Virus record (IMG/VR): IMGVR_UViG_3300030328_002122
Location: 81,195-145,194 of that record
Length of the DNA: 64,000 nt
Source of the DNA: a virus
Direction: 5' to 3' (one strand)
Position numbers and translations under genes: made by a program
In this document: one piece after another, positions 1-64,000 of the stretch
Layout: each line of letters starts with the position of its first letter
How positions within the stretch are numbered: the first letter of the stretch is position 1
Notes under the pieces: generated by a model
What the model was told of the DNA's origin: nothing
Seen by the model: only the letters and a program-made list of their open reading frames with translations
The model's database searches: none

Positions 1-2
1 TA

Positions 3-806
3 TATAGAGTTTTAGGTAAAAGAAAGTATTCTTTTCATAGGGGTTCTGCATGGGTAAGTAAACTAGGAGAGTATTTTAAAGATTCTGGTCAAGATTATTT
101 TACTGATATTAATAAATGGACACCAGCTGATATTTGGTTGATAGACGATTCACAGTTAGGAAAATATGATTTTGGGGGTGGAGTTGGATTACCATATTTA
201 AATAATATACTTTTACAAGCATATGCAGCTCGTGATATAATTGGTGTATCTTTAAAGAAAACCACTAAAGCAAAACTTAGTCAAATGAATTATAGAAAAC
301 CATTTAAAGAACCTAATTTTACAAGAGTGAATTTTGGTAAAAGAGATTATTTTAAATCTAAAGATGGTTATATTCAATTTAAAGAAGGTGAAATACAATT
401 TAGAACCTTTCCTGCTTTTCAAGGAGAGATAATTGGTAAAACAGCAAAACATGGAAAAATAAGTGGTGATAGTGGCCCTTTGGGCCCAATAGGTAAAGTT
501 ATGAGATCAATTGGAGCTCAACCCATTCCTGCTCGAAAAGATATAACTGCAATGATAAAACAACAAGAAGATGAGTTTTTTCAAAAGTTTCATAATGAAT
601 ATTCACAAGCGGTACAAAAACCATTATCATTAAAAGATTTTAGAACTAATTTGAGTCGTAAAGATAGTGGTTGGTTAGAATCGAAATATCTAGTAACATT
701 TATGTTTAATCGTATAAGAGGAAAAGAACAACTATTTTTATCTAAAGCATTTAGATATGCAAAATCACAATCTAAAGAATCAGCTGTTCATTTGAAGGTG
801 TATTAA
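3..806 (+). CDS. conserved T4-like phage hypothetical protein, 5'-truncated (PD-(D/E)xK-like)
   Basis: Frame is open from position 3, upstream of the track start at 138; contains KWTPADIW...GVSLKK motif seen in marine T4-like phage proteins. Confidence 0.55.
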   Translation, partial: YRVLGKRKYSFHRGSAWVSKLGEYFKDSGQDYFTDINKWTPADIWLIDDSQLGKYDFGGGVGLPYLNNILLQAYAARDIIGVSLKKTTKAKLSQMNYRKPFKEPNFTRVNFGKRDYFKSKDGYIQFKEGEIQFRTFPAFQGEIIGKTAKHGKISGDSGPLGPIGKVMRSIGAQPIPARKDITAMIKQQEDEFFQKFHNEYSQAVQKPLSLKDFRTNLSRKDSGWLESKYLVTFMFNRIRGKEQLFLSKAFRYAKSQSKESAVHLKVY

Positions 807-2053
807 TGATTAAGTTTAGTAATTTTTTAACTGAAGATAAGGCTGGTAAGAATTTACATCTAGAACATATCGAAGATGAAATTCTAAACTTTGGTGTGCC
901 TGGTGGTAGAGCTGCAATCAACTTTGTTCAATCACTTAGAGATATGTTATCTGGTTCTTCAAGATCATCAGTCAATATGACAGTCAAATGGGATGGTGCT
1001 CCTGCAATCTTTGCTGGTACAGATCCTAGTGATGGTAAATTCTTTGTTGCAAAGAAATCAGTATTCAATGTTAATCCAAAATTATATAAGACTAATGCAG
1101 AAATAGATGCAGATTTATCTGGAGATTTAAATGCAAAATTCAAAGTCGCACTTGCAGAGTTCTCAAAACTTGGAATCAAAGGAGTCCTTCAAGGAGATCT
1201 TATGTACACCTCAAATGATTTATCGAAAGAAAATGTTGAGGGGATATCATATTACACTTTCCAGCCTAACACTATTGTTTACGCTGTTCCTATTGACAGC
1301 ACTTTAGGTAAGGTTATAAAGAGTTCTAAGATAGGAGTTGTATGGCATACAACATATACAGGAGATAATCTACAGGATATGAAAGCTTCTTTTGGTGCAA
1401 ACATAAGTGGTCTTAAAACTGTATCAAGTGTTTGGATGGATGATGCAACTTATAAAGATGTATCTGGTAAAGCAACAATGACAGAAAAAGAAACTACATC
1501 AGTTACTAAGTCATTATCAAATGCTGGTTCTATGTTCCAAAAAATAAACTCATCTATGTTAAGTAAGTTTTTAAATATACAAAATACATTTACTGGTAAC
1601 CTATCTGGTGCATCTTTGAAAACATATAACAATAGTAAAGTACGACAGGGTAAACCTGTATCAAATCCAAAATCCCATGCACAAGGATATATAAGTTGGG
1701 TAGAAGATACGTTTCAAAAACAAATTGATAAACTAAAAACACAATCAAGAAAAGATGCACTAGAGAATAAAAAGAAAGAAATATCTCGTGAGTTGCAAAA
1801 ACATACTTCTAATCTTACAAATGTGATCGCATTTCAAAATTATATAGTAGAAGCAAAGATGGGAATCGTAAGGAAACTAAATAGTGTTAAGGGGTTGACT
1901 AATACTTTTATCAAAACTGCAAATGGATTTAAAGTAACTAATCCAGAGGGGTATGTTGCAATAGATAGAATTTCTGGTAATGCAGTTAAACTTGTTGATA
2001 GAATGGAGTTTAGTTTTAACAACTTTACTGCAATAAAGGCGTGGGACAAATGA
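806..2053 (+). CDS. DUF6267-like protein, ligase-type nucleotidyltransferase (KxDG) fold; probable capsid-internal protein
   Basis: KNLHLEHIED, TVKWDGAPA, QGDLMY, PEGYV and KLVDR motifs; N-terminus MIKFSNFLTE resembles a capsid-targeting sequence. Confidence 0.7.
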   Translation: MIKFSNFLTEDKAGKNLHLEHIEDEILNFGVPGGRAAINFVQSLRDMLSGSSRSSVNMTVKWDGAPAIFAGTDPSDGKFFVAKKSVFNVNPKLYKTNAEIDADLSGDLNAKFKVALAEFSKLGIKGVLQGDLMYTSNDLSKENVEGISYYTFQPNTIVYAVPIDSTLGKVIKSSKIGVVWHTTYTGDNLQDMKASFGANISGLKTVSSVWMDDATYKDVSGKATMTEKETTSVTKSLSNAGSMFQKINSSMLSKFLNIQNTFTGNLSGASLKTYNNSKVRQGKPVSNPKSHAQGYISWVEDTFQKQIDKLKTQSRKDALENKKKEISRELQKHTSNLTNVIAFQNYIVEAKMGIVRKLNSVKGLTNTFIKTANGFKVTNPEGYVAIDRISGNAVKLVDRMEFSFNNFTAIKAWDK

Positions 2054-2442
2054 AAACATATGAAGAGTTAATGTACGAATTAGAAGAAAAGAAAGCGATG
2101 AGCGTTCTTCAAAGACGTAAGATGGGTATTCGTATGAGAAAGATGATGAAGAACCCAGCCGTTCAAGCGAAGATTGCAAGATCAAAAAAGAAACTTGCTC
2201 CAGATTCAAAAATTTTACAACGTGCAAATAAAGCTGCAAAACAAATTATTATTAAAAAGTTTGCTGGACTACAACCAAATGAATATGCAAATTTATCTAT
2301 GATGCAAAGACAAACGATAGATAATAAAATTGTTTCAAAAAAGGCTGGTGCGATTAAAAAGATTGCAAAGAAACTAGTTGTTAAGTTGAAGAAAGCAGAA
2401 CTAGAAAGATTGAAAAAAGCAAGAGAGGTTGGAAACCAATGA
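2050..2442 (+). CDS. basic hypothetical protein, probable capsid-internal
   Basis: ATG at 2050 gives MKTYEELMYE, similar to the T4 internal-protein capsid-targeting sequence; very Lys/Arg rich. Confidence 0.6.
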   Translation: MKTYEELMYELEEKKAMSVLQRRKMGIRMRKMMKNPAVQAKIARSKKKLAPDSKILQRANKAAKQIIIKKFAGLQPNEYANLSMMQRQTIDNKIVSKKAGAIKKIAKKLVVKLKKAELERLKKAREVGNQ

Positions 2443-4067
2443 AAAAGTTTTTAGACATTGCAGAAGCTAGAGGGGATACTGCTGTCTTTACTTTTGGTAG
2501 ATTTAATCCACCAACTATAGGACACGAAAAGTTAGTAGATAAAGTTGCATCTGTCGCTAAGAGTAATCCAGGCGCACCTTATTATATCTTTGCATCACAT
2601 TCAGAAAACCCAAAGAAAGATCCATTACCATATGTAAAAAAAGTTGCATATATGAAAAAGATGTTCTCAAAACATTCTAGGAATATAACAACAAGTAGAG
2701 ATAGAACTGTATTTGAACTTGCAGTAACACTTTACAATAAAGGACATAAAGCAATTGTGATGGTTGTTGGTTCTGATAGAGTTACAGAGTTCGACACACT
2801 ATTAAACAAATATAATGGTGTTGAAGGTAGACATGGTTACTATGGTTTTGATAATATAGAGGTTGTATCTGCTGGAGAAAGAGATCCAGATGCAGAAGGT
2901 GTATCTGGAATGTCTGCATCAAAGATGAGAGCAGCTGCATCAGCAGATGACTACGATACTTTTAAATTAGGGTTACCTAAGAACTTTAATAATGGAATGT
3001 CTTTATTTAAAGATGTTCGTAAATTTATGGGTATTCGTGAGTCTTTTGTTGAACACCAAGTTAATATGACAGAGGAAGATGTTATTCGTGATATGTATGT
3101 TGAAAATAAAATATTCTGTACTGGAGATATTGTAGAAGATGATTATAGTGGCGTATCTGGTACAGTAGTTCGTAGAGGAACAAATTATCTTGTATTTGCA
3201 GAAAGTGATGGTACAACTCATAAGAGATGGTTATATGAAGTAAGAAGAGTAAAACAAGAAGCAAGAGCAAAACAAGCAGTTTCTGGTGGAAAAGTTCAGA
3301 AACTTGTTACTGCACATGGTTTAAAATATAATGGTAAGGTGTATAAAGAAATAGATATGGAACTAAAAGGTATTGACAACAATACTCAAATGGTTACATT
3401 TAATATTATACATCCCAAAGAAATATTTGGTAATGAAGTTAAAATTGCATTTAAAGTTTTGAGAAGAGGCCCCTTCATGGCAACTGATACTTCAAAGATA
3501 AATAAAGAAGATTTGGATGAAAAAGGAATAAAAAGAGCTTATGATAATATTGTAAAAGATTATTCTGATATGGTAAAAAAAGGAAAGGGTAAACATAGTA
3601 ACTCTTTCTATCTGTCAAGAGCTGCAATGAATTATGGAGTTGATACTATCAAACCTATTAGAGATTATATTAACTCTCTTGTTAAATCAGATGAATTACC
3701 AAAAGATTTATCGGCAGAATACGAAAAATTTGATGAAGAATTAGACGAAAAGATTGAAAGTCTTGTAAATAAATCTAATCAAAATGGTGTTCCATATTCT
3801 ATACTTAAAGAAAGTTATGATAGAGGAATGTCTGCATGGAAAAATGGTCACAGGCCAGGTGTAAGTCAACAACAATGGGCGTTTGCAAGAGTCAACTCTA
3901 TGTTAACTGGTGGAAAAGCAGATCCAGATTTACAAAAACAAATTCGTGTTAGTGGATATAAAAAGAAAAAGAAATTAAAGTTAGAAGATTTTAAAGAAAA
4001 TGTTTCATATATAAAAAAGAAAGAAGAAAAAATAATATCTTTTAAAGAACACGTTAGGGGTATTTAA
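2439..4067 (+). CDS. HxGH-family (cytidylyltransferase-like) nucleotidyltransferase with C-terminal accessory domains
   Basis: TFGRFNPPTIGHEKL, VVGSDR, SAGERDPD and MSASKMR motifs; C-terminal YDRGMSAW..GHRPG..QQWAFARVN domain. Confidence 0.85.
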   Translation: MKKFLDIAEARGDTAVFTFGRFNPPTIGHEKLVDKVASVAKSNPGAPYYIFASHSENPKKDPLPYVKKVAYMKKMFSKHSRNITTSRDRTVFELAVTLYNKGHKAIVMVVGSDRVTEFDTLLNKYNGVEGRHGYYGFDNIEVVSAGERDPDAEGVSGMSASKMRAAASADDYDTFKLGLPKNFNNGMSLFKDVRKFMGIRESFVEHQVNMTEEDVIRDMYVENKIFCTGDIVEDDYSGVSGTVVRRGTNYLVFAESDGTTHKRWLYEVRRVKQEARAKQAVSGGKVQKLVTAHGLKYNGKVYKEIDMELKGIDNNTQMVTFNIIHPKEIFGNEVKIAFKVLRRGPFMATDTSKINKEDLDEKGIKRAYDNIVKDYSDMVKKGKGKHSNSFYLSRAAMNYGVDTIKPIRDYINSLVKSDELPKDLSAEYEKFDEELDEKIESLVNKSNQNGVPYSILKESYDRGMSAWKNGHRPGVSQQQWAFARVNSMLTGGKADPDLQKQIRVSGYKKKKKLKLEDFKENVSYIKKKEEKIISFKEHVRGI

Positions 4068-6947
4068 ATGGGAAAAGCAAGGAATAGAGCTGAACGTACT
4101 GGAAGTATGGATGTTGTCATTGGTACTACTAAGTTAGTAACTAATTCTGGTGATATAGAAGTAAAAGATACCAGTAATAATAGAAAGAAAATTATTGCGT
4201 CAGAAATCAAACTTGGTACTGGTAATGATATTGTTATTATTAAAAGAAATTCAAGTACAGGACAAGCTCAATTTCAATCATCATCTGATGGTGGAAGTAG
4301 TACAAGTGAACAAACTGTGGGCGGTGCTAGTACTGTAACTAATGCATCTGATTTGCCTATTACTGGAAATCAAGCTGGTGATTTGAAACTTGTTACTTCA
4401 ACCAATAATTTGATGATTCACAATGGTACTGGTTGGTATAAAATAGCAACAATTACAAACGCATCACCTACGATATCTTCTGCTGGAAGTGCTGCATATA
4501 ATTTTGCAACAAATGGAACAGCAGTTTCTATAGAAATTGTTGCAACAGATCCAGAGGGTGCTGCTTTACAATATAAGTATCAAGTCACAACTGGATCATT
4601 AGGTTCAACTGCAGCTGTAACAAATAGTGCAACATCTGGTGGTACTTACTCTGCGCTTGCAGCTAATACTTATAGTAATAATAGATTCTTTAAAGTTACG
4701 CCTAGTACAAATACTGCTCATGCTGGTACATTTGCAATCACATTTTCTGTAACTGATGGTATCAATACTGCGAACTCTAGTGCATCTTCATTTACTTTGG
4801 CATTTGAAACTTTTGGATCTACTGCTTTGGATTTAAACGCAGGCCCTACTTCGGCTGGTGATGCTCATTTAGAAGTTGCAGCCCATTCTGATTTTACTTT
4901 AGGTACTAATAATTTTACAATTGAGGGTTGGTTTTTTTCTCAAGGGCCTGCTCCATCACAGGATTATCCATCTGCTAGGGTGGGATATAGAAACTCTGTT
5001 GGATATTCTCCTCACCTTTTTGATTTTAGAAACGTAAGTGGGAATAATAAAAGAGCGCCTATGGTATGGATAGGTGGAACTGGTGGAAACAACGCTCAAG
5101 CGGGTAATTTAACATTTCGATATCATGTTACTGGCTCTGATCGTATTACAAGCTCCCGCCAGTTTCCAGAAATAGAAAATCAATGGTTTCATTTTGCTAT
5201 CGTCAGAAATTCTTCAACAACAACTATGTATATTAATGGTACATCTGAAGGTACATGGTCGGACAGTACAAATTATGATGAAATAGATAAGTTGTGGATA
5301 GGTAGAAAACATACTAATGGAAGTCATAACTTTACTGGATGGGTTTCAAATTTTAGAATAGTTAATGGTACTGCTGTATATACTGCTAACTTTACGCCTC
5401 CAACTGCACCTCTTACTGCCATTGCAAATACAAAGTTATTAATTTGTACAAAAAATAATGCAGTAGACGATATAGGCCCTACTGGTCATACAGTAACAAA
5501 ATCTGGTACTGCTACTCATTCTACTTTTAATCCATACCCTTGGGCTACTACTGGTTGGGGTTCAGTATTTTTCGATAAAAACAATGATAGGATTAAATAT
5601 ATAAAAGGTGGTGGAAATGCAGTAACAGGTATGACCGCTCTTACAGACCTTACAGTAGAAGCTTGGGTCTATCATTTTGCTGGACATAGTGATGATAGTA
5701 CAGATCCAACTACTGAAGAAATATATGTGCATTTTACTGATAACCTTTCTAGTGGTGTACAAATGTCATTTGGTAGAAAAAGAACTGAAAGTACTACTTG
5801 TCCAATATTTACTAGTACGTCTGGTCATCCTTATCAAAATCAAGTTTATACAGCTAACGCAGCCCATGATGTAAATCGTGGTGGGTGGTATCATGTTGCT
5901 TTTGTAAAAGATGGTACTAACCTAAGAATGTATAAAAATGGCACTAATGTAGCTGGGAATAATCAAACTTCTGCTACTAATCTTCCTTCATCATTTAGAG
6001 TAGGTGAAATTTATATTGGTGCAGATTCTGGTAATGGTTATGATATGTTAGGATATATGTCTAATCTTAGAATTTCTAATAGTGCAAGATATAGTGCCGA
6101 TTTTACTCCATCAACAACACCACTTACTAGTGATTCAAATACAGTATTGTTGACTTGTCAAAGGGCTGCACCACAAAAGCTTACAAATGGAGCAACAACT
6201 TTTAGTGGAACTAATACTAAATTAACTACAGCGGCTAGTAGTGACTTCACACTTGGAACTGGAGATTTTACAGCAGAAGGTTGGTTTAATTGGCCTTCTC
6301 TCCCAGGCAGTGGAAAGTATATTGTCGATATTGGTAGTAATGGTTGTGTTTTGCAATTTCAAAGTAATACTCAAATAGGTTTTTGGAATGGTACTGATGG
6401 TTATGTACAAGGATCATATACTTTTGTAGTCGATACTTGGTATCATATTGCTTGGACAAGAGCATCTGGAACAGGAAAATGTTATGTTAATGGCACTCAA
6501 GTAGTTTCTGGTACTTTAAATAAAGATGTAACTACTAATACATTAACAATGAATGGTTATGGTGGTGGTGGATCTTATGGTCAAGGTGGGGTAAAATGGA
6601 GTGATTTCAGACTTGTAAAAGGTAAAGCAGTTTATACTGGTGCGTTTTCACCGCCTACTGGCCCATTAACAAAAACTGGTGGAACTTATCCTAATAGTAC
6701 AAACCGAAGTGATCCTTCAGCTTCACAAACTGTACTTTTAACTCATCAAGCATCATCTGGATCAACTGCAACAGATAATAGCGATAGTGGTCATACAATC
6801 TCAAATGGTGCTGCTTTTGGTGGTAGTATATCATTAGGTGCTGGAAATCAAAATATTGCAACAGATCAAGGTGCAAATAGTTTAGGTCTAGTAGTAGAAG
6901 GTGATGTACGTAATGCTAGATATTGGCCATTTACTTATAATGGATAA
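4068..6947 (+). CDS. LamG/concanavalin-A-like repeat virion fibre protein 1
   Basis: Three FTxExW...WxHxAxxR...YxNG...SNFR modules; Gly/Ser/Thr rich; N-terminal region shared with the two downstream paralogs. Confidence 0.8.
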   Translation: MGKARNRAERTGSMDVVIGTTKLVTNSGDIEVKDTSNNRKKIIASEIKLGTGNDIVIIKRNSSTGQAQFQSSSDGGSSTSEQTVGGASTVTNASDLPITGNQAGDLKLVTSTNNLMIHNGTGWYKIATITNASPTISSAGSAAYNFATNGTAVSIEIVATDPEGAALQYKYQVTTGSLGSTAAVTNSATSGGTYSALAANTYSNNRFFKVTPSTNTAHAGTFAITFSVTDGINTANSSASSFTLAFETFGSTALDLNAGPTSAGDAHLEVAAHSDFTLGTNNFTIEGWFFSQGPAPSQDYPSARVGYRNSVGYSPHLFDFRNVSGNNKRAPMVWIGGTGGNNAQAGNLTFRYHVTGSDRITSSRQFPEIENQWFHFAIVRNSSTTTMYINGTSEGTWSDSTNYDEIDKLWIGRKHTNGSHNFTGWVSNFRIVNGTAVYTANFTPPTAPLTAIANTKLLICTKNNAVDDIGPTGHTVTKSGTATHSTFNPYPWATTGWGSVFFDKNNDRIKYIKGGGNAVTGMTALTDLTVEAWVYHFAGHSDDSTDPTTEEIYVHFTDNLSSGVQMSFGRKRTESTTCPIFTSTSGHPYQNQVYTANAAHDVNRGGWYHVAFVKDGTNLRMYKNGTNVAGNNQTSATNLPSSFRVGEIYIGADSGNGYDMLGYMSNLRISNSARYSADFTPSTTPLTSDSNTVLLTCQRAAPQKLTNGATTFSGTNTKLTTAASSDFTLGTGDFTAEGWFNWPSLPGSGKYIVDIGSNGCVLQFQSNTQIGFWNGTDGYVQGSYTFVVDTWYHIAWTRASGTGKCYVNGTQVVSGTLNKDVTTNTLTMNGYGGGGSYGQGGVKWSDFRLVKGKAVYTGAFSPPTGPLTKTGGTYPNSTNRSDPSASQTVLLTHQASSGSTATDNSDSGHTISNGAAFGGSISLGAGNQNIATDQGANSLGLVVEGDVRNARYWPFTYNG

Positions 6948-6979
6948 TTCATTCTAAAAATTCTAAAGGAACACGATAA

Positions 6980-9900
6980 ATGAGTATAGCAAGAGATAGA
7001 GCAAATAGAAGTGGATCAGATCCTTTACAGATTGATAATACAAAATTAGTTACAGATTCTGGTGATTTAAAGGTTCAAGATGTAAGTGGTAATGAAAAAA
7101 AACTTATAGCATCAGAAATTCATGTAGGAACTGGTGCAGATAAAGTCATATTAAAGAGAGATTCCTCTACAGGTAAAGTTGCAATTCAGACACAAGCATC
7201 TGGAGAAGCTGCAGAAGGTGGTACTGTTGCAAGTACAACTGTTTATGCAACTACAGCTCTTTTACCAACAAATCCAACTGATGGTCAACAAGCTCTAGTT
7301 ACTGCAAATAATTTCATGTTTATTGCAAAATCTAATGGATGGTATAAAATAGCAGAAATTACTAATACTGCTCCTACTATTTCGTCAGCTGGTAATGCAT
7401 CTTATCAGTTTTTAACTGATGGAACTCCAGTTTCTATAGAAATTACTGCTACAGACTCAGAAGTTGGTAGTGCGTTACAGTACAAATATGTAGTAAGTTC
7501 TGGATCAATAGGTTCAACTGCAGCTATTACTTCAAGTGCAACATCTGGTGGAACTTATAGTGCATTAGCCGCCAATACATTGACTACAAACAAATTTTTT
7601 AAAGTGACGCCCAGTACAACTGATGCTCACGCTGGTACTTTTAGTTTAACCTTCTCAGCATCTGATGGTGTTGCAGTTGCAACTTCTAGTGCATCTGAAT
7701 TTACTTTACAGTTTGATGTGCCTGGATCATATAAAGTTGGGCCTTATAATGCTGATACAGACTATTATAGTTTTCCTGCTAGTTCAGATTTTAATTTTGG
7801 ATCAAATAATTTTACTATAGAAGCATGGGTATGGCCTGATGGAGCTGCAGCTGATAAAAGAGGATCTTGGATAGAATGGGGGCCAGATGATAGTAATAAT
7901 GTATTAAGAATATTTCAAGGATCTTCAACACAAAGTGCTTCTAATACAGATAATGATTTAGAAGCAATATATATAGTGGGTGGAACAGATAAATTTGAAA
8001 TTGTTGCTCAAGATGGACTAAAACCAAATGCTTGGAATCATATTGCTCTACAAAGAGTAAGTAATACCATACATCTTTTTGTTGATGGTAGTGAAGTAGG
8101 TTCTGCTTCTTATAGTGGTACAGTTGATCTTTCATCATGGGTTGGATATCTTGGTATGGATAAGTATGGTACTGATAGAACAGCAACTGGTTATATATCA
8201 AATGTTAGAGTTGTAAATGGAAGTTCGGCTTATAGTGTAACTGCAGCTCCTCATAGTGGATCAATTCTTCTTAGTGGTGGTGCTGTTACTACAAGTACAA
8301 GTACTGATTTTACAATGGGTACAGGAGATTGGACAATAGAATTATGGTTCAAATATGGAAGTTCTAGTTTATCTGGAAATAATTATCTTCTTGACTTAGG
8401 TTCTAATGGTTTAAGATTTACTTTTACCAGTGGCTCTATTTTCGCCACATTAAATCATGGAGCTGGAGATACTATTGACTATGATATGGTAGATGATTTA
8501 GGTAGTTTAGATACAAGTAAATGGTATCATCTAGCTTTTACTAGAAGTGGTACAACCCTTAAACTTTATTTGGACGGCGTACTAAAAGGTACTGATACTG
8601 GTATCAGTAGTAATCACGCAACTAATACTTTTACACTTGGTGGTTATGGTGGTGGTGGTTATAATTGGCAAGGTGGTGTATGTGATCTTAGAATTGTAAA
8701 AGGTAAAGCAGTTTATACAGGCGCTTTTACACCACCAAGTGGCCCACTTACAAAAACTGGTGGAACTTATCCTAGTAATGTTAATATAAGTAATCCTTCT
8801 GCAAGTCAAACAATTATGTTACTTGGTAATAATGCAAGTAGTGTTACAGATACAAGTGATACTCCTCATACCATGAGTCATGGTGGTTCAGTTTCTGCTA
8901 GTTCAGCCGTACCAATTGCAGCCAGTATAACTAAACCAACATCTGGTTTAACTGCTGTAACAAATACAAAACTTTTAACTATGAAAGGGGCAGAACCATC
9001 AAAAGTAACAAATGGTGGAACAACTCTTGCATCTCAAGGTAGTAGTGAATTGAATGTAACATCTACTCATATCCCTGCTTGGGGTACTACTTGGACATTA
9101 GAAACATGGGCTTATTTTACTTCTGGTGGTTCTTATAGAAATATATTTCATGGCGGCGCTGTTGGTAGTGCTTGGTATATGGCAAGAGTTGGTGCAGCTA
9201 TTCAACCATATAATATGGGTTTTAATTACTCCAATATGGGATCAACAAGTGTAAATCAATGGCATCATATTGCTGCGACTTGTAATAATGGTAGTTTTGT
9301 TTTATATATTGACGGCGTTTCAGCTGGTACTGCGACAGCAAGTGCCAGTGGTACTAACCCACTAGGTGTTGGTAGTAGTCAAGATATACGTTTGTTTACT
9401 AATAGTGTCGATAGTCAAGACATGACAGGAACATTATCCGACTCAAGAGTTGTCGTTGGAACTTGTGTATATACAGGCGCTTTTACACCACCAAGTGGCC
9501 CACTTACAAGAACTGGTGGAACTTATCCTAGTAATACAAATGTAAATACAAGTATTCCTTCAGCTCATACTTATTTGTTAACAAATCAAACTTCTTCTGG
9601 ATTAGTAACAGACAATTCTCAATACAATGCGACTATGTATCAACTTGGTGTAACTACAGGTGCTGGATATGAGAAATTACTAGATGTAAATTCACAAGTA
9701 ACAGCAAAAGTTTTAACTAAATATGGTGATGCCAAACATGATTATGCTACTCCATTTGCACAAGGTTCTGGTGGATCGGCATTTTTTGGAACTTATCTTG
9801 GCGCCAATAATGCTAATATTGGTACTCTTATTCCAACTGCAAATAGTGATTTCACTTTGGGTACTGGTGATTATTGTGTAGATGGTTGGTTTAAAAATAC

Positions 9901-11131
9901 ATTTCCTGTAAATACAGGTATCACTCACAATGAAAGACTTTTTGATATTGGTAATAATGGTTGTAGAATATTTTTTAAAAATGGACTAATAAAAGCACAA
10001 ACTGATCAAAGTGTTCAAATGACTTACACACCTGGCACTACTGACGCTGTCTTTCCTACAAATGAATGGCATCATTATGCTCTACAAAGATCAAGTGGTA
10101 CTACAAAATTTTTTCTTGATGGTAAAGAAAAGACTAGTATTTCTGATACTGCAAATCACACATCTAATACTTGTAAGATTGGTGGTTATGGTGCTGATGA
10201 TACTAATGATAAGAAATTTCTTGGTTATATGTCTGATTTTAGAATTGTTAAGGGTGCAACTGCTCATACTGTAACATCTGCGGCCTCATATGGGGGCGGT
10301 TCTATTACTTTTGATGGAACTGGTGACTATGTAACTGGTGTGGTAACAGCAGCAGGAACTAGTGATTTTACTTTAGAATGTTGGTTCAATTTTGATGCTA
10401 CAGGACATAAAGGTATTATGCATATAGGAAATAATGCATGGAGTGGTTCTAATAGTGCTGGTATTGGTATGGCAATAAAACCATCAATAAGTGGTTATCA
10501 AATATATGCAAATGATACTTACACAAATACTAGTAATCAAGGTGTTATACCAGCTACTGGCAGTTGGCATCATGGTGCTATGGTCAGAATAGGTCAAACT
10601 ACAAGATTATATATTGATGGTATAGAAACTATATCTGTAGCAGATCCTAAAAATTATACATCAACACACATTATGATTGGTGGATTTTATAGTACATCTC
10701 AAGTAATGGATGGAAAAATTTCAGACGTAAGATATGTTGTCGGAACAGGAGTTTATAGTGGCAACTTTTCCCCACCAGCTGGAAGATTGACATTAACTGG
10801 TGGAACTTATTTGGATACAACAAATGTCAATACATCAATACCTTCTGGTCATACTAAACTTTTAACTGCAAATGAAGCAACTGGAGCTCCAAATGATGAT
10901 AGTGCATCAAGTGTATCTTTAACTGCTAATGGTGATGCAGCTGCAAATGCCGCAACACCTTTTGTTGATACAATACCATTACCAACATCAAAATCTACTG
11001 CAATAACAGGTACAGTATTATTAACTTGTCAACAAAGTACAGGCGATTTTACTGATGCAAGTTCAAGTAATCATACAATATCGCAAGGTGCTACTGGTAC
11101 AGTATTAGCAAAAAGACACCAACCATATTAG
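6980..11131 (+). CDS. LamG/concanavalin-A-like repeat virion fibre protein 2
   Basis: Five LamG-like modules; shared MxxARDRAxRSGS N-terminus and Ig/cadherin-like segment. Confidence 0.8.
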   Translation: MSIARDRANRSGSDPLQIDNTKLVTDSGDLKVQDVSGNEKKLIASEIHVGTGADKVILKRDSSTGKVAIQTQASGEAAEGGTVASTTVYATTALLPTNPTDGQQALVTANNFMFIAKSNGWYKIAEITNTAPTISSAGNASYQFLTDGTPVSIEITATDSEVGSALQYKYVVSSGSIGSTAAITSSATSGGTYSALAANTLTTNKFFKVTPSTTDAHAGTFSLTFSASDGVAVATSSASEFTLQFDVPGSYKVGPYNADTDYYSFPASSDFNFGSNNFTIEAWVWPDGAAADKRGSWIEWGPDDSNNVLRIFQGSSTQSASNTDNDLEAIYIVGGTDKFEIVAQDGLKPNAWNHIALQRVSNTIHLFVDGSEVGSASYSGTVDLSSWVGYLGMDKYGTDRTATGYISNVRVVNGSSAYSVTAAPHSGSILLSGGAVTTSTSTDFTMGTGDWTIELWFKYGSSSLSGNNYLLDLGSNGLRFTFTSGSIFATLNHGAGDTIDYDMVDDLGSLDTSKWYHLAFTRSGTTLKLYLDGVLKGTDTGISSNHATNTFTLGGYGGGGYNWQGGVCDLRIVKGKAVYTGAFTPPSGPLTKTGGTYPSNVNISNPSASQTIMLLGNNASSVTDTSDTPHTMSHGGSVSASSAVPIAASITKPTSGLTAVTNTKLLTMKGAEPSKVTNGGTTLASQGSSELNVTSTHIPAWGTTWTLETWAYFTSGGSYRNIFHGGAVGSAWYMARVGAAIQPYNMGFNYSNMGSTSVNQWHHIAATCNNGSFVLYIDGVSAGTATASASGTNPLGVGSSQDIRLFTNSVDSQDMTGTLSDSRVVVGTCVYTGAFTPPSGPLTRTGGTYPSNTNVNTSIPSAHTYLLTNQTSSGLVTDNSQYNATMYQLGVTTGAGYEKLLDVNSQVTAKVLTKYGDAKHDYATPFAQGSGGSAFFGTYLGANNANIGTLIPTANSDFTLGTGDYCVDGWFKNTFPVNTGITHNERLFDIGNNGCRIFFKNGLIKAQTDQSVQMTYTPGTTDAVFPTNEWHHYALQRSSGTTKFFLDGKEKTSISDTANHTSNTCKIGGYGADDTNDKKFLGYMSDFRIVKGATAHTVTSAASYGGGSITFDGTGDYVTGVVTAAGTSDFTLECWFNFDATGHKGIMHIGNNAWSGSNSAGIGMAIKPSISGYQIYANDTYTNTSNQGVIPATGSWHHGAMVRIGQTTRLYIDGIETISVADPKNYTSTHIMIGGFYSTSQVMDGKISDVRYVVGTGVYSGNFSPPAGRLTLTGGTYLDTTNVNTSIPSGHTKLLTANEATGAPNDDSASSVSLTANGDAAANAATPFVDTIPLPTSKSTAITGTVLLTCQQSTGDFTDASSSNHTISQGATGTVLAKRHQPY
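8714..9535 (+). repeat. 66-bp direct repeat (8714-8779 and 9470-9535, 1 mismatch) at LamG module junctions
   Basis: tatacaggcgcttttacaccaccaagtggcccacttacaa(a/g)aactggtggaacttatcctagtaat read directly at both sites. Confidence 0.9.
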
Positions 11132-11136
11132 GATAG

Positions 11137-11144
11137 TATAAATA
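11137..11144 (+). promoter_or_regulatory. T4-type late promoter
   Basis: TATAAATA just upstream of the SD and ATG of 11162. Confidence 0.8.
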
Positions 11145-11161
11145 CTTAAAAAGGAATAACT

Positions 11162-14100
11162 ATGGGAAAATCAAGAGATAGAGCTAATCGTTCTGGAAGT
11201 GATCCAGTAAATATCGGCACAACAAGGTTGGCTGTTGATTCTGGTAATGTAAAAGTCACTGCTCAAGATGGTACAACATTTAAAAAGATTTTTGCAGAAG
11301 AAGTGCAAGTAGGGGTTGGTAATAATAGAGTTATACTTAAAAGAGGTTCAGATGGAAAAGCTGAGTTTCAATCTACAGCTGATGGTGGTGGTTCAACAAC
11401 AAATTTAACAGTAGGTGGTTCTAGTACTGTAACTAATCCTTCCGATTTACCCATTACTGGAAATCAAGCTGGTGATACAATATTGGTAACATCAAATAAT
11501 AATTTGATGATCTACAATGGTTCTGGTTGGTACAAAATAGCTACCATAACTAATGCAACACCTACAATATCATCAGCTGGAAATGCGAGTTATACTTTTG
11601 CTACAGATGGTACTCCAGTAAGTATCGAAATTACAGCATCTGATCCAGAGGGTGTTGCATTACAATATAAGTATCAAGTCACAACTGGTTCTCTTGGAAG
11701 TACAGCTGCTGTAACAAATAGTGCAACATCTGGTGGAACTTATAGTGCATTAGCCGCCAATACCTATAGTAATAATAGATTTTTTAAAGTGACGCCCAGC
11801 ACAAATAGTGCTCATGCTGGTGCATTCGCAATCACATTTTCTGTAACTGATGGTGTTAATACTGCTAATTCAAGTGCATCTTCATTTACTTTGGCATTTG
11901 AGGTTTCTGGTTCATTGAGATTTGATGGTACTGGAGATTATATAACTGTTCCAAGTTCTACTAATCTCCAATTAGGATCATCAAACTTTACAGTAGAATT
12001 TTGGTTGTATTTACCTGTAGCAATTGCTAGTAATTATCAAATTTATATTGGAAAAGGGCATAATGCTGATAGCAGTAGAGAATGGTATTTAGAGGGTATG
12101 TCTGATGGAAAAATTGATTTATTTTGGTCAACTAATGGCGGTGGTTGGAGTAGTGCTGAAGTAACTGGAGTTTTACCTATAAGGACATGGCATCATATCG
12201 TTATGCAAAGAACAGGAAGTACTTTAAAGGTATATACAAACGGCAACGAATCATATGTTAATAGTTCTTTTCCAACTATTCATTCGGGCAGTCAAATATT
12301 AAACATTGGCGGGTTCAATGATGGAAGTGGACTATATTCAAATAGTTTTATGTCAAATGTAAGACTTATAAAAGGTTCTAATGCTTATACTACAACTGGT
12401 GGATCTATTAATCTTACTCCATCAAATGCAAATGTTTCTCTTGCCACAGATGCTGATTATTTGATAGGTAGTAGTGAAGATTTTACAATTGAAGCTTGGG
12501 TTTATACACCTTCAAGTTTTGCATTAAATAATGCTAAGTGGAGAACAGTTTATTTTTGTGGTACTAATGGTGCATTACAAATTGCATATGATACAGCTGG
12601 AAAACCTGTTTTTTATTCTGGAGGCAATATTATTCTTGCTACTACTGCTTCAACGGCATCAACTTGGGAACATATAGCTTTTACTAGAACTGGTTCTTCT
12701 ATGGTATTTTATCGAAATGGTGTCGCTGATGGTACAGCTACAAATAATGCAGCACATGGTGCAAATACTAATGCACATTATATTGGTGCTTATAGTGGAA
12801 CTGAAGGTGGTCTTGGTGGTTATATATCTAATTTTAGATTTGTTGTAGGTACAGGTGTATATACTGGTGCTTTTACTCCACCTCATGCTTTAACAACTAG
12901 TGGTGGAACTTATGCTTCTACTGCAAACGTAAATACATCATTTACAGCTTCACATACTATGATATTAACTGGACAAAGTTCATCTTCAGTAACAGACGCA
13001 AGCCAGAAAAATGAAACTTTAACACTAGGAAGCAGTGCAGCTGCAGCTGCAAATAGTCCATTTATTACAGTACCAACTGAACCAATAAGTGCTATATCAA
13101 ATACTATGTTATTAGTAGGAACTGAAAAAGAATCAGTTGCTGTTACAGATGGTGCATATAGTTTTGATGCAGTTACATCAAGATTAAAAACTCCAGATTC
13201 TTCAAGTGGTGCTTATAATCTTCCTGCTGATACACCAATGACACTTGAAATGTGGTATTATATGAGAGCCACTCCAGCTAATTCTGTATATCTTTGGTCA
13301 TTACACGATTATCAAGTTCATATGACTTATTATAGTAGTTATAGTAGTCACAATCAACCTCATATGCAACTTTATCTTGGTAAAGGTGGTTCTACTAGAT
13401 TGTATGGTAATGGAAATACAGGCACTTCTCTTAATACTTGGTATCATGTTGCTGTAACTAGAAATTCGAGCAATGTTTGGAATATGTATATTGATGGCGT
13501 AAAACAAACACTTGGTGCTGGTGGTGGAGCTGGTGGTTCACAAATAACTAATAATAGTGGTTGGACAGGAGCATCTGAAGCTGCAAGAATAGGAATAAAT
13601 TGTTATCCAGTAGTTTCTAGTGCTTCTTGGGCTGTAAATTCTGGTATGAATGGAGCTCTTTCAGATATAAGATGGGTCGTAGGAACTTGTGTTTATTCTG
13701 ATAGTTTTACTCCACCTTCAGGCCCATTAACAAAAACTGGTGGAACTTATCCATCAAATACAAATATCAATACATCTATAACATCTTCTCACACTAAAAT
13801 GTTAACTGCACAGAGTAGTGGTGTTGCTGGTGGTTTAGAATTTACTGGTAGTGGTGAAACTACTACTGCAAGTCATGCTGGTTTTGATTTTGGATCTAAT
13901 GATTTTACTGTAGAATTTTGGTACAAATGGAAAGATAATAGTGGGTATCAAACTCTCATAGATCAATATTATCATGTGGGGGCTCGTCATTTTTTACTTC
14001 AAGCTAATACTAGTACAACTAAATGGGGAGTATTTATAAATCAGACTCATATTGGAAGTGCTTATGAATCATCAGATGCTACTATAGGTATATGGCATCA

Positions 14101-15286
14101 TTATGCTATAGTAAGAAATGGTAGTGCGTTTAAGATGTATAGAGATGGCGTAGAAACTATATCTGCTACTGTTTCTGGATCATTAAGTGGAACAGAAGTT
14201 ACAAAATTTAATCATGCATCACATACCACTTCTGGATCAGTTAGTAATTTACGAGTGGTAAAGGGTACAGCTGTGTACACAAGTGCTGGTTTTACATTAC
14301 CAACTGGTAATTTAACTGCAATAAGTGGAACATCTTTATTGTTATTCCAAGAAAATAGTGGAACAACATTAGATGATGGTAGTACAAATAATGTTACTAT
14401 AACAAAACATAGTGGTCATAATATTATAACTGGTGGTGGCCCATATTATTGGAAAGATAATAGTGATAGTGGTTTTAGATTATCTGCATCTGGTGCTGGA
14501 AATGCTACTAAAACAACTGGTGTAACATACCCTTCAAAAGATATAAGCACACAAAATAATTCATTATCTTTTAAAGGAGATACATCACACAGCTTTGCAA
14601 CTCCATTTAGTGATGGTGGTGGTGGATCTACATTGTTTTGTGCTACTCAGACACTTGGCGGTAATCATTCGGGGCATTATGCTGATGCTCCAGATAGTGC
14701 CCAATTTAGTATGGGTACTGGTGATTTTACTATTGAGGGTTGGGTATATCCTTATGATCAACAACATAATCGAGGATTTTGGGCTTTAAGTACTACTGCT
14801 GCTGACAGTTGGAATTGGAATAGTGGAAATTCATTAGGATTTTTAAGAGGGTATGGTGATAGTGGAAATTTAGGGTTTTATGGTATTGGCAACGAACATA
14901 ACTTAACTACTACTGTTAATCCAGCGATTAATACTTGGTTTCATTTTGCCTTTGTTAGAATTTCTAACACTTTAAAGATCTATATTGATGGTGTTGAAAA
15001 GCATTCTGCAACTGATAACACTAATTATACAGGTGATGGTATAAAAATTGGTGGTCTTGGTGGTGTCGGTGGTGTAGCACATTTTAATATGTCTAATTTC
15101 AGAATTGTTAAGGGAACTGGTGTCTATACAAGTGCTTTTAGTGTACCAACTTCACCATTAACTGCTATAACAAACACAGTTTTATTAACTTGTAATGACA
15201 GTAATAAAGTTGATGATGCAAGTACATCTGGTCATGTTATCACTACTTATAATGATGTGATTGCAACAAGATTTCATCCATTCTAA
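11162..15286 (+). CDS. LamG/concanavalin-A-like repeat virion fibre protein 3
   Basis: Five LamG-like modules; paralog of the two upstream genes. Confidence 0.8.
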   Translation: MGKSRDRANRSGSDPVNIGTTRLAVDSGNVKVTAQDGTTFKKIFAEEVQVGVGNNRVILKRGSDGKAEFQSTADGGGSTTNLTVGGSSTVTNPSDLPITGNQAGDTILVTSNNNLMIYNGSGWYKIATITNATPTISSAGNASYTFATDGTPVSIEITASDPEGVALQYKYQVTTGSLGSTAAVTNSATSGGTYSALAANTYSNNRFFKVTPSTNSAHAGAFAITFSVTDGVNTANSSASSFTLAFEVSGSLRFDGTGDYITVPSSTNLQLGSSNFTVEFWLYLPVAIASNYQIYIGKGHNADSSREWYLEGMSDGKIDLFWSTNGGGWSSAEVTGVLPIRTWHHIVMQRTGSTLKVYTNGNESYVNSSFPTIHSGSQILNIGGFNDGSGLYSNSFMSNVRLIKGSNAYTTTGGSINLTPSNANVSLATDADYLIGSSEDFTIEAWVYTPSSFALNNAKWRTVYFCGTNGALQIAYDTAGKPVFYSGGNIILATTASTASTWEHIAFTRTGSSMVFYRNGVADGTATNNAAHGANTNAHYIGAYSGTEGGLGGYISNFRFVVGTGVYTGAFTPPHALTTSGGTYASTANVNTSFTASHTMILTGQSSSSVTDASQKNETLTLGSSAAAAANSPFITVPTEPISAISNTMLLVGTEKESVAVTDGAYSFDAVTSRLKTPDSSSGAYNLPADTPMTLEMWYYMRATPANSVYLWSLHDYQVHMTYYSSYSSHNQPHMQLYLGKGGSTRLYGNGNTGTSLNTWYHVAVTRNSSNVWNMYIDGVKQTLGAGGGAGGSQITNNSGWTGASEAARIGINCYPVVSSASWAVNSGMNGALSDIRWVVGTCVYSDSFTPPSGPLTKTGGTYPSNTNINTSITSSHTKMLTAQSSGVAGGLEFTGSGETTTASHAGFDFGSNDFTVEFWYKWKDNSGYQTLIDQYYHVGARHFLLQANTSTTKWGVFINQTHIGSAYESSDATIGIWHHYAIVRNGSAFKMYRDGVETISATVSGSLSGTEVTKFNHASHTTSGSVSNLRVVKGTAVYTSAGFTLPTGNLTAISGTSLLLFQENSGTTLDDGSTNNVTITKHSGHNIITGGGPYYWKDNSDSGFRLSASGAGNATKTTGVTYPSKDISTQNNSLSFKGDTSHSFATPFSDGGGGSTLFCATQTLGGNHSGHYADAPDSAQFSMGTGDFTIEGWVYPYDQQHNRGFWALSTTAADSWNWNSGNSLGFLRGYGDSGNLGFYGIGNEHNLTTTVNPAINTWFHFAFVRISNTLKIYIDGVEKHSATDNTNYTGDGIKIGGLGGVGGVAHFNMSNFRIVKGTGVYTSAFSVPTSPLTAITNTVLLTCNDSNKVDDASTSGHVITTYNDVIATRFHPF

Positions 15287-15303
15287 AATTAAAGGAAAAT
15301 AAA

Positions 15304-16935
15304 ATGGGAAAATATGGAAAAACAATAACAGACTCATATAAAGAAGTTTTAGAGTGGACAGAAACTACAAATGAACTTCAAGAGAAAAAGAAAGTAACCA
15401 AACGAGAAATTGATAAGTTAGAAGATGGCAATGAACATGGAATGGTTGCACTCAAACTTGCACAATCTTTTGGTACTCCTAAAGAAATTAAGACAGTTCA
15501 AGACATTAATAAAAGACATAATAGAGCTGGATCTATTGAACATAAAGATCAAAAAGAAAGAGATGCAATTATTCGTAAGTACTACGATATGGCAGAAAAA
15601 GTTGAACTTGATGAAATGAATCCAACTGATCATGTTAAGAAAAAAGGTGACAAGTATTGTGTATATAATGCAGATGGTAGTGTTGCAAAAGAGTTTGATA
15701 ATGAAGAAGATGCTAATAAATATGCGATTGACAATCACGATAAACTAATGAATGAAGAAGATAAACTTGATGAGGGTGCATTTTGGGGTCAGGATAAAAT
15801 GGTCAAGTTCTTCAAAGATGCTGATAAGAAAAAAGGTCTTGTTCAGTTGAAAAAATCCACAGGTAGTTCAACATCAACGACTGTAACAGTCAAAGCAAAA
15901 GATATTAAAAAATATGAGAAACAAGGGTTTGAATTAGATCCTTACTTTGATGACATGAGAGAAGAAGTTGAACTTGATGAGAAATACGACTTGTATCATA
16001 AGTCTTTTTCAGATGCAATGAAACACGCTGTAGACTATGCAAAAAGTAAAATGGGTATTACAGTTGATCCAAAAGAAATTGATGATAAGGTTGCAACTGG
16101 CCCGAAAAAACCTTCTGATGGTAAAACTAATAAGTATAGGTTAAAGGGTAAGGGTGGAACTTTACAAATTCAAGTATATAACAAAGGTGGATCAAAACCA
16201 TTTGAATTAAATATGTATAAAGAAGAAATTGAACTTGATGAAGCAAAGTTTCAAGTAAATTATTCAAAGAATAATAAATTGTATTCAAAAACAATAAATG
16301 CAAAAGACGAAGATGATGCAGAAGAAAAGGCAATCAAACAATTCAAGATTGATGATGACGATATTAGAAGTGTTGTTAAAGAGTCACTTACTGAAGATGC
16401 AATGATTATAGATTTGGATTATTCTAAAAATCCAAAAGGTCTTTACAACGCAGTTCTTCAAATGTCCAAAAGATTAGGTCTTACAATATACAATGCACCA
16501 CAAGCTATGAAAGACTTACAAACTAAAGGTAAAGTTAGACTTGGTGGTACAGGTGCAAACCTTGTTAAGTTTATGAAACATCTAAATGACAAAGGTATTG
16601 AACCTAGTGTTGATGTTCAAAAAGGTAAGATGAAAGAAGAACTAGACTCTAGTCTAGAGGAAAAGAAACTTACAGATGCAGAGATGAAGAAAAGAGAAGA
16701 GATCGCAAAGGCTATAGAAAAAGATGATCCAGATATGCCTATGGATAAGAAGATGGCGATTGCAACTGCAACTGCAAAGAGAGTCGCAGAGGAAGAAGAA
16801 CCAGATAAACCAGACACTGCGAAACAAGTAGATCAGATGCGTGATGATAAAAAGAAAACACGTATCGCACAATTACAACTACAGATTGCAAAAGCAACTG
16901 AAACTATTAATAAATTAAATACACAGGAGAAATAA
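15304..16935 (+). CDS. acidic multi-domain head-internal polyprotein with repeated (E)ELDE linkers
   Basis: Small domains separated by NELQE, KVELDE, DKLDE, EEVELDE, EEIELDE, ESLTE and SLEE. Confidence 0.55.
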   Translation: MGKYGKTITDSYKEVLEWTETTNELQEKKKVTKREIDKLEDGNEHGMVALKLAQSFGTPKEIKTVQDINKRHNRAGSIEHKDQKERDAIIRKYYDMAEKVELDEMNPTDHVKKKGDKYCVYNADGSVAKEFDNEEDANKYAIDNHDKLMNEEDKLDEGAFWGQDKMVKFFKDADKKKGLVQLKKSTGSSTSTTVTVKAKDIKKYEKQGFELDPYFDDMREEVELDEKYDLYHKSFSDAMKHAVDYAKSKMGITVDPKEIDDKVATGPKKPSDGKTNKYRLKGKGGTLQIQVYNKGGSKPFELNMYKEEIELDEAKFQVNYSKNNKLYSKTINAKDEDDAEEKAIKQFKIDDDDIRSVVKESLTEDAMIIDLDYSKNPKGLYNAVLQMSKRLGLTIYNAPQAMKDLQTKGKVRLGGTGANLVKFMKHLNDKGIEPSVDVQKGKMKEELDSSLEEKKLTDAEMKKREEIAKAIEKDDPDMPMDKKMAIATATAKRVAEEEEPDKPDTAKQVDQMRDDKKKTRIAQLQLQIAKATETINKLNTQEK

Positions 16936-17589
16936 ATGTCCAAGTACTTTGAAACTAAAAAGGATAGTTTGGAACAGGCTGTGCTTGAGGCAATGTCGCC
17001 TGTACAGCCCGAAACAATTGTAGAAAAAATTGAGTATGTAGAATATAAATTTAAAAATTCTAAAGATGCAAAATCTGCTAAGTCATACTTTGAAGGAATC
17101 CAACTAATGACTTTTGATGTGAATGATGATAACATTAGTAATGGAGAACTTATGGTAGATGCTGGTAACAAAGATATGACCAAGTATCACAAAGAAGTTA
17201 TGCAAAAGTTTAAACCAAAAGTAATGACTCAAGAAAAGAAACTTACAGATGAAGATAAACTTGATGCAGTAAATCCAGACGCTGTTAAAAAGAAATTTAA
17301 AGATCGTAAGGATAAAGATATTGACAATGATGGTGATGTAGATTCATCTGATAAGTTTTTACATAAAAGACGTAAAGCAATATCAAAAGCAGTTAAAGAA
17401 CAAAGTGAAACACTAATTCAAAGAGCTGCAAATGAGATTACAAAAATGTGGGAAAAGTCTGCAAATGTAAAAAGTGAAGAAGAAATGGATGATGAAGATG
17501 ATGAAGAACCTAAGAATGGTAAAAAAACCATGACAGGTAAACCAATGTCTAAGGTTGAAACGGCCCCAAAAGACAAGATTGAGAAATAG
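16936..17589 (+). CDS. conserved T4-like phage protein with DxDxDGDxD motif
   Basis: DKDIDNDGDVDSSDKFLHKRRKAI motif. Confidence 0.6.
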   Translation: MSKYFETKKDSLEQAVLEAMSPVQPETIVEKIEYVEYKFKNSKDAKSAKSYFEGIQLMTFDVNDDNISNGELMVDAGNKDMTKYHKEVMQKFKPKVMTQEKKLTDEDKLDAVNPDAVKKKFKDRKDKDIDNDGDVDSSDKFLHKRRKAISKAVKEQSETLIQRAANEITKMWEKSANVKSEEEMDDEDDEEPKNGKKTMTGKPMSKVETAPKDKIEK

Positions 17590-17628
17590 ATAAATAGAAG
17601 AGTAAATTCTTAGAGAAGGAGAAATGAT

Positions 17629-18186
17629 ATGGCCCTATGGGGAAATTCAAGTACTGATGAGTCCAAACCAAAGTGGACTACTGATGGAAATAAAACAGCA
17701 GATAAACAAAATGTCTTTGCAACAGCGCAAGGATGGGTTATGCGTCATTATACAAAAGCTGATAAATCAACGCATTATGATGAAATTCTTTGTGCAATGA
17801 AAGGACTTCCTACTGCTCTGGCAGCTGCAACAATTACTTCTGTTCACTTTGACACGAAAACATTAGCACGAGCTGCTACTGGTAAAGTTATTGTTGTGTA
17901 TAACGAACTTGTTGATGTTACTAGTGGTGCAACTCTAGTTGTTACAGCATCTGGACAATCAAATCCAACAGCTACTGCAGCTGCACAGACAGGTACAAAT
18001 CGTGTGGAGTTCACATTTACAGTTCCTAATGCGGCAACCAATCTTTCAATTGGTGCTCAGACTCTTGGTGGTGGAAATAAAACTAAAGATGCAGGCACAA
18101 ACACTAATTCTGATAAAGTATTCGCTGCTGGTGATGTTATCGGTGCAGGCGGTAGTGGTGCAACTAAGACTATAGCAGTTGCATAA
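17629..18186 (+). CDS. virion structural protein (Ig-like)
   Basis: MALWG start; Ala/Thr/Gly-rich beta composition; GATAAATA late-like promoter at 17589 and a good SD. Confidence 0.55.
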   Translation: MALWGNSSTDESKPKWTTDGNKTADKQNVFATAQGWVMRHYTKADKSTHYDEILCAMKGLPTALAAATITSVHFDTKTLARAATGKVIVVYNELVDVTSGATLVVTASGQSNPTATAAAQTGTNRVEFTFTVPNAATNLSIGAQTLGGGNKTKDAGTNTNSDKVFAAGDVIGAGGSGATKTIAVA

Positions 18187-18204
18187 TAAATAGTAAGGAT
18201 AATT

Positions 18205-18459
18205 ATGAAAAAGAATGGTAACACTTTAAGTGTTGATGATATTGAAAAAAGAAAAGAAATGTTACAAACTGATATGAAACAAGTTCAGAAACAGTTGGAA
18301 CAAACAGAAAAAATGAAGTTTCAGTTGACGGCTCAACATAATGCACTCAATGGTGCAATACAACAATGTGACTCGTTTATTGAACAATTAAGTGGGGCGA
18401 ATAACGTCAGTAGCATCCCCTCGCAAGACGATAGAGCAGTAACTACTGCTCTTAGTTGA
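18205..18459 (+). CDS. coiled-coil hypothetical protein
   Basis: ORF with SD; heptad pattern. Confidence 0.55.
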   Translation: MKKNGNTLSVDDIEKRKEMLQTDMKQVQKQLEQTEKMKFQLTAQHNALNGAIQQCDSFIEQLSGANNVSSIPSQDDRAVTTALS

Positions 18460-18483
18460 GGGTTTAAAATATAGGAGATAAAA

Positions 18484-18969
18484 ATGGCTGATAAAAAAAT
18501 AACAGCGTTAACAGATTTAGGTGCAGCTATAGCAGATGTAGATTTACTACACGTTATAGATGATCCTGCTGGTAATCCAGTAAATAAAAAAGTTAGTATT
18601 GCAAATGTTTTTAACAATATTCCAACATATCTTGGATTGGGTGGAACTGCACAAACACTTACTGCAACAGGTAATCCGACAGTTGGTGCTGGTGCATCAT
18701 CAATAACATTAGTTGATTTAAGTGGTGCAAGTAGTAGTACAGCTGCAACTGGTACATTGGGTACAGGAACAAATGGTCAAATTAAAATAGTTGCAATGAA
18801 AAACGCACCTTCATCAAGTTCAGCATATACACTAACTGTAACTAATTGGGGATCAACTGCTACTGGAACTAACCAAATTGTATTAAACGCAATAGGTGAA
18901 GCTGTAGTTCTAATATGGATAGTAGATAAGTGGTATGTACTTTCAAATTTTAATGCAACCATTAGCTAA
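18484..18969 (+). CDS. virion structural/fibre-associated protein
   Basis: [12 protein letters not shown]...NKKVSIAN N-terminus typical of phage fibre attachment modules; GQIKIV...L.W....W C-terminus. Confidence 0.6.
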
Positions 18970-18983
18970 GGGAGATTAAAACT

Positions 18984-19199
18984 ATGAAAAAATCTCCTAT
19001 AGATCCTATCAGATATGGTGCAAATGGTAAACCCATATCTGAAAGTTCTGAAGTTTTACAGGAAATATTACAGGAAAATCCTAATATTGTAAAACTTCAT
19101 AAGAAAAAAGATCCAATGTTACATACTCATGATGATGGTGTGGAACATTCACATAAGGGTGGTGATAAACCACACGAACATAATGAAGAGGAAGATTAA
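18984..19199 (+). CDS. small protein with His-rich C-terminus
   Basis: HTHDDGVEHSHKGGDKPHEH; GGAG SD. Confidence 0.55.
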   Translation: MKKSPIDPIRYGANGKPISESSEVLQEILQENPNIVKLHKKKDPMLHTHDDGVEHSHKGGDKPHEHNEEED

Positions 19200-19200
19200 A

Positions 19201-19626
19201 ATGAAAAGATTTAATCAATACGTTTCTGAAGGAGCTAAGACTACTGAAGGTCAAGCAAGTGCAGATAGTGATTTCTCTTATGGTATGAGTAACCTATCTA
19301 ATCCAGAAGTCATTGAAAGAATCAATGCATTTCTAGGTGTGATGGGTAGTATGGAACATTTAGTTGCAGAACACGCCATAAATAAGTTAAGAGAAAGACT
19401 TTCAAGATTAGGTATTAATTTTGGTGATGTTGACCTATCAGAAGGTGGTGGTAAAATATCTTTACCATTATCACAGTATGCTAGATCTGGTAAAGAAGAA
19501 AATGGTGATGATATAAGTCCAGGCAGTGATAGTATTTCACATAATGTCGAAGGTGGATTATCATTACAGATTGAACATGAAAAAACTAAAGCAGGGACTC
19601 ATTTTATAAAGGCTAAAATAGTTTAA
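19201..19626 (+). CDS. hypothetical protein, probable capsid-internal
   Basis: Start at 19201 after GAGG gives MKRFNQYVSE (capsid-targeting-like). Confidence 0.55.
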   Translation: MKRFNQYVSEGAKTTEGQASADSDFSYGMSNLSNPEVIERINAFLGVMGSMEHLVAEHAINKLRERLSRLGINFGDVDLSEGGGKISLPLSQYARSGKEENGDDISPGSDSISHNVEGGLSLQIEHEKTKAGTHFIKAKIV

Positions 19627-19638
19627 TATAATTATATT

Positions 19639-20001
19639 ATGTATGAAAAATTAACGAATGAAAACATCATAATGTTTGCAATCAGACATTATGATAATCC
19701 ACAATGTGAAGGTGAATATGAGTTTCATGATGACATGAAACGATTCAAGTACATTAAGCGATTATTGAGAAAGTATGATGAAACTGGTGATTTAAAAGAA
19801 AGACTTATATTAAACCACATAACTGTCATATATAATGTCTTTGGTGCAGACGCTGGGTCTACTTTATTATTATTTAAGATTGAAAAAGAATTTTGGAGTG
19901 TTCTTAAAGCATTTATGAGATTTTTAAATATGATTTCTGATGATGAACTTAAAGAAATAGAAGAAGATCTAAAGGTAAAGAAAGTGTTAGAGAAACTATA
20001 A
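19639..20001 (+). CDS. conserved T4-like phage hypothetical protein
   Basis: FAIRHYDNPQC...DMKRFKYIKRLL...ERLILNH motif. Confidence 0.7.
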   Translation: MYEKLTNENIIMFAIRHYDNPQCEGEYEFHDDMKRFKYIKRLLRKYDETGDLKERLILNHITVIYNVFGADAGSTLLLFKIEKEFWSVLKAFMRFLNMISDDELKEIEEDLKVKKVLEKL

Positions 20002-20618
20002 TGGGAAGAGCGATTGATTTATTTGTAACTTATAGATTTATTAAACTATTGGTTACACCTTTTGAAAAAACAGATGCTTTTAAGTTGGGTATCATTGATG
20101 AAAAAGGAGTTAGAACAAAGAAAAGATTGTATAAAGCTGTAGAACAAAATGCATATACAGTTTTACACAAACTTGTTTTTAACATCAAGAAAATATTTCA
20201 AAAGGTGCCAGGTTTAAGAACAAAGTTAGGTACATATGCAGCTGCTTTATTCTTGTTGAAAGATACTTTTAAAGAACACATAGAAGATCCAGAGATGTTT
20301 GAAAAAGAGTTTATGAAGTATCTTAAAGAAAACAATATTGATTTAGATGATGATATTTCAGAAGAAGTAACATTAGATAATGGTAAACTATCAAAAGGAA
20401 TTTATTTACTTACACAAGATGTTATCGTAACAGGAGATGATGAGGAAGATGAAATAGATGCATTAGAAGGTGATGAAGTTGAAGCCTTTGAAGATCTTTC
20501 ACCCTCTGATACAATACTAGGTGTTGATGTTTTTCCTGTCATACATAAAAAGACGAAACAAAAAATATTTGTAAGTGCAGAAGATATAAAAGAATTACAA
20601 TTAGGGGATCTATTATGA
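20001..20618 (+). CDS. conserved T4-like phage hypothetical protein
   Basis: DLFVTYRFIKLLVTPFEKTDAFKLGIIDEKG motif. Confidence 0.7.
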   Translation: MGRAIDLFVTYRFIKLLVTPFEKTDAFKLGIIDEKGVRTKKRLYKAVEQNAYTVLHKLVFNIKKIFQKVPGLRTKLGTYAAALFLLKDTFKEHIEDPEMFEKEFMKYLKENNIDLDDDISEEVTLDNGKLSKGIYLLTQDVIVTGDDEEDEIDALEGDEVEAFEDLSPSDTILGVDVFPVIHKKTKQKIFVSAEDIKELQLGDLL

Positions 20619-21124
20619 GTATAAGTTTTGACGATTTAATGAAAAAGTTCTATGATGATCCAAAACTAGGATTACAATCAGAAGATGTGCCAACAACATC
20701 AACTGCTAATGTGCCTGGAGCTGGAGATGATTCTTCTACAGTAGTGGTTAAAAGAAAAAAGAAACCATATGATGGTAGAACTAAAGAAGCAAGAAACTTT
20801 TTAAAAAGAATAGAAAATTTAAGATCTAAAAGAGAATCAAAACTTGCAAAGAAAGTGCAAGAAAATACTGTAAATTTTGAGAATGAATATTTACTTGTAG
20901 AAGATAATATAGATGTTCTTAAAAATATTGTAAAGAATAAACAACACAAAACAATAAAGTTTAAAGATGGTTCTTTGAAAGTTGATATGTTTACTGCATC
21001 TGCAATTACAAAAGTTTTTGACTTGATTAATAAATCTAATCAAGAAAAAATGAAACGGATGGTAAATGGAAGTAAGGGTCAGTTTATGAAAATAGCTGAT
21101 TTTGCACTCTCTAAAGTAAAGTAA
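20615..21124 (+). CDS. hypothetical protein (DGRTK motif)
   Basis: Coupled ORF; KKPYDGRTKEAR motif; internal LxE sites. Confidence 0.55.
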   Translation: MSISFDDLMKKFYDDPKLGLQSEDVPTTSTANVPGAGDDSSTVVVKRKKKPYDGRTKEARNFLKRIENLRSKRESKLAKKVQENTVNFENEYLLVEDNIDVLKNIVKNKQHKTIKFKDGSLKVDMFTASAITKVFDLINKSNQEKMKRMVNGSKGQFMKIADFALSKVK

Positions 21125-21576
21125 TGAAAACATTCAAAGATTTTCTTAAAGAGGTATCTTACTCCTATGCGCTTGGTAACTATAAACCTATCGCAGATTT
21201 AAATGCGTCTACATCTGACGCAAAATTATCCAAAAAAGATTTAGACTCAGTAGAGAAATATGCAGATAGATTGTATAAATCTGTCGGTATTGATGTTGAG
21301 TTTACACGACATTTTCTGGATCGTGTTAATGATGTTCGCAACAAAACACAAATTACAGTTGCAGAGTTGATACGTATGTTTAAACAATCATACAAAAAAC
21401 ACGGCAAGAAAATAGCACAACTTGGGCCTGATGCCGAAGCTGTGCTCAACGATATGCAAACAGATATAAATGTTCCGTTTGTATTAAAGTGGGATGGAAA
21501 AGAACTGGATTTGGTAGCAAAAACTGTTATGAGAAAAAAGAACTTTGGTACTCCAAATCCTAAACTATCATTCTAA
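21124..21576 (+). CDS. hypothetical protein, probable capsid-internal
   Basis: MKTFKDFLKE N-terminus; FTRHFLDRVND...AKTVMRKKNF core. Confidence 0.65.
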   Translation: MKTFKDFLKEVSYSYALGNYKPIADLNASTSDAKLSKKDLDSVEKYADRLYKSVGIDVEFTRHFLDRVNDVRNKTQITVAELIRMFKQSYKKHGKKIAQLGPDAEAVLNDMQTDINVPFVLKWDGKELDLVAKTVMRKKNFGTPNPKLSF

Positions 21577-21589
21577 AGGAGAAAGTAAT

Positions 21590-21823
21590 ATGGAAATATT
21601 AAATAAAATAAAAGAGTGGGCTGGTGGATTAGCTAATGTAGGTGTTTCACTTGCTGCTCTTGCGATTATTTTAGAAGTGTTGGGTTTGGGTGCTATGCCA
21701 TTCATGCCTTCCGAAATGTCTGTGATTACCAATATAAGTAATATTATGTCTGGACTAGGTTCACAAGGTATTATTGGTTTAATCGCTGTGTGGATTCTAT
21801 ATGAAATTTGGCAAAAGCGATAA
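21590..21823 (+). CDS. two-TM membrane protein (holin candidate)
   Basis: AGGAG SD before ATG 21590; two hydrophobic segments; upstream of the spanin-like pair. Confidence 0.5.
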   Translation: MEILNKIKEWAGGLANVGVSLAALAIILEVLGLGAMPFMPSEMSVITNISNIMSGLGSQGIIGLIAVWILYEIWQKR

Positions 21824-21838
21824 TATAAGGAGAACATT

Positions 21839-22000
21839 ATGATTACTTGGATTAAGAATAGAATATCAGAAAGAACTACGTGGGATGGTGGAATTTGTAT
21901 TGCAATGGGTCTACTAGTTCTATTCATGACACCACTCGCTAAGATTGCAGCTGGAGTTGCGATTGCGTGGGGTTTATGGACTATTTGGAAATCTGAATAA
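21839..22000 (+). CDS. 53-aa membrane protein (holin/antiholin candidate), not in ORF track
   Basis: AAGGAG SD; MITWIKNRISERTTWDGGICIAMGLLVLFMTPLAKIAAGVAIAWGLWTIWKSE. Confidence 0.6.
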   Translation: MITWIKNRISERTTWDGGICIAMGLLVLFMTPLAKIAAGVAIAWGLWTIWKSE

Positions 22001-22009
22001 AGGTTAATT

Positions 22010-22432
22010 ATGGTGCGTGTATATATTACCATAATTATAATGTTGATACTTGGCTCTGTAGCATATGGGGCCAAGTATTATTATGATACAACCCAAGAAA
22101 CTATTTCTGTTTTGAGAACAAATAATGCAACACTTAAAACAGTAAATAAACAAGTAACAACACAATTTGAAGAATATCGTAAAACTGTACAACAAGAGAT
22201 AGAAGATTTCAAAGCAGAAGTAAAAAAACAACAAGAATTAAATACCGAATTAAATACAAATCTTAAAAAAGTACAGGACGCAAATAAAGAAATATCAAAA
22301 CTACTTGCGAATACAGATATAATAAAGAATAGCCTTGCAAACCCAAAAGCAAGTGAGGAAAAAATAAATGAAGAAGTTGATGTATTTTTTAGTGACATTA
22401 GTTGTGTTACTGATGATAAGTGCTTGCAGTAG
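22010..22432 (+). CDS. i-spanin (Rz-like)
   Basis: N-terminal TM helix, long coiled coil, C-terminal Cys pair; overlaps the downstream lipoprotein gene. Confidence 0.65.
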   Translation: MVRVYITIIIMLILGSVAYGAKYYYDTTQETISVLRTNNATLKTVNKQVTTQFEEYRKTVQQEIEDFKAEVKKQQELNTELNTNLKKVQDANKEISKLLANTDIIKNSLANPKASEEKINEEVDVFFSDISCVTDDKCLQ

Positions 22433-22781
22433 TTTTCGTGAGAAAGAAATTGTAACAGTACCGACAGTAGTTGAAAAAGTAGAAATTCCTGCTCCTACTA
22501 TACAAATTGTCAATCGTCCAAATCCAGTTAAAATGAAAGACGCTGACATTGTTGTAGTCACAGAAAATAACTTAGAAGATGTTATGAGTCGCATTAAAGA
22601 TACACAAGGAGAGTTTGTGTTATATGCAATGACTGCTAGTAGTTTTGAGGCTCTTGCACTTAACTTTGAAGAGATAAAAAGATTTATAGAAGAACAAAAT
22701 CAAATCATTTTGTATTATGAAAAGGCAGTTACACCAAGAGAGGATAATACAGAAGATGACATACAATCTGAAGAAAATTAA
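22368..22781 (+). CDS. o-spanin (Rz1-like lipoprotein)
   Basis: Signal peptide with lipobox ISAC, then a Pro-rich segment; overlaps the i-spanin 3' end. Confidence 0.65.
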   Translation: MKKLMYFLVTLVVLLMISACSSFREKEIVTVPTVVEKVEIPAPTIQIVNRPNPVKMKDADIVVVTENNLEDVMSRIKDTQGEFVLYAMTASSFEALALNFEEIKRFIEEQNQIILYYEKAVTPREDNTEDDIQSEEN

Positions 22782-23487
22782 CCTTATGGCTCAGTTGTCA
22801 CAACTGGCGTATAATGGTAAAAATTCTAAATCATATTTTCAAAAACTAGGATATACTGGACACAAATATTTTGATGTTGATGGTGCTCAATGTCATGCAG
22901 TATGGAATAATAAAGAATATTGTTTGTGTTTTAGGGGTACAGAACCAAAAGAAATATCTGACATATTTGCAGATTTGAAAGCATGGCCTAGAGGTTCTAT
23001 GACACATGGATTAGTACACGCTGGTTTCAAAGGTGAAATAGATAAGTTATGGGAAGAGATTAATAAACATCAACAAAAACATGAGAATAAAAAGTTTTAC
23101 ATAACTGGTCACTCTTTAGGTGCAGCTATGGCTACAATTGCAACATCTAGATTTGAAGAATATTGTGAAGTAGACCAACTAACAACATTTGGATCACCTA
23201 GAGTTGGAACAAGAAGATTTATAAAAAATATTAGAACTTTACATTATCGTGTCGTTAATAATAATGATATAGTTACAAGAGTACCATTATTTCTAATGGG
23301 ATATAAACATCATGGAAATCTTATATACATTAATTATTATGGAAAGATAAGAAATATGACACTATGGCAAAGGTTCAAAGATAAAGTACGTGGTAGATGG
23401 GCTGCAATGAAGAAGTTACACCCATTTGATGGAACAATAGATCATGGTATGAATTTTTATATAGATTACACTAAGGAAAATAAATAA
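22756..23487 (+). CDS. class 3 lipase (alpha/beta hydrolase)
   Basis: FRGTE, VHAGF, ITGHSLGAA, TFGSPRVG, NNNDIVTRVP and DH motifs; exact start uncertain. Confidence 0.9.
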   Translation: MTYNLKKINLMAQLSQLAYNGKNSKSYFQKLGYTGHKYFDVDGAQCHAVWNNKEYCLCFRGTEPKEISDIFADLKAWPRGSMTHGLVHAGFKGEIDKLWEEINKHQQKHENKKFYITGHSLGAAMATIATSRFEEYCEVDQLTTFGSPRVGTRRFIKNIRTLHYRVVNNNDIVTRVPLFLMGYKHHGNLIYINYYGKIRNMTLWQRFKDKVRGRWAAMKKLHPFDGTIDHGMNFYIDYTKENK

Positions 23488-23816
23488 TGTGGGATATGAT
23501 AGAGAGAATGGTGAACGACAGGTTGTGGATTTACACAGGTATTGGTGGTTCTATATTTGGTGCATTGTTTATTGCATACATGAGAGATACAAGAATAGGT
23601 CTGTGGGTCTATTCACAATTCGATAAGATATTAGATTTTTTCAGAGATCGTTATGGTTGGACATGGTTTGATCAACCAGATGATGCTTGGAAAAAAGTAA
23701 ATCCAAAAATTGCGAGAAAAATTGAAGAACTGGAACGAAGATTGCATACATTAGAGATGTTAGGTGATGAATATCATTACTTAATGCACAGAGGAAAAGA
23801 TAAGAATGTCAAGTAG
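23487..23816 (+). CDS. membrane-anchored hypothetical protein
   Basis: N-terminal TM segment; coupled ORF. Confidence 0.55.
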   Translation: MWDMIERMVNDRLWIYTGIGGSIFGALFIAYMRDTRIGLWVYSQFDKILDFFRDRYGWTWFDQPDDAWKKVNPKIARKIEELERRLHTLEMLGDEYHYLMHRGKDKNVK

Positions 23817-24228
23817 TAAAAGTGTGGAAACAGAGGTTGCACTTCTCAAAAGAGAAGTAAACGACATGAAACAAATACACCACAGACTTGATTCTGCAAT
23901 AGAAAAGATTGCAGATGTATCTTCTTCTTTACATACTATAATGGCTGTGCATGAAGAAAAACTTATACGCCAGGAAGAAAATTTGGAACAACAAGAAAAA
24001 GAATTTAGAGATAGTGTACAAGAATTGCACTCTCGCATTACCACTAATGCAAAGGAAACCCATCATGCAATGGGTGAGATGGAACGTAGACTCGTGGAAG
24101 AATTTCAAAAGATGCGACAAGATATGTCTAATCGTGTCGGTGTCTTAGAAAAATGGAGATGGTTAATTATCGGTGGATCTATTGTTTTAGGATTTATTAT
24201 ACAGAAAGTAATTACGATAAATGTTTAA
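23806..24228 (+). CDS. coiled-coil protein with C-terminal TM helix
   Basis: Heptads, then LEKWRWLIIGGSIVLGFII; layout recurrent just upstream of primase in T4-like phages. Confidence 0.6.
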   Translation: MSSSKSVETEVALLKREVNDMKQIHHRLDSAIEKIADVSSSLHTIMAVHEEKLIRQEENLEQQEKEFRDSVQELHSRITTNAKETHHAMGEMERRLVEEFQKMRQDMSNRVGVLEKWRWLIIGGSIVLGFIIQKVITINV

Positions 24229-24271
24229 TATCTATTGACAAATTGGTTTGAATTATATATTATGAAAAATA

Positions 24272-25282
24272 ATGAATTACATTGACAGTAAATACATATC
24301 CTTAATATCACCAAGACTTAGAAACTTCACAAAAAAAAGTGATTATCTGTGGAATTTCTCTTGTCCTTATTGTGGTGATTCTCAAAAAAATACAAAAAAG
24401 GCCAGAGGGTTTGTTTATAGAACAAAAACTGAATTGTTCTATAAATGTCATAACTGCTCTATGGGAACAACTTTACCTAAACTGATCGAGTTTATAGATG
24501 TAAATCTTTTCAATGAATATCGTCTGGAAAGGTATAAAGAAGGGTATGGTCAGAACTACACTGGTAAGTCAGTACCACAAGACCAATTTGAATTTAAACA
24601 ACCAAAATTTAAAACAAAACTTGATTTAAAAAGTTTTGAGAATCTTGAAAAAAGTCACCCAGCTGTTGACTTTTTATCACAAAGATTGATACCTAGAGAA
24701 TTTTGGAATGATATATATTACTGTCCAAACTTCTTTGGTTTTTCTAACAAACACATAGAAAATAAGTTTCCTTCTTTAGATGGTGACCACCCTAGAATAA
24801 TAATTCCTTTTAGGAATAAAGATGGAGATATTATAGGGTATCAAGGAAGAGCATTTGGAAAAGAGATGCCTAAGTATCTAACAGTAATTTTAGATAAAAA
24901 TAGTCCTAAAATTTATGGAATAGATAGAATAGATGATAAGAAAGATATATATGTTGTTGAAGGCCCATTTGATAGTCTATTCGTTGAAAATTGTATTGCA
25001 GTTGCACAAAGTGATTTACGTGTTTCTCAATATAAAGAAAAATCTATTCTTATTCCAGATAACGAACCTAGAAATAAAGAACTGTGTAAACAAATTAAAA
25101 AGTTTATAGATAACAACTATCGTATTGTACTATGGCCTTCTGCAATTAAAGAAAAAGATATTAATGAAATGATTTTATCTGGAAAAACAAAAAAAGAAAT
25201 AAAAACAATAATTGATAATAATACTTATCAAGGTACTAAGGCCTTGATGCAGTTTTCAATGTGGAGAAAAGTAAATGTCTAA
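24272..25282 (+). CDS. gp61: DNA primase (T4 gp61)
   Basis: CPYCGDS...CHNC zinc finger; YQGR, VVEGPFDSLF, DNEPRN and KDINEM Toprim motifs. Confidence 0.95.
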   Translation: MNYIDSKYISLISPRLRNFTKKSDYLWNFSCPYCGDSQKNTKKARGFVYRTKTELFYKCHNCSMGTTLPKLIEFIDVNLFNEYRLERYKEGYGQNYTGKSVPQDQFEFKQPKFKTKLDLKSFENLEKSHPAVDFLSQRLIPREFWNDIYYCPNFFGFSNKHIENKFPSLDGDHPRIIIPFRNKDGDIIGYQGRAFGKEMPKYLTVILDKNSPKIYGIDRIDDKKDIYVVEGPFDSLFVENCIAVAQSDLRVSQYKEKSILIPDNEPRNKELCKQIKKFIDNNYRIVLWPSAIKEKDINEMILSGKTKKEIKTIIDNNTYQGTKALMQFSMWRKVNV

Positions 25283-27209
25283 TCAACTACCAACGCAATA
25301 TCAACAATTTATTCATCTATCTAGATACTCTAGATGGTTACCAGAAGAAGGACGCAGAGAAACATGGAATGAAACTATCGAAAGATATTTTGATTTTTTT
25401 ACTGAACATTTGAAGGAAATGTGTGACTATGATTTAGATGATAAAACAAGAAAAGAGTTGGAAGAAGCAGTATTAGATATTAAAGTGATGCCCTCTATGA
25501 GATGTTTAATGACCGCTGGTGAAGCATTGAAAAGAGAAAATATCGCTGGATATAATTGTTCTTATGTTGCAGTTGATAGAGTTGCAGCTTTTGATGAAAT
25601 ACTTTATGTGTTGATGAATGGTACTGGTGTTGGGTTTTCTGTGGAAAGACAATTTACTGCGAAACTTCCTATTGTTGCAGAGGAGTTTTATCATTCTGAT
25701 ACAATGATACAAGTTGCAGATAGTAAACTAGGTTGGGCAAAAGCACTCAAAGAACTTATAGGTATGTTATATATTGGTCAAATACCAAAATGGGATGTAT
25801 CAAAGGTTAGACCAGCAGGATCACCACTTAAAACATTTGGTGGTCGTGCATCAGGCCCAGAACCACTAGATAGTTTGTTTAGATTTGTTGAGAGTACATT
25901 TACAAATGCAAAAGGAAGAAAACTATCCTCTATAGAATGTCATGATATTGTATGTAAGATTGCAGAGATTGTGGTTGTGGGTGGAGTAAGAAGATCTGCT
26001 CTTATTTCATTATCTAATCTATCTGATGATCGTATGCGTCATGCAAAATCTGGTCAATGGTGGGAACATCATAGTCAAAGAGCACTTGCAAATAACTCTG
26101 CGTGTTATACAGAGAAACCAGATATTGGTATCTTTATGGACGAATGGAAATCACTATATGATTCTAAGTCTGGTGAAAGAGGTATCTTTAATCGTGCATC
26201 TGCAAATAAAATGGCTGAGAAAAATGGTAGAAGAACTATTGATGGTCATGAGTTTGGTACAAACCCATGTTCTGAAATCATATTAAGAGATAGACAATTC
26301 TGCAACTTATCAGAAGCTGTTATCAGACCAACTGATACAAGTGAATGTTTGAAAGAGAAAGTAAGGATTGCAACCATACTTGGTACATTTCAATCTACAC
26401 TTACTAACTTCAAGTATGTTTCTAATATGTGGAAAAAGAATTGTTCAGAAGAAAGATTGCTTGGTGTATCACTTACAGGTATCATGGATAGTCCTTTAAC
26501 AAATGGTAAAAGAAATCCAGTTTCAAATTCTTACAATAGTCTTGAAGGTTTATTAGATGAACTTAGAGAAGTTGCAATAGAAACAAATAAAATATGGTCT
26601 AAGAAGTTAGGTATTAATCAAGCAACTGCAATTACTTGTGTGAAACCATCTGGTACAGTTTCACAGTTGGTTGATGCAGCTTCTGGTATTCATGCAAGAC
26701 ATAATCCTTATTATATTAGAACAGTAAGAGGTGACAAGAAAGATCCACTTACACAAATGATGGTAGACTCTGGATTTCCTGTAGAAGATGATGTAATGAA
26801 TCCAGGCCATACATCAGTATTTTCTTTTCCTATGAAGGTAAATAAAAATGCAGTATTCAGAACTGATATGTCTGCAATACAACAATTAGAATTATGGTTA
26901 ACTTATCAGAAACATTGGTGTGAACATAAACCATCTGTAACTATATCTGTAAAAGAACACGAATGGTTAGAAGTTGGTGCATGGGTGTATGAACACTTTG
27001 ATTATATGTCTGGTGTAAGTTTCCTACCATTTAGTGAACATACATATAAACAAGCACCATATCAAGATTGTGATGAAGATCAGTATAAAGATATACTAAA
27101 CAGTATGCCTAAGAATGTTGATTGGGGTTTACTAGGAGAATATGAGAAACAAGATACGACAACAAGTTCTCAAGAATTAGCCTGCACAGCAGGAGGCTGT
27201 GAAATTTAA
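25275..27209 (+). CDS. nrdJ: class II (adenosylcobalamin-dependent) ribonucleotide reductase
   Basis: YNC, GTGVGFS, GGVRRSA, TNPCSEI, CNLSE, TCVKPSGTVSQL; C-terminal ACTAGGCEI; no adjacent nrdB. Confidence 0.92.
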   Translation: MSNQLPTQYQQFIHLSRYSRWLPEEGRRETWNETIERYFDFFTEHLKEMCDYDLDDKTRKELEEAVLDIKVMPSMRCLMTAGEALKRENIAGYNCSYVAVDRVAAFDEILYVLMNGTGVGFSVERQFTAKLPIVAEEFYHSDTMIQVADSKLGWAKALKELIGMLYIGQIPKWDVSKVRPAGSPLKTFGGRASGPEPLDSLFRFVESTFTNAKGRKLSSIECHDIVCKIAEIVVVGGVRRSALISLSNLSDDRMRHAKSGQWWEHHSQRALANNSACYTEKPDIGIFMDEWKSLYDSKSGERGIFNRASANKMAEKNGRRTIDGHEFGTNPCSEIILRDRQFCNLSEAVIRPTDTSECLKEKVRIATILGTFQSTLTNFKYVSNMWKKNCSEERLLGVSLTGIMDSPLTNGKRNPVSNSYNSLEGLLDELREVAIETNKIWSKKLGINQATAITCVKPSGTVSQLVDAASGIHARHNPYYIRTVRGDKKDPLTQMMVDSGFPVEDDVMNPGHTSVFSFPMKVNKNAVFRTDMSAIQQLELWLTYQKHWCEHKPSVTISVKEHEWLEVGAWVYEHFDYMSGVSFLPFSEHTYKQAPYQDCDEDQYKDILNSMPKNVDWGLLGEYEKQDTTTSSQELACTAGGCEI

Positions 27210-27222
27210 AGAGTATTATTAA

Positions 27223-27384
27223 ATGAAAAAGTTAATAGTTTGTGAATCATGTGATGTAGAGTATACGATTCAATATGACATGGAAGAAGAATATTACAAA
27301 ATTACATATTGTCCTTTTTGTGGAGAACCAGTGAGTAACAACGAAGATTTCATGTATGATGAAGAATACTATGATGGCGACTAG
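27223..27384 (+). CDS. 53-aa zinc-ribbon protein, not in ORF track
   Basis: MKKLIVCESCDVEY...YCPFCGE, acidic tail. Confidence 0.7.
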   Translation: MKKLIVCESCDVEYTIQYDMEEEYYKITYCPFCGEPVSNNEDFMYDEEYYDGD

Positions 27385-27386
27385 GT

Positions 27387-27737
27387 ATGAAAACACAAAG
27401 TGCAAAATCAAAAGGTAGAAGATTACAACAATGGGTACGTGATAAGTTAATAGAAGAACTTGACGTACATCCAGAAGATATAGAATCTCGTTCAATGGGA
27501 GCTGGTGGTGAAGATTTAATCATGGCTCGTGATGCGAGAAAGAAATTTCCATATTCTATAGAATGTAAGAATGTGGAGAAGTTGAATGTTTGGGATGCTT
27601 ATTCCCAAGCATCAGAGAACAGTAATAACTATGAACCTATAGTTGTTATGAAGAAGAATGGTAAAACTCCTCTAGTAGTAGTTGATGCCGAATATTTTAT
27701 GAAAATACATCAAAAATCCCCAAAAAAAGAAAGGTAG
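27387..27737 (+). CDS. PD-(D/E)xK nuclease, Holliday-junction-resolvase-like
   Basis: KSKGRRLQ...GEDL...SIECKN motif. Confidence 0.7.
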   Translation: MKTQSAKSKGRRLQQWVRDKLIEELDVHPEDIESRSMGAGGEDLIMARDARKKFPYSIECKNVEKLNVWDAYSQASENSNNYEPIVVMKKNGKTPLVVVDAEYFMKIHQKSPKKER

Positions 27738-27740
27738 AAA

Positions 27741-28757
27741 ATGAAACTGTTTAAAATCTTATCAGTACTATTATTATCATTAAGTGTATCATCTGCATTT
27801 GCAGATAAATTAAAAGTTGGATTTATATATGTTGGGCCAGTTGGAGATCATGGTTGGACTTATATGCATGATCAAGGTCGATTAATGGCCGAAAAACATT
27901 TTGGTGACGATATAACAACCACATTTGTAGAATCTGTACCAGAAGGGCCTGATGCAGAAAGAGTTATGACTCAGATGGCTTTACAAGGACATGATATTAT
28001 ATTTGCAACATCATTTGGTTATATGGAACAAATGTTAAATGTTGCTAAAAAATTCCCTAACATAAAATTTGAACACGCAACTGGATATAAAACTGCTGAC
28101 AATATGTCAGTATATTCTTCTAAGTTTTATGAAGGAAGATATGTTCAAGGTGTTATCGCTGGACATATGAGTAAAGAAGGAAAAGCAGGATATATTGCAT
28201 CATTCCCTATTCCAGAAGTTATTCGTGGTATCAATGCATTTTGGTTAGGTGCTACTTCTGTTAATCCAGATTTTGACATAGATGTTGTGTGGGTTAATAC
28301 TTGGTATGATCCTGCTAAAGAAGGTGATGCAGCCAGAGTACTAATCAATCAAGGTGCTGATATTATAACTCAACATACTGATTCAACTGCACCACTATCA
28401 GTTGCAGAAGAGATGGGTATTAAGGGTTTCGGTCAAGCATCTGATATGATTCACTTTGCACCTAATACACAATTAACTTCCATCATAGATCAATGGGGCC
28501 CTTATTATATTAAGAGAATACAGGCTGCGTTAGATGGTACTTGGGAATCTTCTGATACTTGGGGTGGTATGGATACTGGAATGGTTGAAATGGCTCCAAT
28601 GACTAATATGCCTGATAATATTGCTAAGATTGCAGTAAAAGTTGCAAATCAAATAAATGATGGTAAACTAGATCCATTTGGTGGAGAGTTTACTGTAGGT
28701 GAACTATTAGGAATGTCTAAGTATCTTTCTGGTATAGATGCACCAAATCCTAATTAA
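27741..28757 (+). CDS. BMP-family ABC transporter substrate-binding protein (purine/nucleoside type)
   Basis: Signal peptide; KVGFIYVGPVGDHGW, IFATSFGY, IPEVIRGINAF, WYDPAKE and QHTDS motifs. Confidence 0.9.
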   Translation: MKLFKILSVLLLSLSVSSAFADKLKVGFIYVGPVGDHGWTYMHDQGRLMAEKHFGDDITTTFVESVPEGPDAERVMTQMALQGHDIIFATSFGYMEQMLNVAKKFPNIKFEHATGYKTADNMSVYSSKFYEGRYVQGVIAGHMSKEGKAGYIASFPIPEVIRGINAFWLGATSVNPDFDIDVVWVNTWYDPAKEGDAARVLINQGADIITQHTDSTAPLSVAEEMGIKGFGQASDMIHFAPNTQLTSIIDQWGPYYIKRIQAALDGTWESSDTWGGMDTGMVEMAPMTNMPDNIAKIAVKVANQINDGKLDPFGGEFTVGELLGMSKYLSGIDAPNPN

Positions 28758-28775
28758 TAATGAAAAGGGTAGAAA

Positions 28776-29255
28776 ATGAAATCGCCTGAAGAAAAACTTT
28801 GGAAAAAGGTAGGAAAAATGGAACTTGGAAATCCTGTTATAACAACTTTAGTAGGACTTGTAGTATTTTATATTGGCCTTAAAATGTTTTCTGGTGGAAT
28901 GAAATCAATGGGAAATATGGAACATCTTACTTGGTTTTTAGGAAACCCTATCTATATGTTCTTTGGTGGAATACTTATGACACTTGCATGGCAATCATCT
29001 TCATTATCAACTACAGCGATTATTGCATTGGTTGCTTCTGGTGCATTACCACTACCAGCTGCAGTTGCGTGTGTACTAGGTGCAAACATAGGAACAACTG
29101 GAACTATATGGTTAGCAGGATTCTTTGTATCAGATGGTTGGCCAAAAGGAGATACATTGCGAATCGCTATGGCTCATACTGGTGCAAATTTATTAATGGC
29201 ACTTGCATTATTACCATTTGTAGGACATTTATCAAGGTTTTTATCTAAATTTTAG
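28776..29255 (+). CDS. Na+/Pi cotransporter family membrane protein (single repeat)
   Basis: QSSS and GANIGTT signature motifs; multiple TM segments. Confidence 0.8.
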   Translation: MKSPEEKLWKKVGKMELGNPVITTLVGLVVFYIGLKMFSGGMKSMGNMEHLTWFLGNPIYMFFGGILMTLAWQSSSLSTTAIIALVASGALPLPAAVACVLGANIGTTGTIWLAGFFVSDGWPKGDTLRIAMAHTGANLLMALALLPFVGHLSRFLSKF

Positions 29256-29278
29256 TGTTTCATTTTTACCACTATTAG

Positions 29279-29308
29279 AAAAAAGTGTCTTTCGGGGCAC
29301 TTTTTTTT
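29279..29308 (+). terminator. Rho-independent terminator
   Basis: aaaagtgtct-ttcg-gggcactttt hairpin plus T run. Confidence 0.85.
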
Positions 29309-29318
29309 GTTTTTGAGG

Positions 29319-29353
29319 TTGACTCCATATGCAAAAAATGTTAATATGATTCG
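29319..29353 (+). promoter_or_regulatory. early sigma70-type promoter with TGATTCG at the start region
   Basis: TTGACT-N17-TAATAT, then TGATTCG at 29347-29353. Confidence 0.75.
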
Positions 29354-29377
29354 TAAACAGAGAGAAAGGTATTAATA

Positions 29378-29674
29378 ATGATTTCATATTTGAGTTGTAG
29401 CGAAGGTAAATTAGATTTGCATCATTATGAAAATGGTAACCATGAGATTGTTTGTTCTTCAAACAATGTTAATGAACTTGCAAATTGTCTTGCAAACTAT
29501 GGTTTTGGGGAGTTCTTCAGAACTTCTTCTTCATTAGACTTTGCAGATGAGTATGGGTTTGAAACAATGGATGGTGCTCATGATCTTTTAGAAGCTGCTT
29601 GTATTGAAGCATACAAGATTATTGAGATACATGAAGAATATGAGAAAGGTTTAACTCCTAATTATTTATTATAA
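29378..29674 (+). CDS. early hypothetical protein
   Basis: ORF after promoter and AGAGAGAAAGG leader. Confidence 0.6.
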   Translation: MISYLSCSEGKLDLHHYENGNHEIVCSSNNVNELANCLANYGFGEFFRTSSSLDFADEYGFETMDGAHDLLEAACIEAYKIIEIHEEYEKGLTPNYLL

Positions 29675-29682
29675 ATACTAGT

Positions 29683-29928
29683 ATGAAATATAAAAAGAAA
29701 TCATATAAGTCAGATGAACTTAAAGGTTTGTCGGTATCTGTTCGTAACAATGATGTAAATGGTGCATTGCGTGTTCTTAGAAAACGTCTTGTCAAAGATG
29801 GTATTATTCAAGAATTACGTGAAAAAACTTACTTTCAATCTAGGGGTGAGAAACGTAGGAAAGAAAAGGCAGCTGCAATACGCAGATATAAACGTAAATT
29901 GCAGAAAGAATTAGAAGAGAGATTATAA
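29683..29928 (+). CDS. rpsU: ribosomal protein bS21
   Basis: VSVRNNDVNGALRVLRKRL..DGIIQELRE..YF...GEKRR; late promoter TATAAATA at 29670. Confidence 0.85.
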   Translation: MKYKKKSYKSDELKGLSVSVRNNDVNGALRVLRKRLVKDGIIQELREKTYFQSRGEKRRKEKAAAIRRYKRKLQKELEERL

Positions 29929-29939
29929 GAGAGGTTATA

Positions 29940-30326
29940 ATGAATACTGTGAAAAAAATTAAGAGAAAAAGAAAACCAATGTCAGTTGAACAAAGGTTAG
30001 CCGCAACCGAAAGACTTGCAATTGCAAGGGAGAAAAGGTTGAAAGAAAATCCACCACAATATAAGAATATATGTCCAGAGGTTTTATCTAAACCAGATGA
30101 CTACGCTTTTTCCTTAAAGAAAGTGCGTCAATGGATTAAGACTCAGAAAGAGTTACTTACAGTTGAGAGAAAAGCTGTAAGAGATAATATTAAAGGTGCG
30201 ATTGCAAGAGCTGCTAGTCATGAAGGTTATATTAGACATTGTGAATACTATCTTAAACATGGTGATTGGTGTGATGATTTCTATGGTGAATATCAAGAGA
30301 AGAGAGTAAGATGGAAAAGTCTATAA
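29940..30326 (+). CDS. conserved hypothetical protein
   Basis: KRKPMS.EQR.AA.ERL..ARE...YL..GDW motif. Confidence 0.6.
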   Translation: MNTVKKIKRKRKPMSVEQRLAATERLAIAREKRLKENPPQYKNICPEVLSKPDDYAFSLKKVRQWIKTQKELLTVERKAVRDNIKGAIARAASHEGYIRHCEYYLKHGDWCDDFYGEYQEKRVRWKSL

Positions 30327-30547
30327 AAAGAGTAGAGTTTGAAGAAGCTCATGCAGATATTGTAAAACTAGTTGAAGAACTAGTTACAAAAAAGAATATT
30401 AGTTTATTACAAATTGCAGGGATAATGCAAGCAACAGCAACACGTATATATAAAGAAGTGTTGTCTGAAGATGAGTTTATAAGTTTGATGGCTATGGTAG
30501 TAGATCAATCAACTGAACTAGGAGCAGAGAAAGAAACACTACACTAG
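30311..30547 (+). CDS. hypothetical protein
   Basis: Coupled ORF in operon. Confidence 0.5.
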   Translation: MEKSIKRVEFEEAHADIVKLVEELVTKKNISLLQIAGIMQATATRIYKEVLSEDEFISLMAMVVDQSTELGAEKETLH

Positions 30548-30556
30548 GAATGTATT

Positions 30557-31423
30557 ATGATATTAGTTGATATGAATCAAGTAACCATTAGTAATCTTAT
30601 GATGCAAATTGGTTCTAAAAGACAAAATGATGTAGATGAGAACCTTGTTAGACACATGGTTCTTAACTCTTTAAGAATGTATAGATCTAGATTCTTTGAA
30701 AAATTCGGAGAACTGATATTATGTTATGATAACAAAAGATATTGGAGAAGGGATTATTTTCCAAATTATAAATGTAATCGGAGAAAAGATAGAGCTAACT
30801 CTAATCTAGATTGGAATTTAATATTTGAAACATTAAATACTATTCGTGACGAAATTAGAGAAATCTTTCCATATAAAGTAATAGAAGTTGATGGTGCAGA
30901 AGCAGATGATTGTATTGCGACTATCTGTATGCATATTAACCAAACACCAAATGAATATGAGAAAGTATTGATATTATCAAGTGATAAAGACTTTATACAA
31001 TTACAAAAATATAACTTTGTTACACAGTATAGCCCCGTAAACAAGAAGTTTATCAATGGTATTGATCCCTACCTATATATAAAAGAACATATATTAGTAG
31101 GAGATAGAAGCGATAGTATTCCGAATATCTTATCACCAGATAATACTTTTGTTGATGGATTAAGACAGAAACCTTTCAGTAAAAAAAGAAAAGATTCAAT
31201 TCTTATGTCCAAACAAGAACCAGAAGATTTTTGTAATGCAGAACAATTAAGAAACTATCAAAGAAATAAAACTTTAATTGATTTAGAATGTATTCCAAAA
31301 GATGTGAAAAGAGAAATAATGATTGAGTATCGTAAATCACCAAAAGGTGAAAGATCTAATCTACTAAATTATTTTATACAAAAAAGATTGAAAAATCTTA
31401 TGAATGATATTGGAGATTTTTAG
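30557..31423 (+). CDS. rnh: T4-type RNase H (5'-3' exonuclease)
   Basis: MILVDMNQ, WRRDYFPNYK, EADDCIA, SSDKDFIQL and GDRSDSIPN motifs. Confidence 0.95.
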   Translation: MILVDMNQVTISNLMMQIGSKRQNDVDENLVRHMVLNSLRMYRSRFFEKFGELILCYDNKRYWRRDYFPNYKCNRRKDRANSNLDWNLIFETLNTIRDEIREIFPYKVIEVDGAEADDCIATICMHINQTPNEYEKVLILSSDKDFIQLQKYNFVTQYSPVNKKFINGIDPYLYIKEHILVGDRSDSIPNILSPDNTFVDGLRQKPFSKKRKDSILMSKQEPEDFCNAEQLRNYQRNKTLIDLECIPKDVKREIMIEYRKSPKGERSNLLNYFIQKRLKNLMNDIGDF

Positions 31424-31424
31424 T

Positions 31425-31880
31425 ATGGCTATGAAAACATATACACCACTACTTTCTGAAGTTTTGAAGAAAGTAAACAATGCAAAAACAAAAGATAAAA
31501 AGGTTGCAGTTCTCAAAGAACATGATACTCAACCATTAAGAATAATAATAAAAGGTTCTTTTGATCCTAAAATTGTATGGATGCTTCCAGAAGGTAATGT
31601 TCCATATAAACCTAATGAATCAGAAGAAGGAACTGAACATACAGTTCTTGCAAGAGAAGCAAGAAAATTATACCATTATGTTAAGGGTGGTAATGATAGA
31701 TTACCAACAACAAAACGTGAAACTATGTTTATACAATTGCTTGAAGGGTTACATAAATCAGAAGCAGAATTAGTAATCAATGCAAAAGATAAAAAATTAC
31801 ATCAAATATATAAAGGATTATCTGCAGCTGTTGTTAAAGAAGCGTTTAATTGGAACGATAATTTTAATAGGAGAACATAA
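31425..31880 (+). CDS. conserved T4-like phage protein (DUF6433-like)
   Basis: LPEG.VPY...KRETMFIQLLEGLH..EAEL....KD motif. Confidence 0.7.
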   Translation: MAMKTYTPLLSEVLKKVNNAKTKDKKVAVLKEHDTQPLRIIIKGSFDPKIVWMLPEGNVPYKPNESEEGTEHTVLAREARKLYHYVKGGNDRLPTTKRETMFIQLLEGLHKSEAELVINAKDKKLHQIYKGLSAAVVKEAFNWNDNFNRRT

Positions 31881-31881
31881 A

Positions 31882-32337
31882 ATGGCATTTAAATTATCAC
31901 AAAGATCACTAGATAAATTAGAAGGCGTTGATGAACGTATGCAAAGAGTTGTCAAGGCTGCAATAGAATTGACTAAAACTGACTTTGGCGTGATTCAAGG
32001 TATGAGAACTGAAGCACAACAAAAAGAACTTGTAGCAAAAGGCGCAAGTCAAACTATGAAAAGTAAACATCTAGAAGGTAAAGCAGTTGACCTCATGGCC
32101 TATGTTGGTTCAAGGGGATCATGGGAACTGAATCTTTATGATGATCTTGCAGATGCAATGAAACAAGCGGCTATCCAAGAAGGTGTACAAGTACGTTGGG
32201 GAGCTGCATGGCAGATTGATGATATGCGAGATTGGGATGGTACAATGGAAGAAGCAATGAACGCATATATTGATTTACGCCGTTCACAAGGCAGACGCCC
32301 ATTTATTGATGGGCCACATTTTGAGTTAATGGATTAA
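31882..32337 (+). CDS. M15-family peptidase endolysin (L-Ala-D-Glu type)
   Basis: AGGAG SD before ATG 31882; LSQRS...L.GV, G.RT...Q, SKHL.G.AVD, WG..W and DGPHFEL motifs. Confidence 0.9.
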   Translation: MAFKLSQRSLDKLEGVDERMQRVVKAAIELTKTDFGVIQGMRTEAQQKELVAKGASQTMKSKHLEGKAVDLMAYVGSRGSWELNLYDDLADAMKQAAIQEGVQVRWGAAWQIDDMRDWDGTMEEAMNAYIDLRRSQGRRPFIDGPHFELMD

Positions 32338-32343
32338 AAACTA

Positions 32344-32372
32344 TTGACATTTATATTATGATATGATAGTCT
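32344..32372 (+). promoter_or_regulatory. sigma70-type promoter of small RNA (no TGATTCG)
   Basis: TTGACA-N17-TAGTCT with extended TG. Confidence 0.65.
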
Positions 32373-32378
32373 AATCCA

Positions 32379-32466
32379 TGTGTCGTGGGATTGTTAGTCC
32401 TCTCTCTCTCACTCTCAAAAATCTAATAACCCACGACAACTGAAAACCCTCTTATGAGGGTTTTTT
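32379..32466 (+). ncRNA. putative hairpin sRNA with CU-repeat loop
   Basis: 16-bp stem 32381-32397/32423-32438 (one bulge); 25-nt loop TCCTCTCTCTCTCACTCTCAAAAAT; terminator aaaaccctc-ttat-gagggtttttt; no ORF. Confidence 0.75.
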
Positions 32467-32486
32467 GTTTTGATAACAAAAAAGTG

Positions 32487-32515
32487 TTGACAAATAAAAC
32501 GAATCAGTATATACT
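32487..32515 (+). promoter_or_regulatory. early promoter with CGAATCA in spacer
   Basis: TTGACA-aataaaaCGAATCAgta-TATACT. Confidence 0.85.
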
Positions 32516-32520
32516 GTAAG

Positions 32521-32720
32521 TATAGTTAACAAAAGAGGGAGATTAAAACCAATGACATGGGTATAACGAGGGTAACAGAGTGGGTTACAAGTTTGGTAAA
32601 CTCAAGGGCCTAATACTCTTAAAGAAGTTACTGCATCAAGGGTGGGTGTCCGAAGCTTGATGACAACTGACAAGGACTCAAGAGGGAACTGAAACAATAG
32701 TCGAGTTCCCTCTTTTTTTT
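32521..32720 (+). ncRNA. putative structured early ncRNA (with 4-codon uORF MTWV)
   Basis: Between strong promoter 32487 and terminator 32680-32720; several helices; no ORF longer than a few codons after the SD. Confidence 0.5.
32680..32720 (+). terminator. Rho-independent terminator
   Basis: aagagggaact...agttccctct followed by T run. Confidence 0.8.
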
Positions 32721-32722
32721 AC

Positions 32723-32751
32723 TTGACAAATAAAACGAATCAGTGTATAAT
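32723..32751 (+). promoter_or_regulatory. early promoter with CGAATCA in spacer
   Basis: TTGACA-aataaaaCGAATCAgtg-TATAAT. Confidence 0.9.
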
Positions 32752-32784
32752 ATAGGTATAGTTAATAAGAGAGAGATGTATAAA

Positions 32785-32967
32785 ATGGATATTGCAGTTT
32801 TACAAGACAACATGATTTTCTTTACTGATTTGTTAAATAAATTAGAAAAGAAGAAAAAGAAAACGCCTGGAAATGGTTTTGCAATAATGAAATGCAAAGA
32901 AAAGATTGCAGAAATTAATCTTATCTTTGATAAAATTAATTATAATTCACAAATTACATACGACTAA
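32785..32967 (+). CDS. early hypothetical protein
   Basis: ATG 32785 after AGAGAGAGA leader. Confidence 0.55.
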   Translation: MDIAVLQDNMIFFTDLLNKLEKKKKKTPGNGFAIMKCKEKIAEINLIFDKINYNSQITYD

Positions 32968-33389
32968 TGTATATAGAATTTTCAAAAACAAATAAGAAAC
33001 AACAACGAATCATTGAGGATGCTCTCTGGTTCGCAAAGGCATATCTATTACCTAAACATAAGATTGATGAGATTCATGTTGAGTCTGTAAAAAAATGGAA
33101 TTATAGAGATGGTGATTGTTATGATACAGATGATAGATCCTATCATATAAGAGTTAGAAAGAATATGTCAGAAGATGTTTTGATTAAAACAATCTTTCAT
33201 GAATTTGCTCATATTAAACAATCAATCAAAAAAGAATTTGGTGATATTTTTGGAATTTTGAGTGATGATGCATCATGGATTTCTTATGATGATAGACCTT
33301 ATGAAATGGATGCTTTTAAATTAGAAAATGAAATGTTCGATAAGTATGCTAAAGATGGAAAATTTAAATTTTCTATAGATGATATCTAG
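32967..33389 (+). CDS. zincin-like metallopeptidase
   Basis: TIFHEFAHIKQ...Y..RPYE.DA motif. Confidence 0.75.
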   Translation: MYIEFSKTNKKQQRIIEDALWFAKAYLLPKHKIDEIHVESVKKWNYRDGDCYDTDDRSYHIRVRKNMSEDVLIKTIFHEFAHIKQSIKKEFGDIFGILSDDASWISYDDRPYEMDAFKLENEMFDKYAKDGKFKFSIDDI

Positions 33390-33400
33390 AGGAGAGAGTT

Positions 33401-33604
33401 ATGGGAATGTCAAGTTACGTATTAGATTTTGAAGAAAAATTTTGGGATTATGCTCACGAAATTGTTGGTGAATGTGAATGTTATAAAGAATTTTATAATA
33501 AAATGTTTAAATTTGATGATATTACTACAACCTATTCTATTATAACATGGCCGCACAATGAATTAAATATGTTTTGGGATGAATTTTGGGTTGGAAAACA
33601 ATAA
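33401..33604 (+). CDS. hypothetical protein
   Basis: GAGGAGAGAG leader; ORF. Confidence 0.55.
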   Translation: MGMSSYVLDFEEKFWDYAHEIVGECECYKEFYNKMFKFDDITTTYSIITWPHNELNMFWDEFWVGKQ

Positions 33605-33613
33605 ATACTTGTA

Positions 33614-34048
33614 ATGTTACTTCAAACTGCACTAATATGTATGGCTATGAATGTATATCACGAAGCACGTTCAGAACCTATTGTTGGACAAATTGCTGTC
33701 GCACAAGTTGTTATCAATCGTGTAAATGATAAACGATTTCCAGATACAATTTGTGGAGTTGTTAAGCAAGCAGTTTTAGATAGTAATGGTTTACCTAAAA
33801 AAAATATGTGTCATTTTAGTTGGTACTGTGATGGTGCAGACGATATGCCGAATACAGAAAGTAAATCATGGGAAACTTCTTTGATGGTTGCAAAGACAGT
33901 AATATCTGGAAAGACAGAAGAACTTGTAAGTAATGCAACACATTATCATGCAACTTCTGTTTTTCCATATTGGGCTAAGAATAAAAAATATAAAAGAATT
34001 GCAAAGATTGATAGTCATATATTTTATAGATGGGAGAACAGAAAATGA
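33614..34048 (+). CDS. SleB-like cell wall hydrolase (Hydrolase_2)
   Basis: NVYHEARSE, AVAQVVINRV, FPDTICGVV, FSWYCDG, ATHYHA and HIFY motifs. Confidence 0.92.
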   Translation: MLLQTALICMAMNVYHEARSEPIVGQIAVAQVVINRVNDKRFPDTICGVVKQAVLDSNGLPKKNMCHFSWYCDGADDMPNTESKSWETSLMVAKTVISGKTEELVSNATHYHATSVFPYWAKNKKYKRIAKIDSHIFYRWENRK

Positions 34049-34206
34049 AGTTTGATGAGCGGATATCTTTAAGACAAGAAAATGCAGAATTGAGGCAAGA
34101 AATAAAAATGTTAAAAGAAGAAATTGCATCAATGAATAAGGAAAAATACGGACTCCTAAATAGAATAAAAGAGTTAAGTGATTTAAGAGAAGCGATAATT
34201 AGATAA
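34045..34206 (+). CDS. 53-aa coiled-coil protein, not in ORF track
   Basis: ATGA/TAATG coupling with both neighbours. Confidence 0.55.
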   Translation: MKFDERISLRQENAELRQEIKMLKEEIASMNKEKYGLLNRIKELSDLREAIIR

Positions 34207-34517
34207 TGCCTACATTTAGATTTATGAATAATGAAACTGGCGAACAGTTTGATGACTTTTTGTCAAATTCTAAAAGAGAAGATCTTTTAGAAAAAAATCC
34301 ACACATAACACAAGTACCTACGCCATTTGCAATTGTATCTACAGTTGCAACGACAGTAGATAGTAAAACTGATGATGGTTTTAAAGAAGTGTTACAGAAG
34401 ATTGGTGAAAATCACCCAGGCAGTGAAATAGACGAAAGATACAATAGAAGAAGTGTAAAACAATCACAGACAAAACGAGTGATTGATAAACACAGAAGTA
34501 AATGGAAAGTTAGTTAA
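34206..34517 (+). CDS. conserved T4-like protein upstream of phoH (FmdB-like N-terminus)
   Basis: MPTFRF.N.ETGE...DGFKEVL.KI...HPGS motif. Confidence 0.65.
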   Translation: MPTFRFMNNETGEQFDDFLSNSKREDLLEKNPHITQVPTPFAIVSTVATTVDSKTDDGFKEVLQKIGENHPGSEIDERYNRRSVKQSQTKRVIDKHRSKWKVS

Positions 34518-35224
34518 TGGCTAAAGCAAAAGATATTAGAATTGATGATATGATTTCTGTATCGCCAGTTGGTGATAATCAAAAGAAAGTATTTGAACAT
34601 TATAAAAAAGGAAAGAATATGTTTCTCTATGGTGCAGCTGGTACAGGAAAAACATTTATTTCTTTATATCTTGCATTACAGGAATGTCTAAGAAATGATA
34701 CTAAGTATGATACAGTTTATCTAGTTCGTAGTGCAGTTCCTACAAGAGAAATAGGTTTTTTACCAGGCGATGAAGAAGATAAAACTGCGTTGTTTCAAGT
34801 ACCATATCAGAATATGGTGAGGTTTATATTCTCACAACCAAATGAACACGCATTTTCTTTATTGTATGATAGATTAAAAGGTCAACAAAGTTTGATGTTT
34901 CTGACTACATCTTTTCTACGAGGTATAACATTAGATAATGCAATTATTATTGTAGATGAGTGCCAGAACCTAAATTTTCACGAGCTAGACACTATTATGA
35001 CAAGAGTTGGACAAGATAGTAAGATAATGTTCTGTGGTGATTTCTTTCAGACAGATTTACAAAAACCTTCAGAGAAAGAAGGATTAAAATACTTTATGTC
35101 CATCATATCTAAAATGAGTAGTTTTTCTACAGTAGAATTTAACTTAGGGGATATAGTTCGTTCTGGTCTAGTAAAAGAATATCTTATTAGTAAGATTAAA
35201 ACAGGCCAGGAAAAAAATGAGTGA
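34517..35224 (+). CDS. phoH: PhoH-family ATPase
   Basis: GAAGTGKT, IGFLPG, SFLRGITL, IIVDECQN, TRVG, GD..Q.DL and DIVRSGLV motifs. Confidence 0.95.
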   Translation: MAKAKDIRIDDMISVSPVGDNQKKVFEHYKKGKNMFLYGAAGTGKTFISLYLALQECLRNDTKYDTVYLVRSAVPTREIGFLPGDEEDKTALFQVPYQNMVRFIFSQPNEHAFSLLYDRLKGQQSLMFLTTSFLRGITLDNAIIIVDECQNLNFHELDTIMTRVGQDSKIMFCGDFFQTDLQKPSEKEGLKYFMSIISKMSSFSTVEFNLGDIVRSGLVKEYLISKIKTGQEKNE

Positions 35225-35354
35225 TGAGGATATAAAAGATTTTATTGATTATTTTGGAGAAGATAATATACCATCGCCAGAAAATTATCCAAGAAAATTT
35301 GCATGGTTAATGAGGTGGTACAAAGTAGTGGTAAGGAATAGAGAAAATGGGTAA
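35217..35354 (+). CDS. 45-aa hypothetical protein, not in ORF track
   Basis: MSDEDIKDFIDYFGEDNIPSPENYPRKFAWL; overlaps both neighbours. Confidence 0.55.
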   Translation: MSDEDIKDFIDYFGEDNIPSPENYPRKFAWLMRWYKVVVRNRENG

Positions 35355-35607
35355 AAAGAAAAAAAGAGATAAACAAACTTCTAAAGGTGAAAGACGAAGT
35401 GTTTCTAAAAGTATTACCAAGTCTTTACGTATAGATTTTATAGAATCTGGTCAGAGGGTGGTACGCCAAGCAGAAGCTTTTCGTAAGGGTAAAAAGGTTA
35501 TGGTAACAATGCCTAACCCTAATAAATCTGAAACAAATAGACCTTTTATTCGTGTACCAGCTACAGAAGTTTGGAAAAGAATTTCTTTAAAACCATTGAC
35601 AATGTAA
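35347..35607 (+). CDS. basic hypothetical protein
   Basis: NPNKSETNRPFIRV motif. Confidence 0.6.
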   Translation: MGKKKKRDKQTSKGERRSVSKSITKSLRIDFIESGQRVVRQAEAFRKGKKVMVTMPNPNKSETNRPFIRVPATEVWKRISLKPLTM

Positions 35608-35654
35608 GTTATATTTGATATATTGATTTAAATTAATTATAGAATGGAAATATT

Positions 35655-36365
35655 ATGTTTATACACGAGTCGGTAGATATACCAGAGGTATCTACAAAAA
35701 ACGTCAATCGAAAAAGATTTTATGTGACACCAGAAGGTGGATTATATCCATCTATTACTACAGTACTTTCTCTTAGAAAGAAACAAGGTCTTTCAGAATG
35801 GAGAAAACGAGTCGGTGATGATGTTGCAAATTATATTGCAAGAACGGCTGCAAATCGTGGAACGAAAGTTCACCAGATGTGTGAGGATTTTCTAAACAAT
35901 AAAGAAGTAACTAAAGACAATAGAGATTTTTTACCATATTGTTTATTCACACAAATCAAAGATGTTATCAAAACAAATATAAATAATATATATGCACAAG
36001 AATGTGGATTATGGAGTGATAAATACAAAGTTGCAGGCCGAGTAGATTGCATTGCAGAGTATAACAACATTCCATCTATAATTGATTTTAAAACTTCCAA
36101 ATCAGAAAGAAAAGATGATTGGAACTTAGAGTATTATATACAAGCATCTGCATATGCAGAGATGTTTGAGGAAAGAACAGGAAAACCAATAGAGCAAATT
36201 GTTATTCTTGTGGTTACAGAAGATGGTCATGTTCAAGAGTTTATTAGAAAGAAACATGAGTATTTACCTATGCTTGTTGAAGTTATTGATGAATTTGTAA
36301 TGCAATGGGAAAGAGAAGAAAATGCAAAAAATAATTCTAATAATAACATTTCTGTTAACGCTTAA
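35655..36365 (+). CDS. PD-(D/E)xK exonuclease (Cas4-like phage exonuclease)
   Basis: YPSITTVL, RGT.VH, AGRVDCIAE, IIDFKTS and Q..AYA motifs. Confidence 0.88.
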   Translation: MFIHESVDIPEVSTKNVNRKRFYVTPEGGLYPSITTVLSLRKKQGLSEWRKRVGDDVANYIARTAANRGTKVHQMCEDFLNNKEVTKDNRDFLPYCLFTQIKDVIKTNINNIYAQECGLWSDKYKVAGRVDCIAEYNNIPSIIDFKTSKSERKDDWNLEYYIQASAYAEMFEERTGKPIEQIVILVVTEDGHVQEFIRKKHEYLPMLVEVIDEFVMQWEREENAKNNSNNNISVNA

Positions 36366-36678
36366 TATCTATAGTGTAAATGCACAACCCACTACTGGTT
36401 GGGTAATGAAACCAACTCAATGTGGTAATGCAGATGTTGTTATAGAAGGTCTGAAATCAGCAGGAGAAGATCCTTTTGTTTGGATGAATGGTCGTTCTAT
36501 GAGTGTAGAAGGTATATTTCTAGATACCAGATTTGTTTTAGCTATGAACACAAAAACACTTGATTGGACTCTTTTAGAGTTTACTAGAGATAATAAATTT
36601 GCGTGTGTACTAGGATCTGGTAATGGAACAATTAATATGAATACAGAAATAAATAAGAAAAAAGGTGTTGACTTATAA
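36322..36678 (+). CDS. secreted/periplasmic hypothetical protein
   Basis: Signal peptide; KP.QC...WTLLE....ACVLGSG. Confidence 0.55.
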   Translation: MQKIILIITFLLTLNIYSVNAQPTTGWVMKPTQCGNADVVIEGLKSAGEDPFVWMNGRSMSVEGIFLDTRFVLAMNTKTLDWTLLEFTRDNKFACVLGSGNGTINMNTEINKKKGVDL

Positions 36679-36698
36679 TATTCTATATGTTATAAATA
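36668..36698 (+). promoter_or_regulatory. composite sigma70/late promoter of tmRNA
   Basis: TTGACT-N17-TATAAATA. Confidence 0.75.
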
Positions 36699-36702
36699 AG
36701 GT

Positions 36703-37044
36703 ACAGTTTGTTGATACGAATTGATGTTTGGATAGGACTTGGGGGCAGTACCCAACGCCTCCACCATAGACACACTAGGTTTTGGTATATCAATTGATAT
36801 ATAACCATACCTTTGTACACAATGGTTAACATCATCTGATCGGAAGGTAGGATCAGCTAGTGTGTCTTTGATGGGGGCGAAATAGGATCGACTAACAAAT
36901 GAATATGAGAGTAGAACTGTCGCATGACCTCGTTATCGGTCAAAACAAATAAGTGCAAACAATAATTTTGCGCCTGTAGATTTCGCCATAGCGGCTTAAT
37001 CGTACTGAGTTTTGGTGGTGTACTTGGAAACAGAAACACCACTA
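36703..37044 (+). ncRNA. ssrA: circularly permuted two-piece tmRNA (alphaproteobacterial type)
   Basis: Acceptor piece ends TTGGG-GGCAGTA-CCCAA-CGCCTCC-ACCA (36766). Coding piece starts GGGGGCGAAATAGGATCGAC (36873) and forms a 7-bp acceptor stem with G3:U70. Tag at 36955-36999 = ANNNFAPVDFAIAA*. 3' hairpin with GGAAACAGAA. Confidence 0.95.
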
Positions 37045-37136
37045 CATGAATAGGGTCACTACTTAATAGGTGCGTGTGGAGTCATGGTTAACTCCATTTC
37101 AACAAAACACAACATGACAATAAAGGAGTCTTTGTG

Positions 37137-37370
37137 ATGAATCTAGAAGAAGTTGTAAAAATTACACCAAAGAAATTTGCATTACAGATTGAAGAAATCG
37201 TTAAATGTGGTGGTGTAACTTATATGGATGCTATTCTAGATTATTGCGAAAAGAATAATATGGAGCCAGATACAGTTGCTCCATTGATTTCTAAACCTCT
37301 GAAAGAGAAGTTAGAGGCAGATGCAAGGGAATTAAACTTTTTACCAAGAGTTGCAACATTACCTATTTAA
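37137..37370 (+). CDS. gp33: late transcription coactivator (T4 gp33)
   Basis: F...IE.IV......YMDAILDYCE.N..E......LISKPLKEKL..DA..LNFL. Confidence 0.9.
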   Translation: MNLEEVVKITPKKFALQIEEIVKCGGVTYMDAILDYCEKNNMEPDTVAPLISKPLKEKLEADARELNFLPRVATLPI

Positions 37371-37372
37371 TT

Positions 37373-37948
37373 ATGGAATCGTGGGAAGCCTATCAGATGT
37401 ATCTAGGTCTTAAATTACACTTTACAAGTGACTATGATTACAGACGATATGGTGGTAAAACATCTGCCTCTAAATCATCTTTCTTGAAAAGAAAAGACAG
37501 GAATTTCTTTTCAAGAGTTGTAAGAAAATATGAAGGTAAAGAATTAGATTTTTTTATATCTAATTTTATTAAGCAACCGAAAGGTTATATTGGAGATTTT
37601 AAGGAAGAAAATTTTATAGAGTGGTCTAAAAATCAACAATCGTTGACATATAACTTTATTAAAGATATGTCACATTTAGTTTCTCAAGAAAGTTTTGATA
37701 ACATATTTAAATGCGAGTCTGGTAAACATCCAACTCTTGTCAAATCTTATCTTGCAAAAAGAATTAGTTTAGAAACTATGGTGATATTACAAAGTTTAGT
37801 CAACTACATGGAACAGTTTAATAGGGATTTAAAACAAGACTTAATATGGCCAGACATAAGAAGAATGGTTACGAAATATAGTTCGTTTTTATCTTTTGAT
37901 AAACATAAATGCAAAATAAAACTTCTAGAATTACTAAAGGAGATATGA
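37373..37948 (+). CDS. gp59: helicase loader (T4 gp59)
   Basis: Y..YL.LK.HFT..YDY..Y.GK......F..RKD..FF; ISLET motif. Confidence 0.88.
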   Translation: MESWEAYQMYLGLKLHFTSDYDYRRYGGKTSASKSSFLKRKDRNFFSRVVRKYEGKELDFFISNFIKQPKGYIGDFKEENFIEWSKNQQSLTYNFIKDMSHLVSQESFDNIFKCESGKHPTLVKSYLAKRISLETMVILQSLVNYMEQFNRDLKQDLIWPDIRRMVTKYSSFLSFDKHKCKIKLLELLKEI

Positions 37949-37950
37949 TC

Positions 37951-38157
37951 GTGGAAAAAGAAATGCACTCTAATAATAAAAGTAAACTTGTTAGAGAAAG
38001 AGATTTTTATCGTGCTAAAATGAGTGAATTAAAAAATAAGATAAAAGCTCTTGAATATGATAATGCAGAATTAATTAAACGTGATCAAGTTTTATCTAAG
38101 AGAATGGAAGAAATAACTTCCTTGAGATCACTTAAACAAAAGAAAAGGGTTAATTGA
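37951..38157 (+). CDS. coiled-coil hypothetical protein
   Basis: ORF; start uncertain (37945-37963). Confidence 0.5.
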   Translation: MEKEMHSNNKSKLVRERDFYRAKMSELKNKIKALEYDNAELIKRDQVLSKRMEEITSLRSLKQKKRVN

Positions 38158-38167
38158 GGATTTATAA

Positions 38168-38365
38168 ATGGATAAATTATTTGTACTTGTAGTTTCATTA
38201 TGGGGTAATAATGGATCTGATTGGGTTTATATAGGCAATCAATATGTTCTAAATGAACCTATGCCTAAAGAAAGATGTATTGAAATGGCCGATTTAGATA
38301 ATTGGTCGTGGTGGGAAACCAACGAATATTACACAGTACAGTTAAGTTGTGAAGAGGCGAAATAA
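38168..38365 (+). CDS. hypothetical protein
   Basis: GAGG SD; ORF. Confidence 0.55.
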   Translation: MDKLFVLVVSLWGNNGSDWVYIGNQYVLNEPMPKERCIEMADLDNWSWWETNEYYTVQLSCEEAK

Positions 38366-38368
38366 AGT

Positions 38369-39109
38369 ATGGTGACCAAAATACAAGGAATAAATAACTT
38401 GACACCAAACGCAAAATTAGTGTCGTATTCGACACCAACTAAAAATTTTTCAGAGGAAGGATTGAAAGATGTACAAGATCTCATTTCGTACTGTGCTCGT
38501 GTTTCCAATCCATCAAACCAATTTAACAAAGCGACAGCGCAAAAACTTATCATATATCTCATTAAACACAAACACTGGTCGCCATTGGAGATGGCTAGCG
38601 CTTGCATAGAGATAGAAACTACAAGAGATATCGCACACCAAATTGTAAGACATAGAAGTTTTTCATTTCAAGAGTTTAGTCAAAGATATGCAAATCCAGA
38701 TGAGATGGGTGATGCATTTACTATACGTGAGTGTAGATTACAAGACAGTACTAATAGACAAAATTCTATAGAAATAGAAAATGATCCATCATTACAATTG
38801 GATCAATCAAGACAAGAACTTATAACCGAATGGCAACGCAGACAACATGGTATTATTAACCAATCTAAAGAAGTTTATGATTGGGCTATAAAAAATGGTA
38901 TTGCAAAAGAACAAGCTCGTGTAGTATTACCAGAGGGTTTAACTAAGAGTAGAATACTTATGAATGGAACACTAAGATCATGGGTACATTATATAGAGTT
39001 AAGAACTGCAAAGGGTACACAGAAAGAACATATGCAAATTGCAGAAGGTTGTGCAATTGAAATTTCAAAAATATTTCCAATGATGGAGAATTTAAATGGA
39101 AAGAGATGA
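38369..39109 (+). CDS. thyX: flavin-dependent thymidylate synthase
   Basis: ARVS, HWSPLE, RHRSFSFQEFSQRY, KEQAR.VLP and LR....TQKEH motifs. Confidence 0.96.
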   Translation: MVTKIQGINNLTPNAKLVSYSTPTKNFSEEGLKDVQDLISYCARVSNPSNQFNKATAQKLIIYLIKHKHWSPLEMASACIEIETTRDIAHQIVRHRSFSFQEFSQRYANPDEMGDAFTIRECRLQDSTNRQNSIEIENDPSLQLDQSRQELITEWQRRQHGIINQSKEVYDWAIKNGIAKEQARVVLPEGLTKSRILMNGTLRSWVHYIELRTAKGTQKEHMQIAEGCAIEISKIFPMMENLNGKR

Positions 39110-39434
39110 ATACACTAGACTTAGATTAAGTCTTAAAAAGATCAAAGAAGAAGTTTCGCATATAGAACAAACTATAGAAAATATAAAAATTCGTAAGATA
39201 ACAGAAGGATTGACTTATGCAGAATGGGCTGCAAATCAAGCTAAAGAAGAACAAAAAAAGTCAATTCAAGAAGCTCTTGTAGAACACGAAGAAAAAGAGT
39301 TTGAAAAATGGTTTGAGGAAGAACATAATCAAAAATTTGACAAGTTGACTTTTCAACAATCAAAAGATATTGGTATCAAGTTTAGTGGTACATACGAAGA
39401 TGATAAACCACCATTACACGAAAAAGATAACTAA
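39096..39434 (+). CDS. hypothetical protein
   Basis: Coupled ORF with GGAG SD. Confidence 0.5.
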   Translation: MERDEYTRLRLSLKKIKEEVSHIEQTIENIKIRKITEGLTYAEWAANQAKEEQKKSIQEALVEHEEKEFEKWFEEEHNQKFDKLTFQQSKDIGIKFSGTYEDDKPPLHEKDN

Positions 39435-39440
39435 AATATA

Positions 39441-39471
39441 TTGACAATTGATTGTGTAAATGATATAAATA
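39441..39471 (+). promoter_or_regulatory. composite sigma70/late promoter of gp32
   Basis: TTGACA-N17-TATAAATA. Confidence 0.8.
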
Positions 39472-39541
39472 GAGTTATATATTATGAATCAAGTGAAATA
39501 TTTAAACATACGAAAAACATATATTAACATAGGAGAATAAT

Positions 39542-40432
39542 ATGTCTATTTCAGCACTTAGAAACCAGAGTAGTCTGGACAAATTACTTGCACAAGTCCA
39601 AAAGGACGAAACCCCAACCACAGATAAAAAATCTTATGTAGATGAAAGGCTTTGGAAACCACAAGTTGACAAAGCTGGAAATGGTTATGCAGTTATAAGA
39701 TTTTTACCAGCGTCTAAGGATGAGGAAATGCCTTGGGTTCGTGTTTGGAATCATGCGTTTCAAGGGCCTACTGGTCAATGGTATATAGAGAACTCTCTTA
39801 CTACTGTTAATCAGAAAGATCCAGTTTCAGAGTATAACACACAGTTATGGAACTCTGGTGTTGAGAGTGATAAAGAAATCGCTCGTAAACAAAAACGCAA
39901 ATTACAATACTACTCAAACATTTATGTAGTAAGTGATAGTGTAAATCCTAGTAATCAAGGTAAAGTATTTCTTTTCAGATATGGAAAGAAAATATTTGAC
40001 AAACTTAGTGAAGCGATGCAGCCTGCATTTGAAGATGAAACTCCTATCAATCCATTTGATTTGTGGGAAGGTGCAAATTTCAAATTGAAAATTCGTAAGG
40101 TTGATGGTTATTGGAACTATGATAAATCAGAATTTGATAAACCATCTAAACTAAACGATAGTGATGATGAGATGGAAAAGATCTGGAATACACAGTATTC
40201 ATTAAAAGATTTTAATGCACCATCTAATTTCAAATCTTATGATGAGTTGAAGACTCGTCTTGATGCTGTTCTTACAGGCTCTGTAACTACTGGTAAGTCT
40301 GCAGCTCAAATGGTTGAGGAAGATAGTACAGATTTTAAACCAACATTTAAATCTGAACCAGCTCCAGAAATTGCATCAACAAATGAAGATGATGATGCAA
40401 TGAACTATTTTGAGAAACTTGCTAACGAATAA
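39542..40432 (+). CDS. gp32: single-stranded DNA-binding protein (T4 gp32)
   Basis: DERLWK...DKAGNGYAVIRFLP, HAFQGP.G.WYIENS, YGKKIFDK and NYDKSEF motifs; acidic tail. Confidence 0.97.
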   Translation: MSISALRNQSSLDKLLAQVQKDETPTTDKKSYVDERLWKPQVDKAGNGYAVIRFLPASKDEEMPWVRVWNHAFQGPTGQWYIENSLTTVNQKDPVSEYNTQLWNSGVESDKEIARKQKRKLQYYSNIYVVSDSVNPSNQGKVFLFRYGKKIFDKLSEAMQPAFEDETPINPFDLWEGANFKLKIRKVDGYWNYDKSEFDKPSKLNDSDDEMEKIWNTQYSLKDFNAPSNFKSYDELKTRLDAVLTGSVTTGKSAAQMVEEDSTDFKPTFKSEPAPEIASTNEDDDAMNYFEKLANE

Positions 40433-40463
40433 TTCGTTATCAAAACATTTTATATAATGTGAC

Positions 40464-40497
40464 AAAAAGTCAGAGATATTCTCTCTGACTTTTTTTT
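40464..40497 (+). terminator. Rho-independent terminator (possibly bidirectional)
   Basis: aaaaagtcagaga-tattc-tctctgacttttttt. Confidence 0.85.
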
Positions 40498-40726
40498 ATG
40501 AAATCTTTAATTTTTTTATGGGGGTTTCATAATATAATTCCTTTCACTCTTTTTTTATAATATTAATTTTATAATATTAATATAATCACTTATAGATCAA
40601 TTGGTAATGGGTGGCTAGAAAAAACTCCACTTAACCAACAAAACTATTATTTCATAAAATGATGAATATTAATGTCACCACAAAGTCTGGTTTTATAAAT
40701 AGTATTGAGATCTAGTGGGAGAGAGA

Positions 40727-41209
40727 ATGGTAGATCCAGTTACAGCGATTGCAGCCGCAACGACAGCTTTCAATGCGATTAAAAAAGGTTTTCAGTTTGG
40801 ACGAGATGTAGAATCTATGTCTGGAGATCTTGGTCGCTGGATGGGCGCTGTTAGTGATATTGACAAAGCTGACCAATATGCTAAAAAACCACCATTGTTC
40901 AAAAAACTGTTCAATGCTGGATCAGTAGAAGAAGAGGCATTAAACGCATTTATGGCGAAGAAAAAAGCTCAAGATATGAGAGATGAGTTGAAAAACATAA
41001 TTGTTTTTTCAAGAGGCCCTAACGCATGGAATGAACTATTAAAAACTGAAGCAGATATCAGAAAGAAAAGACAACAAGCAATTTATGCACAACAAGAATT
41101 AAGAAGAAAAATTCTTGAAATAGTTGCAGTTGTAGTTATATTGGGAATTGCCACTACTGCAATGGGTTTACTAATTTATGCAGCTGGTGTAAAAAGAGGT
41201 CTTTGGTAG
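40727..41209 (+). CDS. late membrane-anchored hypothetical protein
   Basis: TATAAATA at 40694; MVDPVTAIAAA start; C-terminal TM segment. Confidence 0.65.
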   Translation: MVDPVTAIAAATTAFNAIKKGFQFGRDVESMSGDLGRWMGAVSDIDKADQYAKKPPLFKKLFNAGSVEEEALNAFMAKKKAQDMRDELKNIIVFSRGPNAWNELLKTEADIRKKRQQAIYAQQELRRKILEIVAVVVILGIATTAMGLLIYAAGVKRGLW

Positions 41210-41210
41210 A

Positions 41211-43085
41211 TTAAATAGGAAATGCAAAATTAGGTATAGTATTATCTCTAACAGGCCAAGGAACAACTCCACCACCAGAACCACCACCACTTACATTATT
41301 ATTATTTACAACACTATTATTAGTGATTATTGATCCACCACCACCAGTTCTTTTTTCTTCTGCAAGTTCACTATTTGCAGTTGCAACTGCACTACCTAAT
41401 AGTGTTTTTAACTCTGTAGTTAATTGTTCAACAAGTTTTGCATCTTGATTTCTTCCTTTATAATCAAGGCCTCTGTAAACATTTTCACCAGACTCTGATC
41501 TTGCAATTCTATCTTTTGCTTCTTGTATCTCTGTTTGAACTTGAACTCTTTTTTGTTCATCAGTTGGTGTTTTTACTAATTCCTCTAATTCAACATCAGC
41601 TGGTTCTTGAACTGTTTCTTCAACTGGTGTGTCATTTTTCAGAAATGGTATATACCCCTCTAAAAAGTCTGGTATAACTGCTCTTGCAATATCTTTAACA
41701 TTTATATCAAATAAACCACCAAAGAAATCTGTAACTTTTTTTACTGTCTTTTCAAACAATTCACTTATGTTTGGAAGTTCTGGTAGTTTTAAGTTGGTTA
41801 ATACATCTCTTACATCTTTAAATGGGTCAAATGTGGTTAGAAAAGTTCGTAAACTACCAAAGATATCTAGGTTTGCAAAGAACTCTCTGATATCACCAAA
41901 AAGATCTAGGTTTGCAAAGAACTCTCTAATACTACCAAAAAGATTTAAGTTTGCAAAGAAACCTCTTATATCTTCAATTTTCTGACCTACTGTATCTGGT
42001 ATAGAAGTAAAAAATCCTACAAGGTCATCATATATACCAGTTATTCTTTCAATAAATGCATCTGATGGAGTAAATGCAGCTATGGCTGCAGTAAACATAT
42101 TACTAATAAAATCACTTACATTTTGCAAAAATCCATTGATAAGATCCTCAAAAGAAAAACTATCAAGTTTTGCAGCTATTTCTTCAAATCCAAGTTTTGT
42201 CAAGAGCCAAGATGTTAGATCTTTTAACAAATCAAGTGGAAGTCCTATGATAGTAGAATAAAATTCTATACTAGCTTGTTTTATCGCTTCCATAATACTG
42301 CCAGTTTCTCTCCAAGTATCCATGAAACTCTTAAATGCATCATACAATCCTTTTGCAGTTACCAAAATTCCTGCTACTATTGCAACGATAACTGCACCTG
42401 TAGCAGCTGCACCTAATCCTATGACTCCACCAATTGCAGTTAGACCAGCAGCGATTGCAGTAAAAGCCCCACCAAGACTTGTTACGATACCAACTATTTT
42501 AACTATCGCCCAACCACCTAAAACTGCACTTAATGTTGTCATTTGAGCAGTATGATCAGTAAATAAAGTTTTTAATTCTTCCCATGATGGTGAAGTGATA
42601 AAGCCTAATATTGCAGGCCAAAAAGGATGCAAAACAAATTTTTTCACACCTTCTACAATCGCAAGTGCTTTTTCTGTTATTTTAGGCCATTCCTCACTAT
42701 CCATAAATGATAGTAATCCAATCAGAGCAGCACCAAACAAGAATTTTTTTGCAAGATTCCAAATACCACCAGCTGCTTTCTTTGCAGAATCTAATGCATT
42801 TTTTTCTATAATACCAGTTAGAGTACCTACACCCTTTGTAACACCAAAAATACCTTTTTTTATAACTTTAAATATTGACAGTTGTTCTCTTTTATCTTCT
42901 GTTTCTTTTGCATCAGTTTTGTTTTTATCTTGTAGTTCAACACCTTGTGCTTGGGCCATTTGATTTTGAGTATCAGATATATTTTCTAATACTTTCAAAA
43001 GTCCTTCTTGACCTTTATTATTTGCTTGTTGTTCTGAAACTAAGGTTTTGAAATCTTTAGCGCCACCAAAACTTACTTCTACCAT
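41211..43085 (-). CDS. tape-measure-like tail protein (T4 gp29 position)
   Basis: Long amphipathic helical protein with central hydrophobic segments and 11-aa F/W-periodic repeats; downstream of gp26/gp51. Confidence 0.6.
   Translation of the reverse strand: MVEVSFGGAKDFKTLVSEQQANNKGQEGLLKVLENISDTQNQMAQAQGVELQDKNKTDAKETEDKREQLSIFKVIKKGIFGVTKGVGTLTGIIEKNALDSAKKAAGGIWNLAKKFLFGAALIGLLSFMDSEEWPKITEKALAIVEGVKKFVLHPFWPAILGFITSPSWEELKTLFTDHTAQMTTLSAVLGGWAIVKIVGIVTSLGGAFTAIAAGLTAIGGVIGLGAAATGAVIVAIVAGILVTAKGLYDAFKSFMDTWRETGSIMEAIKQASIEFYSTIIGLPLDLLKDLTSWLLTKLGFEEIAAKLDSFSFEDLINGFLQNVSDFISNMFTAAIAAFTPSDAFIERITGIYDDLVGFFTSIPDTVGQKIEDIRGFFANLNLFGSIREFFANLDLFGDIREFFANLDIFGSLRTFLTTFDPFKDVRDVLTNLKLPELPNISELFEKTVKKVTDFFGGLFDINVKDIARAVIPDFLEGYIPFLKNDTPVEETVQEPADVELEELVKTPTDEQKRVQVQTEIQEAKDRIARSESGENVYRGLDYKGRNQDAKLVEQLTTELKTLLGSAVATANSELAEEKRTGGGGSIITNNSVVNNNNVSGGGSGGGVVPWPVRDNTIPNFAFPI
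41862..41960 (-). repeat. 33-bp (11-aa) tandem repeat in tape-measure-like gene
   Basis: IRGFFANLNLFGS/IREFFANLDLFGD/IREFFANLDIFGS; DNA unit ag(a)tctaggtttgcaaagaactctct. Confidence 0.85.
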
Positions 43086-43094
43086 TTTTCTGTC

Positions 43095-43421
43095 CTACTT
43101 TTTCGCAAAGGTTTCTTTTGCATAGAAAGCTGCAACTATAGCTGCAACTGATACAAAGTATGTTGGAGCCATATCACCTAATATACCACTTGCTTTATCT
43201 AATCCAATCCACTCTGCAAGAACTACTGAAAAAGGATATAATAACATACCAAACAATGCAAACCATGCCATGTTGCGTTGTGCATCGGCCTTCTTATCTT
43301 CATTCTCTAATCTCATCATTTCTTTACTCATTGCAATTTCCTCATCGCTTACTATCCCATCTCCATCCACATCAAAATCTGCATATTGTGAACCTTTTTC
43401 TAATTTCTTTTGTGCAGCCAT
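43095..43421 (-). CDS. membrane protein with EF-hand-like DxDGDG motif
   Basis: Start MAAQKK after AGAGAGG; DVDGDGIVSDEE followed by two TM segments. Confidence 0.65.
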   Translation of the reverse strand: MAAQKKLEKGSQYADFDVDGDGIVSDEEIAMSKEMMRLENEDKKADAQRNMAWFALFGMLLYPFSVVLAEWIGLDKASGILGDMAPTYFVSVAAIVAAFYAKETFAKK

Positions 43422-43474
43422 TTTACTTTCCTCTCTATAATCCAAATGATGTTTAATTGATATAAAATCTACCA

Positions 43475-43597
43475 CTAACAGTTACATTTACTACACTCGC
43501 AACCTGTACAAACATCATTTGCACATTGTTCACATTCTTTTTCACAATGACAATCATGTCCACACTTTTTACATTTTCCGTTACAAGTACAACTCAT
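43475..43597 (-). CDS. metallothionein-like 40-aa protein, not in ORF track
   Basis: AAGGAG SD; MSCTCNGKCKKCGHDCHCEKECEQCANDVCTGCECSKCNC* (13 Cys, 2 His). Confidence 0.75.
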   Translation of the reverse strand: MSCTCNGKCKKCGHDCHCEKECEQCANDVCTGCECSKCNC

Positions 43598-43616
43598 AGT
43601 GCTCTCCTTGTTCTAT

Positions 43617-43814
43617 TTATCCTTTTCCATCTGCTTTAGCTTGTCTTTCAGCGGTTTTTTCATCATCTAACCATTGAAGAAGAAGTTTTGTGTATATTTC
43701 CCTCTCCCAAGGCATCATATATTCTAGTTCTGTTAAAGAATACTTATGATGTTGCATAAGTTGGAAATTTAATTGATAATAGTTTTCCAACGTATTATGA
43801 GAGAGGGATACTAG
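43617..43814 (-). CDS. gp51-like baseplate hub assembly domain, probably the -1 frameshift extension of gp26
   Basis: LSHNTLENYYQLNFQLMQHHKYSLTELEYMMPWEREIY..LL; no SD-backed start; in -1 frame from T TTT TTC at the gp26 end. Confidence 0.75.
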   Translation of the reverse strand, partial: LVSLSHNTLENYYQLNFQLMQHHKYSLTELEYMMPWEREIYTKLLLQWLDDEKTAERQAKADGKG

Positions 43815-44515
43815 AAAAAATCTTGTAGTCCTTCTAATGTTAAATCACTTTCAACTTCAGTTTTAGGATTCTTCACAGTAATCTTATGTTTCACTTTAGG
43901 CATTGTTTCAAAAAAACTTTGCACTTTCACAAATTGTTCATGTGACATTGATTCAATAAAATCATCTAATTCTTTTTCTTCCATGTCGTTTTTAGTATAA
44001 ACATTCTCTGCATCATATATTTGATTAACACAGCTTTTAATAACATTAAAAGTTGCAACTGCATCATTCTTTCCATCTGTAATTTTTACAACTTTGCTTA
44101 TTTCTGGATAATCAAATACTATCCCTACATCATCACTAATTTTTATATTATTAGTATGATCTTTGTCTTTAATACATTGTACTTCAGATAGATTTACATC
44201 TACTTTTACTTTTGTTTCTTCATCATCTGGACAAATTACTGTAACAGCAGTTGTTTCTCCAATAGACTTACATCTAATCTGTAAAAATACATATTCTATA
44301 TCAAATGTTGGTAATTTTTTTGAATCTAATTTACCAAACGTACACGCATCAATAAGATCCTGTACTGCACGTATTAAAGATTGTTGACTTCCTTCTTGTT
44401 GTGCTAACATTAACATTTTTTCTTCTTTCACAAGAAAGGGTCTAAACTCTACTTTTTGTCCTGTAGAGGGTAATGTCAATTCATATTTAGCGGTTGCTAA
44501 CTTTGGTAACGCCAT
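43811..44515 (-). CDS. gp26: baseplate hub assembly protein (T4 gp26-like)
   Basis: MALPKL....YELTLPSTG..V.FRPFLVKEEK, FDIEY.FL.IR.KS.GE and GLQDFF motifs. Confidence 0.9.
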   Translation of the reverse strand: MALPKLATAKYELTLPSTGQKVEFRPFLVKEEKMLMLAQQEGSQQSLIRAVQDLIDACTFGKLDSKKLPTFDIEYVFLQIRCKSIGETTAVTVICPDDEETKVKVDVNLSEVQCIKDKDHTNNIKISDDVGIVFDYPEISKVVKITDGKNDAVATFNVIKSCVNQIYDAENVYTKNDMEEKELDDFIESMSHEQFVKVQSFFETMPKVKHKITVKNPKTEVESDLTLEGLQDFF

Positions 44516-44540
44516 AATTTAATTTTCTCCTCATATTATA

Positions 44541-45182
44541 TTATCTTGCACCAGTACCGATTACTGATGTTAGGGTTTGTCCACCAGAAACAGTTTTGGG
44601 TGGATTTTGAGTTGCAAATGTTCTGGTATCACTATTATCCATTACTTGTCCATTTGCATCTATAAAAACAAAATCTCTGAAAACAAAAGAAACCTCTTGT
44701 CTTGCAATGTCCATATTTTGAGCGCTAAACTCTACTGCACCAACTGTTTTTGGAAAACATTCATTCAATCTAAGACCAGCTAATGGTAAACCATTTTTTC
44801 CTAATTGGAAAACTTCTATTGGTGTTACATACTGATTATAATATTCTAGATTGTAATTATTTGGTTTAACAACAAGATCTTGCCACTTTAAGAAATACTG
44901 TCTTTCAAAATGTTCTGCTGATAAAAAGAATGTCATACTTATATCTTCTGCATATGTCAATCCCTGAGCCATTTCATAAGTTGGGCCATATACTGTTTCG
45001 TTTGTAACAGTTCTTATATTTTTACCAGGCATGGTGAACGCTTCAACTCTAAAAGATACGTGTCTATCTGCGTCTGGATCTCTTATTGCTGGTGGTGATG
45101 TTATTTTTACTTCAAATCTATTTGCAAGTGCATGACCACCATACTTACTAAAACTTGCAATGAACTCATCTAGTGCAGCCAT
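44541..45182 (-). CDS. tail tube-like baseplate protein (gp54/gp19 family)
   Basis: NRFEV, MPG..I.T, F.KWQD, YY..Y, L.ECFPK.V motifs. Confidence 0.7.
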   Translation of the reverse strand: MAALDEFIASFSKYGGHALANRFEVKITSPPAIRDPDADRHVSFRVEAFTMPGKNIRTVTNETVYGPTYEMAQGLTYAEDISMTFFLSAEHFERQYFLKWQDLVVKPNNYNLEYYNQYVTPIEVFQLGKNGLPLAGLRLNECFPKTVGAVEFSAQNMDIARQEVSFVFRDFVFIDANGQVMDNSDTRTFATQNPPKTVSGGQTLTSVIGTGAR

Positions 45183-45751
45183 TATCCTCTCCTTGCAATC
45201 CTTCTTGAGTCTGCATAAACTCTCGTTTCTTGTGCTCTTACAAATCTTTGTACTGGTAACAAAACTGCAACCATCATTTCGTCTGCATCAATTCTACGAA
45301 ATGGAGTTCGTACATGATCCATAAGATATCTCTTTACTGTGGGTTTTACGATTGGATTTCTTTTTATTCTATTCCATGTCAATCTTATTCTAGTTTTTTG
45401 ATCTAACTTAGCGTTGATTGCATATTCAGCGATAATGTTTAAAAGTTTTAATCTCATGGGTATGGATAGATAGTGAAAGTTTAATCCTAAAAAACCATTG
45501 TTATATTGTTCAATGGGCATGATTAAAGGAAACCTATCATAGTATGGTAATATGTCAACATTATCCTTATTCTTAGGACTATACATAAAAAAGTTCATAG
45601 TACCAAACGTAGGTCTGGTTGTAACCATTCCTTCACGAATAAGTGTTTGTGGTTGTATTTCGCCCAACTCTTTGACTTTCTCACGAAACCAACGAATTGA
45701 CCTATCTCTACCACCAGTTTTCTTTAATATACCATCAATTAATTTTGTCAT
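45182..45751 (-). CDS. gp2: DNA end protector protein (T4 gp2)
   Basis: F.Y.PK.K.....LPYYDRFPL, GLNFHYL and KRYL motifs; late promoter on minus strand at 45757-45764. Confidence 0.88.
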   Translation of the reverse strand: MTKLIDGILKKTGGRDRSIRWFREKVKELGEIQPQTLIREGMVTTRPTFGTMNFFMYSPKNKDNVDILPYYDRFPLIMPIEQYNNGFLGLNFHYLSIPMRLKLLNIIAEYAINAKLDQKTRIRLTWNRIKRNPIVKPTVKRYLMDHVRTPFRRIDADEMMVAVLLPVQRFVRAQETRVYADSRRIARRG

Positions 45752-45768
45752 ACTCCTATTTATATGAC

Positions 45769-46197
45769 TTAACCAAGATGATCTTCAGTTAGAATTTTAA
45801 ATTCCATATTTCTATCTTTACACCATTCCAACGCATATTCCCACTTGGCTTTATTAACACCCCATGTCTGAACTTCCTTTATATAATATTTGGTTTTCTT
45901 CTTACCGACAGGTGGTTTACATTGTTTCTTTGGTTTAACTTCTATAATCATTTTCTTGATAGTACCATCATTCTGTTTTACTTTTACATAGAAATCTGGA
46001 AAGTATCTGTGTGTTCTACCATCAAGAGGTGACTTGTATGGTATGATTATTTCTTCACTACCCCACTCTAGTATTGCATCAGTTCTATCACAATAGACCA
46101 TAAACTTACGTTCCCACAAACTCCTGTAAATTATGTTTGATGGGTCACCTTTATATTTTCTAGGTTTTGTGGGAATATATCTACCTTTGTATGTCAT
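45769..46197 (-). CDS. gp4: head completion nuclease (T4 gp4)
   Basis: KYKGDP.NIIYRS.WE, W.SEE..IPY, HRYFPDF, EVKP and N.AKW motifs. Confidence 0.92.
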   Translation of the reverse strand: MTYKGRYIPTKPRKYKGDPSNIIYRSLWERKFMVYCDRTDAILEWGSEEIIIPYKSPLDGRTHRYFPDFYVKVKQNDGTIKKMIIEVKPKKQCKPPVGKKKTKYYIKEVQTWGVNKAKWEYALEWCKDRNMEFKILTEDHLG

Positions 46198-46201
46198 ACT
46201 G

Positions 46202-46244
46202 TATAAATACTATTGAAACCATAATATATTTAGGACTATTTATA
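46202..46244. promoter_or_regulatory. overlapping face-to-face late promoters for gp48 (+, 46202-46209) and gp4 (-, 46237-46244)
   Basis: TATAAATA on each strand. Confidence 0.75.
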
Positions 46245-47122
46245 TGGCTCAATTAATCATAGGAACTGATGGACAAAAATCACACATCACTGCAAATAGG
46301 ACTTCTTATCAATACCCACTAGATGTAAATGATAGCAAAGGTCATTTTATTCAATTTCAGATAAGAGTTAGAGAACAAGCAACTATAAGTTATGGTAGTG
46401 GAGCAGTAGATGCATCTAATGTTGGTGGTAATGAATACATAACAGTTCCAAGACCACCTAGAAAAACTTTAGATTCAACAATTCAAATACAGATGCCACC
46501 CACCATTGAAGTGTCACATAAGATAAATTATGCAGATACAGAAATAGGATTAATAGTCGCTGGGTTACTTGCAGCTGGTAATGCGATAAGTAGTGAGAAT
46601 ATAAACACAAAAGCAACAAGAGATGCAGTTGCAAATACAGTAAGATCAGAAGGTGAGAAAGTAATAGCAAACATTGCTGAAGGAATTGGTGTAACAGGTG
46701 CAAAGGCTGCTATGGAATTGAGTAAAGGAAAAGTTACGAACAATAGAACTGAATTAAAGTTTGAAGGTATTGATAGAAGATCTTTTGCATTTACTTTTAG
46801 AATGTTACCGAAGAGTTCAGAAGAAGCGCAAATAATTAAAGAAATTGTTACACTATTTCGATATCATGCAATGCCTGAATTTCCGATAGAAGGTTCTTTA
46901 GGTGGTAGAACAATGAGAGTACCATCTACATTTGATATTTCATATGTACCTGGCCGACACTTGCATAAGATTGATGAATGTGCATTAGAAGCAGTACAGG
47001 TAAAATATGGTGGAGAAAGAACACAATTTTTTGTTGATGATCAACCAGTGGAAACAGAACTTACATTACAGTTCAGAGAACTTGGTATCATAACAAAAGA
47101 GAAAATTGCAGAAGGTTTTTAA
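46244..47122 (+). CDS. gp48: baseplate tail tube cap (T4 gp48)
   Basis: YPL...MP......Y; N...EL.FEG...RSF.F.F...PKS..EA..I..I...FR; P..F; L.F.E motifs. Confidence 0.8.
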   Translation: MAQLIIGTDGQKSHITANRTSYQYPLDVNDSKGHFIQFQIRVREQATISYGSGAVDASNVGGNEYITVPRPPRKTLDSTIQIQMPPTIEVSHKINYADTEIGLIVAGLLAAGNAISSENINTKATRDAVANTVRSEGEKVIANIAEGIGVTGAKAAMELSKGKVTNNRTELKFEGIDRRSFAFTFRMLPKSSEEAQIIKEIVTLFRYHAMPEFPIEGSLGGRTMRVPSTFDISYVPGRHLHKIDECALEAVQVKYGGERTQFFVDDQPVETELTLQFRELGIITKEKIAEGF

Positions 47123-47124
47123 TC

Positions 47125-47652
47125 ATGTCATTTTTTTCAAATTTTCCTACTGTAGAAGTAGATGTATTAGATGATGGTACAAAGACTACTTTTTTAGAGA
47201 TAACAAGAAAAGTTAGATTTTATGATCTTGTTAAAAGATACAACGTCACATTCGATTATTATGATGTACAATCTGGTCAAACTCCAGAATTTTTAGCTAA
47301 ATCGTTTTACAATGATTCAACACTCCATTGGGTTTTATTACTTGCAAATGATGTAATGGATTACTATCATGATTGGCCCCTTTCTAATGCAACATTTGAT
47401 AGAAATTTGCAAGAACTATACGACAATCCAGACGCAGTTCATCATTACGAAGTAAAACAAACATCTGGTGATACAACTAAAATAATAGAAATACCAAATG
47501 ACTCTGCAAATACAATACCAGAAGATGCAGTTATAATTACAAATTATAATTATGCAGAAAGGGCAGAGGACAACAAAAGACGAATAAGAGTTATAAAACC
47601 AGAATACATTCCTCAAATAAAAAGAGAAATACAACAACTATTGAGAAAATAA
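47125..47652 (+). CDS. gp53: baseplate wedge protein (T4 gp53)
   Basis: FF.NFP; Y.V..G.TPE.LA..FY....HWV.LL.N; WP; HHYE; KRRI motifs. Confidence 0.88.
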   Translation: MSFFSNFPTVEVDVLDDGTKTTFLEITRKVRFYDLVKRYNVTFDYYDVQSGQTPEFLAKSFYNDSTLHWVLLLANDVMDYYHDWPLSNATFDRNLQELYDNPDAVHHYEVKQTSGDTTKIIEIPNDSANTIPEDAVIITNYNYAERAEDNKRRIRVIKPEYIPQIKREIQQLLRK

Positions 47653-47653
47653 T

Positions 47654-49087
47654 ATGGCTAATATACAATACGCTGGTGAATTTCAACTAGAAGAATGTAC
47701 ACTTTGTACAGTAGGTGGTTTAGAACTTGATTTAATTGAACTAGTTGCAGATATAAACATATATGAAAATCTTTTTTCTACATCTATAAGTGGAAGTATA
47801 TCTTTTCAAGACACCAATAATTTATTGGGTAATAAAGATATAAGTATTATTGGTCAAGAGAAACTCAAACTTAAACTGTCAACACCAAACGCTGATGATA
47901 CAGGTGATAGAAATCGTGTTATCAACTATACTGAAACACCACTATATGTTTATAAGATTGATGATAAAGTTACAGTAAATGAAAATACAGATGCATTTAT
48001 GTTGCATTTTACTACACCAGAATTTATCAGAAATAATCATGTGCGTGTTGTCAAATCATATGAGGGTGAACCATCAGAAGATATCATTCAAAATATTTTG
48101 AGAGATGATGATCTAATAGCATCTAAAAAAGAGTTTTATTATGAGGTAACAAACAATCATTTTAAACTTGTTTCACCAAATATGCACCCATTTGATTTCA
48201 TAACAAATTTATCGAAAAGATGTTTGTCTAGAGAATATGACTATGCACCAACATTTTTATTCTACGAAACAACCAAAGGTTATTTTTTCAGAACATTAGA
48301 CAGTATGATGGACAGAAAGAATCCAAAGGGTGTATTTCGTGAAGTATCACCACAAGAGATAGAGCTAAGAGATAACGAAGAAGGTGTTATCTCTAAACTA
48401 ACAAATATTCTAAATATGGAAGTAATGTCAACAACCGACACTATGTCAAGTAGATTGTCTGGCATGTATGGATCAAGACTAATATTGTTAGATATTTTCA
48501 ATAAAGATTATCAAGAGTTTGACTACAACTATATACAGGATTTTGAAAGGGATATTCATGTCGATCACTACAATAGATATGGATCTAGTAAATCTCCAGT
48601 AGCTTCAACTGCGACAGACCAATATGGTAAACAAATTGGAGATTATCCAGATTCCGTTCTTCATGTGCAGATGATAGAAAGAAATATTGCAAGTGGTATG
48701 TACAATCCAGCTTGGGGTGGAACATCTCAATATGATTATATGGGTACAGACCAATGGTTACAAAGAAGAAGATCTAGATTTGCATCCTTAAGCTCTGCAC
48801 TATCATTAAGAGTTACTATACCAGGCAACACAACATTACAGGTAGGTGATTTAGTAGGTTTAGATTTAACTGATGAAAGTATGACAGGAAAGTATTTAAT
48901 CAGAAATTTACTACATAAATTCACATATGCAGAAGGTTCTCCTATGCATGAGGTTATAATGGATTGTGTAAGAGATACAGTTAAGTCACCATTTCCAAGT
49001 TCTGGAGTTAGTATTACAGATCAAGGTAACGAAGGTGACTATAGAATACCACTAGGTTCTGAAAATCCTTCAGAAGTAACATTTTAG
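47654..49087 (+). CDS. baseplate hub/tail protein (gp27-like)
   Basis: IYE..F...ISG.I...D...L.....I.GQE, F.FYET..G..F and PGN..L.VGD...GKYLI..L.H motifs. Confidence 0.6.
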   Translation: MANIQYAGEFQLEECTLCTVGGLELDLIELVADINIYENLFSTSISGSISFQDTNNLLGNKDISIIGQEKLKLKLSTPNADDTGDRNRVINYTETPLYVYKIDDKVTVNENTDAFMLHFTTPEFIRNNHVRVVKSYEGEPSEDIIQNILRDDDLIASKKEFYYEVTNNHFKLVSPNMHPFDFITNLSKRCLSREYDYAPTFLFYETTKGYFFRTLDSMMDRKNPKGVFREVSPQEIELRDNEEGVISKLTNILNMEVMSTTDTMSSRLSGMYGSRLILLDIFNKDYQEFDYNYIQDFERDIHVDHYNRYGSSKSPVASTATDQYGKQIGDYPDSVLHVQMIERNIASGMYNPAWGGTSQYDYMGTDQWLQRRRSRFASLSSALSLRVTIPGNTTLQVGDLVGLDLTDESMTGKYLIRNLLHKFTYAEGSPMHEVIMDCVRDTVKSPFPSSGVSITDQGNEGDYRIPLGSENPSEVTF

Positions 49088-49149
49088 AAAGGAGATCTGA
49101 TAACAACTCATTCGTCATGATAATTTTTTAACCATAGAAAGAGGCTAAA

Positions 49150-49347
49150 ATGTCAGCAAAACTCAAAAATCGTGTACACAAAATGAAGTTTCAAAAACAA
49201 ACCAATCGCACAATAAGGACACAGGATAATGAGGACACTAAATATTATGAACAATTATATAAAGAACAAACTATGGAGTTGTTAGGAATAAAACATGAAA
49301 ACATTTCGACAAATACAAGAAGGAGTTTACGACCCCAACATATTTAA
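49150..49347 (+). CDS. hypothetical protein
   Basis: GAGG SD; ORF. Confidence 0.45.
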   Translation: MSAKLKNRVHKMKFQKQTNRTIRTQDNEDTKYYEQLYKEQTMELLGIKHENISTNTRRSLRPQHI

Positions 49348-49960
49348 AGCAATATTTCTTGCAGGCGGGCCAGGATCTGGTAAGTCATATGTAGTAAGAA
49401 GATCTACAGGCGGATTGGGTATGAAGATTGTAAACTCTGATGATATATACGAAAAAATGTTAAAAGACGCTGGGTTGGAAACAACACCAGAAGATATATA
49501 TTCTGATCAAGGTCAAGACATAAGAGTTAAAGCGAAAGAGGTTACGGCCCGTATGCAAGGAAACTTTCTAAAAGGTAGACTAGGAGTTATCATTGATGGT
49601 ACAGGTAGAGAGTTTGATAAAATATCACAACAAGTAAGAGGATTACGTGCATTAGGATATGAAGCCTATATGATATTTGTAAATACATCATTAGATACTG
49701 CACAACAAAGAAATCGAATGAGATCCAGAACTTTACCAGAAGATCAAGTTGCGAAGATGTGGAACGCAGTTCAAAACAACATAGGTAAGTTTCAATCACT
49801 ATTTGGTACAAATAATTTTATAATTGTAGACAACAATGATGCTGGTGAAGATGTATTCAAGAAAGTATGGAAGAGATGTATGATACTTGTTAAGAAGAAA
49901 GTAAAAAATACAATCGCTAAAAATTGGATATCTAAACAGCTAAAATTGAAAAAAAGATAA
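49295..49960 (+). CDS. zeta-toxin-like P-loop kinase, probable capsid-internal
   Basis: GGPGSGKS, VNSDD, IIDGTG and R.R lid motifs; N-terminus MKTFRQIQE. Confidence 0.8.
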   Translation: MKTFRQIQEGVYDPNIFKAIFLAGGPGSGKSYVVRRSTGGLGMKIVNSDDIYEKMLKDAGLETTPEDIYSDQGQDIRVKAKEVTARMQGNFLKGRLGVIIDGTGREFDKISQQVRGLRALGYEAYMIFVNTSLDTAQQRNRMRSRTLPEDQVAKMWNAVQNNIGKFQSLFGTNNFIIVDNNDAGEDVFKKVWKRCMILVKKKVKNTIAKNWISKQLKLKKR

Positions 49961-50017
49961 TTATAAATATGTATTTGTGTGACAAAATGTTCGCAAATAG
50001 TATAAGGAAACCCTCAC

Positions 50018-50413
50018 ATGAAACTACTATCAAGTATAACAGCGTTTCTCGCTGTCTTGTTCTTTGCAACAAATACAGTTGCAGACATATCTCATAGTCA
50101 TGATGTTACAGCTGAGTATTCAGTTGACAATGAAAAAACAATTATGCATTATGAACCAGAAATTAAGTGGAATCAAGATCAATTAGGTTTGTCAATTGGT
50201 ACACTTATTTCTATATACGACTCTTCTGCAACTGACAGTTTTATGTTATTTGACACATTGGAAGAAGGAAATAGACCAGATATTAATATGGAATTGACAT
50301 ACGATATGGGTAATATGATTTCATTACCTATAGAAGTATATGGTAAAACAGGCTGGGATATTGATGCATCAGAAAGAAAAGATATTAAGTTGGGTGCAAC
50401 TATATCATTCTAA
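50018..50413 (+). CDS. small outer-membrane beta-barrel-like protein
   Basis: Signal peptide, alternating beta pattern, C-terminal LGATISF; TATAAATA at 49962. Confidence 0.55.
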   Translation: MKLLSSITAFLAVLFFATNTVADISHSHDVTAEYSVDNEKTIMHYEPEIKWNQDQLGLSIGTLISIYDSSATDSFMLFDTLEEGNRPDINMELTYDMGNMISLPIEVYGKTGWDIDASERKDIKLGATISF

Positions 50414-50442
50414 CAAAGAATATTATCAATATATTTTTTCAG

Positions 50443-50470
50443 AAAAACCTCAATTTTTTGGGGTTTTTTT
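50443..50470 (+). terminator. Rho-independent terminator
   Basis: aaaaacctcaa-tttt-ttggggtttttt. Confidence 0.7.
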
Positions 50471-50481
50471 GTTTTTAGGGG

Positions 50482-50536
50482 TTGACATTTGTTATGAAAA
50501 CAGGTATATTAATAGTATAGAGAGAAAGGTGATTCG
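50482..50536 (+). promoter_or_regulatory. early promoter with downstream TGATTCG
   Basis: TTGACA-N17-TATATT; AGAGAGAAAGG-TGATTCG (50530-50536). Confidence 0.75.
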
Positions 50537-50538
50537 TT

Positions 50539-50703
50539 ATGAAAATTACAACAAAGACAATCGGTAAAAAAACCATTATGACAATAACTGGCTTGACCAA
50601 AAAAGAAATGTCACAGATGGAAGACTTTAAACATTGTTTTCCAATGTTTAATTTAGAACTCCTCAAGTGGGATGATAAAAAAATTACTATGGAGAAAGTA
50701 TAA
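50539..50703 (+). CDS. 54-aa early protein, not in ORF track
   Basis: MKITTKTIGKKTIMTITGL...; first gene after the promoter. Confidence 0.6.
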   Translation: MKITTKTIGKKTIMTITGLTKKEMSQMEDFKHCFPMFNLELLKWDDKKITMEKV

Positions 50704-50704
50704 T

Positions 50705-51244
50705 ATGAAAAAAGTAGGAAACGCAACTATTTTATACTTAGACATGGACGGAGTCCTTGCAGATTTCTTTGATGCATTTGCAAAGAAGTTCAATAGAGAT
50801 CATTGGAAAGAGATTCCAAGAAAAGACAAGTCATTACAAGAACTCATAGGTACTGACTTCTTTTACACGCTATCAATATTTGAAAATACCTATAACCTAG
50901 TGAATGTTGTAGACGCTATATCAAAAGGTCAATGGGGAATATGTTCATCACCATTAAAAGGTGATAGGGATAACTCTGCATACCACAAAAGAAGGTGGTT
51001 AGAGGACAATGATTTGATGCCTCCTGCTATTGAGAATGTAATATTCACTGGTCAGAAAGAGCATTATGCAATCAATTCTATTGATGGTTCACCAAACATT
51101 TTGGTTGATGATAAACCTAGTAATATTGAGAAATGGGAAAAAGCTGGTGGAATAGGTTTTCTATACCAAGCAAATAAAGACTCCTATGCAGACTTGGTTA
51201 AAAACATCAATATGGTTTATTCACATGGTCAATATAGGACTTGA
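50705..51244 (+). CDS. HAD-family 5'(3')-deoxyribonucleotidase
   Basis: YLDMDGVLADF, ICSSP, K..WL and ILVDD...NI..W..AGG motifs. Confidence 0.85.
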   Translation: MKKVGNATILYLDMDGVLADFFDAFAKKFNRDHWKEIPRKDKSLQELIGTDFFYTLSIFENTYNLVNVVDAISKGQWGICSSPLKGDRDNSAYHKRRWLEDNDLMPPAIENVIFTGQKEHYAINSIDGSPNILVDDKPSNIEKWEKAGGIGFLYQANKDSYADLVKNINMVYSHGQYRT

Positions 51245-51275
51245 CACGAAACAATATATATGGTATAGTGATTCG
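51241..51275 (+). promoter_or_regulatory. early promoter with TGATTCG
   Basis: TTGACA-N17-TATAGT overlapping TGATTCG (51269-51275). Confidence 0.85.
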
Positions 51276-51292
51276 TAAATAGAGAGGTAGAA

Positions 51293-54113
51293 ATGTCTAA
51301 ACAATTTCCAAGAATGTCATTAGCGTCAAGAAATCTTGCACTAAAGACAATCCAAAATTTAAGTCCTATTGAATTAGAAAATATGGCTGCAGATCTTGTA
51401 AAAGTAAGTCCATACATTGCATTACGATTAGAGTTTGCACTTGGGTCATCTTTACAAGATTATGAAGATGAATTAGCAATTGAAGATTTTGATAATAACA
51501 AGGAGAATATATAATGGTTACTATTACTAAAATGAGAAAAGTATCAGAGATACTACACACTATGACACTTAGTGAACTAAATGAAGTTATAAGTATGTGT
51601 AGAGATATCAAGGTTATGAAAGCGAAAGCAGACATAACTGTGGGTATGAGGGTCTATGTTGTTCAGAAAACAAAAAAGACGCCTGGTACTGTGGTCAAAA
51701 TTAACAAGACGAGAGCTCTTGTTGATATGGTAAGATCACCAATCACTGGTGAAACTGCAACATACCAAGTTCCATTTTCAATGTTGGAGGCTGCTTAATG
51801 TGGTATAATTTTAGAGTTATACTGTCTTGGAGTATCGGTATTATGGGTGTTCTCATAATACTTGGTACTGCTGGTGCAGATTGTGATGGTAAATGTATGG
51901 ACAATGCACTTACATTATCCGAAATGTTTGCATGGTTTGGTTATGGTCTTGCGGCCATAACTACTGCATTTTGTATTCATCCTATTAGTAGATAGATGCA
52001 CATATTACCTATCTACTATACGACTACAAATCTCAAACGCAAGCGCAAGAGAGTAGACACACGCAAGTACGAGTCGGAAATGCGTGAACACAACAAGTTT
52101 TTGAAACGCATGAAACTCCCTATGTTAACTCTAGAGGAGTTTATTGCGTATAAACATGGTAAAACTACTGTCAAAGGTCGTGGTGGTGCGATAGAACAGC
52201 GGATATATACTGCAAAGGTCAAAACATCTGACGCAATCGGTAATGGTTTTGTCAAAGAAACTCCTATATATAAAGGAAATGTGGTCATAGGACAAGCGTA
52301 TAACAAGGGTGGACTCCAAGTTCTATCCAATGTTGACGCAAAAGATTCAGCCACTGGTAAGAGGAGATAAATTGTGAGTGACGATAATGTAATTGACATA
52401 TGGAGTCATGATAGGTTTATGAGTCAACCTAATGGTAAACTCATTAAAGAGAAACATATAAGGTATATGTTAGAAGAAGAAGATGGTAATGTGCGAGTAA
52501 AAAAGGTTACAATTAATCGAAAGTTCATGGGTCAAAATGACTACATTGACAGTACAGAAGAGGAGTACCTAACTTAATAAATACCTTCATGTATGATATA
52601 GATGAAAGAGTTCGATGGCTCAAGTATCGTATAGAAAAATTTAAACGAAAACATAAACACTTATATAATAATGGTGAAAACGAAAACGAAAACGAGATTG
52701 TCGATACATTAGAAAAGGTTGTTCCTAGAACAAAAAAGATTGTTCAAGAAGAACCTAAACCTACATCTGATGATGAATTAAGTCAAGAAGAAATCAATTT
52801 TCAGAGGGCTCTAAGGGCCGCACTCAAAAAAACCAAAAAGAAATAGGAGATTCAAATGCTTAATGCTCTACTAGAAGAACACGAAGAACTAGAAAAAAGA
52901 CTAGAAACTGAATTGTTAACAGAAGAAGAAAGTAGAGAAATTAAGAAAAAAAAGTTAAGGGTAAAGGATAGTATCGCTAGTATTAGGCGTAAATATGAAT
53001 TAAAATACGATTACGATCAACATGGTGGGGGAGTTGAAGATTTTGGGTACAATGGGGTCAAGAACGCTTCATTATAACTATGGTGAGTATAAATTAGAAT
53101 TAGAAAGTGCGACAGGTGTACTGTATAGAGGTGAAAAATTACTGTTCAAAGGGTTCTCGTATGAGGCCATACGTTGGTTTATCAATGCATCTGGTGACGA
53201 TCCAAAGATAAAAGAAAAGTTTAGAAATCAATTAAAAATGCGTCAAGAACTGACATTCGATAGAATAAAAGACAAAGAGAAATGGAATAATAAGGAAAAA
53301 AAATGAAATGGGCGATTATATTATATGCGATTATGGGGTATGAAAATTCACTTACAGACACAGAGCTCTTGATTAGTTGGAATTTGACATTTGATACTCA
53401 GCCACAATGCGAGTCATTCTATCGTGGAAACGAAGTTAATTTGCATTCTGGAGTATTGGATTATTCTAAACAAAAATATAAGTCCAAAATGCACGTTATA
53501 GAATTAGGTTGTGTTCATGCAACATCTCAATCTCCTTCAGATATGAAACCAGAACTCAAGGACTTTAATCCTCTATATAAGAAGAGTATTAGTCCAAATG
53601 ATGGACAAAAGTGGAGAGAGAGAAAACACTATGACGACAAATTATTATTACGAAGGAACTGATTATGGAACTATGCACCCATTTCATTACGACTTCTGGT
53701 ATCATCTATTGGTGCCTTGGGATGGTCTAAATTGGTGTATGTTAGTATGTTTATTAATACCTGTGGTGGTATATATTAATGATAGGATGCATTGGTACGA
53801 TTTAAGATGATTTGGATAATACTGTATTTCCTTATCATTTTTATAGGAATTATCTGGATGTTAGCTAGTTTAGTGTGGATTGCAATGGACAATGAAGAAT
53901 AAAAGTCAAAAAATAATCTTTATCACAGATCTGATAGAGAGTAAAATAAACAAACAACGAGAAATTGAGAAGTTTGAAGCCCAACTCAAGATTATCGAAG
54001 AAAGACTCTTTTTCTTACGAAAAGAGAAAGAAATTACAGAAACAATACTTGAATTGATTGAACACGAAAAGATCATGGATCTTAGAAATTATATGATAAA
54101 GGATGATGCATGA
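51293..54113 (+). other. cluster of short early hypothetical ORFs (51293-51514, 51514-51798, 51798-51995, 51996-52370, 52374-52577, 52589-52846, 52856-53077, 53022-53306, 53303-53662, ~53631-53810, 53807-53902, ~53892-54113)
   Basis: Tightly packed, often coupled ORFs with SD sequences; no recognisable families. Confidence 0.6.
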
Positions 54114-54349
54114 AAATATTGATGTACTCCAGACACAAACCACCTTGTCAGTTTTGTGTCCGAGCCAAGTCCATGTTGGACTATTATGGAGTCGAATACG
54201 AAGAAAAACTCCTAGATGATATCAATAATCTGGTAGAGTTCAAAGACAATTACCCTAACATTAAACAAGTACCAGCGATCTTTATTGATGATGAATATAT
54301 TGGTGGATATAATGAACTAGAACAGAGATTATGGAAGAACAAGAAGTAA
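54110..54349 (+). CDS. glutaredoxin
   Basis: CQFC, VPAIFI and IGGY motifs. Confidence 0.9.
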   Translation: MKILMYSRHKPPCQFCVRAKSMLDYYGVEYEEKLLDDINNLVEFKDNYPNIKQVPAIFIDDEYIGGYNELEQRLWKNKK

Positions 54350-54963
54350 AAAGACTTTTTATACACATACCCAAGAATGGTGGAACATCAGTACATTATG
54401 AAATTATGGTGCATGGTATCAAGAAAAAGTCAAAAAGTGAAGAAATAGATATAAAAACATTCGGTCATGATAGATGGAAAGATGTTCCTACAGAGATCAG
54501 ATATACACATCAATCTTTTGCAGTTATTCGTAATCCTTGGGCCAGAGTAATATCGAGATATGTCATGGGAATACCTACTCAACACACAAACGAACATGGA
54601 ACAACATGGAACACCTTTGAAGAGTTCCTAGAAACAAGGCATCTATGGACAGACAAAGAATGGAACGATCCCATAAGAAGTTGGAACACACAATACGATT
54701 ATGTCTGTGATGAAGATAACATTGTACGTTGTGATAGTCTAAGACTAGAACATATTGATGACGAACTAATACCTTATCTACAATTAGATACAAAAAGTAT
54801 CAGGAAAGACAATAATAAATCACATCAAGATTATTATAACAACAATTCCAAATCAATACAAATAGTCGCTGATTGGTATGCACAAGACATAGACTATTGG
54901 GGGTTTGATTTCGATACAAGTGCAACAAAAAATTATCATTATCATAAGGAGAAAAAAATATGA
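54331..54963 (+). CDS. sulfotransferase family 2 protein
   Basis: FIHIPKNGGTS (5'-PSB), RNPWARVIS (3'-PB) and Y..D...WG motifs. Confidence 0.8.
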   Translation: MEEQEVKRLFIHIPKNGGTSVHYEIMVHGIKKKSKSEEIDIKTFGHDRWKDVPTEIRYTHQSFAVIRNPWARVISRYVMGIPTQHTNEHGTTWNTFEEFLETRHLWTDKEWNDPIRSWNTQYDYVCDEDNIVRCDSLRLEHIDDELIPYLQLDTKSIRKDNNKSHQDYYNNNSKSIQIVADWYAQDIDYWGFDFDTSATKNYHYHKEKKI

Positions 54964-55157
54964 TGAAATACTGTATATTATTAATAGGATTATTATTAAC
55001 AAGTGCGTGTAGTACAAACTATGTAACCAAAGAGGGTCAAAGACTACTAGGAAACACAGCCGCAGGGTGTATATTAGGTGAAGTTGCATTTGGTAAATGT
55101 GAAGAAGGTGCAGCCATTGGTGCATTTACAACAGTAATAACAGACCAAAAGAGGTAG
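54960..55157 (+). CDS. glycine-zipper lipoprotein
   Basis: Lipobox TSAC; GNTAAG..LG....G...GAAIGA. Confidence 0.6.
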   Translation: MMKYCILLIGLLLTSACSTNYVTKEGQRLLGNTAAGCILGEVAFGKCEEGAAIGAFTTVITDQKR

Positions 55158-55158
55158 T

Positions 55159-55389
55159 ATGACATTTCAAGTAAATAAAATACATAAGTTACAAGACCAA
55201 ATAGAATCACTCACATACGATTGGGTATGGGAAGATATTTCAGAACATTACGGAGTCGAAGAAGTAGAGGAGTTGAATCAAGAACAAATTGATGAAATCA
55301 TGACCTTTGCAGACAGCGATGAGTGTTACGAAGGGTATGTGGGTATGACATTAAGAAGTATATGTGACTCGTGGGATGCAGACTACTAA
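55159..55389 (+). CDS. acidic hypothetical protein
   Basis: GAGG SD; ORF. Confidence 0.55.
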   Translation: MTFQVNKIHKLQDQIESLTYDWVWEDISEHYGVEEVEELNQEQIDEIMTFADSDECYEGYVGMTLRSICDSWDADY

Positions 55390-56098
55390 ATTCTTCATAT
55401 CAGCTCCATTCGGTAATTATCTAAAGTTCCAGAACGCAATCAGTGTAACAGGTAGTTGGACAATCGAACCACGACCTGGCTTGATCCCACAAGTTCTGAA
55501 AACATTACGATATGTAAGAGTGAATGGAGTATGGGGTTGGAGAAACAAAATAGGTCTAAGGAACGCTGGTATTCATGAAGGTCTAAGACGTATGACCAAT
55601 TCTTTTGATGTAATGAGTATTGCATCAGTACAGAAATACGATTGGATTAACTTTGATAGTATACTACCAGAACATCAAAACATAGAGGTGAATATCAGCT
55701 GTCCTAACCTAGATAAAGACGAAGATGCAACACAATTCCCACACTTTGATACACTTAACAATGGTAAAAGACAATGGTGCATCTGTAAAGTTCCACCTAC
55801 AATAAAAGAATATAAACTAGACCAAATCATCAACGATTATGGATATACACAAATACACGCAAGTAATACACTCGCTAGTGATAAAGGTGGACTATCTGGT
55901 AAAAGACTTGCACCACATACACTTAGAATACTAGACTATATTAAAAGAAAATACCCTCATATAACAGTAATAACAGGGGGTGGAATAACAGAAAAGTATC
56001 AGACACATATCTATAAAGAAAGAGGTGCAGATCATATCAGTCTAGGAACAGTCTGCTTCACGCCATGGAAAGTAAAGAGGATCATAGATGAAACTTAA
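55376..56098 (+). CDS. dihydroorotate dehydrogenase-like FMN protein
   Basis: N.IGLRN.G, EVNISCPN, SNT, GGLSG, GGGI and GAD motifs. Confidence 0.8.
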   Translation: MQTTKFFISAPFGNYLKFQNAISVTGSWTIEPRPGLIPQVLKTLRYVRVNGVWGWRNKIGLRNAGIHEGLRRMTNSFDVMSIASVQKYDWINFDSILPEHQNIEVNISCPNLDKDEDATQFPHFDTLNNGKRQWCICKVPPTIKEYKLDQIINDYGYTQIHASNTLASDKGGLSGKRLAPHTLRILDYIKRKYPHITVITGGGITEKYQTHIYKERGADHISLGTVCFTPWKVKRIIDET

Positions 56099-56285
56099 TA
56101 AGGATATCATTAACTTCTTAGACACTATAAAGAGAAAGGATATCCATACAGAGATAGATTATATATCACCATTGGTTAAAAAGTATGGAATGAATAAGGA
56201 ACTCGCAGAGAGAATAAGACATGAGTATGTATGCCATGTACTTAAAAAGGCTACTGCGTATGTATCATGGGAAAACATGGAATAA
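56088..56285 (+). CDS. hypothetical protein
   Basis: GAGG SD; ORF. Confidence 0.5.
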   Translation: MKLNKDIINFLDTIKRKDIHTEIDYISPLVKKYGMNKELAERIRHEYVCHVLKKATAYVSWENME

Positions 56286-56362
56286 AATGGGATTTGCGTA
56301 CAATTTAAAAAAAGGTATAAAAAAAGGTAGTTAGGTGTTCTCTTTTGTGCATTAAAGGGTGT

Positions 56363-56391
56363 ATTCTATCACGAAAATTTTTTTTTGTCAA
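56363..56391 (-). promoter_or_regulatory. leftward sigma70-type promoter
   Basis: TTGACA-N17-TAGAAT on the minus strand. Confidence 0.6.
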
Positions 56392-56404
56392 GGGGTTTTT
56401 TCAC

Positions 56405-56447
56405 TTGACAGGGAAAACGAATCAGTATATAGTATAAGTATGATTCG
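56405..56447 (+). promoter_or_regulatory. early promoter with two TGATTCG motifs
   Basis: TTGACA-gggaaaaCGAATCAgta-TATAGT, plus TGATTCG at 56441-56447. Confidence 0.85.
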
Positions 56448-56520
56448 GTTTTTAACAATAGCAGTGGTCTTATGGTTGGTAATTGTGGGTGCATATGCGG
56501 CCCTATTATTATCAATTTAA
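56440..56520 (+). CDS. 26-aa leaderless hydrophobic peptide, not in ORF track
   Basis: ATG at the predicted TSS; MIRFLTIAVVLWLVIVGAYAALLLSI*. Confidence 0.5.
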   Translation: MIRFLTIAVVLWLVIVGAYAALLLSI

Positions 56521-56533
56521 TTACAAATATCTC

Positions 56534-56593
56534 TTGACAAACTCTTGACAAGTTGATATGATGACTATGCTAGGTATGATATAAGGTGATTCG
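56534..56593 (+). promoter_or_regulatory. early promoter with downstream TGATTCG
   Basis: TTGACA-N17-TATGAT, duplicated ctcttgacaa, TGATTCG at 56587-56593. Confidence 0.65.
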
Positions 56594-56596
56594 TTT

Positions 56597-57114
56597 ATGA
56601 TAATTTCTAATTGGGATTCAGAGTGTTACATGGGTAGAGATTCGAGTGATTCGGAGTCTATCTATAACACTACAGAGATGCACACAGGGCCAGAGAATAA
56701 GAGAGTTTGTCCTTGTGATTCGTGTCCTCTTTCTCTCCAGTGTATGCAGAACATCACAGAATGTTCTGCATTTCGCAATTGGGCGAGTAAGGGTGATTAT
56801 AATGATAATGATTTAGGTAAGAGATTGAGAGGTTGTTAATGACAAAAGAAACATCTATAGGAGAACTATTACAGTTTGATGAGGCGTTGAAGTCAGACTT
56901 GTTCATACAACAAGCAGAGAATAAGAAACTCTTTGACGAGATGTGTGATAAGAACGATTGGAAGATGCCTTTTAATTGTTCTATACCTACAGAGATGTAT
57001 GCGTCTTATAATGAGGCGTGCATCTGGTTTACTGGTGCAGAGTTAACTGTTATAAACGAATCAGGCGGTGTGTGCTTCTGTGAGTGTGAAGGATATTATA
57101 ACGCAATGGGTTGA
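56597..57114 (+). other. two Cys-containing early ORFs (56597-56839, ~56839-57114)
   Basis: CPCDSC..C...C motif; WKMPF...YNEACIWFTG...C.GYY. Confidence 0.55.
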
Positions 57115-57154
57115 CAAGCACACTATAATATGATATAATATGTGAACTGATTCG
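57111..57154 (+). promoter_or_regulatory. early promoter with TGATTCG
   Basis: TTGACA-N17-TATAAT; TGATTCG at 57148-57154. Confidence 0.85.
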
Positions 57155-57250
57155 GGCCACCCCCTAAAACTGGGAGCCCAATCGTAATCTATAAATGCAA
57201 TAAAGATACAGATAAATATTTCAAATTAAATATAAGCTTATGGTGGTTTT

Positions 57251-57460
57251 ATGAATTGTTGGCATTGTAATACAGAGTTAATATGGGGTGGAGATCATGA
57301 TGCAGATGAAGATGAGTTAGAGTTTTCTATCGTTACTAATCTCTCATGTCCGAATGAGCATTGCAGAGCTTCTGTCTTGGTCTATTTACCTAGAGATGAT
57401 ACAGAGGATATGCCTTGGACAGTTCAAGGTGAGGAGAGTCAATATGACACACAGAACTGA
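57251..57460 (+). CDS. zinc-finger-like hypothetical protein
   Basis: MNCWHCNTELIWGGDHD...NLSCP...C. Confidence 0.7.
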   Translation: MNCWHCNTELIWGGDHDADEDELEFSIVTNLSCPNEHCRASVLVYLPRDDTEDMPWTVQGEESQYDTQN

Positions 57461-57860
57461 AGCAAAACTATTTGAGTATGGCGACTTCATATCCCACTCT
57501 GGTAATACTCTTAAATTTAAGATAGAGTGTGATGCGTTTGATATTGATGATTGGAATACGATTGCAGATATGATTATGACATTCCAAGATGAACCATTTA
57601 GAACTGTCGAAGGTATTCCTAGAGGTGGTATTCCTCTTGCAGATGCGTTAAGGAGATATGCAACAGGCGATCCCTCTCATCAACCTATGATAGTTGATGA
57701 TGTATTTACTACAGGCAAATCATTCATAGATTACTTAGATGAACATTATTCAAATACATTGATGGCATGGGGTTATAAGTGGGTAGTCTTTGCACGAACA
57801 CCTATACATACAACACCAGCACATAAGTTAGGTGTCAAAGCGTTGTTTACCATGCCATGA
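57444..57860 (+). CDS. type I phosphoribosyltransferase (orotate PRTase-like)
   Basis: GDFISHSG, GIPRGG and IVDDVFTTGKS PRPP-binding motif. Confidence 0.82.
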   Translation: MTHRTEAKLFEYGDFISHSGNTLKFKIECDAFDIDDWNTIADMIMTFQDEPFRTVEGIPRGGIPLADALRRYATGDPSHQPMIVDDVFTTGKSFIDYLDEHYSNTLMAWGYKWVVFARTPIHTTPAHKLGVKALFTMP

Positions 57861-58378
57861 AATATAAATCAAATATTTCAAAACCATTATTACTATTAGT
57901 CTTTCTCTTTGCAGTACAAGAAATGATTGCAAGAGAATCACATATGTATGAACTGATAGGGTTCATAGAAAACAATAGTGAATATTCTTACACAGGCACA
58001 CCCTTACCCACAGTAAAAGAAATGTCAAATAAGGCTATTTGTGATCAGTTCAAAATGCTTTACCCATGTGACATTGCAGGCTACTATGATTATCGTACCG
58101 ATCTTATTGTTATCGCAACAACACCTACGGGCGGTATGATTGAGGAAAACTTTTACGAAGTGGTATTAATCCATGAGTTAGTACATTACTTGCAGTATCA
58201 TCAAGGGTATTTTAATGTAGTGGAGTGCAAACAACAATTAGAAGCAGATGCGTTTCGTCTGCAAGACGAGTATATAGATCATATGGGATACGATCCAGCA
58301 AACAAAAACAATCCCCTCTTTGCTCTGATGGCAAGTATGTGTAGAGGTGATAACAGAGGTGGTCATGGGAGTATGTAA
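57857..58378 (+). CDS. secreted HExxH metalloprotease-like protein
   Basis: Signal peptide; VLIHELVHYLQ...C...LE.DA..LQ. Confidence 0.7.
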   Translation: MKYKSNISKPLLLLVFLFAVQEMIARESHMYELIGFIENNSEYSYTGTPLPTVKEMSNKAICDQFKMLYPCDIAGYYDYRTDLIVIATTPTGGMIEENFYEVVLIHELVHYLQYHQGYFNVVECKQQLEADAFRLQDEYIDHMGYDPANKNNPLFALMASMCRGDNRGGHGSM

Positions 58379-58724
58379 AAAAATGATTCAAAAAATCGGA
58401 AAATGGTTCGGAAGAGTTTGTATAAGTTGGAGTATCTTTGTGAATACTTTGTTTGGTGGAAAGAATAATCAAACTGTGAGTGCAAGACAGTACTTTAGAC
58501 AATTACAGAATAAATGGAATATTTGTTTTTTGATTAATGGTTTCTTCTGGTGGGAAGAAGATCATTGTAAAGACAGCTATAATAAATGGGAAGTGATTAA
58601 TAATGCCATGAAGTATTATGATGAATACAAAGAGAAGTATTCTGTTAATGCGTATGAGTTGGCAGAAGATTATACAGAGGACAAAGATCCTTTGCATGAT
58701 TATTATCGTTTGATGAGTCAGTAA
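58365..58724 (+). CDS. hypothetical protein
   Basis: S...N...GG...QT.SAR...I...F.....HC motif. Confidence 0.55.
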   Translation: MGVCKKMIQKIGKWFGRVCISWSIFVNTLFGGKNNQTVSARQYFRQLQNKWNICFLINGFFWWEEDHCKDSYNKWEVINNAMKYYDEYKEKYSVNAYELAEDYTEDKDPLHDYYRLMSQ

Positions 58725-58727
58725 CTC

Positions 58728-58762
58728 TTGACATTGTTATCATAACATGGTATACTGATTCG
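58728..58762 (+). promoter_or_regulatory. early promoter with TGATTCG
   Basis: TTGACA-N17-TATACT overlapping TGATTCG (58756-58762). Confidence 0.85.
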
Positions 58763-58792
58763 TAGTTAACAATAGAGAAGAGTGTATATATT

Positions 58793-58975
58793 ATGAAACT
58801 TACTGATAAGCAATTTAAGGAAATTCAATCTAGAATGAATGAACTTATAGAAATCAAAAAAAATCTACCAGATTTAGTTAATGACTTAGGTTGGGAATTT
58901 GAAAGAATGACTAGCTCTGGTCAAGAAACCTTAAATAAAATATGCAAAATTATTGGTAATCCCCCTTTTAGTTGA
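58793..58975 (+). CDS. early hypothetical protein
   Basis: First ORF after the promoter; L.WE..RM.SSGQE. Confidence 0.55.
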   Translation: MKLTDKQFKEIQSRMNELIEIKKNLPDLVNDLGWEFERMTSSGQETLNKICKIIGNPPFS

Positions 58976-58984
58976 AAAAAAGAC

Positions 58985-59019
58985 TTGACTTTGTTCTCAG
59001 AACATGGTATAGTGATTCG
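58985..59019 (+). promoter_or_regulatory. early promoter with TGATTCG
   Basis: TTGACT-N17-TATAGT overlapping TGATTCG (59013-59019). Confidence 0.85.
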
Positions 59020-59045
59020 TAAACGAGAGAAAGAGAGAGAAAATA

Positions 59046-59516
59046 ATGGCATATATTTCAACTGAAGATGTTAGACATATCCGAAACACTTTGAAAAAAG
59101 AACTTCCACAGTATAAATTTTCTGTGGTTCGTGATCATCATTCAAGTGTTTCTGTTTCTATTATGAAAGGCCCTGCCTTCAAAGATTGGAACTATAGGGA
59201 TAGGTGGACTAACGAAATTAAAGTTGGTTCTTTAAATGATGGTGAACATCACCAAATCAATCATCACTACACAGAAGAGTTCTACGGAAAAGAGAATGCA
59301 AAAATCTTAGATAAAATCTATAAGATTATGAAAGTTGCACCTTCTTTGAATGGTGGAAAAGAATGGTATGATGATTCAGATGCCATGACAGATTATTTTG
59401 ATACTGCATACTATATGCATATCGGAGTTGGTAAGTGGGATAAACCTTATGAGGTTGTTGACCATCAGTTGGATTCGTTGGTTGATGCGTGTAAAAATAG
59501 TTTGGAGGCTGCGTAA
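59046..59516 (+). CDS. LPD29-like early protein
   Basis: IR..LK...P..KFSV...D.SDAMTDYFD..YY motif. Confidence 0.6.
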   Translation: MAYISTEDVRHIRNTLKKELPQYKFSVVRDHHSSVSVSIMKGPAFKDWNYRDRWTNEIKVGSLNDGEHHQINHHYTEEFYGKENAKILDKIYKIMKVAPSLNGGKEWYDDSDAMTDYFDTAYYMHIGVGKWDKPYEVVDHQLDSLVDACKNSLEAA

Positions 59517-59824
59517 TGAATTTAGTACATGAGAAATTTAATAATTCTGATTTGAAGCTTCCTATTGAACAGAGAAACATTTATACAACAATGTTTCTGG
59601 ATTATGTATGGGGATTTTACAATCATGTTGATGGTGTCTATCCTATTGATGGGTTGACTAAAGATATGGTAGTCAAAGCAACTAACAAGTATTTAAATAG
59701 ATGTTTAGAAGAAAATAATACTTGCAATTGGGGTGATGGCGATTCCTTAGATAGAGAAAGGGTACGAGATATAATCCTTGACGATAATAATCTAGGACAT
59801 GAAGATTATTTTTCAAGATTTTAA
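59516..59824 (+). CDS. hypothetical protein
   Basis: F..YV..FY....G.YP...GDSLDRERVRD motif. Confidence 0.6.
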   Translation: MNLVHEKFNNSDLKLPIEQRNIYTTMFLDYVWGFYNHVDGVYPIDGLTKDMVVKATNKYLNRCLEENNTCNWGDGDSLDRERVRDIILDDNNLGHEDYFSRF

Positions 59825-59832
59825 TTATTTAC

Positions 59833-59861
59833 TTGACACAGAAAACGAATCAGTATATAAT
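59833..59861 (+). promoter_or_regulatory. early promoter with CGAATCA in spacer
   Basis: TTGACA-cagaaaaCGAATCAgta-TATAAT. Confidence 0.9.
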
Positions 59862-59893
59862 ATAGGTATAGTTAACAAGAGAGAGAAAATATT

Positions 59894-61042
59894 ATGAAAG
59901 CACCATTACCAAAAGTTACAGTACAACCATTGTTTGATTTATTTTTAAATGACGATAAGTTTGTTACTTTTTCTACTGACACTATTAAAGGGTGTAAGAA
60001 AATGGCAAAGAAACTTGGAAAACCTTGCACTATCTATTCTGTTATTACTGATGGGTTAGGTAGGAGTAACTATATTCCAGTGTGGTCTACAACAAAGGGA
60101 GTATTATCATAGTGAGTGATGTAAACGGAAATAGGGCAGGCAATAAAGTTTTAGATTGGTATGAATACGAGTCAGATGATTATTATATTCAAGATGATTT
60201 GTTTAGAATAAGTTGGGCTCTTCATGAGGGTTATAAAAACATTCATGAAAAACTAACGGATCTTGTTCCATGTGAGGGTGCAGTTCCACAAGGACGTTCT
60301 GTTAACAAGTGTCTTGAAAAGTTTAGAGTTGCACAAAATCTAATCTACGATTTATTTAATAATGGTCTTATGAATAGAAAATCTCATTTCAGACAGTTCT
60401 TTGGTTGGGCTCCTTATACTAGGTATAATATTAGTCAAAATGAATTTAATCGTTACAATTTAGAATTAGAACCTATCTATACAAAGATTATAATAGATGC
60501 GTACAAAGAACAGAAGAATTTAGGAACTATATAATGAAAAAGTATTTTGTAAAATATAAGTATAAATTTCCTTTAGATGCATGGGATAGGCCTGGTGGTC
60601 AATATAGTCTTGCAGACTTGCCTATTCGTAGTCATAAGGTATTAACCAGAGAGGGTATTATCCTTTCTAAAAATGATGAACATGATATGTTTAAAATTAA
60701 AGACTTACATGAGAGATTAATTACTGTGTGGGTTGATAAATCAGATGTGGAGATATTAAACCCATGAAAAAATTATTATTAATAATAACTTTAATAACTA
60801 TAGGGTGTCATCCTGCTAACGCATTTGAATTGCGAATGAATAATCAAGATGCACTTAAACAACAAATGATTGGTTTGTTATTAAACCAACTCTTTAATGG
60901 CAATCAAATAAATGTTGGTAACAATAATATTAACAAGAATGTGATTGCAAATTGGGCTACCAACAAGCATGAGAAAATGTGTTGGATTTCTCAAAAGTAT
61001 AATTCTAATGGTACAATTGTAAACAAACTACAATGTGATTAA
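59894..61042 (+). other. cluster of early hypothetical ORFs (59894-60112, ~60112-60534, 60534-60767, 60764-61042)
   Basis: Coupled ORFs; the second has a YDLFNNGL.N motif. Confidence 0.55.
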
Positions 61043-61108
61043 TTTTCCTTTCTTTCTTTCTTAACTAACTTTCCCTTTGCAGTATAAATACTTCAAAGGG
61101 ATTTTTTT

Positions 61109-62173
61109 ATGCATACACAAAAACTATCATATTTTTCTGGTAGAGATGGATTTCTCTGGTGGGTAGGTGTTGTAGAAGATCGTACAGATCCTATGTCGCT
61201 AGGAAGGGTACGAGTCAGAGTATTTGGTTATCATACATCAGATAAAACAAAACTTGCAACAGAAGATTTGCCTTGGGCGTTTTGTATTCAACCTTGTACA
61301 TCTGCTTCCGCTGGTGGCGTAGGAACTTCTCCTACGGGCCCGATAGAAGGAAGTTGGGTAATTGGTTTCTGGAGAGATCCAGACTTTCTACAAGAACCAA
61401 TGGTATTTGGAACGATACCTGGCTACATAGGGCCTAATGGTGCTCCTCAAGGTGGAGCTCCCTATGATTATTCACAAGATCAAAATCGTGAACCTGGCAC
61501 AATAAGTGAAAAAACAGTAATTGCAGATGGGGTTAAAACAGAATTTGATTTACCAGCGAGTTCTCAAGACTCCACAGTTCTAGTAACTAAAGATGGTGTG
61601 CCAGATAAAGCGACAAACGCACCACCCTCATCATATATGAATACCGAAGTTTCTACATCAGAATTTGCTGGTGCAAGAGTATATACTAAAAATGACTTTC
61701 CTTTATCTACTAGGGGTAGTAAAACTGCTAATGCTTTAAATAGATTATTACCATTCGTAAGAGATAGGATTGCAAAAGGAATTAATAATTTTATTCAATC
61801 CAATAGTGGTTGGGATATGAGTATAGGTTCTGGTTACAGAACAAATTCACAACAACAAGAATTGTATAACGATTGGTTAAGACGAAAGAAATATAAAGCT
61901 GCAAAACCTGGCTTCTCTTGGCATAACTTTGCGTGTGCAGTTGATATAACAATATTCAGAGCAGATGGTTCGTATGATGATGGAAGAAAAGGAGATAGTA
62001 ACTATACAGGCAGAGCTCGTTCTGCATTTAAATCTTTCAATATGCAAAATGGTATTCCGAATGATATGGGTCACTTTTATCCATCAGAGTTTCCAAAATA
62101 TCCACCAAAGGCTGTAAGGATAGGAAAAAAGTCTGTTACCAAATATGCGAAAGAAAGAGGAGTGTCAACTTAA
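61109..62173 (+). CDS. gp5: gp5 N-terminal part: OB-fold plus M15 peptidase
   Basis: WWVGVVEDR.DP..LGRVRVR..G.H, LPWA, G.WV.GF..D; then SGYRT..QQ..LY, AKPG.S.HN...AVDI, D..HF; TATAAATA at 61083. Confidence 0.88.
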   Translation: MHTQKLSYFSGRDGFLWWVGVVEDRTDPMSLGRVRVRVFGYHTSDKTKLATEDLPWAFCIQPCTSASAGGVGTSPTGPIEGSWVIGFWRDPDFLQEPMVFGTIPGYIGPNGAPQGGAPYDYSQDQNREPGTISEKTVIADGVKTEFDLPASSQDSTVLVTKDGVPDKATNAPPSSYMNTEVSTSEFAGARVYTKNDFPLSTRGSKTANALNRLLPFVRDRIAKGINNFIQSNSGWDMSIGSGYRTNSQQQELYNDWLRRKKYKAAKPGFSWHNFACAVDITIFRADGSYDDGRKGDSNYTGRARSAFKSFNMQNGIPNDMGHFYPSEFPKYPPKAVRIGKKSVTKYAKERGVST

Positions 62174-63942
62174 TGGCATATGAAATAGAAGATAGAAAAA
62201 TTAAATTTGATAAACCACCACCCAAAGGTACAGAAGTAAATCTAAAAGTTTCTACTCAACAATCACTTAATGGTTTTGCTGATCCTCGTTCTTTTTATCC
62301 TCGCAGAGTTAATGAAGTTGATACAAACAGACTTGCAGTAAATGACGCAACTAAACAACACCCTGTAGTTAATCTTAAAAGACAAAGAATAGATGATCTG
62401 GTAGGAGAACCAGAAACACAGTACGCATCAAAGTATCCATATAATCATGTAAAGGAAACGGAGTCTGGTCATATCGTAGAGTTTGATGATACGCCAGGCC
62501 ATGAACGTATACATGAATATCATAGGTCTGGTACTTTTTACGAAGTACATCCAGATGGTACAAAGGTTACAAAGATTATCGGTGATGATTATGAAATTGT
62601 ACATCAGAATAAAAAGTTAAGAGTAAGAGGAAACATTGAAGTCTATTGTGATGGTGATGCAGATTTATATGTGCGTGGTTCTTTGACAGGACAGGTAGAC
62701 GAGAATATAGATTTACACGCTGGTAAGAATATTAATATTCATGCTGGTAAGAACATGAGATTTTACGCAAATGACTCTATAGAGTTTACAGCACAGAAAG
62801 AACTAACAGCAACATCTGTATCAAAGATGACATTACAATCTCAAGCAGATGTGAATATTAATGCAGAGGGTAACTACCTTACCAATATAAAAGGAACAAG
62901 TGATATTATTTCAGATGGAAAAATTGCCATAAAATCTCCAAGTTCAATAATAATAAATGGAAATAGCACTATTGACATTCTTGGTGGTGGTAATATGAAC
63001 TTAGAAGGTAAAGAGATAAAATTAAATGGTGGTGCGTTTAGATCAAGTGTAGAAAAAGTAGAAGATACAAAATATAAAGACAGTTCTGGTGTAAATTTAT
63101 ATAGTGAAGGTAAAGAAGTTGACGCACCTGTAGAAGCTACAGTACTTGATGCAAAAGACCTAAGTGCATTAGCAGATGAACAATCTGTTTTTGGTGAAGA
63201 TGATATTCCAAAATCAGATGATGATATTAAATCTGATGTTGCTTCTGGAAATGCATTACCTTCCTCATCTTCAGATTATAGTTATAATTCTATTGATGGA
63301 AGTTATAGTTCTGAAAGTGCATCAAGACCATTGATATCAGTTCCATCAGTTCCAGACTTTCCTAGAGAACATGGATATTCAACTGGACAATCAGAATTAC
63401 TTTATACAGAAGCTGCAAAGGTTACATCAGTAACAAAGCCGTCTAAGATAATACTTCCAGATGATGGATCTATAGATTATAATATGTACATATCTTCCAA
63501 GTATAAACTTTCCAAACTTACACTTGCACCACCTGTAGGACAGAAAATAAACAAAGGTAAAGAAGAAGCAGAAAAGATTATTAATAAATTAAGAGTTCTT
63601 GCAGTTAATTGTTTAGATCCATTACTTGCAGAATATCCTAAACTAAGAATTAACATGGGATATTTTGAATCAAGACCAGGCACATCTTCTGCACATTCAT
63701 TAGGTGAAGCAGTTGACATACAAGTTGCAGATGCAAGTAAAGGAGAATACTTTGAGATTGCAATATGGATTAGAGAAAACTTACCACATGATTCTATCAT
63801 ACTACAATATAGAACTACTGGTTCTGGTATGCCTTGGATTCATCTTGGGTGTAAGGAGTCTGGTAATAGATCAGATATGATAACACAATACAATGGAAAA
63901 ACAACAACCGAATTAGGACAGATTGCACAGTATTATGCCTAA
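62173..63942 (+). CDS. gp5: gp5 C-terminal part: beta-helix spike plus M15A peptidase
   Basis: YPYNHV.ETESGH..EFDDTPG.ERI...HRSGTF.E..PDG, V.G repeats; C-terminal S.H..GEAVDI...WIH. Confidence 0.85.
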   Translation: MAYEIEDRKIKFDKPPPKGTEVNLKVSTQQSLNGFADPRSFYPRRVNEVDTNRLAVNDATKQHPVVNLKRQRIDDLVGEPETQYASKYPYNHVKETESGHIVEFDDTPGHERIHEYHRSGTFYEVHPDGTKVTKIIGDDYEIVHQNKKLRVRGNIEVYCDGDADLYVRGSLTGQVDENIDLHAGKNINIHAGKNMRFYANDSIEFTAQKELTATSVSKMTLQSQADVNINAEGNYLTNIKGTSDIISDGKIAIKSPSSIIINGNSTIDILGGGNMNLEGKEIKLNGGAFRSSVEKVEDTKYKDSSGVNLYSEGKEVDAPVEATVLDAKDLSALADEQSVFGEDDIPKSDDDIKSDVASGNALPSSSSDYSYNSIDGSYSSESASRPLISVPSVPDFPREHGYSTGQSELLYTEAAKVTSVTKPSKIILPDDGSIDYNMYISSKYKLSKLTLAPPVGQKINKGKEEAEKIINKLRVLAVNCLDPLLAEYPKLRINMGYFESRPGTSSAHSLGEAVDIQVADASKGEYFEIAIWIRENLPHDSIILQYRTTGSGMPWIHLGCKESGNRSDMITQYNGKTTTELGQIAQYYA

Positions 63943-64000
63943 GATATGTAGAGAAGAAGATTCATTTAATACAGGACATGGTTGTGATCCGACTAGTAAA
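63935..64000 (+). CDS. PAAR spike-tip protein (gp5.4-like), truncated by window end
   Basis: MPKICREEDSFNTGHGCDPTSK, directly after gp5. Confidence 0.7.
   Translation, partial: MPKICREEDSFNTGHGCDPTSK

Follow-up and report, generated by a model that had tools for sequence, protein, structure and literature searches.

Candidate GcrA boxes in the early promoters of an uncultured marine T4-like phage

The heptamer TGATTCG was discovered at fixed positions in early sigma70-type promoters, where it appears to act as a selected cis-regulatory element, and the comparisons below make GcrA of an alphaproteobacterial host its likeliest reader, a reading that we hold with about even confidence.

Enrichment and placement of TGATTCG

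The source is an uncultured, marine, T4-like phage, and the stretch of 64,000 nucleotides analyzed here is referred to as the window. TGATTCG and its reverse form CGAATCA occur 17 times in the window, compared with 3.69 ± 1.87 expected from dinucleotide-preserving shuffles, of which 0 of 100 reached 17. The whole 145,194-bp genome contains 18 copies, 16 of them at 29 to 60 kb of the window. In an unbiased k-mer test of the 145-kb genome, TGATTCG had the third strongest intergenic enrichment of all 7-mers (11 intergenic and 7 coding copies; 0.93 expected; p=1.5e-10), below only the T4 late-promoter words around TATAAAT and above words containing TTGACA. An earlier note on this DNA had proposed that TGATTCG and GANTC be counted against background; the extended word is enriched and bare GANTC is not (155 observed versus 195 expected), so the enrichment is limited to the extended word.

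Of 22 strong promoters of the TTGACA-N17-TATAAT type, 10 have the box, i.e., about half, and all 12 promoter boxes are exact TGATTCG, while the variant TGATTCT occurs in two more promoters outside the window. Box positions are given relative to transcription starts assumed to lie 7 nt past the -10, and all features are on the plus strand. In the four class A promoters the box is reversed and centered at -19, in the layout TTGACA, 7 nt, CGAATCA, 3 nt, -10. They lie at 32487 to 32515 (TTGACA, 32487 to 32492; CGAATCA, 32500 to 32506, at about -19; -10 TATACT, 32510 to 32515), 32723 to 32751 (CGAATCA, 32736 to 32742, at -19; -10 TATAAT), 56405 to 56447, and 59833 to 59861 (CGAATCA, 59846 to 59852, at -19; -10 TATAAT; orthologues in L057, L078, and L090). 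The promoter at 56405 has two boxes, CGAATCA at 56418 to 56424 (-19) and TGATTCG at 56441 to 56447 (+5), which form an inverted pair flanking the -10 TATAGT (56428 to 56433).

The class B box is forward, abuts the -10, and is centered at -4, the last T of the -10 hexamer being the first T of TGATTCG. The four class B promoters are found at 29319 to 29353 (TTGACT, N17, TAATAT; box 29347 to 29353), 51241 to 51275 (-10 TATAGT; box 51269 to 51275; orthologues in L153 and L169), 58728 to 58762 (-10 TATACT; box 58756 to 58762), and 58985 to 59019 (-10 TATAGT; box 59013 to 59019). A strict screen scores three of them, the fourth being the promoter at 29319 with its -10 TAATAT. The spacer at 58728 holds a palindrome of the TGTTnnnnnAACA type, common to promoters of the phage Melnitz, and that at 58985 holds the palindrome TGTTCTCAGAACA.

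Class C boxes are forward and lie from +5 to +22 (56441, 57148, 50530, and 56587). Besides the second box at 56405, they belong to promoters at 57111 to 57154 (TTGACA-N17-TATAAT; box 57148 to 57154, centered at about +6), 50482 to 50536 (box 50530 to 50536, about +17, 3 nt 5' of the ATG at 50539), and 56534 to 56593 (box 56587 to 56593, about +22, 5' of the ATG at 56597). The boxes at 50530 and 56587 read AAGGTGATTCG immediately 5' of the ATG and overlap the Shine-Dalgarno-like AGGTGAT, so their role is ambiguous; their standing as promoter elements is weaker, and they may be mere ribosome-binding sequence.

Orientation follows a rule without exception, boxes at -19 being reversed and those at -4 and +5 to +22 forward. 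The box and promoter coordinates in the earlier note proved correct for all three classes, as did its remark that the primase, exonuclease, tmRNA, and gp32 promoters lack the box: none was found at the primase (24235) or exonuclease (35596) promoter or near the tmRNA or gp32 starts. Box-bearing promoters numbered 0 of 186 in control viral loci, 0 of 34 in Melnitz, and 0 of 15 in the SAR11 phage HTVC008M.

Early promoter cassettes

Arbiol et al. in 2010 reportedly described T4-type early promoter cassettes as PeSL (promoter-early stem-loop) elements. A stem-loop with a GC stem and a T-run, read from the sequence, precedes promoters such as those at 29319, 32487, 32723, and 56405, giving a PeSL-type cassette of stem-loop terminator and sigma70 early promoter that is repeated before small open reading frames (ORFs); class A copies have about 50 nt in common. 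The arrangement resembles T4 PeSL and Melnitz, in which a stem-loop terminator and strong sigma70 promoter likewise stand before small ORFs in hyperplastic regions (PMC9004378), and spacer sequences of the tttgttatgaaaacatg type and post -10 sequences of the ataggtatagttaa type are common to the Melnitz promoters. TGATTCG is missing from the Melnitz and T4 cassettes. In the present phage, the class A box takes the place of the spacer palindrome, and the class B box that of the segment after the -10.

Stereotyped cassettes repeated through hyperplastic regions, the common stretch of class A, and a scaffold common to Melnitz would also be expected if the word had no separate reader and were intrinsic to a mobile early-promoter cassette of the PeSL type, either contacting the polymerase directly or spreading by cassette duplication and gene conversion. 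We consider this quite improbable: the word occurs at three sites and in either orientation with respect to the -10 in differing cassette backgrounds, its conservation matches that of the -35 even where adjacent spacer bases change, the word is kept at varying distances from the -10 in orthologues of the promoter at 57111, and Melnitz has the cassette without the word.

Conservation and occurrence in other phages

The related genome fragment G403 (83.6% amino acid identity) is identical at 79 of 80 box bases, compared with 849 of 958 other promoter bases (0.89), 66 of 66 bases of the -35, and 61 of 66 of the -10. The box is thus as well conserved as the -35 and, judged from this alignment, is under purifying selection. 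The class B promoter at 29319 is kept in G403, and the orthologue of the class A promoter at 32487 keeps the box at 7 of 7 bases. Orthologues of the promoter at 57111 retain the box at a distance to the -10 that varies, from 8 nt in the window and G403 to abutting in L150, L161, and relatives.

Among IMG/VR sequences, the class A pattern was found in at least 118 stretches from at least 112 sequence families, with at least 30 loci containing two or more copies, compared with 52 stretches, 30 families, and 0 multicopy loci for a scrambled word in the same geometry. Loci retrieved by class A also contain class B, and vice versa. Placed forward in the class A geometry, the word was rejected as equally common, since its 119 stretches fall into 37 families, one with 49 copies, and include 0 multicopy loci. 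Phage lineages that seem unrelated have the geometry as well, one example being a contig similar to roseophage DSS3P8. BLAST comparison of the promoter cassettes and multibox IMG/VR loci with isolate phages revealed no isolate with the cassette, and L071 alone resembled DSS3P8, a 50-kb stretch of which has 5 words versus about 5 expected and hence no enrichment. Whichever protein reads the word, the element is genuine and is maintained by selection.

Comparison with GcrA-dependent promoters

GcrA binds domain 2 of sigma70, its preferred target being N6-methyladenine GANTC embedded in TGATTCG. The Caulobacter consensus is a GANTC core in YGAKTCK, best TGATTCG (PMC4647560, PMC7987155), and the phage word matches it exactly, as the earlier note had pointed out. 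GcrA of Brevundimonas has no extended-motif preference (PMC7987155), so the preference for TGATTCG may not hold across the class. In Caulobacter, GcrA is a monomeric reader whose boxes lie at -20 ± 1 (or about -30) in the -35/-10 spacer or at +5 to +30, examples being GAATC at -22 to -18 in PcsM and TGAGTCG at +12 in PmipZ (PMC9976885). The four class A boxes at -19 and the four class C boxes at +5 to +22 fit these ranges, and -4, the position of the four class B boxes, is not among them.

Like PcsM and PmipZ of Caulobacter crescentus (PMC4647560, PMC5887438, PMC9976885), the phage promoters combine the extended word with a sigma70 -35/-10 frame, read GAATC at about -20 in the spacer and the forward word between a few and about 20 nt downstream of the start, and have the single asymmetric box expected for a monomeric reader. 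They differ in their 33% GC genome and near-consensus TTGACA/TATAAT hexamers, in the concentration of 16 boxes in 31 kb, in the extra -4 class, and in having no -30 class. The Caulobacter promoters are GcrA activated and CcrM methylated; for the phage, we infer the identity of the reader, the host class, the methylation of the sites, and the timing role. The earlier note had proposed control by GcrA, and the word, the -19 and +5 to +22 positions, and the orientation agree with it, while the -4 class, the missing gcrA, and the boxless SAR11 phages do not.

TGATTCG could well, with about equal weight for and against, be a 7-bp asymmetric site whose reader is monomeric and rides on the RNA polymerase holoenzyme. 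GcrA-loaded host polymerase would be drawn to the best GcrA word at -19 (reversed), beside the -10, or shortly after the start, and GcrA would then aid open-complex formation, as at PcsM and PmipZ. The phage would thereby capture host polymerase for many small early genes without factors of the AsiA/MotA type, with either host CcrM or the beta-class methyltransferase of the phage methylating the sites. The comparison suggests that the first genes of the phage may be switched on via a host methylation reader. More tentatively, and in our estimate somewhat doubtfully, a marine T4-like clade and unrelated phages may have wired early transcription to GcrA as a methylation-based early-to-late timer replacing AsiA/MotA. 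Methylated boxes on the injected genome would capture GcrA-loaded polymerase, and hemi- or unmethylated replicated DNA, or the phage methyltransferase, would reset the promoters.

We found no published description of such boxes in phage promoters in the literature searched. Mascolo et al. 2022 reported CtrA sites in phiCbK-like phages, as well as phage homologues of gcrA and ccrM; in the phages studied there, CtrA sites were clustered and GcrA sites gave no positional signal (PMC9437464). The idea of a phage program coupled to host cell-cycle circuitry is common to those alphaproteobacterial phages and this one; the difference here is a GcrA-type word inside promoters of a phage without gcrA. 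Were GcrA the reader, this phage would be, per the searched literature, the first lytic one with a host methylation-reader site in its early promoters. Phage gene timing would be tied to DNA methylation and, in abundant ocean bacteria, to the cell cycle of the host, and the early transcription of T4-like phages without AsiA/MotA would be explained. The pattern TTGACA, 7 nt, CGAATCA, 3 nt, TATAAT would then be a marker assigning uncultured phages to GcrA-bearing hosts, and under the timer reading the box would be a signature predicting alphaproteobacterial hosts of such phages.

Phage-encoded factors

The earlier note had allowed for a phage homologue of GcrA, but no PF07750 match was found at E<=1 in the 95%-complete genome. 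Its view that T4 MotA-type control is missing was borne out, with no match to PF09010 (AsiA) or PF09114 (MotA) in the phage genome. A search for ccrM-like genes, also proposed there, revealed a beta-class methyltransferase (PF01555; G000:C1:62414-63754) that is rejected as a CcrM orthologue: it scores 82 bits against the NCBIfam CcrM equivalog model (cutoff, 830) and aligns with CcrM and DpnA only in the DPPY and FxGxG core blocks, the approximately 270 residues between them being unmatched. The flanks of 80 homologous methyltransferase loci have no boxes, and methyltransferase-bearing fragments have few TGATTCG. The box-bearing fragments G403 to G407 lack the methyltransferase gene, but they are 25 to 63% complete and its neighbor gene is missing too. 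Among four complete genomes, this phage has both methyltransferase and boxes, and Melnitz, HTVC008M, and Mosig have neither. Site avoidance gave a signal too weak for use in assigning specificity: around methyltransferase homologues, GATC is avoided (observed/expected, 0.36 to 0.42) and GANTC is not (0.80).

The word might instead be read by a factor other than GcrA, encoded by the phage (an early or a virion protein) or by the host, which would activate the early promoters or later shut them off from an operator within the polymerase footprint. All box positions are where a bound protein would affect polymerase, the inverted pair surrounds the -10 at 56418 to 56447, and 47 proteins, several of them small and basic, are common to the phage and G403 and absent from Melnitz and HTVC008M. 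The host of the closest cultured relative, OM43, has no GcrA, and boxes are missing from the cultured SAR11 phages. We nevertheless regard such a factor as unlikely. A lone asymmetric 7-bp site is short for the usual dimeric phage regulator, no DNA-binding family was matched among 20 early ORFs, and the exact agreement with GcrA boxes in word, position, and orientation would have to be coincidental. Moreover, the recurrence of the geometry in apparently unrelated lineages, among them the DSS3P8-like contig, is better explained by a host factor in common than by a phage gene in common. Should another protein read the word, it would be a new promoter-specific regulator common to many marine phages.

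Host of the phage

Amino acid identity is 61.5% to Melnitz, an OM43 phage and the closest isolate, versus 48.9% to HTVC008M. OM43 is not an alphaproteobacterium, which counts against the GcrA reading, and to our knowledge it belongs to a class without GcrA. Melnitz has the same promoter scaffold without the box, which we counted for the GcrA reading. The tmRNA is of the alpha-type permuted form (Rfam), from which the earlier note had deduced an alphaproteobacterial host; that argument fails, and the tmRNA was rejected as a host marker, because Melnitz carries the same two-piece alpha-type tmRNA without boxes (PMC9004378). Promoter boxes were found in 0 of 4 cultured SAR11 phages (HTVC008M, HTVC019P, HTVC010P, and Mosig), and GANTC is purged in HTVC008M (43 in 147 kb) and HTVC019P (6 versus about 133 expected), so the most obvious low-GC alphaproteobacterial host lends no support to the GcrA reading. 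Of 401 alphaproteobacterial genomes sampled, 257 encode GcrA, among them low-GC ones of 1.2 to 1.4 Mb, and genomes of 28 to 33% GC and this size with both GcrA and a CcrM-like enzyme of 490 to 581 bits exist, "SAR11-like" being a label by class, size, and GC only. Genome bins were uninformative as to the host: gp32 relatives in GTDB assemblies are scattered over many phyla, the best (66% identity) in a Prochlorococcus single-cell assembly, and none of these assemblies has boxes.

GANTC cluster and the 57148 element

Site counting identified a GANTC cluster of 6 sites in 135 bp (56587 to 56722, plus strand) with three full TGATTCG (56587, 56647, and 56716), mostly within the small ORF at 56597 to 56839. 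This cluster, the two boxes over AGGTGAT, and the conserved element at 57148 would suit a mark unrelated to transcription, for example, a site for a homing or recombination nuclease, a methylation mark tied to replication, or a signal acting in leader RNA. Such a role is very improbable for the boxes as a whole: class A boxes precede the start and could not work at the RNA level, and the fixed spacing of the boxes from the -10 and -35 indicates a part in transcription initiation. An Rfam search of 56300 to 57400 for a riboswitch behind the box at 57148 gave no credible match. This box heads a conserved noncoding element that ends in a late-promoter word and is found in Mosig too (orthologue L437).

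Box positions and enrichment in early promoters

The promoter coordinates in the earlier note all proved correct when the sequence was reread. With +1 reckoned as the seventh base past the -10, four sigma70-type early promoters (P32487, P32723, P56405, and P59833, numbered by window position) carry the box TGATTCG reversed (CGAATCA) in the spacer, centered at -19 (class A), and four others (P29319, P51241, P58728, and P58985) carry it forward, with its first base doubling as the final T of the -10 and its center at -4 (class B). Downstream boxes are centered at +5/+6 in P57111 and, as a second box, in P56405, and at +17 and +22 in P50482 and P56534. In the latter two promoters the box reads AAGGTGATTCG, an ATG follows directly, and the sequence may serve ribosome binding; leaving these two aside gives a secure count of ten boxes in nine promoters. 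Two promoters beyond the window have the weaker TGATTCT, at -4 and +16. Across the genome, 10 of the 22 strong promoters contain the word, against about 0.1 by chance as estimated from shuffle frequency. At P56405, an inverted pair, CGAATCA-N16-TGATTCG (56418-56447), flanks the -10, and a divergent minus-strand promoter (56391) lies in the same region.

Comparison with a shuffled background gave an excess of the heptamer (17 TGATTCG/CGAATCA in the window versus 3.69 ± 1.87 in dinucleotide-preserving shuffles) but none of GANTC overall (155 observed versus 195 expected). The whole genome holds 18 TGATTCG, 16 of which fall within 29 to 60 kb of the window, in regions of small early genes. When all 7-mers were compared between intergenic and coding DNA, a test independent of the motif, TGATTCG was the third most intergenic-enriched word (11 intergenic, 7 coding; p = 1.5e-10), with only T4 late-promoter words around TATAAAT above it and TTGACA-containing words below. 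Six GANTC sites, three of them full TGATTCG, lie within 135 bp at 56587-56722, mostly inside the small ORF 56597-56839; the cluster might serve as a hub sensitive to methylation or as an origin-like element.

Conservation and spread among uncultured phages

Of the 17 strong promoters in the relative G403 (IMGVR_UViG_3300020460_000013; 101 kb; 83.6% mean protein identity to the phage), 11 contain the box. Scored over 11 orthologous promoter pairs, base identity between the two was 79/80 in the box, 66/66 in the -35, 61/66 in the -10, and 849/958 (0.89) for the other promoter-region bases. The P57111 box lies 8 nt past the -10 in both genomes, with differing bases in between, and it abuts the -10 in more distant orthologues (loci L150 and L161 and their relatives).

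The exact class A pattern, TTGAC-N8-CGAATCA-N3-TATA, occurs in IMG/VR at least 160 times, in at least 118 stretches and at least 112 sequence families, and at least 30 loci hold two to four copies. A scrambled heptamer of equal composition in the same geometry was found in 52 stretches and 30 families, and TGATTCG in forward orientation at the class A place in 37 families, one of them 49 times; neither gave a multicopy locus. The forward word at this place marks an abundant uncultured group (L307, L311, L312, and about 46 others) with one promoter each, near-identical in 49 contigs (TTGACA, agttggt, TGATTCG, tta, TATAAT). A class B search returned 27 stretches, and the same loci also hold class A promoters and downstream boxes; conversely, loci found through class A contain class B. 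Across IMG/VR loci the box is reversed at -19 and forward at -4 and downstream, and it is present in 0 of 186 strong promoters of control viral loci. The box is a real element, positioned, oriented, conserved, and recurrent in many uncultured phages, and, judged from sequence comparison, selection maintains it and other phages share it.

Fit to GcrA and candidate readers

As the earlier note held, TGATTCG is the word preferred in Caulobacter by GcrA, the alphaproteobacterial sigma70 cofactor (consensus TGATTCG, more broadly YGAKTCK; PMC4647560, PMC7987155). GcrA is a monomer whose C-terminal domain grips sigma70 domain 2 and whose N-terminal domain reads methylated GANTC, and its boxes lie mostly in the spacer at -20 ± 1 or -30 ± 2, or else at +5 to +30 (PMC9976885). 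The PcsM box, GAATC, occupies -22 to -18, and the better box of PmipZ, TGAGTCG, lies at +12 (PMC9976885); phage class A has GAATC in the same reading at -21 to -17, and the downstream boxes of the phage are forward, as in PmipZ. Eight of the 12 phage boxes match GcrA boxes in word, position, and orientation. No position like that of class B (-4) has been described for GcrA boxes, but it would be compatible with a reader that binds the closed complex and is displaced upon opening, as has been proposed for downstream boxes (PMC9976885). The agreement with a well-studied system in sequence, place, and orientation leads us to favor a GcrA-type box as the best single explanation, with an even chance of being correct. 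A GcrA-matrix search of alphaproteobacterial phages by Mascolo et al. reported no positional signal (PMC9437464), and we found no description of GcrA-type boxes in phage promoters in the literature.

Of the two kinds of gene that the earlier note proposed to look for, gcrA was absent in a profile search of the 95%-complete genome, while a beta-class methyltransferase (PF01555; N6A/N4C) is present at G000:C1:62414-63754 of the whole phage genome, about 17.4 kb ahead of the window, but scores 82 bits against a CcrM cutoff of 830. Its alignment with DpnA and CcrM is confined to the catalytic and SAM-binding blocks, and an insertion of about 270 residues separates DPPY from FxGxG. IMG/VR contains 410 relatives of the enzyme; the cultured phages Melnitz, HTVC008M, and Mosig have none. 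Comparison of homologous loci and box-bearing relatives did not establish a link between this enzyme and the box. Its neighbors are a gp46-like nuclease subunit on one side and a TIGR03299-like gene on the other. AsiA and MotA had no match in the phage genome. The reader may instead be a phage-encoded protein, which is possible given the 47 proteins common to the phage and G403 and missing from Melnitz and HTVC008M, although a Pfam search of 20 early ORFs found no DNA-binding domain.

For the GcrA-type reading, candidate hosts of a suitable kind, alphaproteobacteria with GcrA and a CcrM-like enzyme, exist. GcrA scored above the Pfam cutoff in 257 of 401 sampled alphaproteobacterial genomes (our claims are independent of the unpublished G042 and G242), including single-contig genomes of 1.2 to 1.4 Mb and 28 to 33% GC, which encode a CcrM-like enzyme (490 to 581 bits) and are themselves GANTC poor. 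SAR11 has a CcrM homologue according to Gonzalez et al. (PMC3973325), and in the analysis of Brilli et al. Pelagibacter belongs to a cluster that has CcrM and GcrA but not CtrA (PMC2877005).

Relatives and host

The phage (145,194 bp, 33.4% GC, judged 95% complete) is a T4-like marine myophage, and the window covers positions 81195-145194 of its IMG/VR record. Melnitz, a phage of OM43 and the nearest isolate, matches 96 of its proteins at a mean identity of 61.5%, and the SAR11 phage HTVC008M matches 65 at 48.9%; gp32 leaves this order unchanged (Melnitz, 75.7%; the SAR11 phage Mosig, 60.7%; HTVC008M, 60.1%). The tmRNA is of the permuted alpha type, but its use in the earlier note as a pointer to an alphaproteobacterial host is invalid, since Melnitz has the same type. 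Host-like genes stand amid the early cassettes, encoding a Na/Pi-cotransporter fragment (PF02690; 28776-29255), a sulfotransferase (PF03567; 54331-54963), and a dihydroorotate-dehydrogenase-like protein (PF01180; 55376-56098). The 145 kb contain a single CCGG and no CGCG, with GATC (415) and GANTC (331) tolerated; Melnitz avoids GATC (23), a restriction-avoidance footprint unlike that of the phage.

The early promoter scaffold of Melnitz is that of the phage (TTGACW, spacer tttgttatgaaaacatg, -10, then ataggtatagttaa), but Melnitz keeps the spacer palindrome and the post -10 segment, which the phage box replaces in class A and class B, respectively. None of the 12 TGATTCG of Melnitz is near a promoter, and 0 of its 34 strong promoters have the word. 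The cultured SAR11 phages lend no support to the GcrA reading. Among them, TGATTCG is absent from HTVC008M and HTVC019P, occurs three times in HTVC010P (none in promoters), and occurs 14 times in Mosig (none in sigma70 promoter geometry). GANTC numbers 43 in the 147 kb of HTVC008M versus 252 to 456 expected and 6 in the 42 kb of HTVC019P (L148) versus about 133, as if these phages strongly avoided sequences that are targeted or marked in strain HTCC1062. TCGA likewise occurs only twice in HTVC008M (L006 to L008). Neither the OM43 phage nor the phages of strain HTCC1062 (SAR11) have the box, and the box-bearing clade probably infects some other host.

Noncoding element and spacer palindromes

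Downstream of P57111 lies a conserved noncoding element (57148-57215), with the TGATTCG box at its head, followed by a C-rich run, AAAACTGG, AATCGTAATC, and a terminal late-promoter word, TATAAATG. No Rfam family matches it, and it is kept in L150, L161, L165, L168, G403, and even Mosig (L437); its ends (GATTCG/CGTAATC) could base-pair. The class B spacers at 58992-59004 and 58735-58747 contain a palindrome (TGTTCTCAGAACA and TGTTATCATAACA). Most early promoters of Melnitz (L002 to L004; tttgttatgaaaacatg) share it, and it may be an operator for a clade-wide regulator.

Follow-up and report, generated by a model that had tools for sequence, protein, structure and literature searches.

In our study, nucleotides 32344–32474 of the window were found to constitute a genuine, conserved and undescribed small-RNA gene of a phage, a conclusion that we hold with a probability of about 95%. 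The window, that is the whole stretch of 64,000 nucleotides analysed here, forms the right-hand end (64 kb) of an IMG/VR virus record of 145,194 bp. The G+C content of the record is 33%, its + strand is rich in purines, and this strand carries nearly all the genes. The gene contains a promoter, a long hairpin with an open CU-rich loop and an intrinsic terminator. It is conserved among the relatives of the phage, the stem of its hairpin covaries, the loop is retained, and the complementarity of the loop is enriched at the early leaders of the window phage. The product may act in trans as an anti-Shine-Dalgarno-like RNA that occludes GA-type ribosome-binding sites (RBSs), the early leaders of the phage being the leading candidates, and we place the chance of this function slightly short of even. 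The host sigma70 polymerase would transcribe the single-copy gene early, from the promoter of the gene itself, and would give an RNA of ~90 nt, with its 5′ end at the foot of a very stable hairpin and its 3′ end at the intrinsic terminator. The hairpin would present 20–25 unpaired nucleotides, of which the 5′ part, (U/C)CCUCUCUCUC, resembles the anti-Shine-Dalgarno end of the 16S rRNA. The loop would pair in trans with purine-rich RBSs of the GA type (AGAGAGG, GAGAAAGAGG and AGAGAGAGA) and would keep the 30S subunit off them; in the window lineage, the best candidate targets would be the early mRNA leaders of the phage itself. As to the role of such repression, early shut-off and superinfection exclusion are pure conjecture.

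The closest cultured relative of the window phage was found to be Melnitz, a member of the Kyanoviridae that infects OM43 (Methylophilales), and the RNase H of the two is 72% identical; the cyanophages and the SAR11 phage HTVC008M are farther from the window phage than Melnitz. Phages that infect SAR11, OM43 and other streamlined bacteria of this sort rank among the most abundant marine viruses, and to our knowledge almost nothing is known about the timing of gene expression in phages of SAR11/OM43-type bacteria beyond their early and late promoters. At the gathering threshold of Rfam 15, a tmRNA was the sole match in the 64-kb window, and the CU-loop RNA was matched by no family (C4, alpha-r14/cuckoo, Yfr and IMES included). 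A permissive Rfam scan of nucleotides 32250–32800 gave a best score of 24 bits against a cut-off of 55 bits (E = 0.1), which is at the level of chance, and searches of GenBank phage nucleotide sequences with the locus and with the small RNA returned nothing useful.

The promoter TTGACA-N17-TAGTCT, the 16-bp stem, the 25-nt loop and the terminator, as described in the first-pass annotation, were all found in place (Table 1). The −35 element occupied nucleotides 32344–32349 and the −10 element nucleotides 32367–32372, with a TG at 32364–32365 that makes it an extended −10; the promoter sequence was identical in five close relatives of the window phage. The unconstrained fold of the RNA was exactly the stem with the open CU loop (−35.5 kcal/mol, z = −7.5), and none of 200 shuffled sequences equalled it. 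Apart from the CU tract of the loop, the + strand contained no (CT) tract of at least four repeats anywhere in the 145-kb genome. The CU hairpin differs from a plain terminator, since it has a loop of 25 nt and no U run behind it, and a separate terminator follows at 32442–32474. As is general for trans-acting small RNAs, a promoter of its own and a Rho-independent terminator enclose the short non-coding unit, and a conserved single-stranded seed lies inside a covarying structure.

Table 1. Parts of the small-RNA gene and candidate target sites in the window, with duplex energies for pairing with the loop.
Feature	Position	Strand	Remarks
Sigma70-type promoter of the small RNA	32344–32372	+	TTGACA, 17-nt spacer, TG-n-TAGTCT; read from the sequence
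Hairpin, 5′ arm	32381–32397	+	16 pairs and one bulged A; fold and family covariation
Single-stranded 25-nt loop, UCCUCUCUCUCUCACUCUCAAAAAU	32398–32422	+	CU-repeat seed UCCUCUCUCUCUCACUCUC and A-rich tail
Hairpin, 3′ arm	32423–32438	+	Fold and family covariation
Intrinsic terminator	32442–32474	+	10-bp stem (32442–32465), UUAU loop, then U run
GA-rich RBS, early leader, AGAGAGAAAGG	29359–29369	+	−13.7 kcal/mol; candidate target
GA-rich leader of the neighbouring non-coding unit, AGAGGGAGA	32534–32542	+	9 pairs, one G:U (read by eye); candidate
GA-repeat RBS, early leader, AGAGAGAGA	32768–32776	+	−14.5 kcal/mol
GA-rich RBS, internal gene, AGAGGAGAGAG	33388–33398	+	−19.5 kcal/mol
RBS of a late-promoter gene	40714–40725	+	−26.3 kcal/mol, 12 pairs to the CAC of the loop; best predicted site of the genome
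GA-rich RBS, early leader, AGAGAGAAAGG	50519–50529	+	
GA-rich RBS, early leader, AGAGAGG	51281–51287	+	−12.7 kcal/mol
GA-rich RBS, early leader, AGAGAAGAG	58774–58782	+	−9.6 kcal/mol
GA-rich RBS, best early target, GAGAGAAAGAGAGAGA	59025–59040	+	−22 kcal/mol
GA-repeat RBS, early leader, AGAGAGAGA	59878–59886	+	−14.6 kcal/mol

A second non-coding unit was observed directly downstream, at nucleotides 32487–32712. Its promoter was strong and had CGAATCA as part of the spacer; behind it came a GA-rich leader, an ATG with only 4 codons after it, ~150 nt and a terminator. The fold of the unit (z = −0.5) was no better than that of shuffled sequences, and in the relative L003 the ORF had 2 codons, so that the ORF is not conserved. 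The element TGATTCG/CGAATCA, which contains GANTC, was present at 29347, 51269, 58756, 59013, 32500, 32736 and 59846 of the window, and also at L361:4145-4193 and L371:4392-4442. One promoter class carried it at the start site and another in the spacer; in distant relatives it formed the stem base of the CU hairpin, and in several leaders it stood between the RBS and the ATG. The tmRNA of the phage (nucleotides 36664–37090) was circularly permuted, consisting of two pieces, and of the alphaproteobacterial type, with 116 bits to RF01849 and the tag peptide ANNNFAPVDFAIAA; the host infected by the nearest cultured relative (OM43) is a bacterium of betaproteobacterial type.

Exact-word scans of IMG/VR revealed near-identical copies of the gene in five contigs, in which the differences were confined to the loop tail, the linker, the terminator loop or a change of a stem U:A to U:G. 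More distant relatives were sampled by means of a conserved gene of 158 amino acids, located two genes upstream of the hairpin, which served as an anchor and gave 80 IMG/VR loci; the upstream peptidase gene was a poor anchor, being common to many unrelated phages and syntenic at one locus only. A pattern search with constrained folding found the CU-loop hairpin downstream of the anchor in 58 of the 80 loci, and 37 distinct hairpin sequences were obtained, those of the window and Melnitz included. A covariance model, built from one lineage alone, recovered Melnitz (35 bits), the window (25 bits) and the lineages F3 and F4, and added seven loci, so that 65 of the 80 relatives carried the hairpin at the same position. 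Nine of the 15 remaining loci end too soon after the anchor, and six were without a clear match. Run on ~1 Mb of other sequence, the model returned the four single copies already known and no more; it had no hit in 72 loci of unrelated marine phages, and in HTVC008M it detected no CU-loop hairpin. A search of related genomes for the hairpin, with a test of stem covariation and of a conserved CU loop, had been suggested at the outset, and the 65 positive relatives and the counts given below are its outcome.

In the model-based alignment, 94.7% of the cells were standard pairs against 60.0 ± 1.1% after shuffling, and none of 500 shuffles reached this value, although the fitting of the alignment to the model and the presence of about ten rows from the reverse strand inflate these counts somewhat. 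All 16 stem pairs changed on both sides across the family, and the value fell to 36–60% when the alignment was slid by 1–3 columns. A separate ungapped count of 14 pairs in 14 members gave 99.5% paired against 69 ± 2.4% after shuffling. Nine relatives folded freely to the same shape with an open CU loop (z from −3 to −8.8). The arm count and the covariance model replaced MAFFT with RNAalifold, in which the variable stems lost register and no or few pairs were predicted.

In Melnitz, the copy was located at the syntenic spot (MZ577097 38545-38601), directly after the lysozyme gene. It contained the promoter TTGACT-N17-TATGAT, a 15-bp stem of entirely different sequence and the loop ACCUCUCUCUCGACUUUCUCUCUCA, followed by a terminator. 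The GenBank annotation gives the unit as a hypothetical CDS of 59 amino acids, MelnitzEXVC044M_66 (MZ577097.1 38547-38726), whose start codon is the ATG within the hairpin's 5′ arm and whose frame continues through the terminator; this CDS is most likely a mis-annotated small-RNA gene. The small RNA is not mentioned in the Melnitz paper (PMC9004378). A conserved, single-copy regulatory RNA gene has been missed by annotation and has been called a protein in a cultured representative. A small peptide, encoded by an ORF of 21 codons in the window and by the annotated CDS in Melnitz, nevertheless has to be weighed as the product of the locus, and the window, Melnitz and many relatives all have an ATG at the foot of the 5′ arm. 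The ORF of the window (32378–32443), the frame of which is not conserved, overlaps the hairpin. Insertions or deletions of 1 or 2 nt were found in the loop between close relatives (the window and L296; L332 and L337), and the stem changes were compensatory rather than synonymous; together these rule out a conserved reading frame. The frame also runs through the terminator, the ATG has no RBS before it and lies approximately at the start of transcription, and we give the peptide hardly any credence. Conservation of frame and RBS, as a small protein-coding gene should show among relatives, was not seen.

The core of the loop was conserved while the stems of the family differed in sequence. The invariant part was the 5′ tract (U/C)CCUCUCUCUC; in most members it was followed by an A-rich spacer of 1–5 nt and a second CU tract, and distant members contained one longer CU tract and then an A-rich tail. 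Several loops were near-perfect mirror repeats, for example CTCTCTCTC-A-CTCTCTCTC, and a homopyrimidine mirror repeat inside an inverted repeat could form H-DNA or a cruciform that acts at the DNA level in replication, recombination or packaging. We regard such an element as very improbable, for the promoter and the terminator were precisely placed on one strand in nearly all members, substitutions of the G:U type (as in L295, where a stem U:A changed to U:G) preserve pairing on the RNA strand only, and the mirror symmetry was missing in distant members. The same features bear on a reading in which the RNA is a decoy or platform for a protein. The pyrimidine loop would then bind a single-strand protein that prefers CU, with any base pairing a by-product; the candidates are the ribosomal protein S1, Rho (which recognizes YC dinucleotides), proteins with a KH or cold-shock domain, and a protein of the phage itself. 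The conserved ~18 nt of the loop exceed the 6–8 nt of a typical seed, and a mirror-like pair of CU tracts surrounds the A-rich spacer in many members, both of which fit a protein ligand, as does the absence of co-variation between loop and leaders described below. As no candidate protein was tied to the locus by synteny, and as the second CU tract is missing in L339, L361 and L371, which leaves only the anti-Shine-Dalgarno-like part universal, the decoy appears to us distinctly unlikely.

A promoter of the form TTGAC-N17-TAnnnT ended 1–9 nt before the stem in 34 of the 37 distinct members, by which the transcript is predicted to start at the hairpin. The 17-nt spacer of this promoter was itself palindromic in most relatives (L308, L315, L318, L323, L328, L339 and others), with examples such as AGTAAC-N5-GTTACT and GTACT-N-AGTAC, and the promoter of the window has no palindrome; the palindromic spacer suggests an operator for a dimeric regulator. 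Downstream of the hairpin, members of the family had an intrinsic terminator or, in its place, a tRNA-Gly(UCC) gene, the latter starting 6–7 nt after the stem in four distinct members. In L297:3628-3767, L303:4402-4540 and L327:2828-2964, no terminator was present between the hairpin and the tRNA-Gly(UCC), and the hairpin would be released as the 5′ leader of the tRNA. Relatives of the L314 and L332 types contained a tRNA-like sequence behind the hairpin that was not called by ARAGORN.

The proximity of the tRNA gene in some relatives would also suit a purely cis-acting structural element, namely a hairpin that stabilizes the 5′ end, a signal for processing the tRNA downstream, or a terminator, and so would lineage F3, in which the CU-loop hairpin, with a U run behind it and no promoter of its own, terminates a MazG-like gene. 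A stabilizer or terminator requires the stem alone, but in this family the sequence of the stem is free and the loop is conserved; moreover, the window and Melnitz have nothing between the hairpin and its own terminator. A cis-acting element is improbable in our judgement. The 111-aa neighbour gene of lineage F3 had no cultured homologue. It was also observed that in this lineage (L129:10600-10690, − strand, and L206) a late promoter, TATAAATA, lies ~25 nt after the CU-loop terminator, and the transcript from it would begin AGAGAGAGAA or GGAGAGAGAA, which is complementary to the adjoining CU loop.

Exact-word scans of IMG/VR further showed the same 16–18 nt of the loop in unrelated stems, in contigs of three other marine T4-like lineages (L085/L087; L123/L129/L206; L136/L190/L205), with the same 18-nt loop in L087, L129 and L136. 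Among random metagenome occurrences of the loop motif from all biomes, only ~3 of 126 were located in a hairpin. The persistence of a near-identical loop in very divergent phages (gp45 ~40% identical to that of cultured phages) would be expected if the same trans-acting RNA had its relevant targets among host RNAs and served to shut down or retune the translation of the host during takeover; candidates are the RBSs of host mRNAs present in abundance, or else a small host RNA rich in GA. The early promoter, from which early expression is predicted, agrees with this, and the three loop-bearing lineages without GA-rich early leaders suggest a target outside the phage. On the other hand, the phage's own leaders are demonstrably complementary to the loop, and among 185,579 species genomes the exact 18-mer was found in a hairpin in none of those titled SAR11 or OM43, the one clear hairpin with the loop motif belonging to a Rhodobacter MAG. 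Host targets were considered unlikely. In that MAG (70% G+C; L243:1700-1745), a perfect 13-bp GC stem carries the loop CCUCUCUCUCACUCUCUCU between convergently ending ORFs; it may have arisen by chance, have been captured from a phage or be the host's own version of the RNA.

The occlusion of early leaders by the loop, as we propose it, was examined through the translation-initiation regions (TIRs) of the phage. All the GA-rich leaders listed in the first-pass annotation were found in their places (Table 1), and tracts of at least four GA repeats were rare and located nearly all at RBSs, in Melnitz too. The TIRs next to early promoters showed the highest complementarity to the loop, with a median duplex energy of −11.1 kcal/mol, followed by the internal TIRs (−7.3 kcal/mol) and the TIRs next to late promoters (−5.6 kcal/mol); 50%, 14% and 0% of them, respectively, paired at −12 kcal/mol or better. 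The early and late TIRs differed with p = 0.014 (n = 10 and 16, by our own gene calls), although the early leaders of the genome represent two repeated, paralogous promoter-leader cassettes, so that few independent events stand behind this value. The pairing to a generic 16S tail showed no difference between early and late TIRs. The close relative G004 showed the same contrast as the window; in Melnitz it was weak (p = 0.19), and in the three cyanophage-like lineages with the same loop (F2–F4), whose early leaders were not GA-rich, it was absent. The view of the loop as antisense to early leaders was consequently upheld for the window lineage and G004, where the early class is the most complementary one, but it did not extend to Melnitz or to F2–F4, and the retention of the loop where the contrast is weak or absent points to a target beyond the early leaders of the phage.

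The early leaders had further been expected to occupy the top rank among the predicted sites, and in this the prediction failed. The best site was the RBS of the late-promoter gene, and the 14% of internal TIRs mentioned above equalled the early ones. Many internal genes of the window phage scored well in pairing with the loop; the internal gene at 33388 had no sigma70-type promoter within 160 nt upstream. The genome-wide duplex scan was noisy on the purine-rich coding strand and returned 378 sites at −11 kcal/mol or better. The best site lies in a structure of its own (40696–40735): behind a late promoter, TATAAATA, stands a small hairpin, GATCTA/TAGATC, and the 16-nt loop of this hairpin contains both the RBS and the start codon of a gene encoding a 160-aa membrane-anchored protein. 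The stem of this hairpin was conserved in G004, the extra GUG match of the site was not kept there, and a loop-loop contact between the small RNA and this hairpin is conceivable.

No co-variation was seen between the loops and the leaders. When the loop of each phage was compared with foreign loops on its own leaders, a mean of 49% of the foreign loops bound better, some loops having been shortened by the free fold. The U-run loops of L315 and L328 were an exception, but they would fit the GAGAAAG sites of everybody. Eight of the leaders came from loci without a hairpin by the pattern search, in several of which the covariance model later found one. Across the clade, the early leaders carried GAGAAAGAGG, AGAGAGG or AGAGAGAGA sites. 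The early leaders of HTVC008M, which is without the small RNA, were A-rich with short AGGA sites and not GA-rich, a difference that may be confounded by its different host. It may also be argued that GA-rich leaders are simply strong, unstructured RBSs tuned to the host. Taken as a multi-target occlusion of early RBSs, the original proposal is supported in part: a conserved gene and an open CU loop complementary to GA-rich RBSs speak for it, and the complementarity is not specific to early leaders. In a broader form of the occlusion reading, the RNA would be a switch of translation initiation used throughout a clade of abundant oceanic T4-like phages, which covers the GA-type early RBSs and hands the ribosomes to late mRNAs with a plain AGGAG. 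It would then be an RNA counterpart of T4 RegB, possibly together with the phage-encoded ribosomal protein bS21; we think this rather unlikely.

If ribosome access to early mRNAs is indeed under the control of the RNA, T4-type phages would have in it the first RNA-based temporal switch that we know of, and the GA repeats of the early leaders would be explained. Whatever the target is, the family merits an Rfam entry and a corrected annotation.

Several known systems resemble the CU-loop RNA in part. Under early shut-off, it would be comparable with the RegB endoribonuclease and the RegA repressor of T4, phage functions that inactivate early mRNAs at their RBSs; these are proteins and not RNA, so the analogy is in function only. 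The window phage already encodes a RegA-type translational repressor (PF01818, 155.9 bits) at G000:C1:67776-68132, outside the window, which counts against an occlusion of early leaders by the RNA. A RegB homologue was not detected in the phage by a search that was silent in the control genomes too. T4 also produces the stable RNAs C and D (species 1 and 2), small non-coding RNAs of unknown function that are transcribed with tRNA genes. They recall the relatives in which the CU hairpin lies 6–7 nt upstream of tRNA-Gly, but they are larger, are not known to have a CU loop and are not known to be homologous with the CU-loop RNA. In the 3′UTR of the icaR mRNA of Staphylococcus aureus, a pyrimidine motif at the 3′ end pairs with the Shine-Dalgarno region of the same mRNA. 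The F3 variant, in which the CU-loop hairpin is an mRNA terminator, is similar in arrangement; the icaR motif acts within its own mRNA, whereas the RNA of the window is a free-standing gene.

The closest parallels are small RNAs that block RBSs. The c4 antisense RNA of the phages P1 and P7 (Rfam C4) is a structured phage RNA, the exposed loops of which pair with the RBS region of a phage mRNA and block translation. The CU-loop RNA is likewise a small phage RNA with an exposed loop that is, by prediction, complementary to phage RBS regions. It differs from c4 in giving no C4 match with cmscan; c4 is processed from the operon that it controls and has one target, whereas the CU-loop RNA has a promoter to itself, its CU seed is of low complexity and its possible targets are many. 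The alphaproteobacterial cuckoo/alpha-r14 RNAs (CcsR1-4, NfeR1) and AbcR1/2 occlude many Shine-Dalgarno sequences with pyrimidine loops that resemble the anti-Shine-Dalgarno (CCUCCUCCC and CUCCCA). They are chromosomal and have two or three loops with a different motif, whereas the CU-loop RNA is phage-borne, belongs to no Rfam family and has one loop with CCUCUCUCUC; membership in cuckoo/alpha-r14, which have at least two loops with CCUCCUCCC, was ruled out on this ground. RepG of Helicobacter pylori uses a hairpin loop rich in C and U to pair with a simple purine repeat of an mRNA leader, and slippage varies the length of that repeat. RepG targets the G-repeat of one host leader through its terminator loop, whereas the CU-loop RNA has a CU-repeat loop, its candidate targets are GA-type RBSs of the phage, and the repeat number varies in the loop of the small RNA. 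Small RNAs that block RBSs are a known kind, as c4, cuckoo/AbcR and RepG show; the family described here and its phage setting are new, and so, possibly, is an early shut-off that the phage directs at itself.

What the first reader, a model, noticed from the sequence alone, without database searches (positions are those of the whole stretch)
43617..43822. Probable programmed -1 frameshift fusing gp26 to the gp51-like frame (lambda G/GT-like chaperone pair)
Seen: gp26 ends GAT TTT TTC TAG, a canonical X XXY YYZ slippery heptamer T TTT TTC (43820-43814, minus strand) directly before the stop. The -1 frame continues without a stop as FFLVSLSHNTLENYYQLNFQLMQHHKYSLTELEYMMPWEREIY...GKG*, the conserved domain usually annotated as a separate gp51 in marine T4-like phages. 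This frame has no SD-backed start, and its conserved-looking sequence begins well before the first ATG. The pair lies upstream of the tape-measure-like gene. Established: many long-tailed phages make two tail-assembly chaperones (G and GT) by frameshifting just upstream of the tape measure gene. Inference: the same arrangement operates here and is hidden by standard annotation.
Basis: partly seen in the sequence, partly recalled or inferred. Interest (0 to 1): 0.75.

Follow-up and report, generated by a model that had tools for sequence, protein, structure and literature searches.

The report
Frameshift in T4-like hub chaperone gene
One tail-assembly gene of this uncultured marine T4-like phage very probably makes a 234-residue protein and a 299-residue extended form, because some ribosomes slip back one base on a conserved TTTTTTC, doing with one gene what phage T4 does with its two genes 26 and 51.

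Summary
On the minus strand the gp26-like ORF (44515..43811) ends GAT TTT TTC TAG. The -1 frame then runs open for 67 codons to TAA 43619..43617 and encodes the Gp51_C domain.

In 79 of 79 evaluable related loci plus the window, and in 55 of 55 non-redundant loci of a second, more distant set, this domain lies in the -1 frame behind an in-phase T TTT TTN. Its conservation starts at the heptamer itself. Possible start codons wander from codon 5 to codon 35 and mostly lack a ribosome-binding site.

T2 gp51 is a gp26 paralog carrying this same C-terminal domain, collinear with the predicted fusion. The three Tevenvirinae checked, where gene 51 is separate, spell the same Phe-Phe as TTC TTT or TTC TTC.

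The N-terminal domain of gp26 resembles tail assembly chaperones (HK97, Z 7.1). In the window a stable RNA structure (z -6.1) starts 5 nt after the heptamer.

Best reading: a lambda G/GT-type programmed -1 frameshift (confidence about 0.85). No protein evidence exists. I found no paper reporting it; a 2016 review lists T4 as the exception. This scan has noted the same thing before on other DNA (299 notes).

The parts
43811..44515 (-). gp26-like ORF in the zero frame: 234 aa, hub/tail assembly chaperone, the 'G' form
   Evidence: ORF. PF12322 T4_baseplate E 6.2e-67. phrog_150 E 1.3e-72, matching profile positions 5-232 of 282. AF2 model pLDDT 87.6.
43814..43820 (-). slippery heptamer T TTT TTC in X XXY YYZ phase, directly before the TAG stop
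   Evidence: Sequence. T TTT TTN is invariant in 62/62 non-redundant relatives and in 55/55 of a second set.
43617..43820 (-). -1 frame extension: 67 codons from the slip site, of which 65 are new residues, plus the TAA stop. This is the Gp51_C or 'T' domain.
   Evidence: Translation. phrog_634 E 5.6e-27 and phrog_150 profile positions 231-276. PF28602 Gp51_C by the Atlas. Aligns with T2 gp51 residues 212-244.
43617..44515 (-). span of the predicted transframe product (234 + 65 = 299 aa), the 'GT' form
   Evidence: Inferred. Collinear with T2 gp51 and with rare natural in-frame fusions.
43829..43834 (-). GAAGGA, a Shine-Dalgarno-like sequence ending 9 nt before the heptamer; a possible upstream stimulator
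   Evidence: Sequence. The GG is invariant in alignment A2, but it also encodes a conserved Glu-Gly that T2 gp26 keeps too, so it may be incidental.
43798..43808 (-). 5' arm of the 11-bp closing helix of the downstream RNA structure; it starts 5 nt after the heptamer
   Evidence: strand folding gives MFE -36.2 kcal/mol, z -6.08, 0 of 200 shuffles as good. RNAalifold finds this helix in 23 selected relatives.
43699..43709 (-). 3' arm of the closing helix; it lies in the codons for PWERE
   Evidence: One pair covaries (UA 13, CG 10, none broken).
44541..45182 (-). upstream neighbour: gp54-like tail-tube initiator (gp19 family), 213 aa
   Evidence: phrog_45 tail tube E 4.6e-37. PF06841 weak, E 0.0016. 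The same position is annotated gp54 in nt-1, phiM9 and Ci1.
41211..43085 (-). downstream tape-measure-like (gp29-like) ORF, 624 aa
   Evidence: Six PHROG tape-measure families, E 7.4e-8 to 2.1e-4. No Pfam hit.
43095..43597 (-). two small ORFs between the chaperone pair and the tape-measure-like gene: a 40-aa Cys-rich ORF, then a 126-aa ORF
   Evidence: ORFs. No family hits. Both have SD-like sequences before an ATG.

Best explanation
This is a programmed -1 ribosomal frameshift. Most ribosomes translate the gp26-like gene to its TAG stop and release a 234-aa protein. A minority slip back one base with the tRNA-Phe pair on U UUU UUC, continue in the -1 frame for 65 more codons, and release a 299-aa protein whose extra C-terminal part is the Gp51_C domain. 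In this phage's clade the slip is probably helped by an RNA structure that begins 5 nt after the heptamer, and possibly by the adjacent stop codon and an upstream GAAGGA. By analogy with lambda gpG/gpGT and with T4 gp26/gp51, the two forms would act together as non-structural chaperones of tape-measure and hub/tube assembly. Shown here: the sequence anatomy, its conservation, and the homology to T-even gp51. Inferred: that the slip happens, its rate, the role of the RNA structure, and the binding partners.
For: (1) Anatomy: the heptamer is in phase, the -1 frame is open from 8 codons before it, and it encodes a known domain. (2) Conservation: 79/79 evaluable loci plus the window, with gp26 43-97% identical, have the domain in the -1 frame, and tblastn matches start at query residue 1. 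In 62 non-redundant junctions the codon before always ends in T although it encodes S, D, A, N or T (AGT 34, TCT 10, GAT 6, GCT 6, AAT 5, ACT 1). The next codon is TTT in 62/62, followed by TTC 48, TTA 11, TTT 2 or TTG 1. A second set anchored on phages pf16 and Cr30 gives 55/55 non-redundant in the -1 frame with TTTTTTC or TTTTTTT. (3) Within-gene control: other Phe-Phe pairs in the same genes start with TTC in 28 of 70 cases, against 0 of 62 at the slip site. (4) Between-clade control: in T2, PM136 and myPSH1140, where gene 51 is separate, the homologous Phe-Phe is TTC TTT or TTC TTC in 3 of 3. (5) No consistent start: the first ATG/GTG/TTG lies at codon 5 to 35, and an SD-like sequence precedes it in 5 of 62. 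The Atlas and gene callers hold truncated or arbitrarily extended versions. (6) Codon periodicity changes frame at the heptamer. Between the gp26 stop and codon 20, the third position of the -1 frame varies most (entropy 0.89/0.74/1.40), as it does further downstream. (7) T2 gp51 (249 aa) matches PF12322 over residues 1-201 (E 4e-55) and phrog_150 over profile 13-280, whereas gp26 stops at about profile 232-235. The window's -1 peptide aligns with gp51 residues 212-244. A natural in-frame fusion aligns with gp51 in one stretch across the junction. (8) Fold: residues 1-95 of the gp26 model match HK97 tail assembly chaperone 2ob9 (Z 7.1, rmsd 4.2, 84 aligned), YqbN 3klu (Z 6.8) and 3fgx (Z 7.7). 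The next unrelated row is Z 4.1. (9) RNA: z -6.08 in the window; 32 of 62 relatives have z below -2 downstream, against 11 of 62 for a control stretch inside gp26.
Against: No protein, ribosome-profiling or reporter data exist for any member, so the slip itself is not shown and its rate is unknown. The genome is AT-rich: Phe is TTT in 77% of cases elsewhere in these genes, and T-ending codons are common (31-80% depending on the amino acid). Part of the T run is therefore expected, and the many loci are not independent. The downstream helix is not general. Over all 62 junctions it is paired in 72.6% of cells against 71.1% after shuffling, and the PWEK (cyanophage-like) clade shows little structure. 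Both arms are also constrained by coding. In 7 of the 11 cultured phages that have the heptamer, an ATG also overlaps the gp26 stop (TAATG or TGATG) 4-5 codons after the slip site, so there a separate small protein could be made by coupled re-initiation. Det7 and K476 keep the -1 relation without a canonical heptamer. The chaperone-fold match has a middling Z, and Foldseek found nothing significant.
Confidence: 0.85

Rival explanations
1. There are two separate genes. The Gp51_C domain is made on its own as a small protein of about 47-58 aa, by initiation at TTG 43790 or ATG 43757 or by re-initiation of ribosomes that have just terminated at the gp26 stop. This is how all records I looked at annotate it. 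The T run would be a by-product of Phe-Phe codons in an AT-rich genome.
For: In all 16 phage records whose annotation I fetched and that carry annotation, the region is given as a separate small CDS or left empty, and none has a joined CDS. In KVP40, nt-1, phiN3, Cr30, RSP15, Ps15 and phiM9 an ATG overlaps the gp26 stop. TTT is the commoner Phe codon, at 77%.
Against: In the window neither candidate start has an SD, while three neighbouring genes do. The start position varies from codon 5 to 35 among relatives. Yet the peptide is conserved, with coding periodicity, from the heptamer on. This rival does not explain why the codon before the run always ends in T across five different amino acids, nor why Tevenvirinae use TTC at the same Phe. 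T-even gp51 shows that the domain works as the C-terminal end of a gp26-like body.
Confidence: 0.08
2. The fusion protein is the same but is made by transcriptional slippage. RNA polymerase adds one extra U in the U6 run, so a fraction of mRNAs carries the two parts in one frame.
For: The product would be identical, and the conservation of a homopolymer run fits either mechanism. Rare in-frame fused genes exist in metagenomes (four clusters of 294-302 aa with 1-2 members each), which shows that a one-base longer run is tolerated or arises readily.
Against: From general knowledge (recalled, not tested here), productive slippage by bacterial RNA polymerases needs runs of about 9 or more A or T, and this run has 6. 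The strict X XXY YYZ phase, the nearness of the zero-frame stop (0 or 1 codon away in 61 of 62) and a structure 5 nt downstream are features of ribosomal slippage, not transcriptional. The only RNA contig laid did not cover the site, so there is no direct test.
Confidence: 0.05
3. It is an artefact or a decaying gene: a sequencing error in a homopolymer, or a recent frameshift mutation, has split one gene.
For: Homopolymer runs are error-prone, and rare single-ORF versions exist.
Against: The same split is present in 79/79 and 55/55 loci from many samples and in cultured phages sequenced by different laboratories. One independent DNA contig spans the site with no gap.
Confidence: 0.01

Closest known systems
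Lambda gpG/gpGT and the conserved -1 frameshift of tail assembly chaperone genes in long-tailed phages (Levin 1993 and Xu 2004, 2013, 2014, as cited in Atkins et al. 2016, PMC5009743; I read passages only)
   Same: Two overlapping frames. A slippery heptamer lies near the end of the first ORF. The second frame has no start of its own. The gene lies between a tube-family gene and the tape-measure gene. The N-terminal domain has a chaperone-like fold. By T4 literature, neither relative is needed in the finished particle (PMC3004832, passages read).
   Different: No sequence similarity to gpG or gpT. The gp26 body (234 aa) is larger and has extra domains after residue 95. The heptamer is U UUU UUC, not G GGA AAG (the latter is recalled). 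The context is hub and baseplate assembly of a contractile T4-type tail. Two small ORFs separate it from the tape-measure-like gene. The review states that the G-T frameshift is conserved among long-tailed phages 'except T4'.
Phage T4/T2 gp26 (208 aa) and gp51 (249 aa), hub assembly chaperones (Leiman et al. 2010, PMC3004832, Table 2; passages read)
   Same: The window's ORF is a member of the gp26 family (PF12322). T2 gp51 has the same body plus the Gp51_C domain, so it is collinear with the predicted long form.
   Different: In T2 the two proteins come from two paralogous genes on opposite strands, gene 51 next to 27-28-29 and gene 26 next to 25, and there is no T run at the end of gene 26. 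Here one gene would give both forms.
E. coli dnaX -1 frameshift (upstream SD-like sequence, heptamer, downstream stem-loop); recalled, not looked up here
   Same: It offers a possible three-part signal: GAAGGA 9 nt upstream, the heptamer, and a structure starting 5 nt downstream.
   Different: The structure here is a roughly 110-nt element closed by a long-range helix, not a simple hairpin, and it is conserved only in part of the family. The upstream GG also encodes a conserved Gly.

Membership tests
T4 gp26 family (Pfam PF12322 T4_baseplate; phrog_150) | Significant full-length match to the family profile | tested here: met
   PF12322 E 6.2e-67, residues 9-234 on profile 2-218 of 219. phrog_150 E 1.3e-72.
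Gp51_C domain (Pfam PF28602; phrog_634 'baseplate hub assembly catalyst') | Match of the -1 frame peptide to the family | tested here: met
   phrog_634 E 5.6e-27, residues 2-65 on profile 56-119 of 121. BLASTP to T2 gp51 residues 212-244, E 5e-5. Atlas clusters named Gp51_C score 0.96-0.97. PF28602 itself is not in the local Pfam copy.
G/GT-type tail assembly chaperone frameshift | Second ORF in the -1 frame, overlapping the end of the first, without its own start signal | tested here: met
   first start at codon 10 (TTG) or 21 (ATG), with no SD. The -1 relation holds in 79/79 plus the window and in 55/55.
G/GT-type tail assembly chaperone frameshift | Conserved slippery heptamer X XXY YYZ in phase within the overlap | tested here: met
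   T TTT TTC at 43820-43814. T TTT TTN in 62/62 and 55/55.
G/GT-type tail assembly chaperone frameshift | Position between the tail tube gene and the tape measure gene | tested here: met
   A gp54-like tube-family gene lies directly upstream. A tape-measure-like gene lies 526 nt downstream of the -1 frame stop, with two small ORFs between. The major tube gene gp19 lies elsewhere in the genome.
G/GT-type tail assembly chaperone frameshift | Tail-assembly-chaperone fold of the G part | tested here: inconclusive
   VIA-align gives 3fgx Z 7.7, HK97 chaperone 2ob9 Z 7.1, YqbN 3klu Z 6.8 and 5ir0 Z 5.3 for residues 1-95, well above the next row at 4.1. Z under 8 is in the range the tool calls middling, and Foldseek gave E 1.2 for 2ob9.
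G/GT-type tail assembly chaperone frameshift | Both products are made, in a fixed ratio, and both are needed for tail assembly | not testable with these tools
   Needs protein work. The only indirect point is that T4 needs both gp26 and gp51 (PMC3004832).
G/GT-type tail assembly chaperone frameshift | G part binds the tape measure protein; T part binds the tube subunit | not tested
   A complex-prediction job (Gp51_C domain with gp19-like and gp54-like proteins) was never accepted because the queue was full.

The most novel reading that the evidence does not exclude
The gp26/Gp51_C frameshift is the ancestral state of the whole T4-like assemblage: Kyanoviridae, pelagic and methylotroph myophages, KVP40/nt-1-type Straboviridae, and the rhizobial, Caulobacter and Pseudomonas relatives. 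On this reading it is the true homolog of lambda G/GT. The T-even phages would have replaced the recoding signal by duplicating the gene and fixing the long form as gene 51. T4's two long-enigmatic 'hub assembly catalysts' would then be the tape-measure (gp29) chaperones, and tail-length determination would use the same two-form chaperone device in all long-tailed phages, with no T4 exception.
Probability: 0.45. Interest if true: 0.75.

Novelty: new member of a known kind. Interest (0 to 1): 0.62.

Why it matters
The -1 frameshift in tail assembly chaperone genes is described as nearly universal in long-tailed phages, with T4 named as the exception (PMC5009743). If the reading holds, T4-like phages use it too, including the abundant ocean cyanophages and pelagiphages. 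T4 itself would be a derived case that makes the short and long forms from two paralogs.

This has three consequences:
- It gives a concrete, testable function for T4 gp26 and gp51, whose roles in hub assembly have stayed unclear (PMC3004832).
- It corrects the annotation in the phage records: at least 549 hold the Gp51_C region, and in every annotated record I fetched it is either cut to an arbitrary start or left out.
- It offers a natural pair of solutions, recoding versus duplication, for studying why a fixed ratio of two chaperone forms is needed.

Tried and rejected
**Complex prediction.** The job (Gp51_C alignment A3 as partner, with the genome's gp19-like tube protein and the gp54-like neighbour) was never accepted. 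The queue was full at every real try, and the other hand-ins were not sent on. Nothing can be said about binding partners.

**Sequencing runs.** All 24 runs listed are kept only as contigs.
- The one RNA contig laid covers 43560-43616 only, so it does not reach the site.
- One DNA contig of an independent sample spans 43732-43999 without gaps.
- There is no information on expression or on U7 transcripts.

**Other searches that gave nothing:**
- Foldseek against the PDB gave no match at E <= 0.001.
- Profile search of PDB sequences with the gp26 alignment found nothing below E 0.08.
- Rfam found no match in 43400-44000 at E <= 1.
- PF28602 could not be searched locally; its name came from the Atlas.

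**Locus searches that fell short:**
- The search for related loci with the very diverse alignment A4 failed for lack of a conserved stretch.
- The KVP40 and Cr30 queries each gave only 2 loci.

**A universal downstream stimulatory helix is rejected.**
- Over all 62 junctions the helix is barely better paired than shuffles.
- A simple hairpin within 70 nt is not conserved.
- I keep the helix only as a feature of the window's clade.

**Literature searches** found no paper that reports this frameshift. The two papers opened on the way, on phage P1 (PMC9024508) and phage G (PMC12484599), were not relevant to it.

Full report
**Observation.** On the minus strand a 234-aa ORF (44515..43811) ends GAT TTT TTC TAG. 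The heptamer T TTT TTC occupies 43820-43814 in X XXY YYZ phase. The -1 frame reads FFLVSLSHNTLENYY... without a stop to TAA 43619-43617. That frame is closed 8 codons upstream of the heptamer, so any shift into it must happen at this one slippery site.

**What the two frames encode.**
- The zero-frame protein is a full-length member of the T4 gp26 family: PF12322 E 6.2e-67 and phrog_150 E 1.3e-72.
- The 67 codons of the -1 frame match phrog_634, 'baseplate hub assembly catalyst', at E 5.6e-27. They also match the last part of the gp26 profile phrog_150 (positions 231-276 of 282), exactly where the zero-frame protein stops matching at position 232.
- The Atlas names the domain Gp51_C (PF28602). 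It holds the window's copy only from residue 22, the first ATG.

**Neighbours.** On the same strand lie a gp54-like tube-family gene directly upstream (44541-45182) and gp2- and gp4-like genes further up. Downstream lie two small ORFs and then a 624-aa tape-measure-like gene. The window is the last 64 kb of a 145,194-bp record of an uncultured marine T4-like phage. Its nearest cultured relatives are Methylophilales phage Melnitz and the Pelagibacter myophages.

**Comparative test, first set.** A scan of viral contigs with gp26 gave 80 loci, 43-97% identical.
- One locus (L023) ends inside gp26. In the other 79 and the window, the Gp51_C domain lies in the -1 frame and the tblastn match begins at the first residue of the query, at the T run itself.
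- The one odd locus, L038, has its zero-frame stop 8 codons later but the same T TTT TTT and the same -1 continuation.
- After removing identical junctions and one short locus, 62 remain.
- In all 62 the codon before the run ends in T although it encodes five different amino acids (AGT 34, TCT 10, GAT 6, GCT 6, AAT 5, ACT 1). The next codon is TTT, and the third is TTC 48, TTA 11, TTT 2 or TTG 1.
- The zero-frame stop follows after 0 codons (12), 1 codon (49) or 8 codons (1).
- The first ATG, GTG or TTG of the -1 frame lies anywhere from codon 5 to codon 35, and only 5 of 62 have an SD-like sequence in front.
- In the window, gp26 itself and the two small ORFs downstream have clear SD sequences, but TTG 43790 and ATG 43757 have none.

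**Controls.**
- The genome is AT-rich. Elsewhere in these gp26 genes Phe is TTT in 77% of cases and T-ending codons are common. In-phase A/T heptamers occur at least once elsewhere in 34 of 62 ORFs. A heptamer by itself therefore means little, and the loci are related.
- The other Phe-Phe pairs of the same genes begin with TTC in 28 of 70 cases, against 0 of 62 at the slip site.
- In the three Tevenvirinae I looked at (T2, PM136, myPSH1140) gene 51 is a separate gene. There the homologous Phe-Phe at the end of gene 26 is spelled TTC TTT or TTC TTC after a codon ending in A or G.
- Column entropy shows coding periodicity in the -1 frame from just after the gp26 stop, well before most start codons (0.89/0.74/1.40 by codon position, against 0.83/0.44/1.37 further on). 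Upstream of the heptamer the periodicity is that of the zero frame.

**Breadth.** A second set anchored on Pseudomonas phage pf16 and Caulobacter phage Cr30 gave 82 loci. Of these, 75 were evaluable and all 75 had the domain. Of 55 non-redundant ones, 55 are in the -1 frame with TTTTTTC (34) or TTTTTTT (21) in phase.

Among 13 cultured phage records examined:
- Ten have the heptamer: KVP40, S-WAM2, phiN3, Cr30, RSP15, vB_OspM_OC, pf16, Ps15, Ci1 and phiM9.
- Three lack it: T2, Det7 and K476.
- Vibrio phage nt-1 also has it.
- L094 (KNP4) was fetched but not examined.

Against my reading, seven of these eleven also have an ATG overlapping the gp26 stop, so a free small protein could also be made there. 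Det7 and K476 keep the -1 relation without a canonical heptamer.

tblastn found gp26 relatives in 1413 phage records and the Gp51_C peptide in 549. None of the 16 annotated records I fetched joins the two frames.

**Link to T4.**
- T2 gp51 (249 aa) matches the gp26 family over its first 201 residues (PF12322 E 4.3e-55). It matches phrog_150 over profile positions 13-280, while T2 gp26 (208 aa) covers 14-235.
- The window's -1 peptide aligns with gp51 residues 212-244 (E 5e-5).
- T2 gp26 and gp51 align with each other (E 1e-5).
- Rare in-frame fusions exist in metagenomes: four clusters of 294-302 aa, with 1-2 member sequences each, among 29 long proteins found. One of them aligns with T2 gp51 in a single stretch across the junction.
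- T-even gp51 is therefore collinear with the predicted long form, and gp26 with the short form.
- In T2 the two genes are on opposite strands, gene 51 beside 27-28-29.
- Leiman et al. 2010 list gp26 and gp51 as hub assembly chaperones and say gp51 is not in the finished particle (PMC3004832, passages).
- Atkins et al. [quoted passage not shown] They also state that G binds the tape measure and T binds the tube subunit (PMC5009743, passages).

**Fold.**
- The gp26 model is confident (pLDDT 87.6).
- Foldseek found nothing significant in the PDB.
- The all-against-all aligner put four small phage-type proteins on top for residues 1-95: 3fgx (Z 7.7), HK97 tail assembly chaperone 2ob9 (Z 7.1, rmsd 4.2, 84 aligned), YqbN 3klu (Z 6.8) and 5ir0 (Z 5.3). 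The next row is at 4.1. This fits a chaperone-like N-terminal domain, but the Z values are in the range the tool calls middling.
- A model of a natural fusion shows the added part as four helices, the first spanning the junction.

**RNA.**
- In the window, the 122 nt after the heptamer fold to -36.2 kcal/mol (z -6.08; 0 of 200 shuffles as good). The fold is a three-way junction closed by an 11-bp helix (43808-43798 with 43709-43699) that starts 5 nt after the heptamer.
- In 23 relatives of the PWERE type, RNAalifold predicts just this helix. One pair switches between U-A (13) and C-G (10) without breaks. I chose these rows and left out those with local hairpins.
- On a gp26 tree the C-G state sits in at least three separately supported places.
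- Over all 62 junctions the helix is not clearly better than shuffles (72.6% against 71.1%). The PWEK clade has little structure. Both arms are coding.
- Across the set, 32 of 62 have z below -2 downstream, against 11 of 62 for a control stretch.
- I therefore treat the helix as a probable stimulator in this clade, not as a family feature.

**Verdict.** The best explanation is a programmed -1 ribosomal frameshift that gives a 234-aa and a 299-aa chaperone, of the lambda G/GT kind (confidence 0.85). The main rival, separate initiation of a small protein, is weak for this window but possible as an additional route in distant relatives.

I found no paper reporting the frameshift in eight searches of the held library. 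Subscription papers such as Xu et al. 2004 were not readable.

The scan has noted the same thing on other DNA: 299 notes in at least 269 genomes. I re-tested the claims I took from these notes: the paralogy of genes 26 and 51, the 'except T4' wording, and the chaperone-like fold.

Noticed in passing
window 61109-62173 and 62173-63942 (+): The gp5-like baseplate hub and tail lysozyme is split into two adjacent ORFs that overlap by one base. The first (354 aa) matches the N-terminal part of phrog_430 plus an endolysin family. The second (589 aa) matches the later part of phrog_430.
   Followed up: no
window 43475-43597 (-): A 40-aa ORF with 13 cysteines and a strong SD (AAGGAG) sits between the Gp51_C stop and the tape-measure-like gene. 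It has no family match.
   Followed up: no
L091 (Salmonella phage Det7) and L092 (Vibrio phage K476): These two phages (Det7 an Ackermannviridae member, K476 unclassified in its record) keep a Gp51_C-like peptide in the -1 frame after gp26 but have no canonical X XXY YYZ heptamer. Det7 has GAG ATT TTC ATT TAA; K476 has CTT TTT GCG TAA TG. They may use another slip site or separate initiation.
   Followed up: partly
proteins P0151-P0160 and others: In many lineages gene callers start the small ORF at an ATG-TGG (or GTG-TGG) 14 codons upstream of the Phe-Phe in the -1 frame. This gives N-terminal stretches that differ widely in sequence (MW...). About a third of the best 150 representatives show this '15-79' pattern. 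The window's -1 frame has stops there.
   Followed up: partly
window 45769-46197 (-): The gp4-like head-closure ORF (phrog_218 E 3.9e-61) also matches the TnsA-like endonuclease N-terminal domain PF08722 at E 7.1e-26.
   Followed up: no
window 4068-15286 (+): Three very large adjacent ORFs (959, 1383 and 1374 aa) share the same repeated PHROG families (phrog_3545, 24074, 13163). They are probably fibre or adhesin paralogs. The scan already holds a note on one of them.
   Followed up: no
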